Origin: a virus
Lineage: Duplodnaviria; Heunggongvirae; Uroviricota; Caudoviricetes
Virus record (IMG/VR): IMGVR_UViG_3300042256_000013
Location: 256,001 to 320,000 of that record
DNA: 64,000 bases
Direction: 5' to 3' (one strand)
Shown: positions 1-64,000 of the stretch, piece after piece
Position numbering within the stretch: the stretch's first letter is position 1
How the letters are laid out: each line of letters opens with the position of its first letter
Position numbers and translations under genes: made by a program
Notes under the pieces: generated by a model
The model's database searches: none
The model's input: the letters and a program-made list of their open reading frames with translations, nothing else
Told to the model about the DNA's origin: nothing

Positions 1-1665
1 TCCATAACCAGTGGTATGCAATGGATTGGTACTTATGCTCCTATTTCTGATGATATTGATCCACCTGTCGATTCTGCATATACTAAACTTCCAGCACCAA
101 TTACGGATAATGCTGGTCAGTACTACATTGTACGCGGAATTTATGATTCTGCTGTAACACACTTTAGAGCAAATAACCCAACTACTGATACAGTAATATT
201 CACTCCAGCAAACCCAAGTTCTGCGGGTAACTGGATTCAAATAAAATATTATATTGATACAGATCCAACAAATGTTGCAAATAAAATAGTGGTTGCTGCT
301 TTTGCAAGAATAGTAACTGCAAGTATTCCAGGTACAGGCCATGAAGGATTAATGTCTCTTGCATCAAATGATGCTAATTTAACTGCTGCATTTACTGCTA
401 TTGTTGATAAAACTGCTGAACTTGGTATTACTGATGGTGACTGGATTATAAGTACTGGTACAACGAATGTTCGTCTTCGCCAAAATCGTGTAAGTGTAAG
501 TGCAGGTGCAGTATCATTTGATAGAACGTTTATGACCTCATCAAATAGACCTCTTACAAATAGTTCAGGTACAGTTCAAACTATCATTGATAGTCTCATT
601 GTGCAAGGATTACGCCGCACAGGAGACTCCATGTACAACGATGGAACTACTGGTGCAGGTAGATTAGGGTTAACGTATGGTACTGCTGGTGCTCCATCTA
701 TAGCGTTTAACAGCAATCCATTCGATGCTATTACTAATCCAGGTGTTAATCCTGCGTTATGGTCTGATACCAGTACTGGTATATTCCATCCAGCTAATGG
801 AAGCATTGGTTTATCTTCAAATGGTACTGAACGTTTACGTATTAGTCCTACACAAATGATATTATATCCAGTGACTACAAGTACTAATGCTGTACCAAAT
901 ATTTTATTCTCAGCTACTGGTAATACCGTATTAGGTATGAATGTAAAATCTAATACAATTGATTTTGTTAGCAATAGTGCAGTGAACGTTAGTTTAGCAC
1001 AAGGATTAAGCACATTCAATGGAAATGTGGTTGTTACTGGCAATACTACTTTAGGTGATGCTGGAACGGATACATTGACTGTAAATGCCGCAAGTACTTT
1101 TGCTGGAACAACACTATTCAATAATGCAACTAATAGATTTGCATTAGGTGCAGTTCTATCTAGTGCAGCTACTTTGTCATTTGAAGGTACGAGTACTGCT
1201 ACAATGGCTAAAACTGCCACGGAATTACGTTTCAATATGGGTTCTTTTGATGATGTGTCAATATATGATGGTACAACATTAAGGACTAAATTTAATCGTT
1301 ATGGTATTCAGTTGCCAGTTCTTAACCCAATTGATAATGCAGTTGGTGTGAATGGCATGATTGCTTATAGTACAGAAAGGAATGCAGTAATTCAAAAATC
1401 TAATGGAACTTGGACAACTGTTGGTTCTGGTGGAGGAATTGCAACATCATTTACTGTTGCAAATTGGGTTTTAAGTGGTTCTAATTATACATATACCATA
1501 TCTAATCCAAATATTCAAATGGTTTATGTTCAAGAACTGTCTGGTTCTAATTATACACATGTTGAAGTTGATTCAATAGTTATTTCTCCAACTAATGCTG
1601 TACTTTCAGTACCAGCTTCTCCAGATTTACGATTTGCAGGACGAGTTATAGTACAATATCAATAA
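1..1665 (+). CDS. Virion structural / tail-fibre-like protein, 5'-truncated by the window edge
   Basis: The frame is open from base 1 (TCC ATA ACC AGT GGT ATG), so the gene probably starts upstream. Rich in T/S/G/N with beta-strand character and fibre-type motifs (GTAGAPSIAF, STGIFHPANGSIGLSSNGTERLRI). Ends at a bidirectional terminator. Confidence 0.65.
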   Translation, partial: SITSGMQWIGTYAPISDDIDPPVDSAYTKLPAPITDNAGQYYIVRGIYDSAVTHFRANNPTTDTVIFTPANPSSAGNWIQIKYYIDTDPTNVANKIVVAAFARIVTASIPGTGHEGLMSLASNDANLTAAFTAIVDKTAELGITDGDWIISTGTTNVRLRQNRVSVSAGAVSFDRTFMTSSNRPLTNSSGTVQTIIDSLIVQGLRRTGDSMYNDGTTGAGRLGLTYGTAGAPSIAFNSNPFDAITNPGVNPALWSDTSTGIFHPANGSIGLSSNGTERLRISPTQMILYPVTTSTNAVPNILFSATGNTVLGMNVKSNTIDFVSNSAVNVSLAQGLSTFNGNVVVTGNTTLGDAGTDTLTVNAASTFAGTTLFNNATNRFALGAVLSSAATLSFEGTSTATMAKTATELRFNMGSFDDVSIYDGTTLRTKFNRYGIQLPVLNPIDNAVGVNGMIAYSTERNAVIQKSNGTWTTVGSGGGIATSFTVANWVLSGSNYTYTISNPNIQMVYVQELSGSNYTHVEVDSIVISPTNAVLSVPASPDLRFAGRVIVQYQ

Positions 1666-1666
1666 C

Positions 1667-1694
1667 AAAAAAGGGAGCCAATGGCTCCCTTTTT
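1667..1694. terminator. Bidirectional rho-independent terminator between convergent genes
   Basis: A6-GGGAGCCA-a-TGGCTCCC-T5 hairpin flanked by A and T tracts. Confidence 0.85.
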
Positions 1695-1697
1695 ATT

Positions 1698-1949
1698 TTA
1701 AATCAGATATGAGGTAATCCAATTAGAATGTTTAAGATATTTTTCATCTTTAGTATACAATTTTTGATTATAATTATTCAAAGAATCATCTTTATAATGT
1801 ACATATGCTATTGACGAATGTTCTAAACATGCATAAATGTCACGGATTAATTCATTTTCAGTACTATAGGTTTCTTTATCAACCATATAAGCAACTGAAG
1901 AAAAGCATGGATTATCATGCTTGAAATGTACAGTTACTGTAAAATTCAT
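1698..1949 (-). CDS. Hypothetical protein
   Basis: 83 aa ORF whose start overlaps the thyA stop. Confidence 0.6.
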   Translation of the reverse strand: MNFTVTVHFKHDNPCFSSVAYMVDKETYSTENELIRDIYACLEHSSIAYVHYKDDSLNNYNQKLYTKDEKYLKHSNWITSYLI

Positions 1950-2878
1950 TATACCGCCATTGGTGCTTTAATAGTTGCATCTGGATTATAATTTTCTAAT
2001 CTAAATGATTCCATAGAAAAATGTTCAATATTAGTAATACTCTTATCAATCCATAATGTAGGCATTTCACGTGGTTCACGTGCAAGTTGTTCTTGTACTG
2101 CATCAACATGGTTCTTATAGATATGAACATCTCCGCCCATCCACACAAACTCACCAACTTCTAGGCCACATACTTGTGCTAACATATGAGTTAGTAATGA
2201 ATAAGATGCGATATTGAATGGAACACCTAAGAATAGGTCACAACTACGTTGATATAGGATACAAGATAGTTTACCATCATTCACAAAGAATTGACTAAAA
2301 CAGTGACATGGAGGTAGTGCCATTTGATCAAGTTCACCTACGTTCCAAGCAGTCATAATATGACGGCGAGAATCAGGATTATTCTTTAATCCGTCAATTA
2401 GTACTTGAAGTTGATCAGTACTTCGACGCATAATAACACCACTAAATTGTGTAGCTTCAACTACAACATAGCCTTTTTCTTTCAAGACATTAATTTCATC
2501 AATATTTTGTGCAAATTGATAATCTACCCAATTACGCCATTGTTTCCCATACACTGGACCTAAATTGCCATCTGAATATCCTAGAGCGATACCTTGATTC
2601 AGGTAGTTGTCTGTCCAGATAGTTTTTTTAGATTCATCACGTGTACCGTATAATATTTCTGCAAGGCGGCGTTCATCATGTGAACCTTCAACGAACCAAA
2701 TAAGTTCAGAAGCCATTGCTTTCCAGGCTAGACGTTTAGTTGTTGGAGCAGGAAAATACTCAGAAAGGTCAAAACGCATTGTTTCACCCATGAGTTTAAT
2801 AGTACCTACACCAGTTCTGTCAGTACTTTCAGTACCAGATTCAAGAACTTTTTTGTATAGATCGTGTAATTGTTGCAT
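1949..2878 (-). CDS. thyA: Thymidylate synthase
   Basis: Motifs DRTGVGT, GPVYGKQWR, MALPPCH (catalytic Cys), YQRSCDLFLGVPFNIASY and the C-terminal KAPMAV. Confidence 0.97.
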   Translation of the reverse strand: MQQLHDLYKKVLESGTESTDRTGVGTIKLMGETMRFDLSEYFPAPTTKRLAWKAMASELIWFVEGSHDERRLAEILYGTRDESKKTIWTDNYLNQGIALGYSDGNLGPVYGKQWRNWVDYQFAQNIDEINVLKEKGYVVVEATQFSGVIMRRSTDQLQVLIDGLKNNPDSRRHIMTAWNVGELDQMALPPCHCFSQFFVNDGKLSCILYQRSCDLFLGVPFNIASYSLLTHMLAQVCGLEVGEFVWMGGDVHIYKNHVDAVQEQLAREPREMPTLWIDKSITNIEHFSMESFRLENYNPDATIKAPMAV

Positions 2879-3209
2879 TCTCTTTCCTTAGAGCATAATT
2901 TTCTTCTTTTAGATGTTTAATAGTACTTTGAAAGTTTTGAATTAGTTGTTCAATATTACTTTGCAATTCACTAATTTGAGTATCAGCTTTATCTTGTTCT
3001 TCTTCTATAGTATTTTGTATTTCCCGCTTTATTTCTATTTCATGTTCAGATAATAAATTTTCAATATGGTCTGAATGTGCTTTTTCCAAATCGTCGATAA
3101 TCTTGTCGTACATATCTTTAGTACTTTCAGAACCAGATTCAACGCCTTCTTCATATCCAATATCATATCCAATATCATATTGATCCGGTATTTCTACTAT
3201 ATTTGTCAT
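2841..3209 (-). CDS. Acidic coiled-coil hypothetical protein
   Basis: 122 aa ORF with an N-terminal YDIG-YDIG-YEEG repeat and heptad-like C-terminus. Confidence 0.65.
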   Translation of the reverse strand: MTNIVEIPDQYDIGYDIGYEEGVESGSESTKDMYDKIIDDLEKAHSDHIENLLSEHEIEIKREIQNTIEEEQDKADTQISELQSNIEQLIQNFQSTIKHLKEENYALRKENATITRSIQKSS

Positions 3210-3796
3210 TAGATAAATTTCGCTTCAAATGCTCTCAAGTCTTCTTCAGTAGCACGTCTTGTGCCAATACCTGTCCATCTACCATGAGGTGCAGGAACTG
3301 ATTCAACTTGAATGAATTGTTTTGTTTCGTTACAGTACTTATATACTAACTTATCCATAATATCGAAATGATAGATTTCTTTTTCTTCTGATGGTAAGTC
3401 TAAGTACATTTGTACAGCCCATGCAGTTCCACCGTCTAATTGAGTAGGTGATACTAATTGACCAATGGTATATACACGTTCAGTACAGTAAATTTGATAG
3501 CTATTACGAGCTAATAGGTTGTAAACATATCCCCAACGCGGAACACTACGCCCTAAAGCTTTATTTGCTTGTTTGAGTTGTGAACCTACTTCATCAGAAG
3601 TAAGCATTTCAAATGGGAGTTCAAGTACTGTTTCAGGTTTTACATGTGCTTTATGACCTTTAAATGAAAAATGGACTTCATCATGTCCATTTTCCTCAGC
3701 CCACAAACCAAAAAGGCGGTCTGCACCCGCAGCACCGCCACTAAAACATACATTTTCGAACTCTAACAACATCTCTTGGAGATCATTGCGAGTCAT
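3209..3796 (-). CDS. SLOG-superfamily (DprA/YspA-like) nucleotide-binding protein
   Basis: SGGAAGAD glycine loop, RN and GGTAWAV motifs typical of SLOG proteins. Confidence 0.65.
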   Translation of the reverse strand: MTRNDLQEMLLEFENVCFSGGAAGADRLFGLWAEENGHDEVHFSFKGHKAHVKPETVLELPFEMLTSDEVGSQLKQANKALGRSVPRWGYVYNLLARNSYQIYCTERVYTIGQLVSPTQLDGGTAWAVQMYLDLPSEEKEIYHFDIMDKLVYKYCNETKQFIQVESVPAPHGRWTGIGTRRATEEDLRAFEAKFI

Positions 3797-4091
3797 CTTC
3801 TTTATCTTCCAGTTTAGATAATAATTCTTTTATACTATCGTCTTCTAAAGAGAAACTTGTTTCCAGAGCCGCTAGAATAACGGCTGCTGATTTAATAAGA
3901 GATTGACGGAATTCGTCAAACGAAACATGTTTATCAGGTCTAGAAGCACTTTCAAATAAGTAGTACCCAGCTAAACCTGTCCAATCATTCTTCGTTTTAA
4001 GATGATCTGCTAAAGTATTTGGGTTGCTCATTTGTTTCAAGCGTTCTTCAATTATTAACTGAAGAATTTCTTCCCTACTAACTTTTGACAT
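3783..4091 (-). CDS. Possible MazG-like all-helical NTP pyrophosphatase
   Basis: EERLKQ ... DW ... FRQSLIKSAAVILAALE pattern resembles small phage MazG-like proteins. Confidence 0.4.
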   Translation of the reverse strand: MSKVSREEILQLIIEERLKQMSNPNTLADHLKTKNDWTGLAGYYLFESASRPDKHVSFDEFRQSLIKSAAVILAALETSFSLEDDSIKELLSKLEDKEDDSQ

Positions 4092-4768
4092 TATTCACCT
4101 TTACGTTCTTTCAATGCTTTTTTGACAAGTTCTACTGCTTTAGCTTGAGAAATACCTTCTGGTAGTTCAAGATACAAAGTAGTTTTAACTTCTTCGTCTT
4201 CAACTGCTGTATCAGATGGTAGTACAATTGCTTGTGCTTGTGGACGTAGACTTGGATCTAAGTTATAAGCACGTTCGCGATTTTCACGAGCTAGAGTTTC
4301 ATACTTAACTGCTTCTTCAAGCAGACGAGAAACAATAGTACCTTGTTCTGGATATTGAACAGTGCTTTCTTGTTGTTCGTAAGGATTGAATGCTTTAACA
4401 GTACCGTCTTGTACAACTGCACTTTGGTTAATTTCTTCATTCAGTACGTTTAGAGGAATCTTATTAGTTCCACCAACATGCATATCAATATCTAGGGTAT
4501 TTTGTTTACGGATATATCCCATACGGTGAAGTACGGAAAGCATGTTCCCACCTTCTAGGGTTCCGATTTTGTCCATTACATCCCATAGTTCAATAGAACT
4601 TTGACCACGACCGAGAACAAGCTCAGCAACACGGTTAGAATAAACTTCAGGGAGAGAGTCACGATAGACTACTAGGCAATGGGTTGGGTCATTTTCTAAT
4701 TGACGCCATACTACGAAAACACGAGAACCAGTACTACGAACTACACCACAATGACGTACAATACTCAT
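4091..4768 (-). CDS. Hypothetical protein
   Basis: Start moved to the ATG at 4768 (MSIVRH...), which has a GGAG RBS, rather than 4810. Confidence 0.7.
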   Translation of the reverse strand: MSIVRHCGVVRSTGSRVFVVWRQLENDPTHCLVVYRDSLPEVYSNRVAELVLGRGQSSIELWDVMDKIGTLEGGNMLSVLHRMGYIRKQNTLDIDMHVGGTNKIPLNVLNEEINQSAVVQDGTVKAFNPYEQQESTVQYPEQGTIVSRLLEEAVKYETLARENRERAYNLDPSLRPQAQAIVLPSDTAVEDEEVKTTLYLELPEGISQAKAVELVKKALKERKGE

Positions 4769-4769
4769 A

Positions 4770-5003
4770 TTATTCTCCTTCTTTCGCAGAAGCATCTTGC
4801 TCAGCAGCACGAGCTTCTTGATCTGCTAGAATAGCAGCAGAGAAATCCTGGAAACGGGATACGATAGGTGCAACATCAGCAAGTTCTTTAACATTAAAGA
4901 TCCCACGCTCAATTGCTGCTTCCATGATTTTTGTAGCATTGATAATATCAATGAATTCTAGTTGTGGTCCAACTACGGTTTCGTCTTGAATTTGATTGCT
5001 CAT
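4770..5003 (-). CDS. Hypothetical protein
   Basis: ATG at 5003 (MSNQIQ...) preceded by GGAG and by the promoter at 5037-5065. Confidence 0.7.
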   Translation of the reverse strand: MSNQIQDETVVGPQLEFIDIINATKIMEAAIERGIFNVKELADVAPIVSRFQDFSAAILADQEARAAEQDASAKEGE

Positions 5004-5036
5004 TATATACACTCCATGTATTTTTGAATTATCTAT

Positions 5037-5065
5037 ATTATACCACAAAATTGCGGTACGTTTCA
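5037..5065 (-). promoter_or_regulatory. Phage promoter class TGAAAC-N17-TATAAT (copy 1)
   Basis: Minus strand reads TGAAAC gtaccgcaattt TGTGG TATAAT. The same architecture occurs at 7990, 24500, 31767 and 41399. Confidence 0.8.
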
Positions 5066-5107
5066 AATATTTGTAAGGTCGCCATCCTGACGACCTTCTA
5101 TTTAGTA

Positions 5108-6487
5108 TTACGCCACTTGTTGTTCAAGTTCGTAATGAACTGTCACACCAAATGGAGCTTCTACTTTAGGGTTTGAATGAATTACAAACATTGTATCACA
5201 ATAATTTGGATCACCCCATGAACCCCACGGTTCACCATCCGTAAACATTACTAATTGTTTTGGACAGTAATCATCTTCTTTCATGAAATCCCATACTTTA
5301 GTAAACAAAGTACCGCCACCACCACGAACAGGATACTGAAGAATTTGCTGTTCTTGTCCAGTGGTATAATCATGTACTTCATAAATTTCAGTGTCAAATG
5401 TGAGAACACGAATTTTGAATTGTGAGAATTGTTTGGTCATACCATAAACTTCTGATAAGAAGTCTTGTAGCCATTCTGCACGAATACTACCAGATGCATC
5501 TAATGCAATGCAAATATCAATATCCTCATCAGGTTTCATTCCTGGATAGATAGGCATACCATATCCAATTCCATTAGACCATGAACGTCTGTTCGGCATC
5601 ATGTATGTTACATCATTTTTAATCAAAGAACGTAAAGTACGGTTCAATTTAGAACGCCAGTCAATCTTAGGTTCTTTGAATTCCTGAACCATAGCACGAA
5701 TTTCTGGAGGTGCACCATGTGCTGCCATAGCTGCGTTAATCATTGCATCTTTAAATGCATCCATGAATCCTTCGAGTTCTTCTGGTGAAAAACTTGGAAA
5801 TTCATCATTTTCATCATTTTCACCATCACCATCACTATCATCACCAGATGATGGATCTCCTTGTTGTGGAATATCATGTTGGTCTAATGTTCCACCACCA
5901 GTACCTCGTCCACCGCCGCCAGATTCTTCTTGTTCCTTACGATCCATAAGAATGTTGTAAATTTCTTCAGCAGGCATCTTATCAAATTCAGGAGAGAATA
6001 ACCAAGATTTACGAATTTCACCAAGTGCTTTATCTCGTTCAATAATTTGGTTAATTGCATAATCAGCAGCTTTATTCCACATCTTAGCATCTCGTGTACC
6101 TTTACGCAAGAAGTGATTATAAGCACAATGAAGAATTTCATGACATACTGCTGCGATTAAATTTTGTTGAGTTAATCCATTCAGAGCATCATTAATTTGT
6201 TCAGTAGTGAGATCATCAATACTATCACGAAGCCTGTCTTCGTATTCTTGACGGCGAGTTGGGTCTTCGATACCCATAATAAACTCTACATTGTAGTAAA
6301 GATGCTTACCATCTACTGCCAATGTACGGCACCAAGTATTATTAGCAATTGGTTCTAATTGAGCAGCCAGTACCCCAAAGAATGGACATGCCATAATCAT
6401 AGTTGTACGTGCTATAATAAGTTTTTCAAAGCATTCTTTTGCTAATGTTTCAGATACTTCATATCTAGTGTATTTTTTTGTTGTCAT
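5108..6487 (-). CDS. Metallopeptidase-like (HExxH) plus VWA domain protein, MoxR partner
   Basis: TLAVDG, HEILH zinc motif, WNKAADYAIN, acidic linker, VWA MIDAS DASGS, GGGT and TDG. Adjacent to an AAA+ ATPase. Start set at MTTKK (GAGG RBS). Confidence 0.85.
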   Translation of the reverse strand: MTTKKYTRYEVSETLAKECFEKLIIARTTMIMACPFFGVLAAQLEPIANNTWCRTLAVDGKHLYYNVEFIMGIEDPTRRQEYEDRLRDSIDDLTTEQINDALNGLTQQNLIAAVCHEILHCAYNHFLRKGTRDAKMWNKAADYAINQIIERDKALGEIRKSWLFSPEFDKMPAEEIYNILMDRKEQEESGGGGRGTGGGTLDQHDIPQQGDPSSGDDSDGDGENDENDEFPSFSPEELEGFMDAFKDAMINAAMAAHGAPPEIRAMVQEFKEPKIDWRSKLNRTLRSLIKNDVTYMMPNRRSWSNGIGYGMPIYPGMKPDEDIDICIALDASGSIRAEWLQDFLSEVYGMTKQFSQFKIRVLTFDTEIYEVHDYTTGQEQQILQYPVRGGGGTLFTKVWDFMKEDDYCPKQLVMFTDGEPWGSWGDPNYCDTMFVIHSNPKVEAPFGVTVHYELEQQVA

Positions 6488-6503
6488 AAAATCCTCAAAT
6501 AAC

Positions 6504-6525
6504 AAAAGGGGCATAAGCCCCTTTT
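6504..6525 (-). terminator. Rho-independent terminator
   Basis: AAAAGGGGC-ATAA-GCCCCTTTT hairpin. Confidence 0.7.
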
Positions 6526-6532
6526 ATGTTTA

Positions 6533-7870
6533 TTACTTCATTGTACGTGCTTTACGCAGTAGTGGACCATATTCTGTTACAAATGGTTTGAATGCTGGCA
6601 CTTCTTTGTAGGTAATATTTACATCCGCATCCGTAATAGCACGAATAGCATGTACAATAAGTTCCTTTTGAGTATCAGAGAATTGAGAATCAAGGAAATG
6701 AACAAAACTGGTGCAGTACAAGCACCAAGTTTCTAATGGCAATGTACCATTTTGTTTATGTTCAAAGAACTCAATAATTTTCTGAGTCAGGCTAAGTGTA
6801 ATGAAGTAGTTTTTAGAAATTTCTTTCTTATGATCACCAAAATCAGTTACAATACCATTCAGAATATCCATTACATCTGGTAAATCTGCCATGTTTTTGA
6901 TATAAGTTACATATTCAATACCCGCAGTACTACCAACACGCCCTGCAACCATTGCTTTATATACAGGTTCAGAAATATTTTTACTATCACGAACATTCTG
7001 AATATCAGATACGCGAGTCCATGAACGAGGGGATGAACCACCACTATGACTAGTATCTTTAGGACTTAGGGTATTAAAGTGTTTTGTACCAGTTTGGTGA
7101 ATAAATGCGATAGTACCTGGATTTAAACGTGATGGAATTGCAAAGTTGTTAAGCCAGTCAACGTAATCTGCAATCATTTCTACGTGAGTCATACGGTCAC
7201 GCAGTGGAGTTGCTAGTGAGAAGGTTACACCACCATCAGTTTCACGGTTCCCTGCTGCCAAAATCAGGCATTGTTGAGGAAGAATAAGTTCACCAACGCG
7301 ACGATCAAGAATTAACTGATAAGAAGCAGCCTGAACAATTGGCATTGCGGAGTTAATTTCGTCAAAAATGATTACACCTTGCCAATCACGAGGAAGTTGT
7401 AACATTTTAGGAGCAGCCCAAACAACACCAGTTTCTTCAGTATATCCTGGATTATCAGCAAGTTCATGTTCAAGAATTACTTTTCCAGTACGACTCAAGA
7501 AGTACTTGACAGGAATTGGAATACCACGAAGATCAGAAGGTTCAACTTGAGAAAGACGGAAGTCAATAAAGTTCTCATCCTGATCAAGCAATGAATCGTT
7601 AAATGCATTGTAATCAGCCATTGTTACCATTTCATCATCTGGATCTTCAGCACGTTGTAGCATATATGCTAAACGGTTAACGTTATTTTTCCTTAGAGGA
7701 TAGTTTTCATTTGCATATTGCAAAGCAATTGCAGATTTACCAATACCAGGGGAACCCCAAATCATCAAACTATCTCGGCATAAATCTGCCACCATCATAG
7801 CTTCCATAATTTGAGAAGGTTTTAAATCATAGTTTAGAACATTGTTTTCTTTTGCGACTGCGTTACTCAT
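6533..7870 (-). CDS. MoxR-like AAA+ ATPase
   Basis: Walker A GSPGIGKS, DLRGIP, Walker B IIFDEIN, AAGN sensor, LRDRM and SPRSW. Confidence 0.9.
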   Translation of the reverse strand: MSNAVAKENNVLNYDLKPSQIMEAMMVADLCRDSLMIWGSPGIGKSAIALQYANENYPLRKNNVNRLAYMLQRAEDPDDEMVTMADYNAFNDSLLDQDENFIDFRLSQVEPSDLRGIPIPVKYFLSRTGKVILEHELADNPGYTEETGVVWAAPKMLQLPRDWQGVIIFDEINSAMPIVQAASYQLILDRRVGELILPQQCLILAAGNRETDGGVTFSLATPLRDRMTHVEMIADYVDWLNNFAIPSRLNPGTIAFIHQTGTKHFNTLSPKDTSHSGGSSPRSWTRVSDIQNVRDSKNISEPVYKAMVAGRVGSTAGIEYVTYIKNMADLPDVMDILNGIVTDFGDHKKEISKNYFITLSLTQKIIEFFEHKQNGTLPLETWCLYCTSFVHFLDSQFSDTQKELIVHAIRAITDADVNITYKEVPAFKPFVTEYGPLLRKARTMK

Positions 7871-7926
7871 ATTCGTTTTCTTCTACCAGTTTGTTATGTT
7901 GTAATACTTAACCAATTCCGTTTGGC

Positions 7927-7961
7927 AAAAAAGAAAGCACTGATTTGCGTCAGTGCTTTTT
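7927..7961. terminator. Rho-independent terminator-like hairpin
   Basis: AAAGCACTGA-TTTGCG-TCAGTGCTTT with flanking A and T runs. Confidence 0.65.
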
Positions 7962-7989
7962 AGCTTCCATTGTTTTTCTTAACAATTCC

Positions 7990-8018
7990 ATTATACCACA
8001 AATTTACTTTCCGTTTCA
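7990..8018 (-). promoter_or_regulatory. Phage promoter class TGAAAC-N17-TATAAT (copy 2)
   Basis: Minus strand reads TGAAAC ggaaagtaaatt TGTGG TATAAT, upstream of the MoxR ATPase. Confidence 0.75.
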
Positions 8019-8390
8019 CAAAAATGCGGCAAACAACTTAGAAAAATCATCTCTACAAAATGTGAGTTGTGCGATCACTAAGTCGTCTGATAAGTACAAA
8101 GTATCTCCTACTATATAGTATGGAGTGGTGCAAATACGGTCTAAAGATGTGTAAACGTTCGAATTACGATCCTGCTTCTTAAGCGGAATAGCTAGGAACT
8201 CATATAAGGAATTGTCTTCGCATATTTGAAATCCTAATTTACTCAACCGCAAGCCACCACCAGTTCTGTAATTATCAAAAATGGATAATAGTATCATTCT
8301 ATCATTAAGTTCAGAATCAAATTCATAAACTTCTTTAATAGAATGTAATATACCATATTGAATTTCAGTACTGTTGGTTCTTGGGACCAT
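8016..8390 (-). CDS. Hypothetical protein
   Basis: 124 aa ORF in tight operon spacing. Confidence 0.7.
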   Translation of the reverse strand: MVPRTNSTEIQYGILHSIKEVYEFDSELNDRMILLSIFDNYRTGGGLRLSKLGFQICEDNSLYEFLAIPLKKQDRNSNVYTSLDRICTTPYYIVGDTLYLSDDLVIAQLTFCRDDFSKLFAAFL

Positions 8391-8392
8391 AA

Positions 8393-8809
8393 TTAGATTC
8401 CCACAAAACCTTTCTTCTCAGGATATGAAGAACCTTGTGGGTTTTCATAATTCTGAGTTCCGTTGTCATCAAAAGATGGTCCCATACCTTCAGCACCATA
8501 ATCTTCTTCAATTTCTTCTTCAGGTTCTTCTGAATACTCAGAATCCCCTTCGTCGCCCATATCAAAATCATCAGCACCCGGAGAAACGAGTTCTTTTAAA
8601 GATTCAGAAATATTTTTTAAATCAGATGTGAGTGAAGATAAATCTTCGATAGAACCATCAGCAACTTTACCAGATAGTTCACGTAGGGAGCCTACAATAT
8701 CTTTTAATAGTTCTGGTGCAGATAGTTCAGTTTCTTCTTGTTCAAACGATTCATCGTCTGCTTCATAAATGTCATCAATAGATTCCATTAAAATTTTCAT
8801 GCTACTCAT
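8393..8809 (-). CDS. Acidic putative internal head/prohead protein
   Basis: Very acidic, with ILMES and IYEA motifs resembling (I/L)xE prohead-protease cleavage sites. Lies in the structural block. Confidence 0.5.
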   Translation of the reverse strand: MSSMKILMESIDDIYEADDESFEQEETELSAPELLKDIVGSLRELSGKVADGSIEDLSSLTSDLKNISESLKELVSPGADDFDMGDEGDSEYSEEPEEEIEEDYGAEGMGPSFDDNGTQNYENPQGSSYPEKKGFVGI

Positions 8810-9777
8810 TATAGACCTTCCATAAATTTTTTGTACTTGTTATTAATTGATTCGAAAATGTCCTCAACGGATTCATCATCTTCTTCTTCACTTTCATGTA
8901 CAAATGGATTGTCACCTAATGCAGTACCAGGTTGCTTACCTTTATAAGCATGTCGAGAATGTTGAATGCCATCGTCATCATAGAATTCAGGTTGTGGTTC
9001 AGTAGTTGCATCTTCTTGCATAGTTCTACGCCAGTAGAAAGCATTACCTTTAGGAACAACGATAAAGTTGTCACCTTCAAACCCATTAGTTTGACGTTGA
9101 CCATCGACTACACATTCATGTTCTGAACGGAATGGACCAAATTCTTTTTGAGAATCGGTTGCAATAGAATCTTCATCAAGAGATAAATCAGGAAGGAGAC
9201 TTTCAGAAACAGATTCGTCGGCATCTTCTTCAGCATCATCGCTGCTATCTGCGTCAACATCATCTGATTCATCGTCATCAACACTTTCGTGAATTCCAGC
9301 TAAGGACGACATACGACCCATATCAAAATCGTCATCACCAGTATATTCATCACCCATATCAGGAGAATCAAGACCGGGTTCTTCCATACCTAAACCGGGT
9401 TCTTCTGGTGAATCCAATCCACCCATAGAGCTTACACTATCATCCCCTGGGCTGTCAAGCGGTTCGTCACCAAAATCAGTCACGGAGCCAGCCAAATCGT
9501 TTACTGCTGAGCCTAACGCATCTTCACCAGCACCAGACATATCATCAGCACTTGGAGCCATATCAGGACTCATAATAGGTTGAGTTTCTGTATCACCACC
9601 CATACTATCTAAATCTAGTGGTGCAATAGAAGGAATTGAAGTCATTCCACCTAATTGAGAGGAACCACGTTCTGCTTGCCCTGCAAGAGCAAGCATACGA
9701 GATAGTGTATCAAGGTCACTAGATTCTAAACCTTGTACATCTATGCGAACAGATGCCTCATTAATTTGTTTTTTCAT
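8809..9777 (-). CDS. Acidic, largely disordered putative prohead core/scaffold protein
   Basis: Low-complexity D/E/S/G sequence, INEA/IHES/IFES motifs, repeated RMxxLAG motif. Confidence 0.5.
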   Translation of the reverse strand: MKKQINEASVRIDVQGLESSDLDTLSRMLALAGQAERGSSQLGGMTSIPSIAPLDLDSMGGDTETQPIMSPDMAPSADDMSGAGEDALGSAVNDLAGSVTDFGDEPLDSPGDDSVSSMGGLDSPEEPGLGMEEPGLDSPDMGDEYTGDDDFDMGRMSSLAGIHESVDDDESDDVDADSSDDAEEDADESVSESLLPDLSLDEDSIATDSQKEFGPFRSEHECVVDGQRQTNGFEGDNFIVVPKGNAFYWRRTMQEDATTEPQPEFYDDDGIQHSRHAYKGKQPGTALGDNPFVHESEEEDDESVEDIFESINNKYKKFMEGL

Positions 9778-9798
9778 AAGAACTAATTCCTTTTATAA

Positions 9799-11496
9799 TT
9801 AATCTTCAGTATTTAATGATTTTAAAATATCTGATGCTTCCTTTTGCTGACCAGAAAGTAGAATATCAGCAGCTAATAGTGACAAATCATCACCACGACT
9901 TAGTAGTACTACAATTTTACGAGCAAGAGGGCTTGATTTAATCTCATTAGCAAGTCCTTGCAATGGATCATTACCTTCCTGAGAATTTTCAGAAGAATTC
10001 TGTTCAGGTTGGTCTTCATTAGAACCAACGTTATCATTACTGTTAGTGTTATCAACTGACGCATCTTGCGGTTCACCTTGTGCATTATCTTGTTCAGAAC
10101 TTGCATCACCAGATGATTGTTGTGATAAATTTGATAATACTTTTTTGGACGTATCTGGTGGAAGTAATTTTCCATTATCAGAAATAAAACGTTCACCACC
10201 TACATAACGATAAGTAATACCTTTTTTAGATTTAAATTCTTGACCAATTTTTACTGGAGAAGAACTATTAAATTTAGAAATTTCTGATTGTGCAGTACGT
10301 TCCAACATCGGAACTGAAGAACTATTAATAGGCTGTTTTGTTTTAGCATTAAACCATTGACCATTTTTCTTAAAATAGCTATTACCTTTTCTGGATTTAT
10401 ACAAATATCCATTTGGAACTTCAGTACTGGAATTTTCTGGTTCAGAACTTTCAGAACTTGATGAATCTTGAGTTGGTTCTTCAGTTGAAGAAGCAGGTTG
10501 TTGATCATCTTGAGAAGTATTTGGCTTTGGATTAGAATCTGAATCTAAATTAGTATGATTATTAGCTGCATAATCATCTTCTGTATTATTTGATTTTGAA
10601 TCCTGCCACTCTTTATGTTTTTGAATAATTTTAGCAGTTTGTTCAGGAGATAATTTATTTCCTGATGCATCAAGAAAATCAGTACCATTGAACACATATA
10701 CTTTATTATTTTTGTCTTGAATACGTTGACCAACTTTAATAGTACTATTTGATGAAGAATTAGTTCCTTGAGAATTTGTTGAACTTGAATCATTTGAAGA
10801 TGGTTCAGATTGTTGTTTTTCAGCATTTGGATTTTCATCCAGCCAATCTTCAACTTTATTCAAAAACTTATCACTCATTCGTTTTCCATCATCGGAAACC
10901 CAATTCATACCAGTATAGGTATAAGTCTTACCACCATATTGAATAGTACTGTTAACTGGATAACGATCCTGATTATTATATTTTTCAATATCTTTTATAG
11001 CATCAGAATTCAAATCTGAACTAAATTGTTTATCAGTTATTTTACCTTCTGAACCATACCATGAATTATCTGACTTACTATAAGTATATTGACCATTAGG
11101 TAGATAAAATTTATCCGGTATAGAAACTTTAGAAGTGTCGCCACGAGTGAAATTTTGAAATGCTCCATTATCTGCTTCAACCAGCTTTTTAACACGAGTA
11201 TTCATACTTTCTGAAAGTAGTGTACCATCTAAAGAAAAATTATTACGACCGATATAAGTGTATTTCGATTCATTTATAGCATATTTCTTGCCGATTTGCA
11301 AGGAATTTGTTTCGTTATGTTCAGCAATTTGACGAAGTGCTGATTGATTCATTTTGAATGTATGAGCATTTTCTACAATCTTCATGGTTTCACAATTGAA
11401 CCATGAACCTTCGAGGTACATATATTCTGTACCTCTGTTGGACGTATACACATAATTATTTGGAATCGAATTGTTATTATCTATAGATTTAAACAT
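9799..11496 (-). CDS. Modular repeat protein, putative virion internal protein
   Basis: Several repeated ~45 aa beta modules (YxSxxGxxY...GxWFN; IG...YxYxG..F...GxxL) separated by S/N/Q-rich linkers. Confidence 0.55.
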   Translation of the reverse strand: MFKSIDNNNSIPNNYVYTSNRGTEYMYLEGSWFNCETMKIVENAHTFKMNQSALRQIAEHNETNSLQIGKKYAINESKYTYIGRNNFSLDGTLLSESMNTRVKKLVEADNGAFQNFTRGDTSKVSIPDKFYLPNGQYTYSKSDNSWYGSEGKITDKQFSSDLNSDAIKDIEKYNNQDRYPVNSTIQYGGKTYTYTGMNWVSDDGKRMSDKFLNKVEDWLDENPNAEKQQSEPSSNDSSSTNSQGTNSSSNSTIKVGQRIQDKNNKVYVFNGTDFLDASGNKLSPEQTAKIIQKHKEWQDSKSNNTEDDYAANNHTNLDSDSNPKPNTSQDDQQPASSTEEPTQDSSSSESSEPENSSTEVPNGYLYKSRKGNSYFKKNGQWFNAKTKQPINSSSVPMLERTAQSEISKFNSSSPVKIGQEFKSKKGITYRYVGGERFISDNGKLLPPDTSKKVLSNLSQQSSGDASSEQDNAQGEPQDASVDNTNSNDNVGSNEDQPEQNSSENSQEGNDPLQGLANEIKSSPLARKIVVLLSRGDDLSLLAADILLSGQQKEASDILKSLNTED

Positions 11497-11508
11497 ATTC
11501 TTCTCCTA

Positions 11509-12075
11509 TTAAGAAATTAGTTTTAGTAGCTTAGCTCTATCAGCCGGAGATAGTGAGGAAAGACGACCTGAAATAGAAGATCCTGAATTTCCACCTTGTC
11601 CTTGACTTGGTTGTGGATTATTTTGTCCTTGACCTTGTGGCTGACCTTGTGAATTAGTACTACCTTGTTGTGGTTGATTAGTACTTCCACCTTGTTGCTG
11701 ATTACCATAGTCAGTATTTTGCTTTTGTACAGCTTTCATTAATGCTGCACCAACATCTTTAGGAACAAAAGAACGACGTTGATTATTACCTAAGAAAGAT
11801 GTATCAAGGTTATTACCGTTAAAAAATGCTGCTACATCTGCATATGGTACTGATTGTGGATGTGAACCATATTTACGTCCAATATAACGTTTAAAGTCAC
11901 TCCATAGTTGGTTTGCCATTTGTCCAGTTTCTTGAGCACCTTGCTCAACTTGTCCTGAACCAAACATTCCTTTTACTTTACCTTTCGCCGAATCAATTGC
12001 TGATTGTGTACGGCTATAAGGACGTTCATTTAATGGTTCTGGTTGACCATCAAACATTTCTTCTAAAATACTCAT
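11509..12075 (-). CDS. Hypothetical protein with Q/G-rich tail, probable virion protein
   Basis: 188 aa ORF with a PLNE motif and a Q/G/N low-complexity C-terminus. Confidence 0.55.
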   Translation of the reverse strand: MSILEEMFDGQPEPLNERPYSRTQSAIDSAKGKVKGMFGSGQVEQGAQETGQMANQLWSDFKRYIGRKYGSHPQSVPYADVAAFFNGNNLDTSFLGNNQRRSFVPKDVGAALMKAVQKQNTDYGNQQQGGSTNQPQQGSTNSQGQPQGQGQNNPQPSQGQGGNSGSSISGRLSSLSPADRAKLLKLIS

Positions 12076-12077
12076 AA

Positions 12078-12617
12078 TTACCCCTTCTTACCGAAGCCAG
12101 CAGACATATATTCTGCGTATGATTTTTTCTTGGTACTGTCAATTGCATCTTTCACTGCTTTATCAGCACGACCTTGACCGCCAAGTTCTTCAGCATTTAC
12201 TTCTGGAACTTCTTTATAGTCAGGATCTAAAAGACGTGGTTCATATTCATCAAATTTAATATCATCTTCAAAATCAGCAAGTTCTTCTTGATATGGATCA
12301 AGATTATCACGAACGTGAATTAGTGATTCTGACCAGCTTAGTAGATTTCCAATTTCATATAGTAAAATTTGAGGTTGTACACCACGATTACATTTAAAAT
12401 CGAACATCCAAATTTCACCACAATCTAGATTATAAAAATCCGTTGGGCGATCTTGGAAAATTGTTTTCTTCATTGGACCCACTTCAAAAGCATCATATCG
12501 GTCAGTAAGTCGAGTAACAACTTTATGCAATTCTTCGGAGCTTGGCTCACACGCAAATTTTACACGGTATGAATATTCTGGAGTAAGATCTGTTAAAATT
12601 TTCTGTAATTTATTCAT
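12078..12617 (-). CDS. Hypothetical structural-block protein
   Basis: 179 aa ORF with a GGAG RBS. Confidence 0.65.
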   Translation of the reverse strand: MNKLQKILTDLTPEYSYRVKFACEPSSEELHKVVTRLTDRYDAFEVGPMKKTIFQDRPTDFYNLDCGEIWMFDFKCNRGVQPQILLYEIGNLLSWSESLIHVRDNLDPYQEELADFEDDIKFDEYEPRLLDPDYKEVPEVNAEELGGQGRADKAVKDAIDSTKKKSYAEYMSAGFGKKG

Positions 12618-12644
12618 GTTAACTCCGAGTCACAGTATTTTATT

Positions 12645-13217
12645 TTATTTATTCTTATTCATAGAAGCAAGCATCTCATTTCGAGACTTTACTGCTACTA
12701 CCTTCTCACCTTCAATTGCATTAGGATCATAATTATCACTAATTGCTTGTTGGTTTTTAGGTTTCTGATTAAGTTCAATTTCCATCTTATCTTTCTTGAT
12801 TTGCATGTCAATTAACTTAATATCGGAGTCAATAACTTTAGCATGAGCATCTAAAGCAATTTTCAACATAGCATTTGCAGCATTAATCATTTCTGATGCA
12901 AATCTATCTTCGCAATTAAAAGCACGGTCGAAAATATCTTCAAATCTATCTTCAGCCATTTTTGCCAATCTATCTAAATGGGATTTACGATTGGTAATAT
13001 CTGGAATATCCTTTAGTTGTTCACGATATTCTTTAAGTTGACTCATTGAACGACGAGCATTTTCAATTTCAGGACGACCCATAAGTTCAGTACTTTCATC
13101 GTCATCTTCATCATCATTATAAAAATCATCTTCATTATAATCATCACCAAGTAGTTTTTTTAAGTCATCAGAACTTGGAAGTCCTAATGCTTCTTCTACA
13201 CCACGTTTAGCTTTCAT
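12645..13217 (-). CDS. Helical protein, possible terminase small subunit-like
   Basis: Size, helical hairpin plus coiled-coil pattern and position next to the head completion gene. No diagnostic motif. Confidence 0.3.
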   Translation of the reverse strand: MKAKRGVEEALGLPSSDDLKKLLGDDYNEDDFYNDDEDDDESTELMGRPEIENARRSMSQLKEYREQLKDIPDITNRKSHLDRLAKMAEDRFEDIFDRAFNCEDRFASEMINAANAMLKIALDAHAKVIDSDIKLIDMQIKKDKMEIELNQKPKNQQAISDNYDPNAIEGEKVVAVKSRNEMLASMNKNK

Positions 13218-13218
13218 A

Positions 13219-14774
<1,556 letters not shown>

Positions 14775-14784
14775 TTAGTACCCC

Positions 14785-15558
14785 TTATATTGCTGTACTA
14801 CCAAAAATTCTATCAATAATATCTAAAGTACTATTAACATCATCTGGAAGAAGTGAACTAATTTTATCAGAATACATTTCTTCGATCATATCGTATTGTA
14901 CGCAGTTATCTGGTTTAATTGTTAACTTAATAGTAATAAACTGAGAAGAACCATAATCTAATGAATCCCACTCAATATCAGTAATAACACATCCGTACAA
15001 AACCCAACGGTCTATAGTACTTAAAGCATTATAGCCATTTCCACCAACGAAATCGTCAATAGCATTAACAAGGCCAGCGTTATTTGTAATTGCGGTAGCT
15101 GCATCCACGGCTGTATCACGTAAAAGATTATTCACGGAATCTTCAGGGTTCGCACCACCTGTTGTTTCAATCATCATACGGAATTTATATCCAGCATATT
15201 GCTGTTCTGATTTTGCAGAAATTCTACGTTGAAAATCGAGTTGTTTCTGTAGTTGACGAATAATAGATTTAGCTACTTTATTGTCAACTGCATCACGAAT
15301 TGTAAGAGTAATAGGTTTCCAATCCCAACGACCCACATATGAGGTATTAGTACCGAACATTTTCACTTGGTGCGTTTCAAAAGAAATACTTGGACGATCA
15401 ACGTCATTAACTTCTAAAGCTACATGATCTTTTTCATCAATATCTGTTCCGAAGTTGTATACAACTACACGAAACTTATATTTAACTTTAGGTTGACTCA
15501 TTGTTCGGTTTGCACCACTTGGTAGAGGAACACCATACTTATCCATCATTGTTGCCAT
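14785..15558 (-). CDS. Tail tube protein paralog
   Basis: DKYGVP...QPKVKYKFRV, WKPITLTIRD, WVLYGCVIT and LDY motifs. Confidence 0.8.
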   Translation of the reverse strand: MATMMDKYGVPLPSGANRTMSQPKVKYKFRVVVYNFGTDIDEKDHVALEVNDVDRPSISFETHQVKMFGTNTSYVGRWDWKPITLTIRDAVDNKVAKSIIRQLQKQLDFQRRISAKSEQQYAGYKFRMMIETTGGANPEDSVNNLLRDTAVDAATAITNNAGLVNAIDDFVGGNGYNALSTIDRWVLYGCVITDIEWDSLDYGSSQFITIKLTIKPDNCVQYDMIEEMYSDKISSLLPDDVNSTLDIIDRIFGSTAI

Positions 15559-15605
15559 TTATATTTTCCCCTATTTAATATGGAATGTATATTATATTTA
15601 GCAAT

Positions 15606-15632
15606 AAAAAAAGCCCTGAACAAGTCCAGGGC
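15606..15632 (-). terminator. Rho-independent terminator after the tail tube gene
   Basis: GCCCTG..CAGGGC hairpin with a T-tract on the minus strand. Confidence 0.7.
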
Positions 15633-15639
15633 ATAAGTA

Positions 15640-16329
15640 TTATTGTCCTTCGTAGAAGTTAGAATCTGATAAGGTATCAGAACTAATTGAAGTTTGACCG
15701 TTAGTAATAGATACTGCATTTTCAGGAGTACCAGTACCAGCGACTTCATCACCAAGAGGTTGACCTTCTGGTCCAACTATTACACAACCATCAGGTTGTA
15801 CAGTCATGGTAATTACTTGAGCTTCTGAGCTTGAATAATCCCAATCACCGAAATTAGAATCGGTAATGAAACATCCTTGACAGATCCAAGTATGTAGTGT
15901 GCCTTCATAAAGGTTTGTTAGGTTGTCTGAGTTAGAACCATCTAATGCTTGAATCCACATTTCGAACTTATACTGAGAAGCAGTAGTACGAGACTCTTGA
16001 GAGTAGTAGTTAAATTCTTTACGCATTTGGTTCCAAAGTGCTTTTAGAGAAAGGTTTCCTACAGAATCACGAAAAGCGATTTCAATAGTATTCCATTTAT
16101 ATTTCCCTTTAAAGAACGCAGAACTGTTGTAACTATGAACTTGAATTGGTTCATGTTCAACATGTGGAGTACCAACAGTGTTAGTATCCAAAGTAATATA
16201 GGTTCCATCCTCAGTATTACCGAATCCGAAGAATACTACACGGAAACGATATTTAGGCTTAGGTTGTTTCATTGGAGCACGAGAGCCACCAGTGATTGGA
16301 ACGCCATATTTATCCAGTAAATTTGCCAT
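15640..16329 (-). CDS. Major tail tube protein
   Basis: gp19-like motifs (PKPKYRFRV, GKYKWNTIEIAFRD, W.CQGCF, DYSSSE). Downstream of the sheath gene, with its own late promoter and terminator. Confidence 0.85.
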   Translation of the reverse strand: MANLLDKYGVPITGGSRAPMKQPKPKYRFRVVFFGFGNTEDGTYITLDTNTVGTPHVEHEPIQVHSYNSSAFFKGKYKWNTIEIAFRDSVGNLSLKALWNQMRKEFNYYSQESRTTASQYKFEMWIQALDGSNSDNLTNLYEGTLHTWICQGCFITDSNFGDWDYSSSEAQVITMTVQPDGCVIVGPEGQPLGDEVAGTGTPENAVSITNGQTSISSDTLSDSNFYEGQ

Positions 16330-16367
16330 TATTAATCTCCCAATAATTTAAGGAATAATCTTTAATG

Positions 16368-16375
16368 TATTTATA
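16368..16375 (-). promoter_or_regulatory. T4-like late promoter TATAAATA
   Basis: Exact TATAAATA on the minus strand ~40 bp upstream of the tail tube ATG. TAAATA cores also precede the ORFs starting at 15558, 16825, 19563, 20584, 40385, 42866 and 57043. Confidence 0.75.
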
Positions 16376-16384
16376 AAGTTTTTA

Positions 16385-16825
16385 TCATTCCTCAACATCA
16401 TTAGTGCCTTCACCATAATTACCAGATATTTTAAGTTTAATTTTTACACGGTCGGAACTAGAATAACTAAGAGCCATTGAAATTTCATAAATTGTAAAAT
16501 TATGAACATGTATTGTTTTAATAACATCACCCGCATTATCTAGTTGTTCAATTTTTATCTTTTTACCTTCAGATGAATATGTTGCTAAATCATTAAATGT
16601 ATCATTTCTCATATCATCTTCTACCACAATGGTAAGATCAATAAAACTAAAAGGGAAGAATGAAGCAGGACCAGATGTATATTTTAAATTAACAGAATCG
16701 GCATGGAATGTTACTTGTGGTAAATCTTCTATATGTAAAATAAATCTCCATTGTGGACTTGGTTCTTTTACCGATTTTCTACCACCAGGTGTAGGAACTC
16801 CGTATTTGTCAGTTAAATCACTCAT
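16385..16825 (-). CDS. Short tail-tube-like paralog
   Basis: N-terminus MSDLTDKYGVP...EPSPQWRF is shared with the two tube genes downstream. Confidence 0.65.
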   Translation of the reverse strand: MSDLTDKYGVPTPGGRKSVKEPSPQWRFILHIEDLPQVTFHADSVNLKYTSGPASFFPFSFIDLTIVVEDDMRNDTFNDLATYSSEGKKIKIEQLDNAGDVIKTIHVHNFTIYEISMALSYSSSDRVKIKLKISGNYGEGTNDVEE

Positions 16826-16875
16826 TGTTAATCTCCATAAAGTTGTTTGAACTATTTATGAGATAAACAAAAAAG

Positions 16876-16898
16876 AAAAGGGAGCCATCGGCTCCCTT
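16876..16898 (-). terminator. Rho-independent terminator after the sheath gene
   Basis: AAGGGAGCC-ATC-GGCTCCCTT, nearly identical to the hairpin at 1667. Confidence 0.8.
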
Positions 16899-16908
16899 AA
16901 TTGTTTAA

Positions 16909-19563
16909 TTAAGATGTTAAACTGTTTTCCAAACGGATTGGAATATAGATAAAGTTAATTGAACGAGTTGGTACAAGTGCAATATCCATCCACAATTCAT
17001 TCGCATTGATACGAGCAGTTGTGTTGTTTGATTCGTCACAAACTACTAGGAAATCGTATAGACCGTTTAGTTGAACAATTTCAGCTAAGAAACTGTTAAC
17101 TGCTGAAGTAAACTCTTGACGAGTACTTGCAGTGTTTAAACGGAATAAGAACGGTTCAGCTAGTACTGATAATTGTGTACGAATATAAACTACAAGACGA
17201 GCAACGTTTACACGACTTAGTGCAGATGTGTCATCAGCAGCTAAAGTTTTATCTCCGTAAACAAGTAATCCACGGTTCGGACGCATAGCAATTGGGTTAA
17301 TCTTGTTAACATACATGGTATCACGTTGACCTTGGTTATATACTACTGGAGCATATTCACCTTCATCGTTAATGTAACCAATACTTGCTGCGTTACTTAC
17401 AACACCACGTGAAGTACCTGCTGGTGGATACCATACATAACTTACGCTATCGCTATAAGCATAGGTACGCATTGCAATAGTACTACCAGGTACTGCAACT
17501 TCTGAACCATCAACGTTAGTTCCAAGACCCCAACCCATATACTGAGCAGCATATGAATAAGCAGTTACACGACCAACATCACCATTAGATGGTGCATTGT
17601 TTGCATTAGTTGCCCAAGCTTGAACATCAGTAGCATTTGGTGCTAGACGTGCTGGAACATCAGTAACAATGAAAGCAGTTTCTTTACGGTCAGTGTTTAA
17701 AGTTACAAGTTCATCAAGTAATTCTACATAACCTGGAACACACATTAAGTTAAACTGAACACTTTCTGCACGAATGTCTTCGTTAGAAACAACAACAGAT
17801 GCAAGAGCTTCAACAATGATATTACGTTGAGCAGCACGACCAAATAGGCCAGAACCATCAAGAGCAACACCACTGGCAACAGTCCAGATTCCATCTTTCA
17901 TCAATTTAACAACACCTTCTGTAGTTCCTAAGTCTACAGCAAGCATACCATTTTGATACAATTCAGCAGCAGGAACATTACCAGTAGTAAAGTCATCGAA
18001 GATCATACCATTTAAAGTACTTTGGTCAGTACTGTCAAGTTTAGTCCATGTTCCACTAACGTTACGATAGAACACATATCCATCAACACCTTGTGATAGT
18101 GGTTGTACCCAAAAATCACGGTCTGCTGCTGGTTCGTCAAGTTGAACGTACATGTTAGTTTCAGGATCAATAGCATCCCATGTATCAGTACTAACGTTCG
18201 CAACATATAGACCCACTGTTAATGAATCAGAGTTGCTAAAGTTATACCAGTAAGTACCATTAGCTGCCTGAGCAGTTGGAGTAGTTGAACTTACACGTAG
18301 ATTTGCATTGTTTACTTGAACGTAGTTGCTTGAATCTACAGTCAATTTAGCCAAATCAATGGTATTAAAGATTTGTTGTCCAGTACTTGTAGTTTGGAAA
18401 CTATAACCATTTTTATTTGTTACAACAAGAGCATTTGTACCAGTGAAAGTAAATCCAGCGTTAATCAAATCAGCACTTTTGTTTAAATTAGTGATTAGTG
18501 TAGCAGTATTAATTACTTCACCAGAATTCACTGCAACAACAGTATAAGACTTATTCAAGAACTTAATAGTCAATGATCCAGCAGCAGATGCTACTTGGCT
18601 TGAAGATTGTCCAATTGGTGTTGCTGGAGCACTAACAGATGCGATAGAACCAGCTTTGGTATAAAGAGTAAAACTCTTACTATCTTCATCAAATAGAGCA
18701 CCGAAATAGGTGTTATCGAAAGTTGCAGATTTAGCTTCAATTTCATAGAAACTGTTACCAGTCCAAACATTAACTTCAGTCCAAACAGAGGTTAGAGACG
18801 CATAACGTTTCATAACAAAGCGAGTACCAAAGTAATTAGAACCATTTTTAGTATAACCATCACGAATCCAGATATTTCCTTTTTCTACTGTTACACCAGT
18901 TGGTACTTTATTAATTGGAGACAAGTATGTTTCTACTTGAACAAGACCAGCCGCTTCGTACTTATACATTAGCATTTGTCCATTCGATGGGTTATGGCGT
19001 AGTACTAAATCGTCTACATTTAAACCTGAAGTATCAACATCATCAATGTCTGCTGCACTTACGATTGTAACAGTTTTCACTGTCCAGTCATAAAAACTTT
19101 GTGGGTTGTCAATTGAAGCTACATATGCTTCAATTTGGGTTGCACTTGTATCTAGCCATAATGTACCATTGGATACTGGACCAGTTGGAGCAGTTCCGGA
19201 AGGAGCTAGTTGTGCTAGGTCAATATCAGCACGAACAACATAAGCTCGGTTTGCGATACCCATGTAGCTATATAATGCATGAAGACCATATTCGTTTAGT
19301 TCATCGCCTTGAACTACAGATCCATTACTTGATTGAAAAATAGGTGATCCGTAAGTTTCAAGAGCATTTCTTTGCGATGTAATAAGTTTTAGCGTACCAG
19401 CGTTCGCTTTAGTTGTACCTGTAGCTACAGAAGTACTGCCTGTCACAAGTTTATCTTGTGCTGTCGCAATGACAAACAAAGGCACTGTTCCGTTACCACT
19501 AGTAGGACTAATAGTCTCGTCGGTAACTGTTACACTTACACCAGGTGATAGTAAATCAGCCAT
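16909..19563 (-). CDS. Tail sheath protein
   Basis: N-terminal LLSPGVSV, GDELNEYGL, WYPPAG..RG, INPI, GDKT, RVNVARL, VVCDESNNT and P.RSINFIYI, all gp18-type motifs. 884 aa with a large insertion domain. Confidence 0.95.
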   Translation of the reverse strand: MADLLSPGVSVTVTDETISPTSGNGTVPLFVIATAQDKLVTGSTSVATGTTKANAGTLKLITSQRNALETYGSPIFQSSNGSVVQGDELNEYGLHALYSYMGIANRAYVVRADIDLAQLAPSGTAPTGPVSNGTLWLDTSATQIEAYVASIDNPQSFYDWTVKTVTIVSAADIDDVDTSGLNVDDLVLRHNPSNGQMLMYKYEAAGLVQVETYLSPINKVPTGVTVEKGNIWIRDGYTKNGSNYFGTRFVMKRYASLTSVWTEVNVWTGNSFYEIEAKSATFDNTYFGALFDEDSKSFTLYTKAGSIASVSAPATPIGQSSSQVASAAGSLTIKFLNKSYTVVAVNSGEVINTATLITNLNKSADLINAGFTFTGTNALVVTNKNGYSFQTTSTGQQIFNTIDLAKLTVDSSNYVQVNNANLRVSSTTPTAQAANGTYWYNFSNSDSLTVGLYVANVSTDTWDAIDPETNMYVQLDEPAADRDFWVQPLSQGVDGYVFYRNVSGTWTKLDSTDQSTLNGMIFDDFTTGNVPAAELYQNGMLAVDLGTTEGVVKLMKDGIWTVASGVALDGSGLFGRAAQRNIIVEALASVVVSNEDIRAESVQFNLMCVPGYVELLDELVTLNTDRKETAFIVTDVPARLAPNATDVQAWATNANNAPSNGDVGRVTAYSYAAQYMGWGLGTNVDGSEVAVPGSTIAMRTYAYSDSVSYVWYPPAGTSRGVVSNAASIGYINDEGEYAPVVYNQGQRDTMYVNKINPIAMRPNRGLLVYGDKTLAADDTSALSRVNVARLVVYIRTQLSVLAEPFLFRLNTASTRQEFTSAVNSFLAEIVQLNGLYDFLVVCDESNNTTARINANELWMDIALVPTRSINFIYIPIRLENSLTS

Positions 19564-19649
19564 TTAATCCTCCAAAAATTTTGGGTTTATTCGAATATTC
19601 GTATAATGTTATTTATTCGAGGATTAAATCTTATGTGGTTAAAGTAAAG

Positions 19650-20294
19650 TTACTTGATGATATTGCTTAGAATGGTATAAGCTTGAGAATGTAATGAATC
19701 TATAGTACTGTTATTTTCTACGATATAATCAGGACGATTAATTCCAACCCAGCCATATTCAGATGAATGAATACCGTTTAATTCAATTGGTAGCCCTAAA
19801 CCTTCAATTCCAGATTCTGCAAGTAAGTTATGTTTAAAGGCATAGTGATACCAGGTTGGAAGTACTCTCTGTACCTCAATAATAGTACCGGAGTTCTCAC
19901 GAATCATTTTTAATTCATTTGGAAAACGACAATCAGTGATAATTACTCGGTCATGTGGAAGATTACGGATCTTATTTTCTGCTGCGAAGACCCAAATATT
20001 ATCGTGGAAGTGACGACGAAGGACATCAGTACCGAGATTTTGAAGTACCCAGCGTGGAGTTACATCTTTACCCAATTTACTTGACCAGTACTCGTCCGGC
20101 TGTTCACGAATTTTACGTGCTTCGTCGGTAGTACCTTCTAACATTTCACGATCCCAACCAAAAATAGCTGCTACCGCATCTTTTAGTGTTTCTGCGAATG
20201 ATACTCTATAAAAACCATTGTCGATAAAAACTTGAGAAAATGTATCTTTACCTGAACCGATAGTTCCATTAATTGCTACTAATTTACGTTCCAT
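19650..20294 (-). CDS. Deoxynucleoside monophosphate kinase
   Basis: GTIGSGKDT, SFAETLK, TPRWVLQNLGTD, ITDCRFPNE and HSSE (T4 gp1-like). Confidence 0.92.
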   Translation of the reverse strand: MERKLVAINGTIGSGKDTFSQVFIDNGFYRVSFAETLKDAVAAIFGWDREMLEGTTDEARKIREQPDEYWSSKLGKDVTPRWVLQNLGTDVLRRHFHDNIWVFAAENKIRNLPHDRVIITDCRFPNELKMIRENSGTIIEVQRVLPTWYHYAFKHNLLAESGIEGLGLPIELNGIHSSEYGWVGINRPDYIVENNSTIDSLHSQAYTILSNIIK

Positions 20295-20329
20295 GTTTGT
20301 GTTTCCTTTAAACGAAAAAAGGAAGAACC

Positions 20330-20584
20330 TTATTCAGATTCTTCCAGGAGTTTCCAATTATATTCATAAAATTGGATTAAAAATAATGCTTCAGCCCAAT
20401 CAGGAAAGCATACTGAAGCATAATACAGTGGTATGCCACCAACTACTTCTTCTTTTATTTCGAAAGTACCAGTTTCATTTTCATCACTAATAGCTTCCAT
20501 AAATTTCAACATCTTTGTTGAAACTTCACCACTTTCACCACTATATAAAAATTCATCTGTACCCATAAAAGCTTCGTAACGCAT
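20330..20584 (-). CDS. Hypothetical protein
   Basis: 84 aa ORF preceded by TATAAATA (20615-20622) and a GGTGA RBS. Confidence 0.65.
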   Translation of the reverse strand: MRYEAFMGTDEFLYSGESGEVSTKMLKFMEAISDENETGTFEIKEEVVGGIPLYYASVCFPDWAEALFLIQFYEYNWKLLEESE

Positions 20585-20622
20585 AATATCACCATAACAT
20601 TTCCAATTATGGTGTATTTATA

Positions 20623-21408
20623 TTAGCCAATAATGAAGCCTAGAGGTGTACTACCATCTTCGTACTTACGTAGACGGTCACGCAGTTCTTGTTGCATACG
20701 GATTGCGTTTTGTAGCAAGTCTGCACCATCCATCGAGAATGAACCTTGTGGACCTGGAAGTGTTGGATACTTGGAACGATAACGACCAAGAATCATCATT
20801 GCTTCAGACAACGCCCAATCACGTAACCACGGATAAGTACTTTGTGTTTTGAATAGAATTGGTTCTGGCTTGTTATGATATACGTGTAGAAGTACTTCTT
20901 CTTCACCACGAATATCACGTTCTAGTGTTAGTTTCTTAGTAACGGAGTTCCATAGGAACATAATTTCACGTCCAAATAGACGACCAACTGTTTCATCAAA
21001 TTGATGATACAAGTCATAAGTCAATAGACCGCCACCAGTACTACCACGCACTGCACTTAATAGATATGTATTACTGTACGCCAATGAGAATGGATCAACT
21101 GTTGCACCTGAGCCGGAAACAACACCATTACCACGACGATAAATTCTACGAACAATTTCAACCTCAGTTGGGAGTTCATAAACAGAATCAGACTCATAGA
21201 ACTTCATATGTAGGAAAGCTTCTTCTTTTGAAGCAGCAGCCCAAGCACGATAATTAGTTACAGCATTATCAATGCATATTTCAAGTTGTTCATCAGTCAA
21301 TTCCACTTCAATAGAACCTGCACCGAGCATTACAGTAATAACACGTTTCATTTCTTCACGATGATCGTATTGTGGAGAATCTGGATTCCCGCCATAATTA
21401 TAAGACAT
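20623..21408 (-). CDS. Neck protein (T4 gp13-like)
   Basis: LGAGSIEVELT...CIDNA, WLRDWALSEAM.ILG..RSKY..LPGPQG and C-terminal PLGFIIG. Start set at MSYNY (21408). Confidence 0.85.
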   Translation of the reverse strand: MSYNYGGNPDSPQYDHREEMKRVITVMLGAGSIEVELTDEQLEICIDNAVTNYRAWAAASKEEAFLHMKFYESDSVYELPTEVEIVRRIYRRGNGVVSGSGATVDPFSLAYSNTYLLSAVRGSTGGGLLTYDLYHQFDETVGRLFGREIMFLWNSVTKKLTLERDIRGEEEVLLHVYHNKPEPILFKTQSTYPWLRDWALSEAMMILGRYRSKYPTLPGPQGSFSMDGADLLQNAIRMQQELRDRLRKYEDGSTPLGFIIG

Positions 21409-21457
21409 AAAAAATACCCCTAAACATGTTTGTATATCATATTTAGGGGTTCTCGTC

Positions 21458-21820
21458 TTAAATTCGATTACAGTTCTGAGTGAAATATCGTAAACGTGAT
21501 GCGTCGAATGGTCCAATCACCATAATCATAGATTGTGAACCTTCATCAATAAAGTTGATTGGTGCACCTTCTAAGTTACAGTGGAATTCAATTTCTGATA
21601 GTAAATCAGAGTCTGACGCAACATACAAATGTTGTTCATATCCATTTTCTACCCATTCAGAGAAATCTTTCTTGAACATTTTATGTTCGTTATCGCCTAC
21701 ATATTGAGTACGCGTTGGGTCGAACTGGTTCATAATTTCCATACCAGCACGTACTGACAATTTAACTAAATCCATTGGTGATTGTCCTTCGACAATCACA
21801 ATTGCTTGATATACACTCAT
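21458..21820 (-). CDS. Peptidyl-tRNA hydrolase type 2 (PTH2)-like protein, degenerate
   Basis: Overall pattern (QAIVI, W.ENG, I.DEG, VIGP, FT..C) matches the PTH2 fold, but the GKxAAQ and DAGRT motifs are not conserved. Confidence 0.5.
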   Translation of the reverse strand: MSVYQAIVIVEGQSPMDLVKLSVRAGMEIMNQFDPTRTQYVGDNEHKMFKKDFSEWVENGYEQHLYVASDSDLLSEIEFHCNLEGAPINFIDEGSQSMIMVIGPFDASRLRYFTQNCNRI

Positions 21821-21829
21821 ATAGTACCG

Positions 21830-22150
21830 TTAGATAATGATTTTATTGTCTGGAACGATCAGCTTAGGTGCATTTTTATCTTCTTCATGAGACTCAAGTG
21901 CACTTATATATGCATCTTTAATATATGCTGCTGGTTCGTTAACTGAAACGATATTGTACTTCATGAAGATAGTATTTTCATCAAGTTCGATGATACCTTC
22001 TAGATAATCACGAATTACCATTTGACCTTCTTCATCAAGTCCGAACTGACATGGGTTACGAACCACAATTGCGTCAGTTACATCATCTTGAATAGTACCG
22101 ATAATTGGACCAATACCGTTAATAAAAATTAGTTTTACATTGCTTGACAT
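21830..22150 (-). CDS. Hypothetical protein (possible Sm-like fold)
   Basis: 106 aa ORF with a beta-rich N-terminus and an LIVP C-terminal tail. Confidence 0.5.
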   Translation of the reverse strand: MSSNVKLIFINGIGPIIGTIQDDVTDAIVVRNPCQFGLDEEGQMVIRDYLEGIIELDENTIFMKYNIVSVNEPAAYIKDAYISALESHEEDKNAPKLIVPDNKIII

Positions 22151-22179
22151 AATACTTCCTTGTATTTGTGTGATTGAAC

Positions 22180-22677
22180 TTATTTAAGTTCGTAGAGATT
22201 CTTTGTTGCGTGTGTTACACGATAATCGATTATTTCAGAAATTACATTCCAACATCCACCACCTAAATCTGAACCGATTTTTGGAAAATGCATATGTACT
22301 TCTTCAATACCCGATAATTCTTTCATTATTTTAGCTGAATTGTCAAGTTCTAAAAAGATCTTGTCAATCGCATCATAGCTGACATATTTAGAACCATCAC
22401 GACCATAAAATTCTTGGGTGATAGTATTACAAATGATAATATCAGTTTCAGCAGCATGATAGATAACCGTACCAACATCTAAATGGTGATTACCTTTTTC
22501 ATACGCTACGATATAATCATCATAGGCACTTGGAAAACGTTCACGTAGTTCTTTTGCAAAACCAGAACCCATACGCCCCTGAGCATTACATCCGTGGATG
22601 ATATAGTGTACATCACTTTCCCAACGTTGACCATTGAGTACTAGGTCAAATAAATTTCCTACATGTGTATTAATCAT
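22180..22677 (-). CDS. Macro domain (ADP-ribose processing) protein
   Basis: GNLF, HGCNAQGRMGSGFA, TQEFYG and FPKIGSDLGGGCW motifs. Confidence 0.9.
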   Translation of the reverse strand: MINTHVGNLFDLVLNGQRWESDVHYIIHGCNAQGRMGSGFAKELRERFPSAYDDYIVAYEKGNHHLDVGTVIYHAAETDIIICNTITQEFYGRDGSKYVSYDAIDKIFLELDNSAKIMKELSGIEEVHMHFPKIGSDLGGGCWNVISEIIDYRVTHATKNLYELK

Positions 22678-22691
22678 AAATGCCTCAATTG

Positions 22692-22718
22692 AAAAAAGGG
22701 AACCCGAAGGTTCCCTTT
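22692..22718 (-). terminator. Rho-independent terminator with UUCG loop
   Basis: Minus strand reads AAAGGGAACC-TTCG-GGTTCCC-T6. Confidence 0.85.
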
Positions 22719-22721
22719 AAA

Positions 22722-23009
22722 TTATTCTAATCCGAAACGGATTCGCTTTGTCTCTTTACGATGCTTTCTTGCAATATCACTTTGGTAAAGTCGGGTGCCT
22801 CGTTTATTATCTTTCGATAAGTACCATGTATCTTCCGGTACATCAAAATCACAATATCCGTCTTCTGTAATTGTTCCTAGAAACGCTGATTTCTTAGGAA
22901 TACTTATAGATGATTTAACACTTTCAAAAATGCCTTTCGCTAATTTTTCACGATAACTGAGCATAATTAATCTCCCAAATTGTAATACGAAGGAATCTGT
23001 TTCCTTCAT
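22722..23009 (-). CDS. Hypothetical protein
   Basis: 95 aa ORF in operon. Confidence 0.55.
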   Translation of the reverse strand: MKETDSFVLQFGRLIMLSYREKLAKGIFESVKSSISIPKKSAFLGTITEDGYCDFDVPEDTWYLSKDNKRGTRLYQSDIARKHRKETKRIRFGLE

Positions 23010-23015
23010 CAGTAT

Positions 23016-23357
23016 TTAGGGCTGGTCAAGATGCTTATCAATGAATTCAATAACATCCTTCGGTGTACATACTGATAATACCTTTCCAAGTACTTCATCG
23101 TATACTTCGCGATTTTCGCGATAGTTTTTCACCAGTTCTTTATGCTTAAGTACTGCATCTGGTGTTGGAAGTGTAGGTGTATATTCTACTCCTAAACTTT
23201 CTGCTAATTCTTTCACTTTTTGTAAACGTGCAGCGTGGCGTTCTTGCATTTCACGAATATTACGTTCACCTAAAGTAAAGTGAGACATATTAACTTTATA
23301 ACGAGTATCTTCATCTAAGATATATGCGTTAATTGAAGTGGAATCCTCGCGTTTCAT
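23016..23357 (-). CDS. Hypothetical protein
   Basis: 113 aa ORF in operon. Confidence 0.65.
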   Translation of the reverse strand: MKREDSTSINAYILDEDTRYKVNMSHFTLGERNIREMQERHAARLQKVKELAESLGVEYTPTLPTPDAVLKHKELVKNYRENREVYDEVLGKVLSVCTPKDVIEFIDKHLDQP

Positions 23358-23358
23358 C

Positions 23359-23772
23359 TTACGCTCCTAACTGGCTGAATAGAGTATTTGCATCTTTACC
23401 ATTATACTGACCATCATAGTTAGCTTTCAGGTAAGGGAACATATTTTTCTTTTCTGCCATAGCTGGTTCAGCGGCGATTGCGGCTTGCATAATAGCAAGT
23501 AGTTCGTCATTAGATAGTTGCTTAGGAAGGAGATCGATCAAAAGAACTTTTTCAGATTCCAGATCAGGTTGTTCAGTTTTAGCTACTGCTAAGGTTTCAT
23601 TTACACTTTCAAGTAGTTTCTTGATAATCTGAATTACATCAGTATCTGCCACTTCTTGAGAAGTAGTTTTACGCTGTACTTCAGCAATAATAACACCGAA
23701 AAGATTATACTTGACTCGGTTCTGACCGAGTGCTTGTTGACGTTCCGTTTGAATGGTCTGATAAAGACTCAT
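23359..23772 (-). CDS. GatB/YqeY domain protein
   Basis: All-helical, with E..LL..LLPKQLS..EL and G..NGK motifs of YqeY. Confidence 0.8.
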   Translation of the reverse strand: MSLYQTIQTERQQALGQNRVKYNLFGVIIAEVQRKTTSQEVADTDVIQIIKKLLESVNETLAVAKTEQPDLESEKVLLIDLLPKQLSNDELLAIMQAAIAAEPAMAEKKNMFPYLKANYDGQYNGKDANTLFSQLGA

Positions 23773-23773
23773 A

Positions 23774-24010
23774 TTATTCTCCTTTTAGAAAAGCTTCAAA
23801 CTTATCACATCCTCCAATGTACTGTTCATCTACGAAAATTTGTGGTACTGTCCGTACTGGAGTACCCACCACTTCTGCTAAATCAGCAGCACTTAGACCT
23901 TGTGCTTCAATATCAATAAATTCTAATTCAAACCCATTCATTTCACAAATGAGTTTAGCACGATCACAAAACTTACATCCTTGTGCTCGACCATACATTT
24001 TTACATTCAT
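23774..24010 (-). CDS. Glutaredoxin
   Basis: CKFC active site and RTVPQIFVD..YIGG. Confidence 0.92.
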   Translation of the reverse strand: MNVKMYGRAQGCKFCDRAKLICEMNGFELEFIDIEAQGLSAADLAEVVGTPVRTVPQIFVDEQYIGGCDKFEAFLKGE

Positions 24011-24028
24011 AATATTCCCTTATTATGT

Positions 24029-24466
24029 TTATTTCTTAATACTACTATTTTCCATGAATTGTGTGACAGCCTTTATAATACTATTACACATACGCTCAGT
24101 CAGGTAGTTCTGACATTCTTCTACGTCAATATATTTGAACCTATCTAATTCAGGTTTCTCTTGTCCATAGCGATTCGTATATGTACTAAGGCATTCCAAC
24201 TCGTTAATCTCTGGTTTTTCGGAAGATGTATAAAAGAATAATACCAGACGTTTCCCTTTGCGATAGGCAACTTCACCTATCAGCAAAAGGTCGTCTTCGG
24301 ATATTTCATATCCGGTTTCTTCGTAACATTCTCGTACTGCGGCTTCTTTATAGGTTTCACCTTCTTCAGCTTTACCTTTAGGAAGATCCCAATGAGATTG
24401 TCCAGTCGTATGACCTATAAGTATCTGACCGTCGCGGTAAAAAATTATCCCACATGTATAACGCAT
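24029..24466 (-). CDS. Nudix hydrolase
   Basis: Nudix box GKAEEGETYKEAAVRECYEETG. Confidence 0.92.
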   Translation of the reverse strand: MRYTCGIIFYRDGQILIGHTTGQSHWDLPKGKAEEGETYKEAAVRECYEETGYEISEDDLLLIGEVAYRKGKRLVLFFYTSSEKPEINELECLSTYTNRYGQEKPELDRFKYIDVEECQNYLTERMCNSIIKAVTQFMENSSIKK

Positions 24467-24499
24467 ATGAATTTCCTACTAAAATTATCAGATACCTAT

Positions 24500-24528
24500 A
24501 ATATACCACAATTTTCAGCACCGTTCCA
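24500..24528 (-). promoter_or_regulatory. Phage promoter class (copy 3, variant TGGAAC-N17-TATATT)
   Basis: Minus strand reads TGGAAC ggtgctgaaaat TGTGG TATATT, upstream of the Nudix gene. Confidence 0.65.
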
Positions 24529-24531
24529 AAA

Positions 24532-25647
24532 TTATGCGAACATCTTTTTGATCTCGGTAGTCTGGATACCCTTAACATGGTTACGAATATCCTTAGCTTC
24601 CAATTTTCCAGTTTTTACCATTTCTTCAATGTCGCCAACTGGTGCATCGGTAAAGCGATCAAATACCTTCACAATAAGGTCTTCGAGTTCATTATCCATC
24701 TCACGACGAATTAAGAAGTACTCAGTGACTTTGTAAAGGAATTCTTCACCACCGTTATTTTTGATGTTCATAGTACTGAACAGTTCTACCATTTCTTCCG
24801 GTTTCTTTTTACGGAATTTAAGTAGATTTTCAGAATGAGTTTTAATGAAGTTACTGAACTTCACAAAACGTGCTGGTAGTTTAATACCACCAACAACATA
24901 ATCTTTATTTGGTGTTAACTTAGAAAGAATAACAGACCAAATAAACTCGTCACGGTGCGAATCTGAGCTTGTATTTACAATTTGATCGATCAGTTCCAGT
25001 TCTTTTTGAGTCGCCTCAAAACCAGGAAGCAATACAGTCAATGCACCAATGTCTTTCAGGTACTTCAGGAAGATGCTTGGCTTTGCTTCGCTGAATGCTT
25101 TCTCAAATTCAACATACACACGCTCTTTAGTCAGATGATTGATTTCACCATCTTTAACCATTTTGCGTACCATATCATCAGTACTTTTATGTACAGTGAA
25201 ATCCGCATAACGAGCTTTGAAACGTGCCAAACGCAGAACACGCAATGGATCTTCTTTGAATGCATCAGATACATGACGCAGTACCTTGTTTTGAAGATCT
25301 TCTTTGCCTTTGTATGGGTCAACATGGGTTTTAGTACCAATGTCCCAGGCAATAGCGTTGATAGTCAAATCTCGACGGAACAGATCTTGTTCTAATGTTA
25401 CACCCTGAGTTTCCACGGTGAAACCATCATAACCAGTACCAGTTTTACGTTCGATACGTGCCAATGCGTATTCGTCACCTTCAGGAGACAGAAATACAGG
25501 GAAATCAGCACCGACTTGTTTGTAACCCAGGCTTTTCAGGTATTCAATGTCTTTTGGTTTAGCACCGACCAGTACATAATCTTTATCTTTCGGCGTTAAA
25601 CCAAGAATACGATCACGACAATAGCCGCCAACAATATATTTTTTCAT
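24532..25647 (-). CDS. cca: tRNA nucleotidyltransferase (CCA-adding enzyme, class II)
   Basis: VGGYCRD, DKD, EYALARIERK, DLFRRDLTINAIA, EDPLRVLRLARF and ERV motifs. Confidence 0.95.
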   Translation of the reverse strand: MKKYIVGGYCRDRILGLTPKDKDYVLVGAKPKDIEYLKSLGYKQVGADFPVFLSPEGDEYALARIERKTGTGYDGFTVETQGVTLEQDLFRRDLTINAIAWDIGTKTHVDPYKGKEDLQNKVLRHVSDAFKEDPLRVLRLARFKARYADFTVHKSTDDMVRKMVKDGEINHLTKERVYVEFEKAFSEAKPSIFLKYLKDIGALTVLLPGFEATQKELELIDQIVNTSSDSHRDEFIWSVILSKLTPNKDYVVGGIKLPARFVKFSNFIKTHSENLLKFRKKKPEEMVELFSTMNIKNNGGEEFLYKVTEYFLIRREMDNELEDLIVKVFDRFTDAPVGDIEEMVKTGKLEAKDIRNHVKGIQTTEIKKMFA

Positions 25648-25650
25648 TGT

Positions 25651-26271
25651 TTACACCTTATTAATAGTTTCAGTGATAATGTTATTATCATAATCTGATT
25701 GTAAAATAATAATTCGTCGTAGTAACCCATCTATTACTGATGATACCACATTTGATTGATATTTTTCAATTAATTCTTCAAAATATTCTATTTTAGCAAG
25801 CTGCCATTTTTTATGTGCTTCTTCTGGAGTTGAAAAATTACCAAGTTTATTGCCTTTTCCATATTTTACAATTTCTGCAACAAATGGATTTTTACGTTCA
25901 TTTATCATTCCTTGTGATTTTTGTTTGTACCAAACACCTAAAGGATATGATGTATCTGAGCTTCGGTCAAGAATAGATTTATTCAATTCTTGTGGAATAA
26001 ATGCACAAGTTTCTGGAGAATAAATCATAGCAGAACCATCAATTAAATCTTTATCAAGAACGTATCCGTCATGCCAATTATCAATAGCCCATTTTTGGAA
26101 ATTTGAAAAATATTGCCATTCTTCACAAACAGTTGTTCCAATATAAGTTGGATGACGTTGTAATGAACGTTGCGAGTAACAACGTTCTATCATTCGTGAC
26201 CAATAACCATAGAAAATATTTTCGCGGGCTTTTCCAGGTTCACCATCATATATTCCAAATCCATGTACCAT
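25651..26271 (-). CDS. Free-standing HNH-type homing endonuclease-like protein
   Basis: YW..M..RCY, VCEEW..FSNF..W, LDKD, YSPETC.F.P..LN and a C-terminal LG.F.T.EEAH (AP2-like) pattern common to phage HNH proteins. Confidence 0.7.
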   Translation of the reverse strand: MVHGFGIYDGEPGKARENIFYGYWSRMIERCYSQRSLQRHPTYIGTTVCEEWQYFSNFQKWAIDNWHDGYVLDKDLIDGSAMIYSPETCAFIPQELNKSILDRSSDTSYPLGVWYKQKSQGMINERKNPFVAEIVKYGKGNKLGNFSTPEEAHKKWQLAKIEYFEELIEKYQSNVVSSVIDGLLRRIIILQSDYDNNIITETINKV

Positions 26272-26280
26272 TTTTATCTC

Positions 26281-26442
26281 TTATTCATTACAGAATCCAC
26301 CATAACCACGTTTAACTGGAGTTCCAATAACACGAGTTGGTGGAGGCTCAGGTGGTTTAGGTGGTGATATGTTTAAATCTTCTTTAACTAAATCCATCCA
26401 GAACGATGTATCAGTACTGTCAGGAGTTTTTCGTGTACTCAT
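26281..26442 (-). CDS. Small proline-rich protein (53 aa), missing from the ORF track
   Basis: Hand translation MSTRKTPDSTDTSFWMDLVKEDLNISPPKPPEPPPTRVIGTPVKRGYGGFCNE. AAGGTGA RBS; fills the gap between neighbours. Confidence 0.6.
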   Translation of the reverse strand: MSTRKTPDSTDTSFWMDLVKEDLNISPPKPPEPPPTRVIGTPVKRGYGGFCNE

Positions 26443-26453
26443 AATATCACCTT

Positions 26454-26687
26454 TCAGTCCAACGGTATAGACTTATTTTTAGTTTTGTGTAAAATATCAA
26501 TGTTGATTAATTCACCCCAAAACGTACAGTCACATTGAGTCTTTGGTTCTGGTTTTTCAGGTTTTTCAAATGGATTAAATGAATGTTTTTTGGAGTTAAC
26601 GTTAGAAGTTACATTTTTTAAGGGGAACGGTAATGTGCTTCGATAGTCAAAATCTAAACCCCAATCTTCTTCAAGTACTGCGATCAT
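26454..26687 (-). CDS. Hypothetical protein
   Basis: 77 aa ORF with a 4-bp overlap to the upstream gene. Confidence 0.55.
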   Translation of the reverse strand: MIAVLEEDWGLDFDYRSTLPFPLKNVTSNVNSKKHSFNPFEKPEKPEPKTQCDCTFWGELINIDILHKTKNKSIPLD

Positions 26688-27133
26688 GATAGTATGTCCT
26701 CAACAATTAAAGAACCCCAAAAAGTAATGCCAAGTTTACTTATTTGATTTCGAGCCATTTCTTTTTGTTTTTCTTCGAATACTTCACGTTTAGCTTCAAA
26801 TTGATTTTGTCTACGTTGTTTTAACTGAGTCGTTACTGAATACATATCTTGTGTACCAAAGTATTCTTCATACATTGCCATTTCTGAACTCCGCATTTGT
26901 CCTGAACGTAAAATCTTTTGAATAATTTCACGATAAACTTGTTCTGATGAATATGTAATATTCAAATAGGTACACATTATTTTATATTGATGATTTTCAT
27001 CAATGAAACGATATGATTGACGAATTTTCCCCAAATATACATGACATATACAAGTCTCTTGATAACTTAGATTAAATTCGAAACGAATTTCCATATCTCG
27101 AATACTAAAAACATCAGGCATATTATTCTCCAA
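26684..27133 (-). CDS. Hypothetical protein
   Basis: ~146-149 aa ORF. The likely start is the ATG at 27121 after GGAG. Confidence 0.6.
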   Translation of the reverse strand: MENNMPDVFSIRDMEIRFEFNLSYQETCICHVYLGKIRQSYRFIDENHQYKIMCTYLNITYSSEQVYREIIQKILRSGQMRSSEMAMYEEYFGTQDMYSVTTQLKQRRQNQFEAKREVFEEKQKEMARNQISKLGITFWGSLIVEDILS

Positions 27134-27209
27134 TTAAAATGAAAAAAGGACAGAGCATTTCTGCCTGTCCTTATAATGTAGCATATTTTTACTGTACAGT
27201 CAAGGAGTT

Positions 27210-27551
27210 TTATTCCTGATCCGTTTCGTCTTCAGCTTGAGTTCCAGTATCACGGTCGATATTGGTACGCTTGCCTTTTGCAGTACGGAATTGTGATTCC
27301 AGCTTAGCTACCATGAGGTCAATACCTTTATACAAGTCATCATCTACTGCCTGAGCATTGTAGTTGATACCTTCAAATGTGCCGTGCGAATGTACCTTGA
27401 AAGAAGAACCTTCTTTCGAATACGAAGTATGGAAATCAACATTCACCTCACCAGTGAATTTGTCCAACTTATTGAATGCATCAAAAGTATGATACTCCAA
27501 TTCTTCAGATGTTGCAATACGGTCATTGTAAGAAATTGTATGTTTGATCAT
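27210..27551 (-). CDS. Ribosome hibernation factor (HPF/RaiA, S30AE family)
   Basis: Size and the motif A.DDDLYKGIDLMVAKLESQ match the HPF/YfiA consensus. Confidence 0.8.
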   Translation of the reverse strand: MIKHTISYNDRIATSEELEYHTFDAFNKLDKFTGEVNVDFHTSYSKEGSSFKVHSHGTFEGINYNAQAVDDDLYKGIDLMVAKLESQFRTAKGKRTNIDRDTGTQAEDETDQE

Positions 27552-27577
27552 AAAAGTACTCCCTTATAATTGTACTG

Positions 27578-28519
27578 TTAAAGACTACTTAATAGCATAT
27601 CAACTCGGCCTGAGCCAACTTGATTGTACCATAAAGAATTCTTTATTTCTTTTTTGAACTTATGAGAATTACTATTTTCAACACTTTTCCAGAGTTTATT
27701 AAACCTTGAAAGTTTATCCGCACCCATAGTGTAAGTCATTTCATAAAGTACTCGCTGCTGGTCAATAGTTAAATCAACTGCACGTTTACGTTGAAGTAAT
27801 AGGACAAAATCATCCATTGTGCGTTTCATGTCTTCAATTAAGAGATTATGAGCTTGACCTTTTGTAATACCATTACGGTATTTTACAGCTTCTTTTTCGC
27901 CCTTTCCAATATAATGACCGTAACCTATTGTAAAATTACCAGTACTGTCACGATATGGATAGAACTTTCCATTTTTGAAAGATGGACCAACTTTACCGCC
28001 AAGTAAACGCCGTTTTAATACAGCTTGGGATTCACTTGTTCCTTCTGCTTTCTTGAGATGTTCGAGAATTTCTTCATCGTGAATACTGAATTTAAGTTCA
28101 ATATCAGGTAAAGTTACCTCTTTCAAATCTTCTGCATTAGGAAGGTCAAACAATGTACCAGGATGTATACCAACATCCCTATTAACCACTTTAAGTACTT
28201 TTACATACTCGTCAACTTCAACGTTTTGTGGTTTAATTTTGTTAGCAATAGTCCATAGACTATCACCACTCAGTACTTTGTATTGCTTTCTGCTATCAGT
28301 TGCTTCAGGTTGAACAGGTATCGTCTGAGCTACTGGCGGTTGCTTTTGAATTGTTAATTGTGGTTCTTGTTGTACCACTGCCACTGTAGTAGTGACTGAT
28401 GATGTAGTACGATCATGTGAGTTAAAACCTAATCCAAATGCAGCGGCAAGCAACAGAAAACCTACTATGATATATTTCAATCCAGCACGAGTCTTGAGTT
28501 CTTGTATCGCTTTATACAA
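27578..28519 (-). CDS. Membrane-anchored LysM plus T4-type lysozyme (endolysin or virion lysin)
   Basis: N-terminal hydrophobic segment, LysM (YKVLSGDSLWTIA), and muramidase motifs EG...YRDSTG.FTIGYGH and SLWYNQVG. Confidence 0.8.
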   Translation of the reverse strand: MYKAIQELKTRAGLKYIIVGFLLLAAAFGLGFNSHDRTTSSVTTTVAVVQQEPQLTIQKQPPVAQTIPVQPEATDSRKQYKVLSGDSLWTIANKIKPQNVEVDEYVKVLKVVNRDVGIHPGTLFDLPNAEDLKEVTLPDIELKFSIHDEEILEHLKKAEGTSESQAVLKRRLLGGKVGPSFKNGKFYPYRDSTGNFTIGYGHYIGKGEKEAVKYRNGITKGQAHNLLIEDMKRTMDDFVLLLQRKRAVDLTIDQQRVLYEMTYTMGADKLSRFNKLWKSVENSNSHKFKKEIKNSLWYNQVGSGRVDMLLSSL

Positions 28520-28631
28520 AATTCCTCCTTATACACATTTTGTTTGGACTCTATGCGAAATAAGGATAGGAATATGTTACGACCTTATTTGCACAAAGCC
28601 GCTTTTTGGACTTTCTACAATAGTACGAATA

Positions 28632-29210
28632 CTACTTCGAAGTTTTTTCTGTTCTCACAGCGAACAACCGTTCAATGTCATACATTGTAAGTTGTTTCTG
28701 CGAAGCTGTCAATGATATTGACCCTAATGTGTCAAGATCGCAGCTTTTAATTCCTACGCTCATAAATTCATCCAAGCACTGGAGTATATGAGGTGGAACG
28801 TATTCAACAAGTATAGAATGATATTTATCATCCGTCAAGGCAAAATTAAGCAAGGTTTGATCTACCTCACAAAATCCGTCCAGTACTGCCTGAGTAATTA
28901 TAGATTTAAACCACTCTTGATATTCAGGAACTTCAGGGTTAGATAATATTGTTGGTTCAATAGAATTCTGTACTGAAGTACTATATCCGATTACCAATTT
29001 AAGTTCATGTATCATGAATCTATTCAAATTTACATAGCGTTTATTTTTTATAATAATTTTCTGACAGTCATATAAGTATGCTAAAGCTGATGAATGTGTA
29101 TCAAAAACCTTTCCGTTAATGGAATTTACAACATCTCCATTAGCGGAAAGTATTTCTACAAATTGTCCAGTTTTTAGATCACGTATTTTGAAAACTGTAT
29201 CATTAATCAT
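28632..29210 (-). CDS. Hypothetical protein
   Basis: Start set at MINDTVF, overlapping the upstream stop. Confidence 0.6.
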   Translation of the reverse strand: MINDTVFKIRDLKTGQFVEILSANGDVVNSINGKVFDTHSSALAYLYDCQKIIIKNKRYVNLNRFMIHELKLVIGYSTSVQNSIEPTILSNPEVPEYQEWFKSIITQAVLDGFCEVDQTLLNFALTDDKYHSILVEYVPPHILQCLDEFMSVGIKSCDLDTLGSISLTASQKQLTMYDIERLFAVRTEKTSK

Positions 29211-29628
29211 AGTAAGTTCTACCAATTGTAATGTGGAAATCACGATACACTGGTAAACCTAACTCACGACGAATATCAGATAACTCTGGACATTCAAAGT
29301 TGATTACATAGAAACTTCCACCCTGTTTCTTATCCTTAACTTCTTTTACATTAGGATAGAATCGGAATTTGAATTTCTGTTTGTGATACTTTTTCCACAA
29401 ATGAATATGCTCATCATCTGGTTTTTCTCCACGAATAATACTTACGTGAGCACCCCATGCTGGCATTTCAAGTTGAATGTGTTTTTCAGTTCGAACAAAG
29501 TACTGATAGTATCGTACCAAATCGTTTGGTAATTGAAGTACGCACCAGTACTGAGTTCGAGATTTCATGTCTTTCCGGTCAGGGTCGTATTCAATATACC
29601 CTTCCAGTTCGATATATTCAGTAGTCAT
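29203..29628 (-). CDS. 2H phosphoesterase
   Basis: Two Hx(S/T) motifs, AHVSI and FHITI, about 70 aa apart. Start at MTTEY (GAGG RBS). Confidence 0.8.
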   Translation of the reverse strand: MTTEYIELEGYIEYDPDRKDMKSRTQYWCVLQLPNDLVRYYQYFVRTEKHIQLEMPAWGAHVSIIRGEKPDDEHIHLWKKYHKQKFKFRFYPNVKEVKDKKQGGSFYVINFECPELSDIRRELGLPVYRDFHITIGRTYYD

Positions 29629-29683
29629 GATGCACCTCAAGTTAATTAAAATCAGTGTAGCACATCAGGTCTAAGCGGTCAAA

Positions 29684-29824
29684 TTAAAGACCGAAGATTT
29701 TTGCTACAGATAGAACAAACCCAGCAGCTACGATAGTGCCAAGTGTTGTGATGATTGGGTTAACGGCGAATGATGTTTTGTACATCATTACTAAGCCTAA
29801 GAAGTGATTTCGGATAGTTTTCAT
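29684..29824 (-). CDS. Small membrane protein (46 aa), missing from the ORF track
   Basis: Hand translation MKTIRNHFLGLVMMYKTSFAVNPIITTLGTIVAAGFVLSVAKIFGL, with an AAGGA RBS. Confidence 0.65.
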   Translation of the reverse strand: MKTIRNHFLGLVMMYKTSFAVNPIITTLGTIVAAGFVLSVAKIFGL

Positions 29825-29842
29825 ATTAATTCCTTTTAAATG

Positions 29843-29868
29843 AAAAAGCCCCACCGAAGTGAGGCTTT
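29843..29868 (-). terminator. Rho-independent terminator with UUCG loop
   Basis: Minus strand reads AAAGCCTCAC-TTCG-GTGGGGC-T5. Confidence 0.85.
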
Positions 29869-29881
29869 GTAGTACTGGCTA

Positions 29882-31396
29882 TTAACCAAGTACTTGATAA
29901 CGTGGGGCATCGATTACGCGAAGCATAACCTGTACTGGATCTACTTCCTCACCGCTCAGAATTGCTTCCAGAACGCTTGGAGAGAAACCACTTACCAGAG
30001 CTACGTTATTCTGGTCGAAACGAACAGGGTTGTTACCCGGACGTGCGTTAAGGTTCCAGAAGACGATAGTTGGAAGTTCATAACCCGCTGCTGCGAAGTC
30101 TGCTTTCGCAGAGTTGTACGCCGTGGCGTTCCAACCACCCGCATTACTTGGGTTGAATTCCATATCAGACAGAACAATTAAGTTCTTAGGCATCTGATCT
30201 GCTGGTACTTGCTGAGCTTTCGCTACACGCAGTACTTCACGGAATGCCGCCTGAATGTTTGTGCTACCACCCCAGAACTGACCAGCACGATAGCCCATCA
30301 GATCACGGTACTTAGCAGCAATGTTAATACCTTGCAGTTCAAACATGCGTGGCTGAGTACTGAAGTTCAGGAACAAGTTCTTGAACGCACCTTCTTGCTT
30401 ATCAGCGATGTACAGACCCAAAGAAATCGCAACGTTCATACAGGTCATGCCTGTATTACCAGCAGGACAGTTCATTGAAGAACTGGTATCTACCATTGGG
30501 ATTGCTTTGTTGTCGCCCATGAAGTTACGCAACTGTTCCCATTGAGCAACGCCCAAAGTCTCAGCAGCAATACCGTTCGCCAAACGAGTTGTTACATCGT
30601 ATGGATACAGAGCACCAGCGTTTACCTTCACTTCACCTTTCTCGATTGAAGAAAGGAACTCGCGGTAACGAGCTTCATCACGCTTCATGAACGCAGGAAG
30701 ATAACGAGCACTCGCAACTGATGGAAGCTTGCTGTATTCGATTTCATCCCATTCGTTCGCACACATCTTCTGTTCAACAGTGTTGCTCAGAGATGACAGA
30801 AGCTTACGATAAGCACGTTCGTTGATGTTCATGGTGGTCATGATCTCACGAGCGATTTTGTTGTTCGCAGCACGATTTTTGTTCGCAGTAGTGTTCATAT
30901 CAATAACGCCAGAAGCGTTTTTCTTGAACTTGTATACACGTGGCAACCACTTAGCACACAATGCGTTACCAGCGGTCAACGCTTCAGAGATTGCCTGGTA
31001 AGCCAGAGTCTTTGCTGCTGCTGTTTTGAAGATCAACAGATCATCCCAGCGACCGAAGTCTGCCAGTACTGGAATCACACGCAGTACTGCATCAGGGTGC
31101 TTAACTTCAAGGTACTTCAAAAGTTCACGAGGGGTATTACGCTCACCCGCACCACCACGAATATCACGTGCCCAAAGAATCATCTGCAAAGCAAGCGTCG
31201 GGTTAGCTTCGTATGCTGCGTCAAATGAATTTTTATACACACCAAGATCTTTGCCACGCAAAGAACCGATCATGAAGAACAGATCGACCAATGGATTCAG
31301 CGTACTTTTCAGTGAAGCTGCACCATTTGCAGTGGTAGAACGGTTTTGTGATGCTGTAGTGTTTACGTTGTTTACTGCGTTTTTAAATGCTGACAT
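29882..31396 (-). CDS. Ro60/TROVE-like plus VWA protein (DUF2828 family)
   Basis: NPLVDLFF, ARDIRGGAGER, FGRWDDL, AKWLPR, VEQKMCANEW, VWA DTSSSM, LSDMEF and FWNL..SGFSP motifs. Confidence 0.85.
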   Translation of the reverse strand: MSAFKNAVNNVNTTASQNRSTTANGAASLKSTLNPLVDLFFMIGSLRGKDLGVYKNSFDAAYEANPTLALQMILWARDIRGGAGERNTPRELLKYLEVKHPDAVLRVIPVLADFGRWDDLLIFKTAAAKTLAYQAISEALTAGNALCAKWLPRVYKFKKNASGVIDMNTTANKNRAANNKIAREIMTTMNINERAYRKLLSSLSNTVEQKMCANEWDEIEYSKLPSVASARYLPAFMKRDEARYREFLSSIEKGEVKVNAGALYPYDVTTRLANGIAAETLGVAQWEQLRNFMGDNKAIPMVDTSSSMNCPAGNTGMTCMNVAISLGLYIADKQEGAFKNLFLNFSTQPRMFELQGINIAAKYRDLMGYRAGQFWGGSTNIQAAFREVLRVAKAQQVPADQMPKNLIVLSDMEFNPSNAGGWNATAYNSAKADFAAAGYELPTIVFWNLNARPGNNPVRFDQNNVALVSGFSPSVLEAILSGEEVDPVQVMLRVIDAPRYQVLG

Positions 31397-31457
31397 TATA
31401 CTTTCCTTCTCAGAAATGGTTAAATTTTATTTGTTGACTCACTTCTCTAACTTTTGG

Positions 31458-31748
31458 TTAGTCGTCATCGTCCGAATCAGGAGCACGTTCACCAGGCAAC
31501 TCCAATGTATGGAACATACCAAATGATACTTCTACTGCTTTACCTGTTTTGCGATTGTAAGCGTAGCCTGAATCTGTTTTATAATTAGATTCATCATGCA
31601 TAACTTCATCAATCCAAACATGGCTTTCTGTCAAATGAACAACTTCAGCTTCATCACCTTGGGTAATGAAACCAGCACCGTGAAAGAAACGATTAACTGT
31701 ATCGCCGACTTTCAATGATGCCAAATACTCTTGCTTAGTCATAAGCAT
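31458..31748 (-). CDS. Hypothetical protein
   Basis: 96 aa ORF with a GAGG RBS, directly after promoter copy 4. Confidence 0.65.
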   Translation of the reverse strand: MLMTKQEYLASLKVGDTVNRFFHGAGFITQGDEAEVVHLTESHVWIDEVMHDESNYKTDSGYAYNRKTGKAVEVSFGMFHTLELPGERAPDSDDDD

Positions 31749-31766
31749 TCCCTCTTAATGATTTAC

Positions 31767-31795
31767 ATTATACCACATTTCTATGGCCTGTTTCA
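31767..31795 (-). promoter_or_regulatory. Phage promoter class TGAAAC-N17-TATAAT (copy 4)
   Basis: Minus strand reads TGAAAC aggccatagaaa TGTGG TATAAT. Confidence 0.8.
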
Positions 31796-31844
31796 AATTT
31801 TTTCGCTTAAAAAGGCAACTTTTTTCAGTTGCCTATATAAAATG

Positions 31845-32075
31845 TTAACTTTTAGTTGTGTCTGTAAAAGTTTTACATTCAGGTTTAAATGGAGCCATCA
31901 CTTTATTACCATAATCAGGAGAAAATGGACTTGGCATTTTTTCATTCGCAACAACATTAATCATGTGACTTTTTACTTGCTCACAAATATTAGCATTAGG
32001 CATTGGAACTGCCTTTACTTCACTAAAGCCATGACCGCTTACAGTAACATAAAACAGAAATGTTGCTAATACCAT
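31845..32075 (-). CDS. Small hypothetical (possibly exported) protein
   Basis: 76 aa, hydrophobic N-terminus, two Cys; GGAGG RBS. Confidence 0.55.
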   Translation of the reverse strand: MVLATFLFYVTVSGHGFSEVKAVPMPNANICEQVKSHMINVVANEKMPSPFSPDYGNKVMAPFKPECKTFTDTTKS

Positions 32076-32077
32076 TT

Positions 32078-33334
32078 TTAATCCTCCACTTTCAGAAGGT
32101 ATTTGTTGTTGATGACTTTGAAGTGGATAGTCTGACCATTCACTTTTACAGTACTTTTGTACACATCACCTTCACAAATCGGAGCAACAATGCTCGCATG
32201 ATCCGCTGATGCAAGTGCATCAGAGATGGAAGTGTATACATCAAAGAAGTATACAATTTCACCCTGCGGAACTACTGTCAGACCCAGGATATTTGACAAT
32301 TCGATAAAATCAGCATCATCCAGGAAGTTCTGAGCATCAATATCCCAAACACGGAATGCATAGAACTGATGTTCTTCCAGTTGTTCGATATTACCCTGGA
32401 TACCCGGACCCATACATTCGCCCTGAATAGCAAGCTGGCGATTGTTATCGGTGCAGTACTTACGTAGACGTTCAATAATATCGTCTTTCAATGCTGCTTT
32501 CCAGAATGCTGCACTTTCATCGAACTTCAGTGCGAGGTTACGTGAACACACGATACCTTGACCTTCTTCCCACTGGAACGGATAAGGAATGACTTCTGCA
32601 ACGTCCAGTGTCTGAGTTTCCTCATTAAACACTTTCAGATCATCATCAATCTTTTCTACAAAGAAATCAGGATTGCTTACGAAAGCAATAGTCTGACTTG
32701 AACCTTCCAGTTTCAGAGATTTACGGAAAGGTACACCCTGCATAGTCTGACTGTACTTACCGAACACGTTCTGAATACGATCTTCATCAGTTTTTGGAAT
32801 GAAGATCGGGAAGTTACCAGCAGTCTTAACACGACCTGCACCAGTACCGCCATTACGTTCATCAGGACGTTCGTACTTAGTTACATCCAGGAACTGTTCG
32901 ATTCCATTGCGAGAATCTTCAAGTGCACGGAACACTTTACAGAAGCGTTCTACACTATCAGACGCTTTGATGCTGAGTTGTTCTGCAATTGCAGAAATAG
33001 TTTCTGGATCAATAATTGTAATCGGCAGAGCTAAGCCCTGGCTAACCTGTCCACGCAATTTAATAGTACGTAGACGGAGGCGTTCTTTACCAGCTTCATC
33101 AGTTTTAGTTCCATTGCGAAGCAAGAAACCAAACAATGGATTATCAGCAGGAAGAAAAGAATCGATTTCAAAGAAAATACAGTAATTCGTAGGTTCGAAT
33201 TCGCCTTTCTTAATAACGACTTGCCAGCCATCAACAGTTGCTACTTCGATAGCATCTGCATTTACAATTGGGTCAACCGCATTGATTTTACGGACAGTTA
33301 CCAGACGACGACCTTCAGTTACGAGTTCAGCCAT
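32078..33334 (-). CDS. ATP-dependent RNA ligase (DRB0094/Rnl5 family)
   Basis: N-terminal OB-like domain (NADAIE...GWQVV.KKGEF, FEIDS, LRGQVSQGL), then KTDEDRIQN, motif I KLEGSS, QGE..GPGIQGN, EG and FKVINNKYL. Confidence 0.9.
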   Translation of the reverse strand: MAELVTEGRRLVTVRKINAVDPIVNADAIEVATVDGWQVVIKKGEFEPTNYCIFFEIDSFLPADNPLFGFLLRNGTKTDEAGKERLRLRTIKLRGQVSQGLALPITIIDPETISAIAEQLSIKASDSVERFCKVFRALEDSRNGIEQFLDVTKYERPDERNGGTGAGRVKTAGNFPIFIPKTDEDRIQNVFGKYSQTMQGVPFRKSLKLEGSSQTIAFVSNPDFFVEKIDDDLKVFNEETQTLDVAEVIPYPFQWEEGQGIVCSRNLALKFDESAAFWKAALKDDIIERLRKYCTDNNRQLAIQGECMGPGIQGNIEQLEEHQFYAFRVWDIDAQNFLDDADFIELSNILGLTVVPQGEIVYFFDVYTSISDALASADHASIVAPICEGDVYKSTVKVNGQTIHFKVINNKYLLKVED

Positions 33335-33369
33335 TTTTCTTTTCTCTCTTTGTTTGATTAAGTGTGAGC

Positions 33370-33398
33370 ATTATACATAATACTCACTGACCTGTCAA
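33370..33398 (-). promoter_or_regulatory. Consensus sigma70 promoter upstream of the RNA ligase
   Basis: Perfect TTGACA-17-TATAAT on the minus strand. Confidence 0.85.
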
Positions 33399-33973
33399 GC
33401 ACTTGGAAGACAAAAATCGATATAATTTTGTTCTTTGTCAGAGTCAGAATATAACGTATTTTTAACGTTCGTGAACAAATTTTCAATAAGGAACGGGCAA
33501 CCTTGATGGTTACGATAGTTCATTATAATCTGATCGACGTGCTTTGTAAAGCACACATCAGCATAAAGAATATTTTGTAATTCAGTACCATCAGGCCAAT
33601 AAGCATCATAGTACTTGTCTTCGTACTTAATAGCACAATGACAGAAAATATCAGGAAACTTATAGCCAGTCCATTCTGAACGTTCATCAGTTTGCCAAAG
33701 TCCGACAATTTCAACTTCAGTATTATGAACATCCATCATATACGATTGGACGAATAATGCAGTTGGTAAACAAATTCCAGTACCTAACTGATTACGACCA
33801 CTACATACACTCATATCGAACAAAACACGGTTCCATTTACGAGAACGTAGCAAATGTGGATAATTAGTTTCTAACCAGTTACGATGAATAGCATCATGGG
33901 CTGGTTTGAATACTTTTAAGTGTTCTAAAATTACAGCATTATAAGCATTACCAATACTTTCTGAAATATTCAT
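33395..33973 (-). CDS. Hypothetical protein, possible Cys-His-Asp (papain/transglutaminase-like) fold
   Basis: GIC..TA, HCAIKY..KYYDA pattern. Start set at MNISE. Confidence 0.35.
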   Translation of the reverse strand: MNISESIGNAYNAVILEHLKVFKPAHDAIHRNWLETNYPHLLRSRKWNRVLFDMSVCSGRNQLGTGICLPTALFVQSYMMDVHNTEVEIVGLWQTDERSEWTGYKFPDIFCHCAIKYEDKYYDAYWPDGTELQNILYADVCFTKHVDQIIMNYRNHQGCPFLIENLFTNVKNTLYSDSDKEQNYIDFCLPSA

Positions 33974-34290
33974 TATACTCTCCGATTCCATTTATTCATT
34001 ACTTCGTCAATTGAGTTGCCAGTAAGTTCACATCCACAACCAAATTCACTTTCGAGACAACTAAATGACCAAACATAACCACGTTCAGTAATTTGAGACT
34101 CTAGTAATATTTGTAAGGGATGTTGATAATAATAAATTATTCCTAAATCTTCACCAAAATCACGAATATCTAAAAAAGGAGATTTTACCCATTCTCCAGT
34201 CGGATAAAGACTATCATGTAAATTATAATGGCCTGGTTGATTTCCACAAAATGGGCATGGTTTAATTTCACCAGTATATGGATGACTCAT
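33973..34290 (-). CDS. Lar-family (restriction alleviation) zinc-ribbon protein
   Basis: KPCPFCG ... C....GCG ... WNRR, the Lar-like signature. Confidence 0.65.
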   Translation of the reverse strand: MSHPYTGEIKPCPFCGNQPGHYNLHDSLYPTGEWVKSPFLDIRDFGEDLGIIYYYQHPLQILLESQITERGYVWSFSCLESEFGCGCELTGNSIDEVMNKWNRRV

Positions 34291-34299
34291 AGAAGTGCC

Positions 34300-34623
34300 T
34301 TAATATTTGATTGGTAAATCTTCAAGTTTAACATCTAATCCATAATGTTCATTGAACTGCTCAATATTAAGAAAAATTCTAGAAGCAATTTCTTTATTAC
34401 GAACACGTGAACGACTATTCTTAGATGTAATTTCAATAGGAACATTAACCATCTTACTAAATGAATTTCGACGATAAGCACGTTCTTGAACTTCAATACG
34501 ATGGAATTTATATTTAAGTTTTAAGTACTGAAAACCAGGATCACTTTGAAGAAGATAAAGTAATTTATTCTTCGTCCAAAATGTCATCTTCGCTTTGTTG
34601 CGATTGATCAATTTTCTTTTCAT
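34300..34623 (-). CDS. Basic hypothetical protein
   Basis: 107 aa ORF in operon. Confidence 0.55.
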   Translation of the reverse strand: MKRKLINRNKAKMTFWTKNKLLYLLQSDPGFQYLKLKYKFHRIEVQERAYRRNSFSKMVNVPIEITSKNSRSRVRNKEIASRIFLNIEQFNEHYGLDVKLEDLPIKY

Positions 34624-34756
34624 GTTCTTTTAATTTCTTACGTAAAGTTGAACTGCTGGAAAATCCAGGCTTAGCCTGGAATTCTTCTTTCCGAATCTCA
34701 TATTCCTTATTCAAGGATTTGAGAATCTTTTTTGCGTGTTTATTGAAATCACTCAT
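34565..34756 (-). CDS. Hypothetical protein
   Basis: 63 aa ORF with a 4-bp overlap to the upstream gene. Confidence 0.45.
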   Translation of the reverse strand: MSDFNKHAKKILKSLNKEYEIRKEEFQAKPGFSSSSTLRKKLKEHEKKIDQSQQSEDDILDEE

Positions 34757-35088
34757 GGAGCAATGCCAACATCATACATGTCTTCATAAACAGTGCCGTC
34801 TTCATCAGTTACCATCTCACGAACCCAATCATGGTATTTTTGAGATGCTTCACCAGTTACAAAACGAAGTTCTGTATGACCGTTATCCCATGATGCTAAA
34901 GATACAATAACTGGAGTATCATTTAGAATACGAGCAGCTTGGTCGAGTACCCAATCTTTATGATGTTGACCATCAATACCGCCATACTTACCAATAAAGA
35001 TAAGAGCCATTACATCCGGTGGTGCTTCAAAGAATGGATTAAGTACTGGATCATTTGTTACATCTACAACGCCTAAATAGCCTTCCAT
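34753..35088 (-). CDS. Conserved phage hypothetical protein (YGGIDGxHHKxWV.DQ motif)
   Basis: Distinct His/Asp-rich motif and C-terminal GIAP; AAGGA RBS. Confidence 0.65.
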   Translation of the reverse strand: MEGYLGVVDVTNDPVLNPFFEAPPDVMALIFIGKYGGIDGQHHKDWVLDQAARILNDTPVIVSLASWDNGHTELRFVTGEASQKYHDWVREMVTDEDGTVYEDMYDVGIAP

Positions 35089-35097
35089 ATTTTTTCC

Positions 35098-35373
35098 TTA
35101 TGGGTACATGATTTGTTTCTTATATAATTCTTCAAGTTCTTCATCTGAGCAATTCATCAGATTTTCAAATTGTGGAAATTCAACAACTAGTGCTGAACTT
35201 TCAATCTCAAGTTCACAAACTTCAAATTTAACATTAGAATATTCATTATAATATTCTAAATATCCACGTTTGATCATAGCAGAACGCAGATTGTCATATT
35301 CACCTTTCACTTCTTCAATTGGATACATAGAATTTGGTTCAAAATATAATTCCAGTACTTTATAAATTTTCAT
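35098..35373 (-). CDS. Hypothetical protein
   Basis: 91 aa ORF in operon. Confidence 0.6.
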   Translation of the reverse strand: MKIYKVLELYFEPNSMYPIEEVKGEYDNLRSAMIKRGYLEYYNEYSNVKFEVCELEIESSALVVEFPQFENLMNCSDEELEELYKKQIMYP

Positions 35374-35375
35374 TT

Positions 35376-35909
35376 TTATTTTCCATGCAATGGTTTATTG
35401 CTTTGGTAATAATAAGTCTTCTCTGATGTTTCAAGAGTGAAACTTTTCTGACATAGTGCTTCTGCCAGTTTATATGCTAACGATTTTGCTTCTTCTAAAA
35501 GCTCATCATTCGATTTAGGAAATCGTGGATAACAAATAACACGAGCAGTAATACCAGATTCTTTACCGCCAGTATATACATAATCACACGGAGAGATTTG
35601 ATAACATGCACCTTGTTCGAAAGTGAATTCACGAGTCGTTTTAACTGCTGTATCATAATCACCTGCCATATGGATAGTCACATATGACGTATCACATGAG
35701 TTTACTTCTTTATAGAATTCATGTTCTACTTTTTGCTTCAGGGAAAGACGCTGGAACATTACATTGAACCATGAAGAAAGTTCATCGAGTTCAATTTCAG
35801 TTAGATAATCATGTGCTTCAATTCGAAGTCCTGAACTTCTTTTATACCATTCTTCAATAGTATAACAATCTTGATATATCTTTTCAAATTCAGATTTGAA
35901 ATTATGCAT
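35376..35909 (-). CDS. Hypothetical protein (YTGG.E.G...YPRFP motif)
   Basis: 177 aa ORF in operon. Confidence 0.65.
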   Translation of the reverse strand: MHNFKSEFEKIYQDCYTIEEWYKRSSGLRIEAHDYLTEIELDELSSWFNVMFQRLSLKQKVEHEFYKEVNSCDTSYVTIHMAGDYDTAVKTTREFTFEQGACYQISPCDYVYTGGKESGITARVICYPRFPKSNDELLEEAKSLAYKLAEALCQKSFTLETSEKTYYYQSNKPLHGK

Positions 35910-36498
35910 TTTCTACCTTTATTGGAGTTAAGTGTAATACAGGTTCAGCCATATGTTCTTCTAAATCAACAATACGAAGAAACGTATAAGGACTAATAGT
36001 ACGAGTAGTGTCAAAGCACAATCCAGGATTATGTTTGGATTCATACATACGACCATAACCATAATATTTGTTTTCAATCCAAATACGATCACCATTAGAA
36101 AAATTAATAGTGTGATTATCCAGTTCAGCTTGAACTTGATCATTTTCATAAGCAAGAATAAGACGTAAAATATAACGATCCGCACGGTCAATTATCGGTC
36201 GATCAGTATGTCTGTCTTTATATTCTTTCCATGCAGTTGGATATTGTTTTTTAAGATACTCAAAATGTTGGTCTGAGGTCATCACAACAGTTGGTATCTC
36301 TTCGGTGCTAAGTTCACCAGGAATTAAATTTTGGTCAGGGAGTCGTAAACGAGTCAATTCTATTTGAGCAGCTTCTATTTTCTTTAAAGCTTTAGTGCTA
36401 CGGATTGATGAAATTTGAGTATTAAACAACCAACCAAGAACGCCAATGATAGCATGTGAAGCTACAAGTCCAATGATGCCTACCGTTGTGATGATCAT
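35902..36498 (-). CDS. Membrane-anchored hypothetical protein
   Basis: N-terminal transmembrane segment. Confidence 0.65.
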   Translation of the reverse strand: MIITTVGIIGLVASHAIIGVLGWLFNTQISSIRSTKALKKIEAAQIELTRLRLPDQNLIPGELSTEEIPTVVMTSDQHFEYLKKQYPTAWKEYKDRHTDRPIIDRADRYILRLILAYENDQVQAELDNHTINFSNGDRIWIENKYYGYGRMYESKHNPGLCFDTTRTISPYTFLRIVDLEEHMAEPVLHLTPIKVENA

Positions 36499-36998
36499 GA
36501 TAAGTGTACTTCCTCGTTTTTATGTTTACGTTTAAAGAAACCATGTTGAACATCTTTTTCATTATCTTCTTTCAACATAGAACGAATTTTCATAAGCTTT
36601 TTCCAAGCTTCAGTACTGATAGCTTTACGCCCATTACGAACATTATTTTTGTTCTGTTTATAATGAGCTACATGCAATGGTTCATCAGCCAGCCAGCCAA
36701 AACAATAATGGTCAGGTTGATCAATTTGAACATAGATACGTTGTGCATCATAACTAACTGCACCATTTTGAATCACTTTAGTGAACAATAAATTATCGTT
36801 GTACTTACTTAATTGAACAGTGAATTCACCATTCTCATATCGTTCAAGTACTCTAAGTAATCTTGCACTTTCAGCCTTATCTTTAAATGGATGCATCTGA
36901 AAACGCTGAGGTCCAATACCGAACCAACCTGCTAATGAGGCTTCCATAATGAACCATCCAGCACTAATACCAGTCATAATTGCGAATCCAAAAGGCAT
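36495..36998 (-). CDS. Membrane-anchored hypothetical protein
   Basis: N-terminal hydrophobic segment; GGAG RBS. Confidence 0.65.
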   Translation of the reverse strand: MPFGFAIMTGISAGWFIMEASLAGWFGIGPQRFQMHPFKDKAESARLLRVLERYENGEFTVQLSKYNDNLLFTKVIQNGAVSYDAQRIYVQIDQPDHYCFGWLADEPLHVAHYKQNKNNVRNGRKAISTEAWKKLMKIRSMLKEDNEKDVQHGFFKRKHKNEEVHLS

Positions 36999-37034
36999 TT
37001 TTATTTCTCCATTAACTAGATAAGGCTGATTCTA

Positions 37035-37622
37035 TCAGCCTTCTTTGGGTGTGTCAAGCTTTTCTTTCTGGAATTTACGGTAACAGTGGCGGCACATGCT
37101 TCTGTAAACATCATTTCCACCAATCAAAACTTGTTCAGTACTTTCAACTAAACGAGCATTGAAGATAGCCTTTTTACCACAATGGCAAATAGTTTTCATC
37201 TCTTCAATACTATCAGCAATCTCAAGAAGACGTTTCGACCCACTGAACAAGTTAGATTCAAAGTCCGTCTTAATGCCATAACAAAGTACTGGAACATTTA
37301 AATCATCGGCTATTACACCTAGAATATCAACCTGTTCTTTAGAAAGAAATTGACATTCATCAATGAAAACTGCTTTAACATCGTTAGTAACAATATCTTC
37401 TATTGCTTTGGTAAGTACTGTTAAGTCATCTTTAGGAATAATAATAGCATCAGTTTCAATACCAATTCTGGATGTTACTTTTCCTGTTCCATATCTATCG
37501 TCCAGTGCAGATGTGAATACAAGTACGTTGTAATTACGTTCTTTGTAGTTATAAGCTGCCTGAAGAAGTGCTGTACTTTTTCCTGCTGACATTACAGAAT
37601 GTCGGAAATAAATCTTCGCCAT
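37035..37622 (-). CDS. tdk: Thymidine kinase
   Basis: MSAGKST, SRIG, DECQF, YGIKTDF...F.GS, zinc Cys pairs CHCG and CRHC. Confidence 0.95.
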   Translation of the reverse strand: MAKIYFRHSVMSAGKSTALLQAAYNYKERNYNVLVFTSALDDRYGTGKVTSRIGIETDAIIIPKDDLTVLTKAIEDIVTNDVKAVFIDECQFLSKEQVDILGVIADDLNVPVLCYGIKTDFESNLFSGSKRLLEIADSIEEMKTICHCGKKAIFNARLVESTEQVLIGGNDVYRSMCRHCYRKFQKEKLDTPKEG

Positions 37623-37635
37623 AGTAAAATCCTTT

Positions 37636-37926
37636 TTACTTTAATTTAACATGCGTAGTTTTTACAGTACCACCAGTATTGACAAGTTCAATTTTGCCTT
37701 TCTTGATGAGTCTTTTTAAATCTGGATCATTCTTTGTCTGTAAACAATATTTTCTATTCACTGGAAAATTAAATCCAGAATTTAGTACTTCAAGGATTAA
37801 AGCCCTACGCTCTTTACCATAATCCATTTCACGAATTTTCCAGTACTTGAGTAATAATGGTGTCGGATTCCTATTACTATCACGCAATAACTCATCAGAC
37901 ATACGAATATATGTTCTTAATGCCAT
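37636..37926 (-). CDS. Hypothetical protein
   Basis: 96 aa basic ORF. Confidence 0.6.
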   Translation of the reverse strand: MALRTYIRMSDELLRDSNRNPTPLLLKYWKIREMDYGKERRALILEVLNSGFNFPVNRKYCLQTKNDPDLKRLIKKGKIELVNTGGTVKTTHVKLK

Positions 37927-38120
37927 TATTCATCATCTACTGATATATTATAAGTTTCAGTGTCATCTCGAACTATTTCATTAGAAAGTTCTGTTCCATC
38001 GTACCAATTTTCCAATGCTTCTTCTTTAGATGAAGCAAGTACACGGTAAGTTGCATATCCACGAACATATCCACTGTAATCTCTGGTTACAATATATTCT
38101 TTTTTATCTTCAGTACTCAT
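37926..38120 (-). CDS. Hypothetical protein
   Basis: 64 aa acidic ORF; AAGGA RBS. Confidence 0.6.
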   Translation of the reverse strand: MSTEDKKEYIVTRDYSGYVRGYATYRVLASSKEEALENWYDGTELSNEIVRDDTETYNISVDDE

Positions 38121-38144
38121 TTGTTCTAATTCCTTAAATTCTAA

Positions 38145-38555
38145 TCATTCAGATGTATTTTCTTTATCTTTAAAACCTAAATGCCAACGACGATATGCAC
38201 CGAGTTCAGTACTTTCATCGTATTCACATTCACTAATATCAGTTGCTTCTTTACCTTCTTTGAATTCATCTGATTCCCAAATATCAAAGTAATCTGATGG
38301 GTCATAACCAGAAATATGCCATCCAATAAGATCAACAAGAAACTCAATCTTATCTTGTTCTTCAGTTAGAATAGTACAGTGTTCTGTCCAATTGAAATTA
38401 TCAACATATACTTCAGAATGTTTACCCAGGATTTCTCCAAAATATACGGTAACACCAGTAAGTGCTTCCATCCATTCTCTTGTAGTTACAAAAAGACCAT
38501 CTACTGAACCTTGACGACCATAATCAAGTTCAAAACGTACTAAAATATTACTCAT
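38145..38555 (-). CDS. Conserved phage hypothetical protein (YFGEILGKHSEV motif)
   Basis: 136 aa ORF in operon. Confidence 0.65.
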   Translation of the reverse strand: MSNILVRFELDYGRQGSVDGLFVTTREWMEALTGVTVYFGEILGKHSEVYVDNFNWTEHCTILTEEQDKIEFLVDLIGWHISGYDPSDYFDIWESDEFKEGKEATDISECEYDESTELGAYRRWHLGFKDKENTSE

Positions 38556-39243
38556 ATTTTTTTACCAAATAGTGTGTGAGACGAATCTCACGTTCATAAT
38601 TATCTAATTTTAACTGGATATAACGTGGGTCATCCAGTAAGGTAACAATACCTGTATATTCTTTCTTATTAAGAATTCCCCAAGCAAAATCTTCACTGTT
38701 AACTATTACAGCATCACCAATTACAGCTATCGTACCATCAGGATATGTAGCTTCTTGAACTCCATAATACTGTTGAACTTCTTCAATATCGTAATAATCT
38801 TCATAGTCAGAAGAATAAGCTTCATGTTCTTTTAAATCTTTAAGTACTTCTTCTAAATTTGTTCCTTTTGGAAATATTACATATTCAGGGAATAAATCAA
38901 ATGAAGATGGAAAAGTACTAATTTTCAATTCATATTCAACTGCTTCTTGATATGAAGTTATAATTTCGGGATATAGATAAAAAGTACCATGTTGATCTGA
39001 TTCAACTGATACGGCAATTAATGGTCGAAGTACTGGAGACGTTTGATATTCTAAGCAGAATTTATATGCTGCATCAATTGAATCAAACCAACCACCATCA
39101 ATAATATTTTCTGGATATTCCCATTGAAGAATATCAACGCAAATATTGGATTCTAATTTTAGTGGCGTATCATTCAATAATATTAGATATTTTTCTTCAG
39201 ATTGAATATCCTCAATAAGAGAATATAGATCATCAATTGTCAT
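38548..39243 (-). CDS. Acidic hypothetical protein
   Basis: Start set at MTIDD (39243) after GGAG. Confidence 0.6.
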   Translation of the reverse strand: MTIDDLYSLIEDIQSEEKYLILLNDTPLKLESNICVDILQWEYPENIIDGGWFDSIDAAYKFCLEYQTSPVLRPLIAVSVESDQHGTFYLYPEIITSYQEAVEYELKISTFPSSFDLFPEYVIFPKGTNLEEVLKDLKEHEAYSSDYEDYYDIEEVQQYYGVQEATYPDGTIAVIGDAVIVNSEDFAWGILNKKEYTGIVTLLDDPRYIQLKLDNYEREIRLTHYLVKKYE

Positions 39244-39284
39244 ACTTTTCTCCAAATAAAAGAAAAGGAGGCAAAGCCTCCTTA

Positions 39285-39890
39285 TTATTCTTCCTCTTGT
39301 TCTTCATCGTCAAATGTATAATCGTCGTCGGATTCATCATACTCTTCATCCTCCCAACGGTACGCATCATAACGTTCATCTTCCGAAGAAGTGAGTTCAA
39401 CATGAACTCCATGTTGTTTCAAATACGAAATGAAACTACCAGGATTGTTTTCATCCAAAGCGTTTTCAAAGAACACATAATATGCGTCTTCAAATTCTTT
39501 CTCTGCATAATAACCATACTCCCAATAAGTATCCCAATCCGTGTCTTGAGGCCAATTAGCCCATGTTGGATGAACTTTACGGTCTAATAGTCCACGATCA
39601 ATAATCGCAGTCTTATAGCGTTGTTCAAGTTCCTCGTTTGTTTCACGAAGTTTCCATTCTGGACGTGGAATACCACAGCCTATACTTTCTAAGCGATTAA
39701 GAATTTCATTACAAAATGCATAATAATCTGCTTCATCTACATCGTAACAATGTGCTGAACTACCTGAATAGTACTCTCCAAAATTCTGATGCGAATCAGA
39801 ATGAACTGAAAGAATATCATTACTATAGGAACCGCACGTTTCACAATCTGAATAGCTATCATGAACATTGATGGTCAATTCTACTGACAT
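39285..39890 (-). CDS. Acidic hypothetical protein with a CxxC motif
   Basis: SDCETCGS and AHC motifs. Flanked by terminator hairpins at 39263-39283 and 39907-39930. Confidence 0.65.
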   Translation of the reverse strand: MSVELTINVHDSYSDCETCGSYSNDILSVHSDSHQNFGEYYSGSSAHCYDVDEADYYAFCNEILNRLESIGCGIPRPEWKLRETNEELEQRYKTAIIDRGLLDRKVHPTWANWPQDTDWDTYWEYGYYAEKEFEDAYYVFFENALDENNPGSFISYLKQHGVHVELTSSEDERYDAYRWEDEEYDESDDDYTFDDEEQEEE

Positions 39891-39935
39891 ATATTTTCTC
39901 CAAAAGAAAAGGAGACTAAATTGTCTCCTTATTGA

Positions 39936-40385
39936 TTATTGTAGTACTTTAAGTTTATATAAGATGCTCTCAACAAAACTCATAATATCTTCGAGTGTGT
40001 TTACAGAGCCGTATTCTCCAAGTCCATCCAATATTTCATGTATTTTTATGCAATGTTTTACATATTCTTCCAGTAGAGGAATTGCTTCTTCAAAAGGTTG
40101 AAAAACATAAGAACTGCCAGTACTGAAAATTGGCCCACGGTCTGCCATCATTCCTTCTATGAAGGTATCAACATATTCTGGTAGGTTCTGATAGAATTCA
40201 TCCAGTTCCATATGTTTAGAATAGTAGTTGCACTGTAAGTGCCAGTGGTGTGCTTGGGATTCAAGAAATAGACTATTCTCTACGAATTTAATCAAAATAT
40301 CGTCATGAGTGTCGTCAGTAGTTTCTACATAATCAATCATACTGCGTATGTCGTTAGGATCAAAATGTTCGCTCATAAGTATCAT
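39936..40385 (-). CDS. Ferritin/Dps-like four-helix protein (DUF5856-like)
   Basis: AHHWHLQ..YSKH..LDEFY...D.FIE and Y.L motifs. Confidence 0.75.
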   Translation of the reverse strand: MILMSEHFDPNDIRSMIDYVETTDDTHDDILIKFVENSLFLESQAHHWHLQCNYYSKHMELDEFYQNLPEYVDTFIEGMMADRGPIFSTGSSYVFQPFEEAIPLLEEYVKHCIKIHEILDGLGEYGSVNTLEDIMSFVESILYKLKVLQ

Positions 40386-40409
40386 CCCTTCAGGTTATTG
40401 ATACTGTAT

Positions 40410-40775
40410 TTAGCAGTGAAAAATAAACTTCGGGTTGTAGTAATCACAAACCTTTTTGATTTTCTCATGTTCTACTGTTCCATAAACAAACAGAAATTCA
40501 CACGGAACTTCAGACAAATACATGGTATTAGTACTGATGAAATGTAAATTTTCTATCTTTTGAACAGGGAAATGAGGATCAAAATTTAAACAGATAACAC
40601 AATTATCTTCAAGAGCAATTTCTTTAGTTGCTTCATAAATTCCTAATGCTTTATCATCATTTAAATTTGGTAGGTATATCTGATTCTGTTTTGTTAGATA
40701 AGAATCATACTCAATTAAAATTAGAAAATATCTCAACATTGTACTGTTGAAATATTCATTGTCTGCAAGTTCCAT
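40410..40775 (-). CDS. Hypothetical protein
   Basis: 121 aa ORF; GGAG RBS. Confidence 0.6.
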   Translation of the reverse strand: MELADNEYFNSTMLRYFLILIEYDSYLTKQNQIYLPNLNDDKALGIYEATKEIALEDNCVICLNFDPHFPVQKIENLHFISTNTMYLSEVPCEFLFVYGTVEHEKIKKVCDYYNPKFIFHC

Positions 40776-40876
40776 TGCCTAACTCCGTTAGTCAAGAATT
40801 TTCGTTAGTACTCACGTTGTTCGTACTTAACTCAATTCCTTTTAAACTATTTAATACGTTTAACACTGTTTATACT

Positions 40877-41394
40877 GACGGGGTTTGTTGATCTATTTGC
40901 ATCCCCCCGCAAAGGGGAACGAAAAAAAGTCAGAACTAAGCTGACGGTGGTGGTCTTACCATCTGAATTTGTAGATTTCACTCAAATTTTGGACGGATCT
41001 ATATTGTCTAAAATTTGTAGTAAACACTGGCGGGTTGTCCGGTTTCCAGTTACTACAGTCGCATACAACGGTCGGAGTTTTCTCATTGCTCCGCATATAG
41101 TACTTGCTAATTCAGCAACAGGTACTATTGATATTCCGTAGAATATCTCCCTTTTAACAGGTGAGTATGCCTCTAATGCCTATCTGGTGCGTTCATGTCA
41201 AGGACGCATTTAAAGTGCCGCATTGCCGTGGGTGGTACAAACTATGCCAACTCCTAACGGGTAAAATATATTGCACTCGTACTGATTGAACTACTCAACT
41301 GCTGTTTACTTTTCAACGAGATCAGGTTCAAACTATTCCATTTCTGGATCAATCAGAGTTTTTAAAACAGTGAAGACCTTTTTATGATCTTCAC
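40877..41394 (+). ncRNA. Candidate large structured non-coding RNA (alternatively a structured DNA element such as an origin)
   Basis: ~660 bp gap with no credible ORF, higher GC than its flanks, and at least 12 stems including a multi-branch junction. Wobble pairs read G-U on the plus strand. Confidence 0.55.
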
Positions 41395-41398
41395 ATAC

Positions 41399-41427
41399 AT
41401 TATAGCACAAAAATTACAATCGTTTCA
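41399..41427 (-). promoter_or_regulatory. Phage promoter class TGAAAC-N17-TATAAT (copy 5), firing into the structured non-coding locus
   Basis: Minus strand reads TGAAAC gattgtaatttt TGTGC TATAAT. The nearest downstream ORF start is more than 600 bp away. Confidence 0.75.
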
Positions 41428-41434
41428 TTTATTT

Positions 41435-41719
41435 TCAATCTTTATAAAATTGATCATTGTAACTTTGTGTTTGTACCCGATAATCAGGATCAATATTTTC
41501 TTGATGAATATTCTCATTCAAGAACTTAATTGCCTTTTCTTCTGAACTGAACTTCAATCGTTCTTGAGTACCTTTAGCACACAAGAATCGTGATTCATTA
41601 TAATCAGATTCATCAAACCATTGCATACAACAAATGGTTAGCAAAGTATCATCATTGCTAGAACGAATGATACGATAGTAAACTGGATTAATATTTTCAT
41701 ACTGTTCTGCTGGACTCAT
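41435..41719 (-). CDS. Hypothetical protein
   Basis: 94 aa ORF; GAGG RBS. Confidence 0.6.
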   Translation of the reverse strand: MSPAEQYENINPVYYRIIRSSNDDTLLTICCMQWFDESDYNESRFLCAKGTQERLKFSSEEKAIKFLNENIHQENIDPDYRVQTQSYNDQFYKD

Positions 41720-41728
41720 TTTGGAACC

Positions 41729-42115
41729 TCACATGTAAAGTCGTTTTAATTCATTTGGGGAACGATCAAAGAACTGTTCAATGAAATTAATATCTTCAAA
41801 GAGTGACGGCTCCAGATCATGCTCATAGTATACACGTTTACTGTACTTTTGTAAACCGTTATACGCAATTTTAATTGGAAGAATAATTTGTTCATCTTCA
41901 TTAAGACTATACGTACAAGATAGTTTAACATATTTCTTTTCGTTGTCAAGCATATTTTTATGAAATGCCAGTTCAAGACCTTCCATATGGCTAAATGAAT
42001 CTTCTTTATTAACCATATTGATTGCTATGGTCACATGCTTTTCAAAACCTAAATCGGTAATGTTTTTTGTGCAAGCAGTAACTTCCAGGTTGTCAAAATC
42101 AATATCTTTCAGCAT
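41729..42115 (-). CDS. Hypothetical protein
   Basis: Start set at MLKDI after GGAG. Confidence 0.6.
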   Translation of the reverse strand: MLKDIDFDNLEVTACTKNITDLGFEKHVTIAINMVNKEDSFSHMEGLELAFHKNMLDNEKKYVKLSCTYSLNEDEQIILPIKIAYNGLQKYSKRVYYEHDLEPSLFEDINFIEQFFDRSPNELKRLYM

Positions 42116-42186
42116 TCTACTCTCCAAACGAAAAAAGGAAATCTCACGATTTCCTTAATTTTACTTCAATATTTGGTTCCTGTCAA

Positions 42187-42501
42187 CTACTTTTTAGGAA
42201 CTTCTTTAAGATTTGTTATACCATTTAATGTGTTAACAAGTACATTATGCATTGATGCACATTTGTTATAATAGTCCTGCCAATCGCGTAGTACACGATA
42301 CATCTCTTGACCATTATATACCTTCTCACCTTTGTCATTTATGACAAAATTCTCAGGAATCGGTGTGTCAGTACCGCAAAGTTGTACTAAATTGGTTTGT
42401 TCGATGATAGGCTTATTTTGAACTGGAACATTTGAACAACCAGTGATTGCTAAAGTACAAGCAAGTACTACAGCAGCAAAAAACATTTTTATTTTATTCA
42501 C
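42187..42501 (-). CDS. o-spanin (outer-membrane lipoprotein)
   Basis: Signal peptide with lipobox ITGC and further Cys residues; overlaps the upstream i-spanin by 4 bp. Confidence 0.8.
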   Translation of the reverse strand: MNKIKMFFAAVVLACTLAITGCSNVPVQNKPIIEQTNLVQLCGTDTPIPENFVINDKGEKVYNGQEMYRVLRDWQDYYNKCASMHNVLVNTLNGITNLKEVPKK

Positions 42502-42866
42502 TTGGTTTTCTTCCCGTTTATAATATCAGCAGATTGTTGACGATATTCTTTCAATAAATCAACCCCAGCTTGATCCATACATTGTTGTAGGTAAATTGGC
42601 TGTTGTAGAATAGTTTTCTCTTTAATTATTGTATTTGTCTTAGCATCAGCAAGTAAATCTTTCTGGTCTTCTAAACCTTGAGCTTGAGCACTTTGGTACT
42701 TTGAGATACCTGCATCAACGATTTTCTCTACTTTTTGGTCTAAACTTTCTTGGTATCCATAATAATACGTATGGATTTTCCAGCCACCAAATACCATAAT
42801 AATTGTGTACAAGAAGAACGCAATAATGGTAATAGGGAGCTTGTATAACTTAATAAAATCTAACAT
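42498..42866 (-). CDS. i-spanin (inner-membrane)
   Basis: N-terminal TM, periplasmic coiled coil, C-terminal Cys (PIYLQQCMD); paired with the lipoprotein. Confidence 0.8.
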   Translation of the reverse strand: MLDFIKLYKLPITIIAFFLYTIIMVFGGWKIHTYYYGYQESLDQKVEKIVDAGISKYQSAQAQGLEDQKDLLADAKTNTIIKEKTILQQPIYLQQCMDQAGVDLLKEYRQQSADIINGKKTK

Positions 42867-42939
42867 GATAGCACCTCTTAATACTTAGGTTATACCATAT
42901 TTAATAGAAAACCCGCCATTTCTGACGGGTTTCGATGAA

Positions 42940-43347
42940 TTATTTTTGAATTATTTTCAAAATATCAGAAACTGTTTTTAGTTTTTCAGCTTCGTTATCG
43001 GAAATTTCAACATTAAATTCATCTTCGATTGCCATTATAGTTTCAACAACATCTAACGAATCCATCCATAATACATCATACAGATACGTTAAATCACTAT
43101 CAATCTGCACAACATCGTCTACCACTTCTTGATGTACTCCAGGTACATCAGAAAATATTTTACGAAGACGTGCCATATAATGATCAGTACTGGTTAATTC
43201 TTTATCAACTAAGTTTTTGATCGTATTTTCGCGAAGTGCATTAATGCGAATTTCCACTTCTTGGAGAATATCATACCTACGTACAGTATTTTTTTCTTTA
43301 AGATAAATTGATTCTAACTCATTAAGTACTTCATTTAGACTTGGCAT
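42940..43347 (-). CDS. Acyl carrier protein with N-terminal helical extension
   Basis: C-terminal DSLDVVETIMAIEDEFNVEISDNEAEKLKTVSD matches AcpP helix II onward, with the phosphopantetheine Ser retained. Confidence 0.85.
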   Translation of the reverse strand: MPSLNEVLNELESIYLKEKNTVRRYDILQEVEIRINALRENTIKNLVDKELTSTDHYMARLRKIFSDVPGVHQEVVDDVVQIDSDLTYLYDVLWMDSLDVVETIMAIEDEFNVEISDNEAEKLKTVSDILKIIQK

Positions 43348-43906
43348 GTTTAATCCTTTCTTTGAAACCAGCAGTAACTCGAATAAGTAAACGCTGGCAA
43401 TTAGTTTCTAATAATGGACAGTTGTGAAGTACTTTGCTTGTGTACTTGTGTGCTGTATTTGTTGGAGCGACAGCTTCAATTAGTACTTCATTGGTTAGAA
43501 TATCTTGTACTGAATTATATCCAATAACATTAATTGGATTCATAATGAAGCTTGTTCCCTGAATAGTACTAAAAATGATATGAGTTTCAGGTTCAAAGTC
43601 ATCATGAATATCATTAGTACAATCTAAATGGTATCCATAGATTTGTGAACCACTATCACCAACATTTAGATCGCGTACACGATAATCAACAACAACTGAA
43701 CGATCATCATATTTTTTGACTTCATCAATCATCCGCTGAACTAATTGTGCCATTTCTGATGGAATACTATCAAGTACTTTTTTCGGATTTTCGTATTTAA
43801 ATTCCTGTACTGGAAGGTTCTCTGGAACCTCCCAACTGAACAGATTTAATTCAATACTACCCGTAGGTTGTAACGTATTAATGTCCACATTCATAGTATG
43901 ATACAT
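43331..43906 (-). CDS. Possible 2OG-Fe(II) dioxygenase-like (DSBH) protein
   Basis: YHLD (HxD), distal LH and R.LIRV give the expected facial-triad plus Arg pattern. Confidence 0.45.
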   Translation of the reverse strand: MYHTMNVDINTLQPTGSIELNLFSWEVPENLPVQEFKYENPKKVLDSIPSEMAQLVQRMIDEVKKYDDRSVVVDYRVRDLNVGDSGSQIYGYHLDCTNDIHDDFEPETHIIFSTIQGTSFIMNPINVIGYNSVQDILTNEVLIEAVAPTNTAHKYTSKVLHNCPLLETNCQRLLIRVTAGFKERIKHAKSK

Positions 43907-44357
43907 TGACCTCTACAGTTTCACCAGTAAAATCGATAACAATATTGAAGTTAGTTTCTAACACTTCGTTAAGACCATCTTCAAATTGAGCATTATAAAG
44001 AATGTCTTTAATTGCCTTAGCATCTTCAAGAGATAAATTCTGATTTGAGTTTTTATATGCTTCTGGACATTCTGATTCATCACGCCAGTACAGACGTTCT
44101 ACGTATTCATCAACTGTATCCCATGCACGAGGTGCATCTTTGGAAATGAATACTTCAGAAGAGTGAGTACATTCTTCACCATCATTCCATTCTGGAGTAT
44201 AACCCAAAACGAAAATATGTTCAAGTTCAGGGAACTTATCTTTTAGTTCATTGCAATCAATTTTTAGTTTTTCAAGAAACTCAGAACGAAGTTTAGATTT
44301 AAGTTCTTTGAGAGTTGCTTTATATTCAGTTACAGCAGTTTTTACATTATTAAACAT
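43878..44357 (-). CDS. YTPxxNDG..C.H family paralog 3
   Basis: GYTPEWNDGEECTHS and C-terminal YYECGH. Start set at MFNNV. Confidence 0.7.
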   Translation of the reverse strand: MFNNVKTAVTEYKATLKELKSKLRSEFLEKLKIDCNELKDKFPELEHIFVLGYTPEWNDGEECTHSSEVFISKDAPRAWDTVDEYVERLYWRDESECPEAYKNSNQNLSLEDAKAIKDILYNAQFEDGLNEVLETNFNIVIDFTGETVEVNVSYYECGH

Positions 44358-44358
44358 A

Positions 44359-44868
44359 TTAATATCCACAATAGTAATCGTCTTCAGTGATTTTAGGTTC
44401 ATCTCCAGTTAAATCAACATATACAATATAATTAGTATAGTGAATTTCTTCTACCAAATAATCGATATAACCTACCAAATAATCAACACTTTCCGAATCT
44501 TCTTCAGAATAAGTATTGATACTATCAAAACCTTCCCAATCACGAAGATCTTCGTCTTCAATTTCATCATCACCAGTCAGAAAATATGAAATACCAATTC
44601 CATATTCTGAAAGCTCGCCGAAATCATTGTAACGTTTCTGAGTACAAACATAATACGTATCACTTGAATGTGTACACGCATCACCATCATTAAACCCAGG
44701 AGTATAACCTTTAATGATTAACTTATTAAATCCTTCAATTTTGGCAAGTTCATCAACTAAACTTTTAAGTAACTCACGTTTATTAGTATCAACGAATTTA
44801 CGTAAATCGTATGCAGATGCATCGGATGCATCTTTTAATGTTTTAAATTGTTCAAACAAAGTTGTCAT
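44359..44868 (-). CDS. YTPxxNDG..C.H family paralog 2
   Basis: GYTPGFNDGDACTHS and C-terminal YYCGY. Start set at MTTLF. Confidence 0.7.
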   Translation of the reverse strand: MTTLFEQFKTLKDASDASAYDLRKFVDTNKRELLKSLVDELAKIEGFNKLIIKGYTPGFNDGDACTHSSDTYYVCTQKRYNDFGELSEYGIGISYFLTGDDEIEDEDLRDWEGFDSINTYSEEDSESVDYLVGYIDYLVEEIHYTNYIVYVDLTGDEPKITEDDYYCGY

Positions 44869-44869
44869 T

Positions 44870-45289
44870 TTAGTATCCGCAGTAATATTCTTCGTGTTTA
44901 ATTGTAATTGTTCCATCTTGAATGATGAATCCAAATTTATAGTTCGTACCATAAATGTGAATCAATATTTCATCCAGTAGTGCCATTTTAACTTCAATTG
45001 CACGACCTTCAGAATCACTTAGATTATTGTCATCATAATCTTCAGGAATATCTTCAATGAAATCACGAATATCATTGTCCATATAGCGAACTTGAATGTC
45101 GCTTCCATGTTCACATGCTTCTCCATCATTCCATTCTGGAGTGTAACCAACGATCATACCATTGGTTAATCCAGGATGGTCAATACCCAATTCTTTTACG
45201 AATAATCTCATTATTTCGTCATGATGTTCATTCAGGAGGGTATTGTATACTTCATGTGCAGTTTTGAATTGGTCTAAAAGGTTCATCAA
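44870..45289 (-). CDS. YTPxxNDG..C.H family paralog 1
   Basis: GYTPEWNDGEACEHG and C-terminal YYCGY. Confidence 0.7.
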   Translation of the reverse strand: MMNLLDQFKTAHEVYNTLLNEHHDEIMRLFVKELGIDHPGLTNGMIVGYTPEWNDGEACEHGSDIQVRYMDNDIRDFIEDIPEDYDDNNLSDSEGRAIEVKMALLDEILIHIYGTNYKFGFIIQDGTITIKHEEYYCGY

Positions 45290-46536
45290 TTATTTCCATA
45301 CCATTGCATTTCGCGAAGTTCAATCAGCAGTTTAGATGCCTTTTTAATATCGGGAACACGTGGTAATACAGATTGTTTATATAGTACTTCACGGATGTAC
45401 TGATCTTTTTCTTGCCAGTACTCCATCATTTCATCGAACGTCCATGCACCATTACGGATAGCCAGAAGTTCTGCTGCGTCAGGTCGTTTGACATGAACTT
45501 CACCAGTACTTAATGCTTCTTCCGCTGTACGCATCAGACGAACAACATGCATAGCATGTTTTGTATCGTAGCCATTCTGTTGTTCAAGCTCAGAACGTGC
45601 TTCGTTACGGTTTGCTTTCCATGTATGATAGTTATGACGATTGTCAGAACTTTTCTCGTATTCTTCCTTGTTGAATTTTACGATCAGCTTAGGCTGTTCT
45701 TTTACTTCTTCAAGTGAAAGATTGCTTGTATCAATGCGATGAATACTACCATCATCATTTAGTGTACGACCACCTTCTTTTGGAACAACACCAAATGTAT
45801 TATCACCATAAGGAACTAATTGATAATCATGATTATAGTTCAGAATTGTGAAATCACGATCCAGTACTTGATAATCAAAATAGTTATGAACCAGTTTAAT
45901 GAAGTGATATTGCTTCAACGGTTGAGTACTAAGCATCTGTAGAGATGCATTTCGAAGTTGTTTCTCGAAATGAAGATCCATTGCAGTTTTAATGTACTTA
46001 CCACGACCACGTTCAACATCAATAAGACCCATAACGTAATCAGGGAAGGTATCACCAATCCACTGAATAGTTTGTTCACATGGGAATGAATCGAAGAATT
46101 CTTGAAGAATACGAACACCAGTACGTTCACGATCCATCCAGCCGTGGTGGTTCTTCATACGTTTGGCTTGGTTATGAGCATAACCAGTATAAGTAAACGC
46201 AACCTTAGAAGACAGTAAATCACTACGAGCCGCACGAAGATGATCATATAATCCAGTTCTAACTTGAATATCGGCTTCATCAACCCACAGTGATTCAAGA
46301 ATGTTAGGGTTAGCATCCAGATACAGTTTCATGTAGTTGTTAAGTTCGTAGTACTTTGTATCTTCTTCTTTCGTATCTGATACTTCGTTTACAGTAAAGA
46401 ACGGAGTTAAGATGAATTCTTTATCAGCCATAAAGATGCCACGAAAATCAGTATCGGATGTTGGAGTACTTGTACCGTAAGCCTGGGAGCCTGCCAGGTG
46501 TCTGACAATAAGATTGTCTAAATGATTATCTGCCAT
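45286..46536 (-). CDS. DNA polymerase beta-superfamily nucleotidyltransferase (RlaP/YcgL-like)
   Basis: GSQAYG...SDTDFRG, NPNILE, GYDTKHAMHVVRL and LLAIRNG. Start set at MADNH (46536) after AAGGA. Confidence 0.85.
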   Translation of the reverse strand: MADNHLDNLIVRHLAGSQAYGTSTPTSDTDFRGIFMADKEFILTPFFTVNEVSDTKEEDTKYYELNNYMKLYLDANPNILESLWVDEADIQVRTGLYDHLRAARSDLLSSKVAFTYTGYAHNQAKRMKNHHGWMDRERTGVRILQEFFDSFPCEQTIQWIGDTFPDYVMGLIDVERGRGKYIKTAMDLHFEKQLRNASLQMLSTQPLKQYHFIKLVHNYFDYQVLDRDFTILNYNHDYQLVPYGDNTFGVVPKEGGRTLNDDGSIHRIDTSNLSLEEVKEQPKLIVKFNKEEYEKSSDNRHNYHTWKANRNEARSELEQQNGYDTKHAMHVVRLMRTAEEALSTGEVHVKRPDAAELLAIRNGAWTFDEMMEYWQEKDQYIREVLYKQSVLPRVPDIKKASKLLIELREMQWYGNN

Positions 46537-46657
46537 GTTTTTTCCTTTTTGAAAAATCCATATCATACACAATAACAGGAACAACTTTTCTATTTTGTCT
46601 TCCTTGGGATTGTATATTTTGTAATGAATTTGAATTATAAATTTTTTTCATATAGTT

Positions 46658-46993
46658 TTATAAAATATCTGAACAGTACTTCCAAGATATAACTTTTTCA
46701 CCATCTTTGAAGGTATCTGAACCAGAATAACAACACCATTGATTACCATCATGGTAAACAACTTCATACCATTCGGATGTACCAAGATCACCTATAGTTG
46801 CGATTTTAGCAAGTATTGGTTCTAATGCTTCTGGTATTAATACTGTTTCAGATAATAAACGTATAATGTCAGACCTGTTAGTTAAATCATAAATTTCCAC
46901 GCTTTTTGCTTGATCATTCATACGATCCGAAAAATTTTGACGTTCTTCTCGCACTTCACGAATAATATCTTCTCGCATATTTTTTGGTTTCAT
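46658..46993 (-). CDS. Hypothetical protein
   Basis: 111 aa ORF with a 4-bp overlap to the methyltransferase stop. Confidence 0.6.
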   Translation of the reverse strand: MKPKNMREDIIREVREERQNFSDRMNDQAKSVEIYDLTNRSDIIRLLSETVLIPEALEPILAKIATIGDLGTSEWYEVVYHDGNQWCCYSGSDTFKDGEKVISWKYCSDIL

Positions 46994-47850
46994 AGATAGT
47001 TCTCTCTACCATGTTGTAAGAGTCTTTCAATTATTAAGTTATAGTACTGTTCAGATTTTTCAATCAGAACGCAGTTCCTATTAAGTTGAACAGCACTTAA
47101 TGCAGTTGTACCTGAACCTCCGAATGGATCAAGAATCCAGTCTTGTTCTTCAGTACTGAGTTTTATAAAGAAGTTCGGAATGTCAATAGGATAAACCGCA
47201 GGATGACCAATATTCAAATTACTGGTGCTACAGGTTAGAACATTACTTGGACGTACCATATCTTCAGCAACACGCTTAGACATGTTCATTGTACTTCCAT
47301 TAGTTACGTTGTGCTCACCTTTGTTTTTACGTTTCTTCTCACTTTCAAGATATTTTGAAGTACTCTGTACTTTAACTTCATCTGGAAAGAATTTATATTT
47401 TGATGTGTGATTGAACTGAAAGATTCGTTCGAACCCATCTTTCAATCTTGTTTTAGCACCAGTTGGGAATGGATTTGTTTTGTTCCAAATGTACTCGTCA
47501 CTCCAGTTATAATCTTCAGACATAGCAATAATGGTGCGATACACATAGGTATCACGCTTACCTTTATCAACATGTTCTTTGATATTAAAGAAATACGAGC
47601 CATCATCATGAATTACATTCATAATATCAGTACTGATATTTTTATACCATTCAGGGAAGTCTTCAGGACTAATACTGTCATAAACATCCTTACGCTGTTC
47701 AGCATATGGAGGTGATGTAATAGCAGAATTGAACTTAATTTCAGATTCGTGGAGTTCATTTAAAACTTCAGCACAATCACCATTAATAACGATGATTGTG
47801 CTATTTCCTAATTCAATAACTTGATGCGGGGATTGACCAGAGTATTCCAT
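46990..47850 (-). CDS. Orphan beta-class amino DNA methyltransferase, probably N4-cytosine
   Basis: Catalytic TSPPY precedes the SAM-binding DPFGGSGTT (beta order); GD, IWNK and HPA.YP also present. No adjacent restriction endonuclease recognised. Confidence 0.9.
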   Translation of the reverse strand: MEYSGQSPHQVIELGNSTIIVINGDCAEVLNELHESEIKFNSAITSPPYAEQRKDVYDSISPEDFPEWYKNISTDIMNVIHDDGSYFFNIKEHVDKGKRDTYVYRTIIAMSEDYNWSDEYIWNKTNPFPTGAKTRLKDGFERIFQFNHTSKYKFFPDEVKVQSTSKYLESEKKRKNKGEHNVTNGSTMNMSKRVAEDMVRPSNVLTCSTSNLNIGHPAVYPIDIPNFFIKLSTEEQDWILDPFGGSGTTALSAVQLNRNCVLIEKSEQYYNLIIERLLQHGRENYL

Positions 47851-47857
47851 TTGTTCC

Positions 47858-48463
47858 TTATGAATACTTATCCAGTATTCCTTCTTTGAATTTTTCTAAT
47901 ATACGCATTTCTTCCATTATTTTTTGTTGTTTCAGAATTTCTTCTTCAGCGTCTTTAGCATCTTTGATAGCATCATATACTGCTTCGAACCAAAGATGAT
48001 CATTTCCACCGAACAGTACTACCTCTTGAATAGTAGTTTGTTTACTTTCAAGGATAAAATAATGATTCAAAATTTTATCATGCAGAATACGAGGATCAGG
48101 ATCTTCTTCAGAAGACCCATACATAGCAGGATGATGATATGCACGAATCCTGGAATCATAAAATGATTTAATTACTATTTCAGTATCTGGAATAATTAAT
48201 TTTACAATTTCCGTATTTCGGTCGAATGCACGAATTGGTTTTAAAATGTCAAAACGGTTAACATTTGTAGCAATTGTTTTCAGTAGATTATATTTTTTAG
48301 TTGACAATTCAGCCAACTTGTTTTTCATGAAAATTATATGCGACCTACGTTGAGCACGGATGCGTGGAGTAGGAATCGCATAAATGAATTCATTAAGTAG
48401 TTTCGTATTCTTACGCAGAATAAGAAACATTAGTTTCATATTTGAAAATTTCTTTTCTGACAT
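47858..48463 (-). CDS. LLxxxLRK family hypothetical protein, paralog A
   Basis: Shares LMFLILRKN and IATNVNRF motifs with 48463-48942 and 50236-50829. Confidence 0.65.
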   Translation of the reverse strand: MSEKKFSNMKLMFLILRKNTKLLNEFIYAIPTPRIRAQRRSHIIFMKNKLAELSTKKYNLLKTIATNVNRFDILKPIRAFDRNTEIVKLIIPDTEIVIKSFYDSRIRAYHHPAMYGSSEEDPDPRILHDKILNHYFILESKQTTIQEVVLFGGNDHLWFEAVYDAIKDAKDAEEEILKQQKIMEEMRILEKFKEGILDKYS

Positions 48464-48942
48464 TAGCGAAACTCCGACAAGATATTCATACGTTTTTCTT
48501 CAATCTCACGTTCTTTCATCAGGCGTTTCTGATGTTCCTGAGCACGGATTAAACACCCGAATGCAACAATGAATGCATGATGATCAGTACCTTCAAAGAT
48601 TACCACATTATTGGACATTACATTAGTGTGATATACAATGAACTGATTTCCAGTATTGTTATCGATTAAGGTAGGATGACCATAACGAGAACTATTACTA
48701 CCACTGGCTTCATGAATACTTTCAATTGTTGAAGTAAATGCTTGAATTGTTGCATTAGCGGATGAGAATCGATCAATCTCAGTTGCCATAATGCGAATCA
48801 TATTACGTAGCATTGGTTGTAGCGTTGAGTAATGATATTTCATATGAATTAAAAACTTGCGATCAGCATCAGTCTGAATATCTTCTTTTAATACATTATT
48901 ACTTTTACGCAGAAGTGCAAACAGCAAATCGGACTTTTTCAT
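48463..48942 (-). CDS. LLxxxLRK family hypothetical protein, paralog B
   Basis: LLFALLRKS and MATEIDRF. Start set at MKKSD after GAGG. Confidence 0.65.
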   Translation of the reverse strand: MKKSDLLFALLRKSNNVLKEDIQTDADRKFLIHMKYHYSTLQPMLRNMIRIMATEIDRFSSANATIQAFTSTIESIHEASGSNSSRYGHPTLIDNNTGNQFIVYHTNVMSNNVVIFEGTDHHAFIVAFGCLIRAQEHQKRLMKEREIEEKRMNILSEFR

Positions 48943-48949
48943 TTGAACC

Positions 48950-49255
48950 TCAATCTTCGTTAAGCATTTCAACTATCGTGTTGAAAACTTCAATTATAAC
49001 ATCTCCGTGGCATTCCAACGGAGCACAAGAGCACCCGATGCGTAGCTCACTGAGGCTCAAAACGTCATCGGTCGTTATTGTACCATTCTCCAGACATTCG
49101 TACAAGTACTCTCTGTACATTTGTATCGAAACTTGGCGAGAAATTCCCGCACCTGGATCGCGGGGAAACGGATTTCCCCACATTGTACCACGTCCGATGT
49201 AAATGTCAAACTCACCTTTGTGGCGATTGACAAGAATCGGTGTAACATATTCCAT
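48950..49255 (-). CDS. DUF4326 domain protein
   Basis: DIYIGRGT.WGNPF and GCSCAPLECHGDV motifs. Confidence 0.85.
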   Translation of the reverse strand: MEYVTPILVNRHKGEFDIYIGRGTMWGNPFPRDPGAGISRQVSIQMYREYLYECLENGTITTDDVLSLSELRIGCSCAPLECHGDVIIEVFNTIVEMLNED

Positions 49256-50004
49256 TATTCTTCAACTTCTCCAAAAACAAGTTCCATACGTTGTGGAGTA
49301 TTGAGATCTTCGAATTTTGTATCAACCAGTACTTCAGTAATATGTGAACGAATTACTTCTGCACCTTCATGCATTCGGATGTACGTTTGACGTTTAAAGA
49401 ATGAACCTTCTTTCCATGCTTTAGGATAATCATTCCAGTTAATGCCAACACCGATCAACATATCGAGTTTGTCATTAGTAGATTTTCCTTGAAGCATAGA
49501 GTGTCCAAACGTAGCATGAGCAGCCATAGAAATACTGTTACGAACAGCATCTTGTACACGCCATAGTACTGCATTAGTTGCTTCTGAACGCGATGGAACC
49601 TGGAATACACGACAATCGAAGTGTGGCAAACGTTTAGAGCATTCTTCAGGGAAATGCTGAAGTGCCAGTGCTACAAACATTGCAGTAGCCAATGATGCCA
49701 GTACTGAAACCATCTTTTGCTTTTTACCAGCAAAAAATACATCACTACCGTAATCACGTTGCCAGAACACCAGAGTAATTTCATCACTCTGCGTGTAACC
49801 AATATCAGCACCAGTTTCTTTTACAAGATATTTTGTAACTTCTTGCATGATAGCTGTCATGTCAATATCAAATGGTTTAGTCATACTCTTAGTGAACTTA
49901 CTAAAAGAACGACCATCGAGACGGGCGACAATTGGAAGCATAGGCATGAATTTTTCTGCCGTTTCCATTTTTTCATAATGCTTGATGCGATCACCGAGAT
50001 TCAT
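49255..50004 (-). CDS. tRNA-His guanylyltransferase (Thg1/TLP)
   Basis: RLDGRSFSKFT, GYTQSDEITL, FDCRVF and WR..DA.RNSI motifs. Confidence 0.92.
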   Translation of the reverse strand: MNLGDRIKHYEKMETAEKFMPMLPIVARLDGRSFSKFTKSMTKPFDIDMTAIMQEVTKYLVKETGADIGYTQSDEITLVFWQRDYGSDVFFAGKKQKMVSVLASLATAMFVALALQHFPEECSKRLPHFDCRVFQVPSRSEATNAVLWRVQDAVRNSISMAAHATFGHSMLQGKSTNDKLDMLIGVGINWNDYPKAWKEGSFFKRQTYIRMHEGAEVIRSHITEVLVDTKFEDLNTPQRMELVFGEVEE

Positions 50005-50006
50005 TG

Positions 50007-50285
50007 TTATTCCTTAATGTATTTTTGAAGTTTATCATTGTTCGAGATATGCACTGAATTATAATCAGTAACATCTACGTGAAGGTTCACAAAGATAATT
50101 TCTTTTCCGAAATATATTTCACATGAGGCAATAATTTTACCATCCAGTTGAGTACTAGCATGATGAAGAATTACTTTATCACAACCATAGTACCATTCTT
50201 TTATGTGACGTTCAAACAGAATCTGATACAATTTATCAGGATATGTTTGTTTTATTTTTTTCGGCTTGATAGATTTCGAAGACAT
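50007..50285 (-). CDS. Hypothetical protein
   Basis: 92 aa ORF; GAGG RBS. Confidence 0.5.
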   Translation of the reverse strand: MSSKSIKPKKIKQTYPDKLYQILFERHIKEWYYGCDKVILHHASTQLDGKIIASCEIYFGKEIIFVNLHVDVTDYNSVHISNNDKLQKYIKE

Positions 50286-50829
50286 TATTTTGAACCTCTA
50301 ATTTTTCTAATTCTTGTTGAAGTTTATATTCATTCCGACGCATATGGTCAAGTGAACGAACTACTCGAAACATCATCAATTCTTCATGTTCAGTTAAGAA
50401 CTCTTCACCATTGATGTAAATTTTTAGTGCTGGATTATCTCGATCAGGGTCATAACTATATCCTCCTGAACGGAAATTATAAATTTGGAAGTACATTTTT
50501 GAATATGCAGTATCATCAAGAACCATACGTGAATCATCCGTAGTATCACGGAAAACAAAACGCTTAGGATCACGAGCCATAGCAATTAATATTGCCAGTA
50601 CTTCAGGACGACACTTATTCAATTGGTACTTTGTATTGATAATATGACGTGTAGCATCTTTACGCTTATCGAAATGTTTAACATATTCCAATAACTTACC
50701 AGCACTTTTTCTTAGTATTAGCAGATGCAAGTGACGATGAATTTCAAATATTTCTTGAACATTCAATTCTTGATTCTTTTTAGCTGGAACTGGACGCATT
50801 CTTGGTACTGGCATTGGTTGATACCCCAT
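50236..50829 (-). CDS. LLxxxLRK family hypothetical protein, paralog C
   Basis: LHLLILRKS and MARDPKRF. First gene after a sigma70 promoter. Confidence 0.6.
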   Translation of the reverse strand: MGYQPMPVPRMRPVPAKKNQELNVQEIFEIHRHLHLLILRKSAGKLLEYVKHFDKRKDATRHIINTKYQLNKCRPEVLAILIAMARDPKRFVFRDTTDDSRMVLDDTAYSKMYFQIYNFRSGGYSYDPDRDNPALKIYINGEEFLTEHEELMMFRVVRSLDHMRRNEYKLQQELEKLEVQNNVFEIYQAEKNKTNIS

Positions 50830-50843
50830 AGATTTATTCCCAT

Positions 50844-50872
50844 ATTTTAACCGTAGGCGAGCCGCCTGTCAA
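50844..50872 (-). promoter_or_regulatory. Sigma70-type promoter
   Basis: TTGACA-17-TAAAAT on the minus strand. Confidence 0.75.
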
Positions 50873-50930
50873 GGATTATTTTCACTTAATTTGGATTTTT
50901 TTTTCGTGTACGCAGATTATACCAGAAACG

Positions 50931-50956
50931 AAAAAAGCGGTCAATGACCGCTTTTT
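50931..50956. terminator. Rho-independent terminator after the fibre-like genes
   Basis: A6-GCGGTCA-a-TGACCGC-T5 hairpin. Confidence 0.85.
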
Positions 50957-50961
50957 GATTT

Positions 50962-53709
50962 TTACCATCTTGTTCCTGTTCCTGATGGAACACCTGTACT
51001 TGCAGGAATAGCAGAACCACGTTGGGTTGTGCTTGGTCTGTAAGTTAAGAAACGAGTAACTTTCTCTGTAACAATTGATGATATATTTGAACCTCCAGTA
51101 ACTACAGTACCGATGAATACTCTATATAATTCTTCAGTTAACATAGTTTCACTGAATTGATATACAGCCGTACCTTCTATTACTGTTATGTACAAATAGA
51201 ATGTACTATTAGCTGGATTACTTTTTATCGTACTTAAATCAACTGATTGAACTGGCATATCATGATATTTTCCTCCTAACAATACTGGTACTGTTTGGGT
51301 GAAATACACATTAAATCCTTGAGCAACATCTTGTGCAGCTACAACAATTCTTTCAATTGGTTCACTTGCAGGATTAGCTACCATTGCATCAAATTGAGAA
51401 ACTGTTGTTCCGAATAATTTAAATATCAACTTTGTTTTAACATCAGTAATATCACCATTCTCAAATAATCCAAAACCGACACCTGGTAGAACACCAACTT
51501 CGTATGAATTATTTAAACTCGAATTATATCCAGTTGGAATCATTTTTGGTGTTCCAGTAATTAATTTAGTACTGTTATCTACTTTACATACAATAGAGGA
51601 TAAATTATCCGCACTTGTAACTACACAAGTACTTGAAGGAATTCCAACATATGTAAAATCATCATACTTTGCAACTATCAATCCTGGTTGTCTGTTTAAC
51701 ATTGCTTGTCTTATACTAGATGCTGGGAGAGATCTTGTTATATATCTGGTACTTTCAATACTGTATACTGTAACTACATTATTAACAATTCCCAAATCTA
51801 TTTCAGCTAATAACAAATATGTATTTGATTGACCAGTTGGTGCATCAGTAATACCAGTAACTACTGCATAACTTTTTGTAAATGTATTTGGAACATAATA
51901 AAGTATAATATATGAATTAGTTGTGTTATACACTATATTCGATGCCTGATCTGATATAATTTCCTGTTTAATTGTAACTAATAAATTATTGTCAATAGAA
52001 AAAGAATCACTAAATGAATAATTTGTTTGATCCATTACAGTACCACTGAACTTTGTTATATTTTCAATAAATGATGTACCATACACGGTACTGTTTCCAG
52101 TACCATCGACTATTGTGACCATGTTAGAGTAACGATGGTCAGTGTTATCAAGAAGTTGACGATTTACATTTGGTGCAAATCCAGTTAAAGTATTTCCATT
52201 AACTACTGATTTATATGGATATGTTCTGGTAGTTCCTAATGAAGTAACTACTGTATTATCTAATCCAAAATAATTTCCATTTTGTGTACCACTACAACAA
52301 ATGAATATTTTATCACGTGCTATAATTGTTGGATGTATTAAATTATCCCCAATAGGAGAACCGTATGTTGGATAAATTGAATTGACAATCGTGTTTGATA
52401 GTACTCTATTTTGAATATTCCAAGTTTCATATAATGAAACAAATGAATTCAATGTTCCTTTAGAAACGATATGTTCAGTAAATGTATCGTGTCTTGCCAT
52501 TGTACATAACGACACTCCATCATTCGTTGTAAAGATTGTAGGAACTCTATTCAATGATGCGTTTAACGACAATCCTGATAAATTTTGCATATCAAAAAAG
52601 AATGGGTTATCGTAAGTAATTACTCCAGTACTTGAAGTTGTTATAGTAACTGGTGCTTGTGCAGAAGTATCATATGTGTATTGTTTTGTACTTGTATCGT
52701 ACACAAAACTGATACCACTCATTGTTCTAAGATTAGATTGCTGAGTTGCAGTTTCAATACCATGCATAAATGCAACACGTATATTATTTCCTGAACCTGC
52801 TGCCTGTAATGAACCTTCAACATTTCCCCAAAAAATAGATATTCCTCTATAAACATTTCCAGTTGGAATTATAATATATGGTTTATCTGAACTATTTTGA
52901 CTAAAATACATATCAGCTAATTTAATATTAGGACTTGCAATTAATGTGTCACCATATAAATTTGTACCATTAAATCCAGTTACCTTTGTTAATGAAGTAT
53001 AAACTCCAGCTTTAACGTTAGCGACAGATATTGTATACAACGAAATAGCAAATTCTGATGTATTGTTGTATCCGTCTAAACACCAAATATAAACAACACC
53101 ATTATGTACCATTGCATATTGAGGGTCTGTATTAACAATTAATGATGCAGGAAATTCAACACTTTCATGTGAAATTGCATTTAATGTACCATTAGTTAAT
53201 GAAATACTGTACGTATTTTCTGTACCATTATTTGTGTGCATAAGCAATACATCACCGGCATTTGAACCAACAAACGAGTTCAATACATGATTAGATGTAA
53301 AAAATGATGGTACAAATTTTTCATTAGTTTGAACTGGAGATAAAACACTACTTGTTCTAACACTGCTTTGATAGCAATAGTAGTACCCGAAAGTACTACC
53401 ATTAGTTCCTGGTCGAAGATAAACCATTGTTCCGTCATTTTCTAAAATTACGGGTTGTATACCTTTTCCTGTATAGTTCGTGGCTCCTTCGAAGGAGCCA
53501 TTAATACTCATAGGTAGATAATCCATCGTACCTACTCTTGATATTGGAAGAATAGAAACTATTTCATCAAATTCAGTTTTTGTGTAATATGGAAAATCCA
53601 GATTACCTTCAATATCAGGTGTTATATCGTTAACATCACGAATAACGTTAAGACCTTTTGTAGATATGTTTGCATCTACGCTTAGATCTCCATAAATTTT
53701 TTTAGACAT
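50962..53709 (-). CDS. Large virion structural / tail-fibre-like protein, paralog 1
   Basis: 915 aa, T/S/N/Y-rich; shares N- and C-terminal modules with the next two genes. Confidence 0.7.
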   Translation of the reverse strand: MSKKIYGDLSVDANISTKGLNVIRDVNDITPDIEGNLDFPYYTKTEFDEIVSILPISRVGTMDYLPMSINGSFEGATNYTGKGIQPVILENDGTMVYLRPGTNGSTFGYYYCYQSSVRTSSVLSPVQTNEKFVPSFFTSNHVLNSFVGSNAGDVLLMHTNNGTENTYSISLTNGTLNAISHESVEFPASLIVNTDPQYAMVHNGVVYIWCLDGYNNTSEFAISLYTISVANVKAGVYTSLTKVTGFNGTNLYGDTLIASPNIKLADMYFSQNSSDKPYIIIPTGNVYRGISIFWGNVEGSLQAAGSGNNIRVAFMHGIETATQQSNLRTMSGISFVYDTSTKQYTYDTSAQAPVTITTSSTGVITYDNPFFFDMQNLSGLSLNASLNRVPTIFTTNDGVSLCTMARHDTFTEHIVSKGTLNSFVSLYETWNIQNRVLSNTIVNSIYPTYGSPIGDNLIHPTIIARDKIFICCSGTQNGNYFGLDNTVVTSLGTTRTYPYKSVVNGNTLTGFAPNVNRQLLDNTDHRYSNMVTIVDGTGNSTVYGTSFIENITKFSGTVMDQTNYSFSDSFSIDNNLLVTIKQEIISDQASNIVYNTTNSYIILYYVPNTFTKSYAVVTGITDAPTGQSNTYLLLAEIDLGIVNNVVTVYSIESTRYITRSLPASSIRQAMLNRQPGLIVAKYDDFTYVGIPSSTCVVTSADNLSSIVCKVDNSTKLITGTPKMIPTGYNSSLNNSYEVGVLPGVGFGLFENGDITDVKTKLIFKLFGTTVSQFDAMVANPASEPIERIVVAAQDVAQGFNVYFTQTVPVLLGGKYHDMPVQSVDLSTIKSNPANSTFYLYITVIEGTAVYQFSETMLTEELYRVFIGTVVTGGSNISSIVTEKVTRFLTYRPSTTQRGSAIPASTGVPSGTGTRW

Positions 53710-53722
53710 TGTAATTTCCTTA

Positions 53723-56461
53723 TTACCAACTTATGCTTCCGGGTTGCTGAGGGTATCCAGTACTGACAGGGAATGCAGAACCAATTTGTGTTTCACTTGG
53801 TCTAAAGATGTCAAATCTTGAAACTTTATTAATGTTTAAAGTAGTTACATTAGTACCATCAGTTGTTGCTGTTCCAATGTACATATTGGTACTTGTTTCA
53901 CCTAATTCAGTTTCAGATACATGATATGAAATAGTACCATTCAATTCTTGAACATATATGTAAAATGTACTATTTCCCGGATTTGCTTTAACATCGTTTA
54001 AATTTAACACTGTTATTGGTAATTCATAATATACACCATTTAAAAATACTGGTGTTCGTTCAGTTAAGTATATATAAAATCCAACTGTTACATCTTGTGA
54101 AAGAATAACTATATCAGTTCCAGTTCCAGCAGCCATATTTGATGTAAATTGTGATAATGTATTTCCACAATTTTTAAATATTAATTTAGTTCCTTTATCC
54201 GTAGGACTAAACAGATAATATCCAAATCCTAAATTTGGTATATAACTATACTCACGTTGTGCATTAGAGTTGAATCCTATTATAAAAGTACTATCAGATA
54301 CAATAACGTTTGAAATTGTATTTCCATTAACAATTCCACAAACAGTGTGTATTTGAGAAGAACCGGGTATGGAATATGGAACTGTATAAGAAAATGATAT
54401 ATATGTAAAATCTGCATATTTCACACATGATAGACCACTATGCTGCCTCATCTCATTTTGAATTAATATATTAATCATGTTTGTTTTTGGTTCATTCATA
54501 AAAATAGTATTCATTGTAGCACTTAATACATTAGTACTGTTAGCAGTACAATCAACTGTAGCTGATAGAATTGCACCAACACCAGAACTATTATAAGCAG
54601 TTACACAAGCAATACTTTTACAGTAATCTGTTCTTGGTGAATAATATAATGATATTTTAGAATTTGTAATACCAGTTAATCCTGAACCAGAAATAATTGT
54701 ATTTTTTAACGATGTTAAAATAGAATTATCTATTGTTAGTGTTTTATCATAAGATAATGTAGTTGGATCAAATTTATTACCAGTTGTTAATTGTGTACTT
54801 TCAAAAAACACTGTTCCATAAGATTCAACCATATTAGCATTATCATGATATGATAATTTAGATATTGCAAGATTTTCATTATTATCACCAAATGGCATTC
54901 TGTAAATTTGTGGGGCATATCCAGTAATAGTACCACGTTCAACGGAATTATATACATAATTTCTTGACGTTCCTATATCTGCAATTCCACGATCATATTT
55001 GGTATATTGATTACCATTATATGTTCCAGTTCCAGAAAATAATATTCTGGTTGTGCTTATAGGTGATCCAGCAGTTAATTGATCACCAACTCTTGATGCA
55101 AATTCTGAATAAACATTAGTGTAATCTTGTAAACTAATAGTTCTATTTCTCATTTTATATGCATTTGCTTTATTAGTAAAATTAGAAATACTACATCTAC
55201 TAACCAAATATGTATCATCAAGAACATATTTTTCTTTTATTGAATATTGAATTCCGTTGTCAGTAACGAACATGGAATTTCCATTTCCATCAGCAACTTT
55301 TGTTCCAACTCCATATGTATTTGCTGAAGTTATAGAGTATGGATTATCCCAAGTAATTATTCCAGTACTTGCACCATTTGCATATATTGGTCTATTAGAA
55401 GTTAAATCAGTTGTGAAATTTCTGGTGATTACATTGTATGTAATAGTAATATTATACAATGTATCAACCCGTTGTGTATTATTAGCAGCAAATGCATTTG
55501 TATAAAATGAAAATATTATATTAGTTCCATCGTAATATGCTTTACCTCTACCAACTAATGAATAAGTATATCCTGCACAATTAGCTATAGTATTGTTATA
55601 TTTTATAAATGAATTAATTCCACTTTGAGTAGTTGCAGTATATACATCAGAAATTCTAATTACATTTCCTGGAGTTGCTGAACCATATAACGTATTTCCA
55701 GTAATGCCAGAAATTTGTTCAATAGTTGTGATTGCCCCGCTTTCAATTTGAGATGTTGGAATACGATAAAATACAAATTGAAGTGGATCATTATTATTAG
55801 GATTTATTACTAAAGGACCACCATATGTACTGGTATATAATGCAATTATATACACATAAGAATCAACTTTTAATGCAGTTAAAATATTATAAGGTATTGC
55901 TGATGATGGAAATGATGCAGATTTGTGATTAGTTTTATCAAGAGTTCCATATGTTAATACTACTGATAATATATTATTTTGTAAATCATGATACAATAAA
56001 GTATCTTTTGTATAAGAATCATAGAATAAAATGTCATTAGACGAACCTTCATAATATGGTCTTATGGTTGGATATGGAGAAGTATTCATATCAGGATTAT
56101 TAATATAAGTGTAATAATAATTAATTTTATTACCATTAGTACCTGGTCTTAAAAATACCAAAGTTCCATCTTCTTCTAACAGAATAGGCATACTTGAATA
56201 ATATGCTACAGTACTACCACCTTCATATGATCCAGATGCACCAACTGGTAAATTATTTAAAGCCCCATATTGAGATAATGGTAACTGTTTTAGAACATTA
56301 TCAATATCAATTCCTGTAGCTATTGGTAATTCAACATGACCATCAATATCTGCATGGAAAATTTCAGATTCAGATTCTAACTTAATACCGGTTCCAACTA
56401 TTTTATTTTGTACTGTCAGATTGTTTCTGACATTTACATTTCCTTTTATTTTATAAGCCAT
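53723..56461 (-). CDS. Large virion structural / tail-fibre-like protein, paralog 2
   Basis: 912 aa; shares GSYEG, LEEDGTLVFLRPGTNG and C-terminal RF..FRPS....GSAFPVSTG.P with paralog 1. Confidence 0.7.
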   Translation of the reverse strand: MAYKIKGNVNVRNNLTVQNKIVGTGIKLESESEIFHADIDGHVELPIATGIDIDNVLKQLPLSQYGALNNLPVGASGSYEGGSTVAYYSSMPILLEEDGTLVFLRPGTNGNKINYYYTYINNPDMNTSPYPTIRPYYEGSSNDILFYDSYTKDTLLYHDLQNNILSVVLTYGTLDKTNHKSASFPSSAIPYNILTALKVDSYVYIIALYTSTYGGPLVINPNNNDPLQFVFYRIPTSQIESGAITTIEQISGITGNTLYGSATPGNVIRISDVYTATTQSGINSFIKYNNTIANCAGYTYSLVGRGKAYYDGTNIIFSFYTNAFAANNTQRVDTLYNITITYNVITRNFTTDLTSNRPIYANGASTGIITWDNPYSITSANTYGVGTKVADGNGNSMFVTDNGIQYSIKEKYVLDDTYLVSRCSISNFTNKANAYKMRNRTISLQDYTNVYSEFASRVGDQLTAGSPISTTRILFSGTGTYNGNQYTKYDRGIADIGTSRNYVYNSVERGTITGYAPQIYRMPFGDNNENLAISKLSYHDNANMVESYGTVFFESTQLTTGNKFDPTTLSYDKTLTIDNSILTSLKNTIISGSGLTGITNSKISLYYSPRTDYCKSIACVTAYNSSGVGAILSATVDCTANSTNVLSATMNTIFMNEPKTNMINILIQNEMRQHSGLSCVKYADFTYISFSYTVPYSIPGSSQIHTVCGIVNGNTISNVIVSDSTFIIGFNSNAQREYSYIPNLGFGYYLFSPTDKGTKLIFKNCGNTLSQFTSNMAAGTGTDIVILSQDVTVGFYIYLTERTPVFLNGVYYELPITVLNLNDVKANPGNSTFYIYVQELNGTISYHVSETELGETSTNMYIGTATTDGTNVTTLNINKVSRFDIFRPSETQIGSAFPVSTGYPQQPGSISW

Positions 56462-56470
56462 TATAATCCC

Positions 56471-57043
56471 TTACCAATTTATGGTTCCATTTTGTGTTGG
56501 TAATCCATTACTTACCGGGAAAGATGAACCAGCAGAATTATATGCTGGACTAAACACATCTAATCTTTTTCTTGCATTTATATTAATACCACCAATGGTT
56601 GTAATATTTGTAAAAAGTATTCCAATCCAAAAAATATTGTACGCAGATGAACCTGATTCAGAAATAACATCTTCAGAAATTAGATACTTAGCTAATCCTT
56701 GTTCTAATGTAATATAAACATAATATGTTGTATTAGCTGGATTAGGTTTAATTGTAGTTAAATTAATATTTGTTTGCGGTAATGTAAAAACTTTACCAGA
56801 TAATAAAACATCAGTTTCATCATTAAATTGAACAGTGTATCCAGAACTGGTAATATTTCCAGGCTCAAAATGTGATAGTGGTAATACACTTAGTATTTTA
56901 TTGAAATAGTCTATTCTGAAAGTATCTATACTAGCATTTCCTGTTCCATCAAATGCTGTATCATTTACTGAACGTGCTAAGTTTTTAGAACCAGCTTCAG
57001 CATGTCTACCAACTTCCATATTCCCTTTAATTTGTAATGCCAT
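56471..57043 (-). CDS. Short paralog of the fibre-like proteins (N- and C-terminal modules only)
   Basis: LPLS, IKPNPANTTYYVYI and GSSFPVSNGLP...W match the termini of the two large paralogs. Confidence 0.7.
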   Translation of the reverse strand: MALQIKGNMEVGRHAEAGSKNLARSVNDTAFDGTGNASIDTFRIDYFNKILSVLPLSHFEPGNITSSGYTVQFNDETDVLLSGKVFTLPQTNINLTTIKPNPANTTYYVYITLEQGLAKYLISEDVISESGSSAYNIFWIGILFTNITTIGGININARKRLDVFSPAYNSAGSSFPVSNGLPTQNGTINW

Positions 57044-57096
57044 AATATCCTCATCTTTGACAGAATTTCATTATTGTATTTATGGACTATATAAAC

Positions 57097-57120
57097 AAAA
57101 AAAGCACCCATTGGGTGCTT
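57097..57120 (-). terminator. Rho-independent terminator
   Basis: AAGCACCCA-t-TGGGTGCTT with a T-tract on the minus strand. Confidence 0.8.
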
Positions 57121-57292
57121 ATTCTTCATCAGGATCGTAGTCCGGTGCAATGTATGTTACAGTAACAATGAATGTTCCATGAGCATCACCAAATGCGTCA
57201 GTAACTACATCGTCATTATCAATGAAATCGATTGGATCAATTGACTCAACCTGATTACCCTGAAATGTTTTATTGTATATAACTTTACTCAT
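57119..57292 (-). CDS. Small acidic protein (57 aa), missing from the ORF track
   Basis: Hand translation MSKVIYNKTFQGNQVESIDPIDFIDNDDVVTDAFGDAHGTFIVTVTYIAPDYDPDEE; overlaps the nrdG stop. Confidence 0.65.
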   Translation of the reverse strand: MSKVIYNKTFQGNQVESIDPIDFIDNDDVVTDAFGDAHGTFIVTVTYIAPDYDPDEE

Positions 57293-57758
57293 AATCTTTA
57301 CCTTTTACCAGTACTCTTTGATTTTCTGAACCTCTGAATGGAAGTTTAAGGTTCTTGAGTTCTTCAACAAATTTACCATCAACAAGTACGTCAACGTAAT
57401 TCAGAACATCATGAGCATGATTTTCTAGTACTTCTTCCAGTGTATAACCAGTCCAGCACCAAATATTTTTTGTTGGGAATTCTTCTTTCACAATCCTACA
57501 CAAATCAAGAACAGTACTGATATTTTTAGTCATCAGTGCATCTCCACCAAGTAGAGTTAAACCCTCTACATAAGGCTTAGAGAGTTCTAATAGGATTGTA
57601 TTAATTTGTTCTTCCCCAAATGGTGTTCCTGAACGATAATCCCAAGCTTCTTCATTGAAACAACCAGGACAACCGTGACTACAACCTGATACATATAAAC
57701 TGACACGAACACCAGTGCCATTTATAAGGTCGTCTTTTACTATTGTTTGATAATTCAT
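57285..57758 (-). CDS. nrdG: Anaerobic ribonucleotide reductase activase (radical SAM)
   Basis: NGTGVRVSLYVSGCSHGCPGCFN (CxxxCxxC), GLTLLGG and FRGSENQR. Confidence 0.95.
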   Translation of the reverse strand: MNYQTIVKDDLINGTGVRVSLYVSGCSHGCPGCFNEEAWDYRSGTPFGEEQINTILLELSKPYVEGLTLLGGDALMTKNISTVLDLCRIVKEEFPTKNIWCWTGYTLEEVLENHAHDVLNYVDVLVDGKFVEELKNLKLPFRGSENQRVLVKGKDYE

Positions 57759-58207
57759 TAATAATTGCTCATAAGCAGTACCTGAGTATCAAAGATTTCA
57801 TCGTAGTACGTAATACTTTCCAGAAATTCTATTGCAGATTCCCGGTCTTTGAACCTCATAAATTTGTCACCATCATCACAACCAACGAACATAACAACAA
57901 ATTTGTTTTCATTGTAGTTCTTAATATAGTCATCACGATAAATTTCATGATGTAGTACTGAATTATAACTGGTTTTTGGAGATAACGTTTCTTGCATGTA
58001 GTATTCTTCTTCAGAAGTCATCCAATCTTCCCAAATATGATAATGATAGCAAGGAACCACTCGCCTATGTTCAGCTTCTGGATGCATATTTTCGCATGAA
58101 TAATAACTTATTGCTCGAAAATCTTCATCAAATACTGGAAGGTAGCCTAACAACCGATCTGAATTGTAGCAGAATGTCCAATTCACATTAACTTTATCGT
58201 GTATCAT
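57758..58207 (-). CDS. Hypothetical protein
   Basis: 149 aa ORF between nrdD and nrdG. Confidence 0.6.
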   Translation of the reverse strand: MIHDKVNVNWTFCYNSDRLLGYLPVFDEDFRAISYYSCENMHPEAEHRRVVPCYHYHIWEDWMTSEEEYYMQETLSPKTSYNSVLHHEIYRDDYIKNYNENKFVVMFVGCDDGDKFMRFKDRESAIEFLESITYYDEIFDTQVLLMSNY

Positions 58208-58210
58208 GAT

Positions 58211-58723
58211 TTATTCCTTAGAGAATATTGGTACATAAGAGTTTATTTTGGTACAATATATCAACGCATCGCGAGTACTTCCACTAAAATTACTATCATC
58301 AATGATAATAGAATTTTGTTTAACTACAGTTCTCTCGAACAGATGTTTAATGTATTTGTCACGTTGTGTTGCTTTCAACATATTAATTTTAAATGTTGAA
58401 CCCATTTCTTCCATACGTGATAAGTGACTACGTAATTCAGCTTTTTGAAGACCCAGCGTAGGTGCAAGGTCTTTAAAGTACTGAATATCGTTTTTCTTTG
58501 CAATCCTTATATCTCTATCTAATAATTGCACCACTTTCAGTACAAAATCAGAAGAACTTTCTGGAATGATAATAGTACTTTTCTTCTTTACATATGGCCT
58601 AAAAGCACAACTGATTGTATGAATCATTGTATTGCGATTTTCGCCTAAAGAATAGCCATATTTTTCTTTTAGAGCAAAATATAGCAGCATGTTTTCACGT
58701 TTTGTCAAGTCGAATGGAATCAT
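58211..58723 (-). CDS. Possible phosphoribosyltransferase-like protein
   Basis: IPESS and IIIDDSNFSGST resemble the PRPP-binding loop (hhhDDhhxTGxT). Confidence 0.5.
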   Translation of the reverse strand: MIPFDLTKRENMLLYFALKEKYGYSLGENRNTMIHTISCAFRPYVKKKSTIIIPESSSDFVLKVVQLLDRDIRIAKKNDIQYFKDLAPTLGLQKAELRSHLSRMEEMGSTFKINMLKATQRDKYIKHLFERTVVKQNSIIIDDSNFSGSTRDALIYCTKINSYVPIFSKE

Positions 58724-58724
58724 A

Positions 58725-59354
58725 TTAGATATTCATAAGGTTAAAGATAACGCCACTTCCTGCATAGAATGGCTTAATTTTTCCAGCAATATCATCTAAA
58801 GCATAGAAAGCAGGATACGTATCGCCGTTGATAGTTATAAAATAGTTCCCAAAAGACAAATCATGAACATGGTTCAATGTTGTAACTTGGTCTACATCGT
58901 TACTGTACTTTGTAAAGTAAAATTCATCATCACCCATATATGAAGTGAATTCGTCGATGTTTCCTTTGCGAACTGGTTTAGATGCAACGTATAGTATCTT
59001 ACCTTCACCATGATCTTTAGTTACAATTGTTGGTTTGATCTGAGTGAACTTACTAACTACTAATTCAATATGGTCAGCAGACTGATTGTAAGTATAATCA
59101 GAAACATGTTCCATGTAATAATCAAGTAATTCATATAACCCATTTTTCGCTTCAAGTAATAGATTAATTTGTGCTATTGATTCTTTAGCTTTATCTAAGA
59201 AATAAGAATTGTCTTCAATTTTATCGAAGGTTTCCAAAATATCTGGAATATTACCTCGAATACTTTCTACTGTAATTTTTCCTTCGCCAATTCCTGTAAT
59301 TAATTTAGATAATGTTTCTGCTACTTTTTGTTTACTTTGAGTTAAATTTTCCAT
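58725..59354 (-). CDS. Hypothetical protein
   Basis: Start set at MENLT, directly after the nrdD stop. Confidence 0.6.
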   Translation of the reverse strand: MENLTQSKQKVAETLSKLITGIGEGKITVESIRGNIPDILETFDKIEDNSYFLDKAKESIAQINLLLEAKNGLYELLDYYMEHVSDYTYNQSADHIELVVSKFTQIKPTIVTKDHGEGKILYVASKPVRKGNIDEFTSYMGDDEFYFTKYSNDVDQVTTLNHVHDLSFGNYFITINGDTYPAFYALDDIAGKIKPFYAGSGVIFNLMNI

Positions 59355-59355
59355 T

Positions 59356-61161
59356 TTAGCTTCCGTGTTTGATTCTTTGTATAACTTCTTGTTGTTTACC
59401 AGTATTGAAAGGTCTACTATTCGGTGCACTAAGATAACCAGAAACTCTACGAATAACTGACATAGTACCTTCTTCTCGGTTATCACATTGTGGACAATGG
59501 AACCCGACTTTATCTACCGAAAATTCACCTTCAAAATCGCACTTATAACATTTATCGACAGGTTGATTAATCCCAAAATATGGAATACGGTCATACGCAT
59601 AATCAATTAGTACTTCTAAGGCTTTCAAATTGTTAGAAAGATTTGGAGTCTCTACATAACTGATGTTTCCACCATTACTTAAGTACGCAAAACTTTCTTC
59701 GTAATCAAATTTACTGAAAGGAGATGATTCAATCCATACTGGTTGGTGGAATGAATTTGTTATAAAATCTCTCTTTAGTACATTTGGGTATTTTTCTTCT
59801 ATTGCTTTCGCAAATTTATAACATAAGCTCTCTGCTGGCGTTCCATATAAACTAAATGCGATAGTACTTTCATCTTTGAATTGTTCACATTTGTATTTCA
59901 TATAGTGCAAGATGGATTTACAATAATCCTTACTTAACTGTCCAAGCATAATTTCAGAACATTCAGCTAATCCAACATATCCAATACTGATACTTGCGTA
60001 TCCATTATAGAATAATTGATCAATTGTATCATCAGCATTCAATCTAGCAATAGCACCTTCCATAAACATAGTAGGGTTTTGACGAGCTTTCATTGTTTTC
60101 AATCGTTCTACACGATTCATTTGTGCTCGGTAAGCCATTGTCATGTGATAATCCAATTTACCGAAGAATTCACCATCGGATTTAGATTCAAGAGCAAGTA
60201 ATGGGAGATTAATAGATACTACACCTAAGTTAAATCTTCCATCATATTGTTCAGTACCTTCATTTTCCCATTTTCCAAGGAATGAACGACAACCCATAGG
60301 GGAAACGGCAATAGAAGTACTGCCAGTTACTTTCTTGTTTAATGGTACTGATACGAAATCTGGATAAATTCTCTTAGCACTTGTTTTAAGTGCTTGCTGT
60401 TTAAGGTCATAATTAGGATCAGACTCTTTCATGTTCACACCATCTTCTAAGAAGAAGACAACTTTAGGAAACACTGGAGTACTGCCATCTACACCTAAAC
60501 CTTTCTCATGTACTTTTAAGTACGAATCAGTAATCATCTTACCAAATTTAGAGGTGTTTAGACCCATTGTAATAGTTACAAACGGGGTTTGACCGTTACT
60601 GCTTGTGATGGTATTAACCTGGTACAGAAGTGCTTGCATAGCGTCGTACACCTCTTTCTGGAGGGTCTTCTGTACGTATTCATCCGGTAGACCGAATTCT
60701 TTTTGTTGCTCCAGAAGCTTGTTATAGGACTTCTGAACGTATGGTTCAAGACCAAAATCAATATGTGCAAGTGTTTGACCACCGTATTGACTTGCGGAAA
60801 CTGCCAGTACTATTTGTGTTAGTACAGTACTTGCTACACCAATACTATTAGGTGTACCAACTTGTGCATTACCAATCTTGAAACCATTTTCTAACATATC
60901 TCTGTAATTAACTAAACAACAGTTAGTCAAAGGGCTTATGAAATAGTCTAGATCGTGTATATGACCATATCCATTCTTGTGCCAAAGCATAAGTTCTTCT
61001 GAGATTTCATCCTCTGCATAATGCTTAGATAAAATACCTGCTAGTAAGTCACGATGCGTGTTTACAATCTTCGCATCCTTATTAGCATTCTCATTCATTA
61101 TATCTTTATTACTTTGGTTTATTAGTGCGGATACATCATTAAACAGTCTATCGTTATTCAT
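59356..61161 (-). CDS. nrdD: Anaerobic ribonucleoside-triphosphate reductase (class III), no ATP cone
   Basis: NENANKD, HIHDLD, NCCL, QYGGQ, GQTPF, PMGCRS, TPAESLC, TNSFH, two CxxC zinc pairs and the glycyl-radical motif RVSGYL. Confidence 0.97.
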   Translation of the reverse strand: MNNDRLFNDVSALINQSNKDIMNENANKDAKIVNTHRDLLAGILSKHYAEDEISEELMLWHKNGYGHIHDLDYFISPLTNCCLVNYRDMLENGFKIGNAQVGTPNSIGVASTVLTQIVLAVSASQYGGQTLAHIDFGLEPYVQKSYNKLLEQQKEFGLPDEYVQKTLQKEVYDAMQALLYQVNTITSSNGQTPFVTITMGLNTSKFGKMITDSYLKVHEKGLGVDGSTPVFPKVVFFLEDGVNMKESDPNYDLKQQALKTSAKRIYPDFVSVPLNKKVTGSTSIAVSPMGCRSFLGKWENEGTEQYDGRFNLGVVSINLPLLALESKSDGEFFGKLDYHMTMAYRAQMNRVERLKTMKARQNPTMFMEGAIARLNADDTIDQLFYNGYASISIGYVGLAECSEIMLGQLSKDYCKSILHYMKYKCEQFKDESTIAFSLYGTPAESLCYKFAKAIEEKYPNVLKRDFITNSFHQPVWIESSPFSKFDYEESFAYLSNGGNISYVETPNLSNNLKALEVLIDYAYDRIPYFGINQPVDKCYKCDFEGEFSVDKVGFHCPQCDNREEGTMSVIRRVSGYLSAPNSRPFNTGKQQEVIQRIKHGS

Positions 61162-61211
61162 AAGACACTCCTTGTCAAATTGTTAGGTAGTTTATTTAAA
61201 CCACTTAAAAT

Positions 61212-61239
61212 AAAAATACCCCATATGAAGGGGTATTTT
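61212..61239. terminator. Terminator-like hairpin upstream of nrdD
   Basis: AAAATACCCC-ATATGAA-GGGGTATTTT. Confidence 0.65.
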
Positions 61240-61241
61240 CT

Positions 61242-61255
61242 TTGATCTAGATCAA
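61242..61255. promoter_or_regulatory. FNR binding site (perfect consensus)
   Basis: TTGAT-CTAG-ATCAA, ~80 bp upstream of the nrdD start. Confidence 0.75.
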
Positions 61256-61271
61256 GGTTTTGGGACTTTGG

Positions 61272-61388
61272 TTAACGTTTGTTCAGGAAGCTACAGAAGT
61301 CCAAAACAAATAATATTGCCATTACTCCGATTGAACTTAGTGTTACAACGTAGAACCAAAACAACGCCATCAAAATATCATGCCACAT
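61272..61388 (-). CDS. Small membrane peptide (38 aa), missing from the ORF track
   Basis: Hand translation MWHDILMALFWFYVVTLSSIGVMAILFVLDFCSFLNKR, with an AAGGAG RBS. Confidence 0.6.
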   Translation of the reverse strand: MWHDILMALFWFYVVTLSSIGVMAILFVLDFCSFLNKR

Positions 61389-61390
61389 GA

Positions 61391-61948
61391 TTAGACTCCT
61401 TTAGCTTGAAATCCGTATGTTTTGCTTAGTATTTCAAGAATTATTGTTGGCATTTCTTCGTGAGTATATTCACGCATATCGATGAATGGAATATTCATCT
61501 CTTCGAGATTTTTCACAAAGATTGCATCAAGCTCTTTAGCTTCTTCTAAAGTCTGAGATCGACCGTACTGATCATATTCAGGCTTACGAGGAAGTAAGAA
61601 TACAATATTATCGTACTGCTGATATAATTCGAATGCAATTTCAGTACTGATATTATCATAATCATCATAGAATTCATTGTACATGATACCATTCAGTAAT
61701 GAAGCATCAGATACAACAAAATCCACCTTTCCATTTAAACGGAATAGGCGGTGATTCTGTTGAGCAGTAATAAGAACCTGATCTTGCATTGCCATTTTAT
61801 TTTCATCATAAACATAGTCTTTGATTACTTCAGTAACAATTTCAACTTTCTGTTTAGATTTAAGTTTAAGTGCTGCAAATAGGCCAGCAGCAGTTGTTGA
61901 TTTACCACAACATGGTCCACCAACAAGATTAATAACAACTGTATTCAT
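61391..61948 (-). CDS. P-loop kinase/ATPase (NadR/Ttd14-like)
   Basis: GGPCCGKST, E..K, DA.L and GR.QT..EA. Start set at MNTVV after GGAGG. Confidence 0.8.
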   Translation of the reverse strand: MNTVVINLVGGPCCGKSTTAAGLFAALKLKSKQKVEIVTEVIKDYVYDENKMAMQDQVLITAQQNHRLFRLNGKVDFVVSDASLLNGIMYNEFYDDYDNISTEIAFELYQQYDNIVFLLPRKPEYDQYGRSQTLEEAKELDAIFVKNLEEMNIPFIDMREYTHEEMPTIILEILSKTYGFQAKGV

Positions 61949-62211
61949 TTTAAGCCTCCATGTAACCCAATGAATCGTCTGTACCACATTAATAGTGGCC
62001 CATTAAAATCTTCATTATATTTTGAACTTCTTAATTTATTATGTATAGAAATTTTAAATTTGAAGTTTTGTACCGTTGAATATGTATTTTCTTCTTTATC
62101 TAATAGAATAAGTTCAAATAACAGTTTAACGGTTTTCAAATACATTTCTGATTCTCCACCTAATTCGAATATTGCAATAATATCATCTAAACATTCACGA
62201 GGTGTTTTCAT
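61945..62211 (-). CDS. Hypothetical protein
   Basis: Start set at MKTPR. Confidence 0.55.
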   Translation of the reverse strand: MKTPRECLDDIIAIFELGGESEMYLKTVKLLFELILLDKEENTYSTVQNFKFKISIHNKLRSSKYNEDFNGPLLMWYRRFIGLHGGLK

Positions 62212-62212
62212 A

Positions 62213-62407
62213 TTACTTACGCCAATCATTTTTAGATGCTTCGTAGTTTTTTACCCATTCATCTATTGCTTCAAGAAATGGAATAACTTCTTCTTCCATT
62301 TGACGATTTAGTTTTTTACGTTCTTCTGCACGGTGGCGAGATAAACAATCATTAATCAGTTTATCAGTAGTTTCTTCATCCAGTACGATAAGATTTTGGT
62401 TACTCAT
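62213..62407 (-). CDS. Hypothetical protein
   Basis: 64 aa ORF; GGAG RBS. Confidence 0.6.
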   Translation of the reverse strand: MSNQNLIVLDEETTDKLINDCLSRHRAEERKKLNRQMEEEVIPFLEAIDEWVKNYEASKNDWRK

Positions 62408-62424
62408 TTTGTTCTCCGAAGATT

Positions 62425-63045
62425 TTATTGGGTTCGTGCTGCTACTTTTGCTGGATAATAAATGTATTGATATTCAGACATACGCTTAGTCCAACATTCC
62501 CTGCAATTATTTCCACCAGTGTAAGACCGTGGAGGTAAATGATTTACCCTGCAAGTGTCACAAAACATTTGCTCACGTTCTAATTTTTCTAAAGAATAAA
62601 TGTTACCAACTTCAGTAATAACAGAACGGTCAACATTTAGGTCAGTTGCTAATGCCCTATTGGTAAATTGAGGATAATAAATCATGATATGACGAATTTG
62701 TTCAAGTGTCAGTACTGATGTAATTCGATTCCATACATTTTCAGACATTGGTTTACCATGTTTACGTACTAAAACTTTACGTAAACTTGATGAAACTTCT
62801 GGAAATGGCTTACGATATACTGCATATTCGTCAATATCATTTAGCATTTGTAGATCTACACCATAATATGATGCAAGAAACTCATTACTTGGAATACGTG
62901 ATTCTACATGAAGGCGAACCAAATTAGTATGTTTAGCAACTAATTCAACTGTTTTCTTACTAATACCCAAGTATTCAGCAATAAAAGTTACAGTTTCGTG
63001 TGGATAACGAGACACAATTTCGTTAAGTTGTTCATTATTGATCAT
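62425..63045 (-). CDS. HTH plus zinc-finger putative DNA-binding protein
   Basis: HTH-like IAEYLGISKKTV and LATDLNVDRSVI; C-terminal CDTC...CREC. Confidence 0.6.
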   Translation of the reverse strand: MINNEQLNEIVSRYPHETVTFIAEYLGISKKTVELVAKHTNLVRLHVESRIPSNEFLASYYGVDLQMLNDIDEYAVYRKPFPEVSSSLRKVLVRKHGKPMSENVWNRITSVLTLEQIRHIMIYYPQFTNRALATDLNVDRSVITEVGNIYSLEKLEREQMFCDTCRVNHLPPRSYTGGNNCRECWTKRMSEYQYIYYPAKVAARTQ

Positions 63046-63361
63046 AACTAATATCCTTTAGAGCTTTAATTACTACACCAACTTTAGGTGCTTTTTGAAT
63101 AGCTATAAAATTGTAATAATAAGATTTTACATGTTCATTATAGCATGAAGTACACATATTGGTATTCAAAATTAGTTGACTAACCAAGTTTCTATCACAC
63201 TTCCAACATATTCTTGCAACTCGTGGAACAACTTTATTAACTTTATATTTCTTACGTAAGTACCTATATTGCTCAGTACTTAAATTAAATTTCGATTTAA
63301 AGTTCAACCCGTTATAAAATTTAATTATTTTACCGAGATGTTCTTCATTAGGTATATTCAA
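63035..63361 (-). CDS. Small zinc-finger protein
   Basis: CWKC...CTSC; basic. Confidence 0.55.
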   Translation of the reverse strand: MNIPNEEHLGKIIKFYNGLNFKSKFNLSTEQYRYLRKKYKVNKVVPRVARICWKCDRNLVSQLILNTNMCTSCYNEHVKSYYYNFIAIQKAPKVGVVIKALKDISYDQ

Positions 63362-63677
63362 TTTCTTTTACTCCGAATGCCTCTATTGCTTTTTCACATA
63401 TGGGGCATGGTTTAGCTGATAATGGATTTCCATTTCTATCTATTCTGGCAATCAGAAGTTTATGAACTTCTTTTTTAGCTGCAATTAATGCTGCTATTTC
63501 TGCATGAAGGAATATTGATTCTGGTTTCCCTGCCAGTACTGCGAAATGTTTTTGAAGTGGATGAGAGCACTCGTAATCATTAGTTCTAATTGCAAGTACT
63601 CTACCTTTTTTGTCAAGTGCACACGCAATTATTTTATATTTCTTACGTGTGTTTTTCACTTGAGTAGGACGTGGCAT
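63348..63677 (-). CDS. Zinc-dependent cytidine/dCMP deaminase-fold protein
   Basis: HAE and PCPIC motifs. Start uncertain (63677 or 63740). Confidence 0.8.
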   Translation of the reverse strand: MPRPTQVKNTRKKYKIIACALDKKGRVLAIRTNDYECSHPLQKHFAVLAGKPESIFLHAEIAALIAAKKEVHKLLIARIDRNGNPLSAKPCPICEKAIEAFGVKEIEYT

Positions 63678-63678
63678 T

Positions 63679-64000
63679 TCATGAAGTATGTGTATCAGCT
63701 TTGTGATCTTCATCCCTGATACCATATTTCTGTACGTCATATCCTAAACGTATGCTTTCCTTTGCATTGTAAATATCTGCATCAACGCAGATGATCTCCA
63801 GTTCAACCTCTGAATGCTGTTCCATTGTTAAACTTGGATCTTGAATTTTCTTTTTAAGTACTGGCAACAATTGTTCCATTTCTTCCAAATCAGCCTGAAG
63901 TTTTTCAATTTCATAATCTGGAAGCATTTTGATTTCACCATCATCCAGAATAGAAGCTTCAACAAATTCATGTGATGCCATCCATTCGTCGAAATTGAAA
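63679..64000 (-). CDS. Hypothetical protein, probably 5'-truncated at the window edge
   Basis: Acidic helical ORF running toward the end of the window. Confidence 0.5.
   Translation of the reverse strand, partial: FNFDEWMASHEFVEASILDDGEIKMLPDYEIEKLQADLEEMEQLLPVLKKKIQDPSLTMEQHSEVELEIICVDADIYNAKESIRLGYDVQKYGIRDEDHKADTHTS

Follow-up and report, generated by a model that had tools for sequence, protein, structure and literature searches.

Saturation of RaK2-like jumbo phage genomes with the palindrome AGTACT

AGTACT sites in the window

The stretch of phage DNA analysed here (the window, 64,000 nucleotides of a 371-kb genome) contains the palindrome AGTACT 150 times. The copies are scattered between positions 119 and 63862 with no strand assigned, at 2.3 per kb and a mean spacing of 428 bp. 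A preliminary description had listed sites at the two ends of the window, and all 14 positions given for bases 1-5000 and all 19 given for bases 57300-64000 are exact, with only the site at 119 overlooked. Also present is a minus-strand gene (46990-47850) for a 286-aa orphan beta-class DNA methyltransferase of the N4-cytosine type, and this gene itself contains four AGTACT sites (47043, 47152, 47359 and 47629).

The intergenic site at 27555-27560 separates the Shine-Dalgarno sequence (AAGGGAG) of a minus-strand gene (27210-27551) from its ATG codon, and a pair of sites 18 bp apart (29871-29894) flanks the stop codon of the minus-strand gene at 29882-31396, just upstream of an intrinsic-terminator hairpin. 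Two further intergenic sites (40807 and 41099, spanning 40807-41104) are found in a gene-poor stretch (40776-41728). The 18-bp distance is one of the over-used AGTACT spacings; LexA boxes arising from pairs at this distance are limited to a handful (for example at genome position 10108) and are not general. An array of 12 copies of AGTACTGGAT is private to this genome and not conserved in relatives, and its interpretation as a conserved element of the pac or iteron type was therefore rejected.

Excess over chance and effects on coding

Dinucleotide-preserving shuffles of the window contain 17.0±3.9 AGTACT (maximum 29) as compared to the 150 observed, and the complete genome has 1,087 copies where 104, 216 and 453 are predicted by order-1, order-2 and order-3 Markov models, respectively. 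AGTACT ranks first among hexamers by genome-wide z-score. Within coding sequences, 971 copies are present versus 253±13 after synonymous-codon shuffling, and versus 527±21 under a null that keeps protein sequence, codon usage and dinucleotides. The claimed excess over chance is thus confirmed genome-wide under strict nulls, including the codon- and dinucleotide-preserving null that the preliminary description had proposed as a check.

The sites at 451, 2400 and 3334 occupy three different codon phases, as had been stated, and genome-wide the phases correspond to 489 Ser-Thr, 141 x-Tyr and 338 Val-Leu sites, with 119 more copies in intergenic DNA. AGTACT is denser in intergenic DNA (4.1/kb) than in genes (2.8/kb), and spacing is random-like, the longest gap being 2,196 bp (4730-6926) against an expectation of ~2,390 bp. 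The idea that AGTACT-free genes are recent arrivals was not upheld, as no gene is significantly site-free and the longest gap fits random dispersal. The earlier argument that protein sequence does not explain the sites is borne out by the persistence of the excess when protein, codons and dinucleotides are all preserved, and the data support a DNA-level feature for which protein coding is an insufficient explanation.

The excess of AGTACT bends codon usage and even dipeptide usage. AGTACT spells 62% of all Ser-Thr dipeptides, versus 15% expected, and is used for Val-Leu in 56% of eligible cases and in 41% of K/Q/E-Tyr contexts. In five genomes, the dipeptide ST is over-used 1.5-1.75 fold as compared to 1.0 for TS, and VL 1.3-1.55 fold as compared to 0.95 for LV.

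AGTACT in early promoters

A class of promoter elements with the arrangement AGTAC-TTGACA/TTGCAA-N11-AGTACT-N-TATAAT, previously undescribed, was found 46 times in seven genomes, with a Shine-Dalgarno sequence and ORF following in 45 of the 46 cases; the control word yields none. AGTACT holds fixed positions in these elements, which form a conserved class of predicted early promoters of the sigma-70 type. Promoter spacers and the flanks of the -35 element are weakly constrained, and AGTACT could therefore accumulate there under any genome-wide pressure.

Distribution among phages and hosts

Saturation with AGTACT is a clade-wide trait of RaK2-like jumbo phages, and no published description of this trait was found. 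All 11 of the genomes counted carry 827-1,356 copies versus 129-187 of the control word (for instance, 850 in Munch, 1,356 in XaC1, 937 in RaK2 and 903 in 121Q). Enrichment is absent, and the sites are depleted, in PA5oct, Atu_ph07, XacN1, T4 and a further outgroup genome (G003). Phages are usually avoiders of short palindromes, and in the clade other 6-bp palindromes are purged, with observed/expected counts of 0/48 for GCATGC, 0/47 for CCATGG and 3/110 for GATATC; the tetramer GCGC (0/290) is purged too.

The recorded hosts of the clade are mostly Enterobacterales. In E. coli, AGTACT occurs at 0.086 per kb, which is 34-fold sparser than in the phage and, measured against the control word, represents a 3-fold depletion. 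A scan of IMG/VR for clustered AGTACT identified two proviruses of ~30 kb (G004 and G005) that are unrelated to the jumbo clade and show the same 9-fold excess, while the other matches were mostly tandem-repeat genes. For G005, whose host was sought, no match was found among complete E. coli genomes, and a convergence of jumbo phages and proviruses within one host group is hypothetical.

The TSPPY methyltransferase

AGTACT is the ScaI recognition site, and M.ScaI is an m4C enzyme. The preliminary description had put forward the methyltransferase at 46990-47850 as a candidate cognate writer of a genome-wide mark, and its assignment to the N4-cytosine type stands. The predicted protein matches PF01555 (E=7e-36), has TSPPY at residues 45-49 and DPFGGSGTT near its C-terminus, and combines the SPPY motif IV with the beta-class motif order of N4-cytosine enzymes; its best solved relative is M.PvuII (E=4e-19, full length).

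The proposed link to the enrichment, in contrast, does not survive. A PF01555 gene is absent from Munch, XaC1, RaK2 and 121Q in a search for which XbC2 served as a working positive control, and G004 and G005, though rich in AGTACT, likewise lack the enzyme, so that its distribution fails to match that of the enriched genomes. Equally enriched relatives lacking the enzyme had been named in advance as the finding that would speak against a link, and since such relatives exist, the TSPPY enzyme is rejected as the cause of the enrichment. The outcome is corrective, in that a neighbouring m4C-type methyltransferase does not explain the saturation. Close homologs (85-98% identity) are restricted to 18 related phage records, while homologs at 50-59% identity are phage or prophage orphans without a restriction partner. 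CBB, BF and GAP32 are among the carriers of the enzyme. Most simply, the enzyme would be an unremarkable anti-restriction orphan methyltransferase that one sub-lineage acquired. Its specificity could not be read from homolog names or neighbouring genes, the homologs being unnamed orphans in phage contexts and the neighbours uninformative.

The enzyme might nonetheless protect many AGTACT sites. Under such a scenario, an M.ScaI-like enzyme was later gained by the Mimasvirus/Eneladusvirus sub-lineage and shields ~1,000 sites from ScaI-type host restriction, without having created the enrichment. Its N4-cytosine type, shared with M.ScaI, and the conservation of the gene among the 18 related records are consistent with such a role, and the purging of other palindromes points to strong restriction pressure, under which leaving ~1,000 AGTACT sites unprotected would carry a cost. 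However, no ScaI-named homolog is present among its best 120 relatives, its more distant homologs are partnerless orphans, half of the clade lacks the enzyme, and no palindrome is visibly or consistently released from avoidance in the genomes that carry it. Later protection is thus unlikely. The Pfam RE_ScaI nuclease gave no match, and this family was matched in no control genome either.

Conservation and turnover of sites

In comparison with XbC2, 70% of coding AGTACT sites are retained versus 45% of background hexamers, and 78% versus 58% in intergenic DNA. Synonymous retention is higher inside AGTACT than outside for AGT (.96/.85), ACT (.86/.70), GTA (.91/.73) and TAC (.88/.71), corresponding to synonymous change that is 2-4 fold slower within the palindrome. 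Gains and losses are in balance (261 versus 294), and in the more distant comparison with RaK2 the position is kept at only ~21% of sites while density is maintained. Individual sites are thus kept beyond the synonymous background, and lost sites are replaced so as to hold density constant. The flanks are symmetric, and their information content is ~0 beyond ±1.

High turnover at depth is also what would be expected if AGTACT had no function and arose incidentally from a context-specific bias of mutation or repair (molecular drive) that generates and keeps it. The per-site strength is weak (log-odds 2.2-3.2), and density peaks where constraint is lowest, at 4.1 per kb in intergenic DNA, 3.3 in lineage-specific genes and 2.5 in core genes. 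However, single-mismatch neighbours of AGTACT are not depleted and no Vsr homolog was found, observations that led to the rejection of Vsr-type conversion as well. Furthermore, richness in AGTACT is common to two phage lineages that are unrelated and replicate with different machinery, the register of AGTACT in early promoters is fixed across the clade, and the 3-fold depletion in E. coli makes a host-wide bias unlikely. A functionless drive is accordingly viewed as improbable.

Candidate writers and readers

We consider the best explanation, with a probability of about one half, to be that AGTACT is a clade-wide DNA word that is maintained by selection, is read by a putative symmetric factor, and is independent of the TSPPY methyltransferase in the window. 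AGTACT would then be the phage counterpart of a 'highly iterated palindrome', with the benefit per site being small (a scaled strength of about 2-3). Because what is conserved is the strict 6-bp palindrome itself, with hardly any information in its flanks, the putative reader, whether phage- or host-encoded, would be two-fold symmetric and would act on double-stranded DNA with a precision akin to that of restriction-modification enzymes. Counting against a selected word, no reader was found, and sequence alone does not formally distinguish selection from a site-specific conversion drive. The saturation implies that either a reader of phage DNA or a molecular drive has so far gone unrecognised.

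At a density ~34-fold above that of E. coli, the word would be usable as a mark of phage DNA. It is conceivable, if rather doubtful, that AGTACT is a private identity word by which the putative reader tells phage from host DNA for protection, transcription timing or genome handling, and that it arose independently in the RaK2-like jumbo phages and the unrelated small proviruses. AGTACT also provides a sequence-only marker for the clade, and for long-resident as opposed to recently acquired DNA.

An alternative modelled on HIP palindromes and their methylases is that a clade-wide writer methylates AGTACT, with the dense methyl mark being selected for self-marking, early-promoter timing or strand discrimination. 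The candidate is a small Dam-like N6-adenine methyltransferase (NPPY, 182 aa) encoded outside the window at genome position 357848-358396. All nine of the enriched jumbo genomes examined have it, four outgroups without enrichment lack it, and no other such enzyme is visible in the core specific to the clade; a strict hexamer would suit an enzyme of the restriction-modification type, and HIP1-associated orphan methylases provide a precedent (PMC4390886). However, this pattern represents a single phylogenetic event and is common to 89 genes, and many family members are annotated as GATC Dam. Membership of the Dam family is not sufficient, as the closest homologs (43-49% identity) belong to small phages in which AGTACT is not enriched. 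The AGTACT-rich proviruses lack the enzyme as well: G005 encodes an unrelated NPPF enzyme, and in G004 none was detected. A search for MutH- or Vsr-like partners found none, and a private methyl-directed mismatch repair system was rejected, since MutH matches were at noise level with stop codons inside. Methylation by the Dam-like enzyme is thus an improbable basis for the enrichment.

A host-encoded reader can be envisaged in SlmA, the nucleoid-occlusion factor, whose recruitment to AGTACT sites would block cell division during infection. The AGTACT core is identical in the SlmA site GTGAGTACTCAC (PMC3020112), and the mostly enterobacterial hosts of the clade are in keeping with this. SlmA, however, strictly requires G1 and T2 of each half-site (GTRAGY) (PMC3020112), and two or fewer flank mismatches are found at 8 sites where ~27 are expected, with G at -1 disfavoured (7% versus 17%). 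The phage flanks thus resemble SlmA-binding sites (SBS) less than expected by chance, and recruitment of SlmA is very unlikely.

Comparison with known iterated words

The closest parallel to AGTACT as a selected word is HIP1 (GCGATCGC) of cyanobacteria (PMC4390886, PMC5861425), a precedent that the preliminary description was right to cite. Both are strict palindromes at about one per few hundred bp, occur in every reading frame as well as outside genes, are conserved beyond background, and share their genomes with orphan methyltransferases; the excess of AGTACT over Markov and codon-aware nulls likewise conforms to a palindrome of the HIP1 type. HIP1, however, is an octamer of cellular chromosomes whereas AGTACT is a hexamer of AT-rich phage genomes. 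Unlike HIP1, no methyltransferase family tracks AGTACT across lineages, and AGTACT is embedded at fixed early-promoter positions, alongside near-total purging of other palindromes. The ScaI restriction-modification system shares the word itself and, in the window, the N4-cytosine type of methyltransferase, but half of the enriched clade lacks the TSPPY enzyme.

Chi, KOPS, Neisseria DUS and Haemophilus USS resemble AGTACT in the genome-wide excess of a short word under weak per-site selection or drive, and are read by DNA-handling machines in a manner that distinguishes self from foreign DNA. These signals are asymmetric and orientation-biased, and have known readers, whereas AGTACT is its own reverse complement with symmetric flanks and shows no such orientation bias. 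Dam/GATC-regulated phage elements include P1 pac, with its clustered TGATCA/G hexamers, and Dam-sensitive promoters. AGTACT is similarly a 6-bp palindrome found in promoters and clustered in arrays, and is potentially read through methylation, although relatives do not conserve the 12-copy array and methylation of AGTACT is hypothetical. With respect to restriction-site avoidance, which is extreme in these genomes for other palindromes, AGTACT has the opposite sign with its ten-fold excess: a clade of 350-kb phages purges nearly all palindromes yet writes AGTACT in 60% of the places that the code permits, altering proteins in the process.

AGTACT over-representation in the phage and its relatives

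The window spans bases 256001-320000 of a complete phage genome of 371,104 bp. At ~83% nucleotide identity, Xanthomonas phage XbC2 and Erwinia phage Kaldavass are its nearest records; next come Pectobacterium phage CBB, Cronobacter phage GAP32, Serratia phage BF and Yersinia phage fHe-Yen9-04. This makes the source a RaK2-like jumbo myovirus, with the genus Mimasvirus close by. The genome has a GC content of 36%, and the minus strand carries ~87% of the genes.

An excess of the 6-bp palindrome AGTACT had been noted in the preliminary description; all of the positions it listed are exact, one further site, at 119, having been overlooked. The enrichment is confirmed and is stronger than was stated. 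The window holds 150 sites versus 17.0±3.9 in dinucleotide-preserving shuffles. Genome-wide, AGTACT ranks first among hexamers, far ahead of the rest, with 1,087 sites (2.9 per kb) where Markov models of orders 1, 2 and 3 predict 104, 216 and 453, respectively. The excess also survives codon-aware nulls, the 971 sites in coding sequences comparing with 253±13 after within-gene synonymous-codon shuffling and with 527±21 when every dinucleotide is also kept; both nulls are conservative because the motif has already shaped the codon usage that they preserve. As previously described, sites occupy all three codon phases (489, 141 and 338) and intergenic DNA, where the density is 4.1 per kb versus 2.8 per kb in coding DNA.

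Counts over whole records of AGTACT and of TCATGA, a control word of the same composition, reveal enrichment in XbC2 (1105 AGTACT/186 TCATGA), CBB (1235/187), Kaldavass (1114/174), GAP32 (1011/169), BF (1072/152), Munch (850/149), XaC1 (1356/130), RaK2 (937/142), 121Q (903/134), fENko-Kae01 (941/150) and SD-2_S15 (827/129). The outgroups are depleted, namely PA5oct (15/40), Atu_ph07 (25/82), XacN1 (0/127), T4 (29/51) and the distant 369-kb jumbo phage G003 (42/91). In G003 (368,758 bp, from IMG/VR), nine AGTACT lie in a tandem array of 13-bp period (C1:144782-144897), and the rest of that genome is below the control word. E. coli K-12 (4.64 Mb) has 400 AGTACT versus 1,147 TCATGA, making the word ~34-fold denser in the phage. 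That AGTACT acts through SlmA, the host nucleoid-occlusion factor, is very improbable. Our literature search found no publications linking AGTACT to these phages.

Other palindromes, examined in this phage, XbC2, BF, RaK2 and XaC1, are almost fully purged (observed/expected: GCATGC 0/48, CCATGG 0/47, GGATCC 0/35, GGTACC 0/32, GATATC 3/110, GACGTC 1/40, GCGC 0/290). RaK2 tolerates some of them more, with GATATC at 162/106 and GGTACC at 49/25.

Retention of sites and pressure on the proteome

In a comparison with XbC2 (85% identity), AGTACT sites in coding DNA remain intact in 70% of cases, versus 45% for coding hexamers as a whole, and the corresponding intergenic values are 78% and 58%. Where the amino acid is conserved, codons are kept more often inside than outside AGTACT (AGT.96/.85, ACT.86/.70, GTA.91/.73, TAC.88/.71), and gains of sites approximately balance losses (261 vs 294). 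Against RaK2, at a median protein identity of 54%, only ~1/5 of sites keep their position; of the Ser-Thr dipeptides that persist between the two phages, 66-78% are spelled AGTACT in the partner genome. Thus what is maintained is the density of AGTACT, by per-site retention together with the continual creation of new sites.

The pressure towards AGTACT bends the proteome. AGT-ACT spells 62% of Ser-Thr dipeptides, where codon usage predicts 15%, and AGTACT also occurs in 56% of the Val-Leu contexts that are eligible for it and in 41% of the K/Q/E-Tyr-(T-initial) contexts. Over-use of Ser-Thr (1.5-1.75-fold) and of Val-Leu (1.3-1.55-fold) is common to all five of the genomes analysed, the reversed dipeptides standing at 1.0 (Thr-Ser) and ~0.95 (Leu-Val). 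Site density is higher in lineage-specific genes (3.3 per kb) than in core genes (2.5 per kb), none of the genome's genes is significantly site-free, and the longest AGTACT-free gap agrees with random dispersal. The occupancy log-odds shift of ~2.2-3.2 suggests that the advantage per single site is weak. That the excess represents a functionless drive seems rather improbable.

Methyltransferases as candidate writers

Whether the methyltransferase encoded at 46990-47850 accounts for the enrichment (the METHYLTRANSFERASE question) can be addressed by its distribution. Its product is a beta-class enzyme (PF01555), of the N4-cytosine type as proposed. Residues 45-49 read TSPPY, a DPFGGSGTT motif lies near the C-terminus, and its best solved relative, aligned over the full length, is the N4-cytosine enzyme M.PvuII. 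Close homologs occur in 18 phage records only, all Mimasvirus or Eneladusvirus. Homologs of 50-59% identity are phage- or prophage-borne and have no restriction partner beside them, and none of the best 120 relatives bears a name informative on the target. The suggested co-occurrence of enzyme and enrichment does not hold, as neither the TSPPY protein nor PF01555 was found in Munch, XaC1, RaK2 or 121Q by a search that detected the positive control, XbC2. Because these four phages are equally enriched without it, the TSPPY enzyme is ruled out as the maintainer of AGTACT, and is most simply an unremarkable orphan methyltransferase carried by one sub-lineage; a role as a later protector of the sites is unlikely. 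The original interpretation is thus supported in part: AGTACT is a DNA signal maintained across the genome, for which HIP1 is the closest precedent, but the proposed writer is not its cause. Two genes downstream of the TSPPY gene, beyond a 111-aa ORF at 46658-46993, is an RlaP-type nucleotidyltransferase (45286-46584, minus strand; PF10127, an RNA-repair pathway family) that belongs to the clade-specific core.

Two further orphan methyltransferase genes lie on the minus strand outside the window. The C5-cytosine enzyme (genome 103609-104448) is found in this phage, CBB, RaK2 and 121Q, and is absent from XaC1, the most enriched genome. The Dam-like adenine enzyme (genome 357848-358396; 182 aa, PF05869, NPPY motif) is the only methyltransferase common to every enriched jumbo genome checked, being present in nine of nine (this phage, CBB, RaK2, XaC1, 121Q, Munch, Kae01, XbC2 and fHe-Yen9-04) and in none of PA5oct, Atu_ph07, XacN1 and G003. 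This distribution would fit the Dam-like enzyme as the AGTACT writer; however, it is a single phylogenetic event, shared by 89 genes of this phage that include a type II topoisomerase, helicases, PhoH and a PIN nuclease. Moreover, small phages with the closest homologs (43-49% identity) have no AGTACT enrichment, and the enzyme is absent from two enriched proviruses, making such a role quite unlikely. Neither a Vsr homolog nor a credible MutH homolog was found.

The two proviruses, G004 (L281-L282, 31.8 kb) and G005 (L283-L284, 29.5 kb), were found by an IMG/VR scan. Related to each other, they carry siphovirus-like structural genes and a terminase of the lambda type, and have only a lysozyme-type domain in common with the jumbo phage; they form an independent lineage with no relationship to the jumbo clade. 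In both, AGTACT ranks first among hexamers (103 vs 11 expected and 85 vs 9 expected, a 9-fold excess) and is evenly spread. Neither the TSPPY nor the Dam-like enzyme was found in either provirus, so no single methyltransferase family tracks AGTACT across lineages, which weakens all models of one cognate methylase, unless specificities have converged. G005 encodes an unrelated orphan NPPF-type methyltransferase (phrog_3820; L283:22-744), and no methyltransferase was detected across the 31.8 kb of G004. GCGC is also at zero in both proviruses, and does occur in G003 and PA5oct, two of the outgroups.

Early promoters and the shape of the putative recognised unit

The flanks of AGTACT are almost uninformative, with 0.22 bits at ±1, a position that disfavours G on the 5' side, and approximately zero further out. 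Single-base variants at inner positions are near expectation and those at the outermost base are 1.6-6-fold enriched. Such a bare, strict 6-bp palindrome would fit recognition of the restriction-modification type rather than a long degenerate operator.

In every jumbo genome, a 20-40-kb zone holds 6-7 AGTACT per kb; in this phage it is at genome positions 1-24000, outside the window, with equivalents in XbC2, BF, XaC1, CBB, Kae01 and RaK2 (220-244 kb). The zone coincides with the terminal-repeat/early region, and in fENko-Kae01 its end falls at the annotated terminal repeat of 19.7 kb. Within it, AGTACT pairs 20-21 bp apart lie inside sigma-70-type promoters with the layout A-tract, AGTAC-TTGACA/TTGCAA, N11, AGTACT, N, TATAAT, such that one of the two copies overlaps the -35 element and its partner, two helical turns away, borders the -10. 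In seven genomes, a strict pattern picks out 46 of these elements; for all but one (45/46), a Shine-Dalgarno sequence and an ORF follow within 13-62 nt, and the control word in the same pattern yields zero. The published CBB promoter tables hold a different set lacking this architecture, and the class is conserved and, apparently, was not previously described. At such a placement, RNA polymerase would be expected to feel the effect of a symmetric binder or of methylation. We favour, at roughly even odds (about 0.5), a reading in which AGTACT would be selected as a DNA word and read on duplex DNA by a putative symmetric factor, for which early promoters may be one site of action.

Also in the early region, an AGTACT pair at genome positions 10108-10131 is spaced by 18 bp, an over-used spacing, and forms an exact LexA-box consensus (CTGT-N8-ACAG). 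At genome positions 19058-19173, a 10-bp unit, AGTACTGGAT, is repeated 12 times in tandem; the array is confined to this genome, with no counterpart found in XbC2, CBB, BF or Kae01. In CBB, the published predicted rho-independent terminator Torf26 (10,171-10,208) has two AGTACT within its hairpin arms, and the pair at 29871/29889 of the window lies just upstream of a terminator.

Follow-up and report, generated by a model that had tools for sequence, protein, structure and literature searches.

A probable minus-strand gene for a large, multiply pseudoknotted noncoding RNA, one of five diverged copies in a jumbo-phage genome

The longest stretch free of ORFs in the window analyzed here, which comprises 64,000 nt (bases 256001-320000) of a 371,104-bp jumbo-phage genome, is quite probably a stand-alone minus-strand gene for a large, multiply pseudoknotted noncoding RNA that acts in trans through its fold. 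It is the fourth of five copies in the genome (copy 4), and it is predicted to extend from 41392 to ~40922 (a core of ~470 nt) or to ~40779 (~615 nt with the tail); positions are those of the window unless the genome is specified. An earlier note on this DNA had offered a novel structured RNA as one reading, and that part of it is now strongly supported by covariation, by conservation that reaches beyond the flanking genes, and by the failure to match any Rfam family, tRNA, or tmRNA. The Rak2-like jumbo-phage large RNA is a new family, absent from Rfam.

The gap measures 659 nt (40776-41434), as against 241 nt for the runner-up in the window, and the GC content of its core is 0.41, compared with 0.33 in both flanks; the description of the locus in the earlier note as the largest ORF-poor gap of the window, richer in GC than its surroundings, was thus accurate. 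The conserved element reaches further left than the start given there, 40877, to about 40779. Folded as a single sequence the locus does better than dinucleotide shuffles, but modestly so (z of -2.9 for the plus strand and -2.1 for the minus strand), and such folding does not discriminate between the strands; the argument for structure must therefore rest on comparison. The locus is judged not to be coding because ORFs across the copy-4 orthologues vary in frame and length, as well as in start, and the five-copy comparison revealed no ORF common to the paralogues. An SD-like UAAGGGAG was considered as the ribosome-binding site of a small ORF and was rejected, there being no conserved downstream start codon in the alignment. 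GenBank records PQ464595 (Kaldavass), LT960551/LT960552 (fHe-Yen9-04/-03), and PP191103 have two to four small 'hypothetical protein' CDSs over the homologous RNA locus; these are probably false ORFs, and the annotation of several GenBank records carrying such ORFs over these RNA genes would thereby be corrected.

Exactly five copies were found in the genome whether by BLAST, by the paralogue alignment, or with R1, a covariance model of the core; they lie in one orientation at about 43.2, 129.3, 213.6, 297.1 (the present locus), and 359.3 kb, i.e., 86, 84, 84, 62, and 55 kb apart on the circular map. Each occupies an intergenic gap of 660-960 nt; R1 scores copy 4 at 105 bits (E 6e-22). Identity over the locus is ~94% to both Xanthomonas phage XbC2 and Erwinia phage Kaldavass; CBB, GAP32, BF, fHe-Yen9-04, 121Q, and others are also relatives. 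In more distant relatives, DNA-level alignment is left in the noncoding core alone, whereas that of the flanking genes is lost, which is the opposite of what is expected of spacer DNA. CBB and GAP32 have five copies each at matching positions and with similar spacing, and the covariance model detected at least four in 121Q. RaK2 has two divergent copies, which matched the model weakly and were confirmed using nhmmer (E 3e-41 and 2e-36); the core model detected nothing in PA5oct, Atu_ph07, or XacN1, although its sensitivity is limited and absence is not proven by this result. The core motif was found in 44 metagenome stretches, and copy 4 alone matched 62 GenBank records. In a maximum-likelihood tree the sequences of CBB, GAP32, BF, and fHe-Yen9-04 cluster by paralogue and not by genome, and the duplications must therefore have occurred before these phage genera diverged. 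Support for the copy-4 clade, which sits on a long stem beside copy 2, is 100/100, and this copy is the most derived of the five. The family is thus conserved in many sequenced Rak2-like jumbo phages and in metagenomes, each genome having five paralogues of ancient origin. A number of these phages (CBB, GAP32, 121Q, and phAPEC6 among them) are cultured on enterobacteria that are tractable in the laboratory, making transcript mapping, knock-outs, pull-downs, and cryo-EM feasible.

As defined here, the family has a core of P3-P4-P5-P6 with ACCCGUUAG...CACGGCAAURCGGC...GAUAGnnAU, a 3' domain combining PKc (GUUGY/RCAAC), PKd, and P12/P13, and its own promoter of the form TGRAAC-N16-18-TAYAAT on the RNA-sense strand, and copy 4 has the core, the 3' domain, and the promoter (41427-41399). 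For the comparative analysis, 34 distinct homologues were aligned in the RNA sense in three sections, namely the 5' half (A1), the 3' half (A2), and the tail (A3). The 78 consensus pairs are 96-98% paired, as against 28-49% when the partner strands are slid, and 48 of the 78 show two-sided changes. In A1, which covers P1, PKa, P3, P4, P4b, PKb, P5, and P6, 97.7% of positions pair versus 28-38% after sliding by one to three columns; 18 of its 34 pairs changed on both sides, and none of 500 shuffles reached its covariation score. The corresponding values for A2 (P8, PKd, P10, PKc, P12, P13, P14, and P15) are 96.0% versus 41-49%, with two-sided changes at 30 of 44 pairs. A model-based alignment of the core from 60 distinct sequences was 97.4% paired versus 31-45%. 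These alignments show that a predicted fold of about 15 helices and four pseudoknots (PKa, PKb, PKc, and PKd) has been maintained through compensatory changes; none of the pseudoknots appeared in the earlier note.

Working from the 5' end of the minus strand, copy 4 begins with P0 (41360-41394), a 9-bp terminator-like hairpin, GUGAAGAUC...GGUCUUCAC, followed by UGUUUU; the predicted start of transcription, near 41392, lies inside its 5' arm. P0 occurs in the copy-4 and copy-5 lineages plus a few divergent copies, and together with UGUUUU it looks like a terminator of the upstream genes, acting on read-through from them. P1 (41282-41356) pairs CUGAUUGA at 41356-41349 with UCAAUCAG at 41289-41282; it is 99.3% paired with four covarying pairs, and it encloses the hairpins P1a (41348-41337) and P2 (within 41326-41299), the latter with a conserved loop, GAAAAnGUA. 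Almost all of the 34 homologues have P1a and P2, built from unrelated stem sequences. Around the 3' strand of P1, PKa joins GUA (41294-41292) to UAC (41281-41279); as GNA/UN'C it is 100% paired (UA 21, AU 10, CG 3). The core domain (41163-41277) comprises P3 (41277-41273/41218-41214), P4 (41260-41257/41229-41226), P4b, the P5 hairpin (41207-41189), P6 (41173-41163), and PKb, an AUG/CAU pairing of 41223-41221 with 41178-41176. Within it ACCCGUUAG and CACGGCAAUGCGGC are invariant and GAUAGnCAU is nearly so.

The 3' domain follows an invariant junction motif, AAGGGAG (41147-41153), whose GGG might pair at long range with a CYC at 40883-40881; the three columns read GC 34, GU 23/GC 10, and GC 34 without two-sided changes, and this is therefore a candidate pairing only. 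A hairpin at 41147-41130 is seen in copy-4 sequences, and it is followed by the P8 hairpin AUAGUAC...GUACUAU (41128-41097) and the P10 hairpin (41093-41073), after which comes GACCGUUG. In copy 4, P8 is rearranged, the order of its arms being shifted, but PKd, in which the seven nucleotides of the P8 loop pair with a 7-mer further downstream, persists as CUGAAUU (41115-41109) with AAUUCAG (40969-40963), a 7-bp complementarity that can be read directly from the copy-4 sequence. Overall PKd is Watson-Crick at 181 of 182 positions; in the other paralogues it is 99.5% paired and covaries at five of its seven pairs. PKc joins GUUGU (41069-41065) to ACAAC (41038-41034) and is Watson-Crick throughout (169/169), with two covarying pairs. 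P12 (41057-41053/40974-40970) and P13 (41050-41046/41030-41026) are 100% paired with four covarying pairs each. A module hairpin with the conserved loop ACAAUAUAGAUCCGUC occupies 41016-40984, and an intrinsic-terminator-like hairpin, GUCAG...CUGAC followed by U7, occupies 40945-40922. P15, CCCC...GGGG(GG), is followed by GGAUG and the 3' motif CAACAAACCCCGUCAG (together 40875-40917); the motif CAAAYCNCGUCAG comes after P15, and then the tail. All five paralogue groups have the conserved 3' tail (40779-40874), and it too shows covariation. It contains a long stem, GGAAUU (40839-40834) with AAUUC (40800-40796), an enclosed hairpin AGUAC...GUACU (40827-40807), and the terminal hairpin P18, CUAAC-GGA-GUUAG (40791-40779), with covariation at AU 13/UA 12, AU 11/UA 11, and AU 12/UA 11.

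Most of the stems listed in the earlier note can be placed on this fold. Those at 41370-41394, 41282-41356, 41214-41277, 41187-41209, 41097-41128, 41073-41093, 41017-41056, and 40902-40918 correspond to P0, P1, P3, P5, P8, P10, P12/P13, and P15, respectively; its 12-bp stem at 40983-41017 is the module hairpin, its stem at 40929-40945 is the hairpin preceding U7, and its hairpin at 41130-41147 is the one seen in copy-4 sequences. The confirmed stems match family-level helices, the majority with covariation. The hairpin at 40949-40963 varies in register among the paralogues, and the proposed closing stem GCATAC (41061)/GTATGC (41165) was not confirmed: none of the other paralogues has an equivalent, and its arms occupy the P6 loop and the 5' strand of PKc.

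A minus-strand promoter lies at the right end of every copy examined. Four of the five copies in this genome have it as TGRAAC-N16-18-(TGn)TATAAT; for copy 2 the paralogue alignment gives TGGATC-N17-TATAAT. In copy 4 (about 41399-41428) TGAAACG (41427-41421) is separated by a 16-nt spacer from an extended -10, TGcTATAAT (41407-41399), a 10/12 match with TG. The earlier note was correct in placing a promoter at 41399-41427, and it is conserved, but rather than firing through the locus against the RNA it is predicted to drive the minus-strand RNA itself. Copy 3 retains this promoter despite having plus-strand genes on both sides. In copies without P0, the 5'-most helix begins ~10-17 nt past the predicted start. 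The motif TGRAAC-N16-18-TAYAAT occurs 36 times in the genome, always on the minus strand; four occurrences precede RNA copies, and six lie 13-22 nt upstream of tRNA genes (e.g., genome 60406, 70830, 75146, 96162, 105948, and 117043), so the promoter drives stable-RNA genes. The copy-4 promoter belongs to the 'TGAAACG' class reported for CBB and GAP32 (PMC5259590). We infer the transcript, its ends, and its abundance from sequence; the literature search found no RNA-seq study of these phages. The U7 hairpin may mark the 3' end of the ~470-nt core form. That hairpin lies within the conserved region, however, and it is present in copies 2-4 and absent from copies 1 and 5, while conservation and covariation continue to ~40779; the ~615-nt form is therefore equally possible.

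The earlier note had recognized no hallmarks of tRNA, tmRNA, RNase P, or group I/II introns, and the searches agree. Rfam 15 gave no match at the gathering score anywhere in the window and only chance-level matches to the locus at E <= 10, and no family recurred among the five copies; the models tested included ROOL, GOLLD, OLE, RNase P, tmRNA, group I/II introns, hammerhead, and Y RNA. ARAGORN called 30 tRNAs elsewhere in the genome but no tRNA or tmRNA within the window. A literature search found no description of the jumbo-phage RNA family. The 2023 viral structured RNA catalogue is restricted to motifs of 29-151 nt and could hold fragments of this RNA.

Few large RNAs have many conserved pseudoknots, and those that are understood are mostly ribozymes, ribonucleoprotein cores, and, recently, self-assembling RNA cages. 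As a best guess, we place the present RNA with ROOL and GOLLD in kind, as a folded RNA that acts in trans. Like ROOL (RF03087) and GOLLD (RF01998), the jumbo-phage RNA belongs to the 500-800 nt size class, is noncoding and phage-borne, and combines many helices with pseudoknots. ROOL and GOLLD are often found near tRNA genes; the counterpart here is a promoter class in common with tRNA genes. It differs from them in several respects: cmscan detects no resemblance in sequence or structure, even at E <= 10, its hosts are lytic enterobacterial jumbo myoviruses, and it has five diverged, regularly spaced paralogues per genome, an arrangement that to our knowledge has not been described for ROOL or GOLLD. 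We know of no comparable spacing pattern in any other phage RNA. Cryo-EM has shown ROOL and GOLLD as RNA-only multimers. PA5oct, a distant relative of the Rak2-like phages, has four RNA-seq-defined, ORF-free noncoding RNAs of 236-619 nt (ncRNA001-004; PMC7318152). These are likewise ORF-free transcribed regions of a jumbo phage, transcription being predicted in our case, but neither structure nor paralogy has been reported for them; R1 found no match in the whole PA5oct genome, and nhmmer found none between the ncRNA004 locus and the full-length profile.

Under the trans-acting reading, host RNA polymerase would transcribe the locus into a stable RNA that would work through its three-dimensional fold as a scaffold, particle, or catalyst, with the five diverged copies supplying dosage or distinct subunits. 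The neighboring genes suggest no partner: those flanking the five copies (baseplate hub, endonuclease VII, and various unknowns) share no common family. A phage Ro-like partner, as had been proposed, finds no support, because TROVE (PF05731) had no match in the whole genome while control genomes scored; a TROVE-domain protein that would point to a Ro60/Y-RNA system was thus not found, and neither was a reverse transcriptase (PF00078, whole genome) of the kind associated with retron and other RT-linked noncoding RNAs. A trans role does not by itself explain the regular retention of five diverged copies at intervals of 55-86 kb. More speculatively, and we regard this as possible but doubtful, the five RNA genes might be non-redundant, either because each acts in cis, as an RNA-primed origin or an anchor of the 370-kb chromosome, or because together they build one hetero-oligomeric RNA particle or ribozyme; if cis sites or a hetero-oligomer were true, this would be a type of RNA machine so far undescribed in phages.

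The most serious competitor, although an unlikely one, is that the copies are cis-acting, transcription-primed replication origins or serve some other position-dependent chromosome function, with an R-loop or primer forming at five sites and the fold aiding hybrid formation. T4 has several origins around its genome, and at oriF and oriG a phage promoter drives a transcript of several hundred nucleotides; the fold of ColE1 RNA II (about 550 nt) is needed for priming. A promoter-driven transcript of several hundred nucleotides would likewise be made here. Five co-oriented copies spaced as they are would seldom arise at random (by our own estimate, the probability of a minimum gap of at least 55 kb is about 0.005), and location would seem to matter, given that diverged copies have been kept at fixed positions. 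The spacing is similar in CBB and GAP32, but it is inherited through synteny and so constitutes one observation only. The CBB authors tie the promoter class to DNA-synthesis genes (PMC5259590), but the same class drives tRNA genes too. An origin of the T4 type, moreover, can make do with a promoter plus an unwinding element and has no need of ~15 covarying helices and four pseudoknots, and the jumbo-phage structure is far more elaborate and conserved than those of the T4 and ColE1 examples. The phage-specific promoter class is indeed present at the locus, but the downstream AT-rich stretch (40776-40875), listed in the earlier note as part of a possible origin, is the conserved, covarying, structured tail and not a plain unwinding element. 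The loci show no GC-skew inflection, although skew is weakly informative in phages.

We consider it very improbable that the element is a long structured 5' leader controlling the minus-strand gene at 40410-40775 in cis. The AUG of that ORF is four bases past P18, no strong terminator follows the tail, and in both copy 4 (40775-40795) and copy 2 (genome ~128957-128980) the P18 loop reads GGAG with the AUG of the next ORF within a few bases. However, the ORFs that follow copy 2 and copy 4 have no homology to each other, and the RNA tail therefore appears to supply their translation start region; the genes downstream of the five copies are unrelated, copy 3 has no downstream minus-strand gene at all, and a terminator-like hairpin with U7 stands ahead of the tail.

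The trans-acting reading, like that of a leader, takes the RNA from the minus strand, in the sense of the neighboring genes. RNAalifold energies over the entire length are similar for both strands, and the strand was settled by the wobble counts and the promoter. Family-wide, helix wobbles read in the minus sense as 171 G-U versus 24 A-C, and the opposite strand must therefore tolerate 171 A-C mismatches; in P15 (98.8% paired) alone there are 40 U-G wobbles that are A-C on the plus strand. Together these show the predicted RNA to be minus-sense. The earlier note had read the imperfect pairs as G-U on the plus strand and had proposed an RNA antisense to its neighbors, transcribed from TATACT at 40871. 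That call was based on copy 4 alone, in which one P5 pair does read G-U on plus; XbC2 has a minus-sense pair there, and the rule fails across the family. A plus-strand RNA is barely credible: its slightly better folding z-score is outweighed by the wobble asymmetry, there is no conserved plus-strand promoter, the TATACT sits in the RNA-sense motif CGUCAGUAUA, conserved in most copies, without a proper -35, and the promoter and both terminator-like hairpins found in the promoter/terminator scan are all on the minus strand. Just as little credence can be given to a structure acting as single-stranded DNA, such as a hairpin-rich origin or recombination site. Covariation alone of course cannot separate RNA from single-stranded DNA, and among DNA mismatches G-T is tolerated best, but a conserved promoter is directly upstream in every copy examined, with helices following it at the short distance noted above, RNA typically has pseudoknots and conserved loops of this sort, and the flanking-gene search found no nickase or rolling-circle gene associated with the copies.

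Some further features were noted in passing. All 30 tRNA genes (60-117 kb in the genome) are on the minus strand, and one that ARAGORN labeled tRNA-Pyl (genome 96039-96112, TGGAAC promoter ahead) has the anticodon CUA; it is possibly an amber-suppressor tRNA. The sign of the GC skew flips over a block of plus-strand structural genes at 215-255 kb of the genome, at the left boundary of which copy 3 lies beside a bidirectional terminator. The palindrome AGTACT forms the base of both P8 (41097-41128) and the tail hairpin (40807-40827). The loop of the module hairpin was found only inside these RNAs (40984-41016 in the window; 43197, 213715, and 359315 in the genome), and in copy 4 the module is inserted inside P12, a different insertion point from that in copies 1, 3, and 5. 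The inner part of P4 (41253-41231 in copy 4; columns 30-70 of alignment A4) is either short (~23 nt, as in copy 4) or long (~40 nt), and the two forms are distributed as a mosaic over the paralogues and genomes, a pattern suggesting that copies have exchanged modules or undergone gene conversion with one another.
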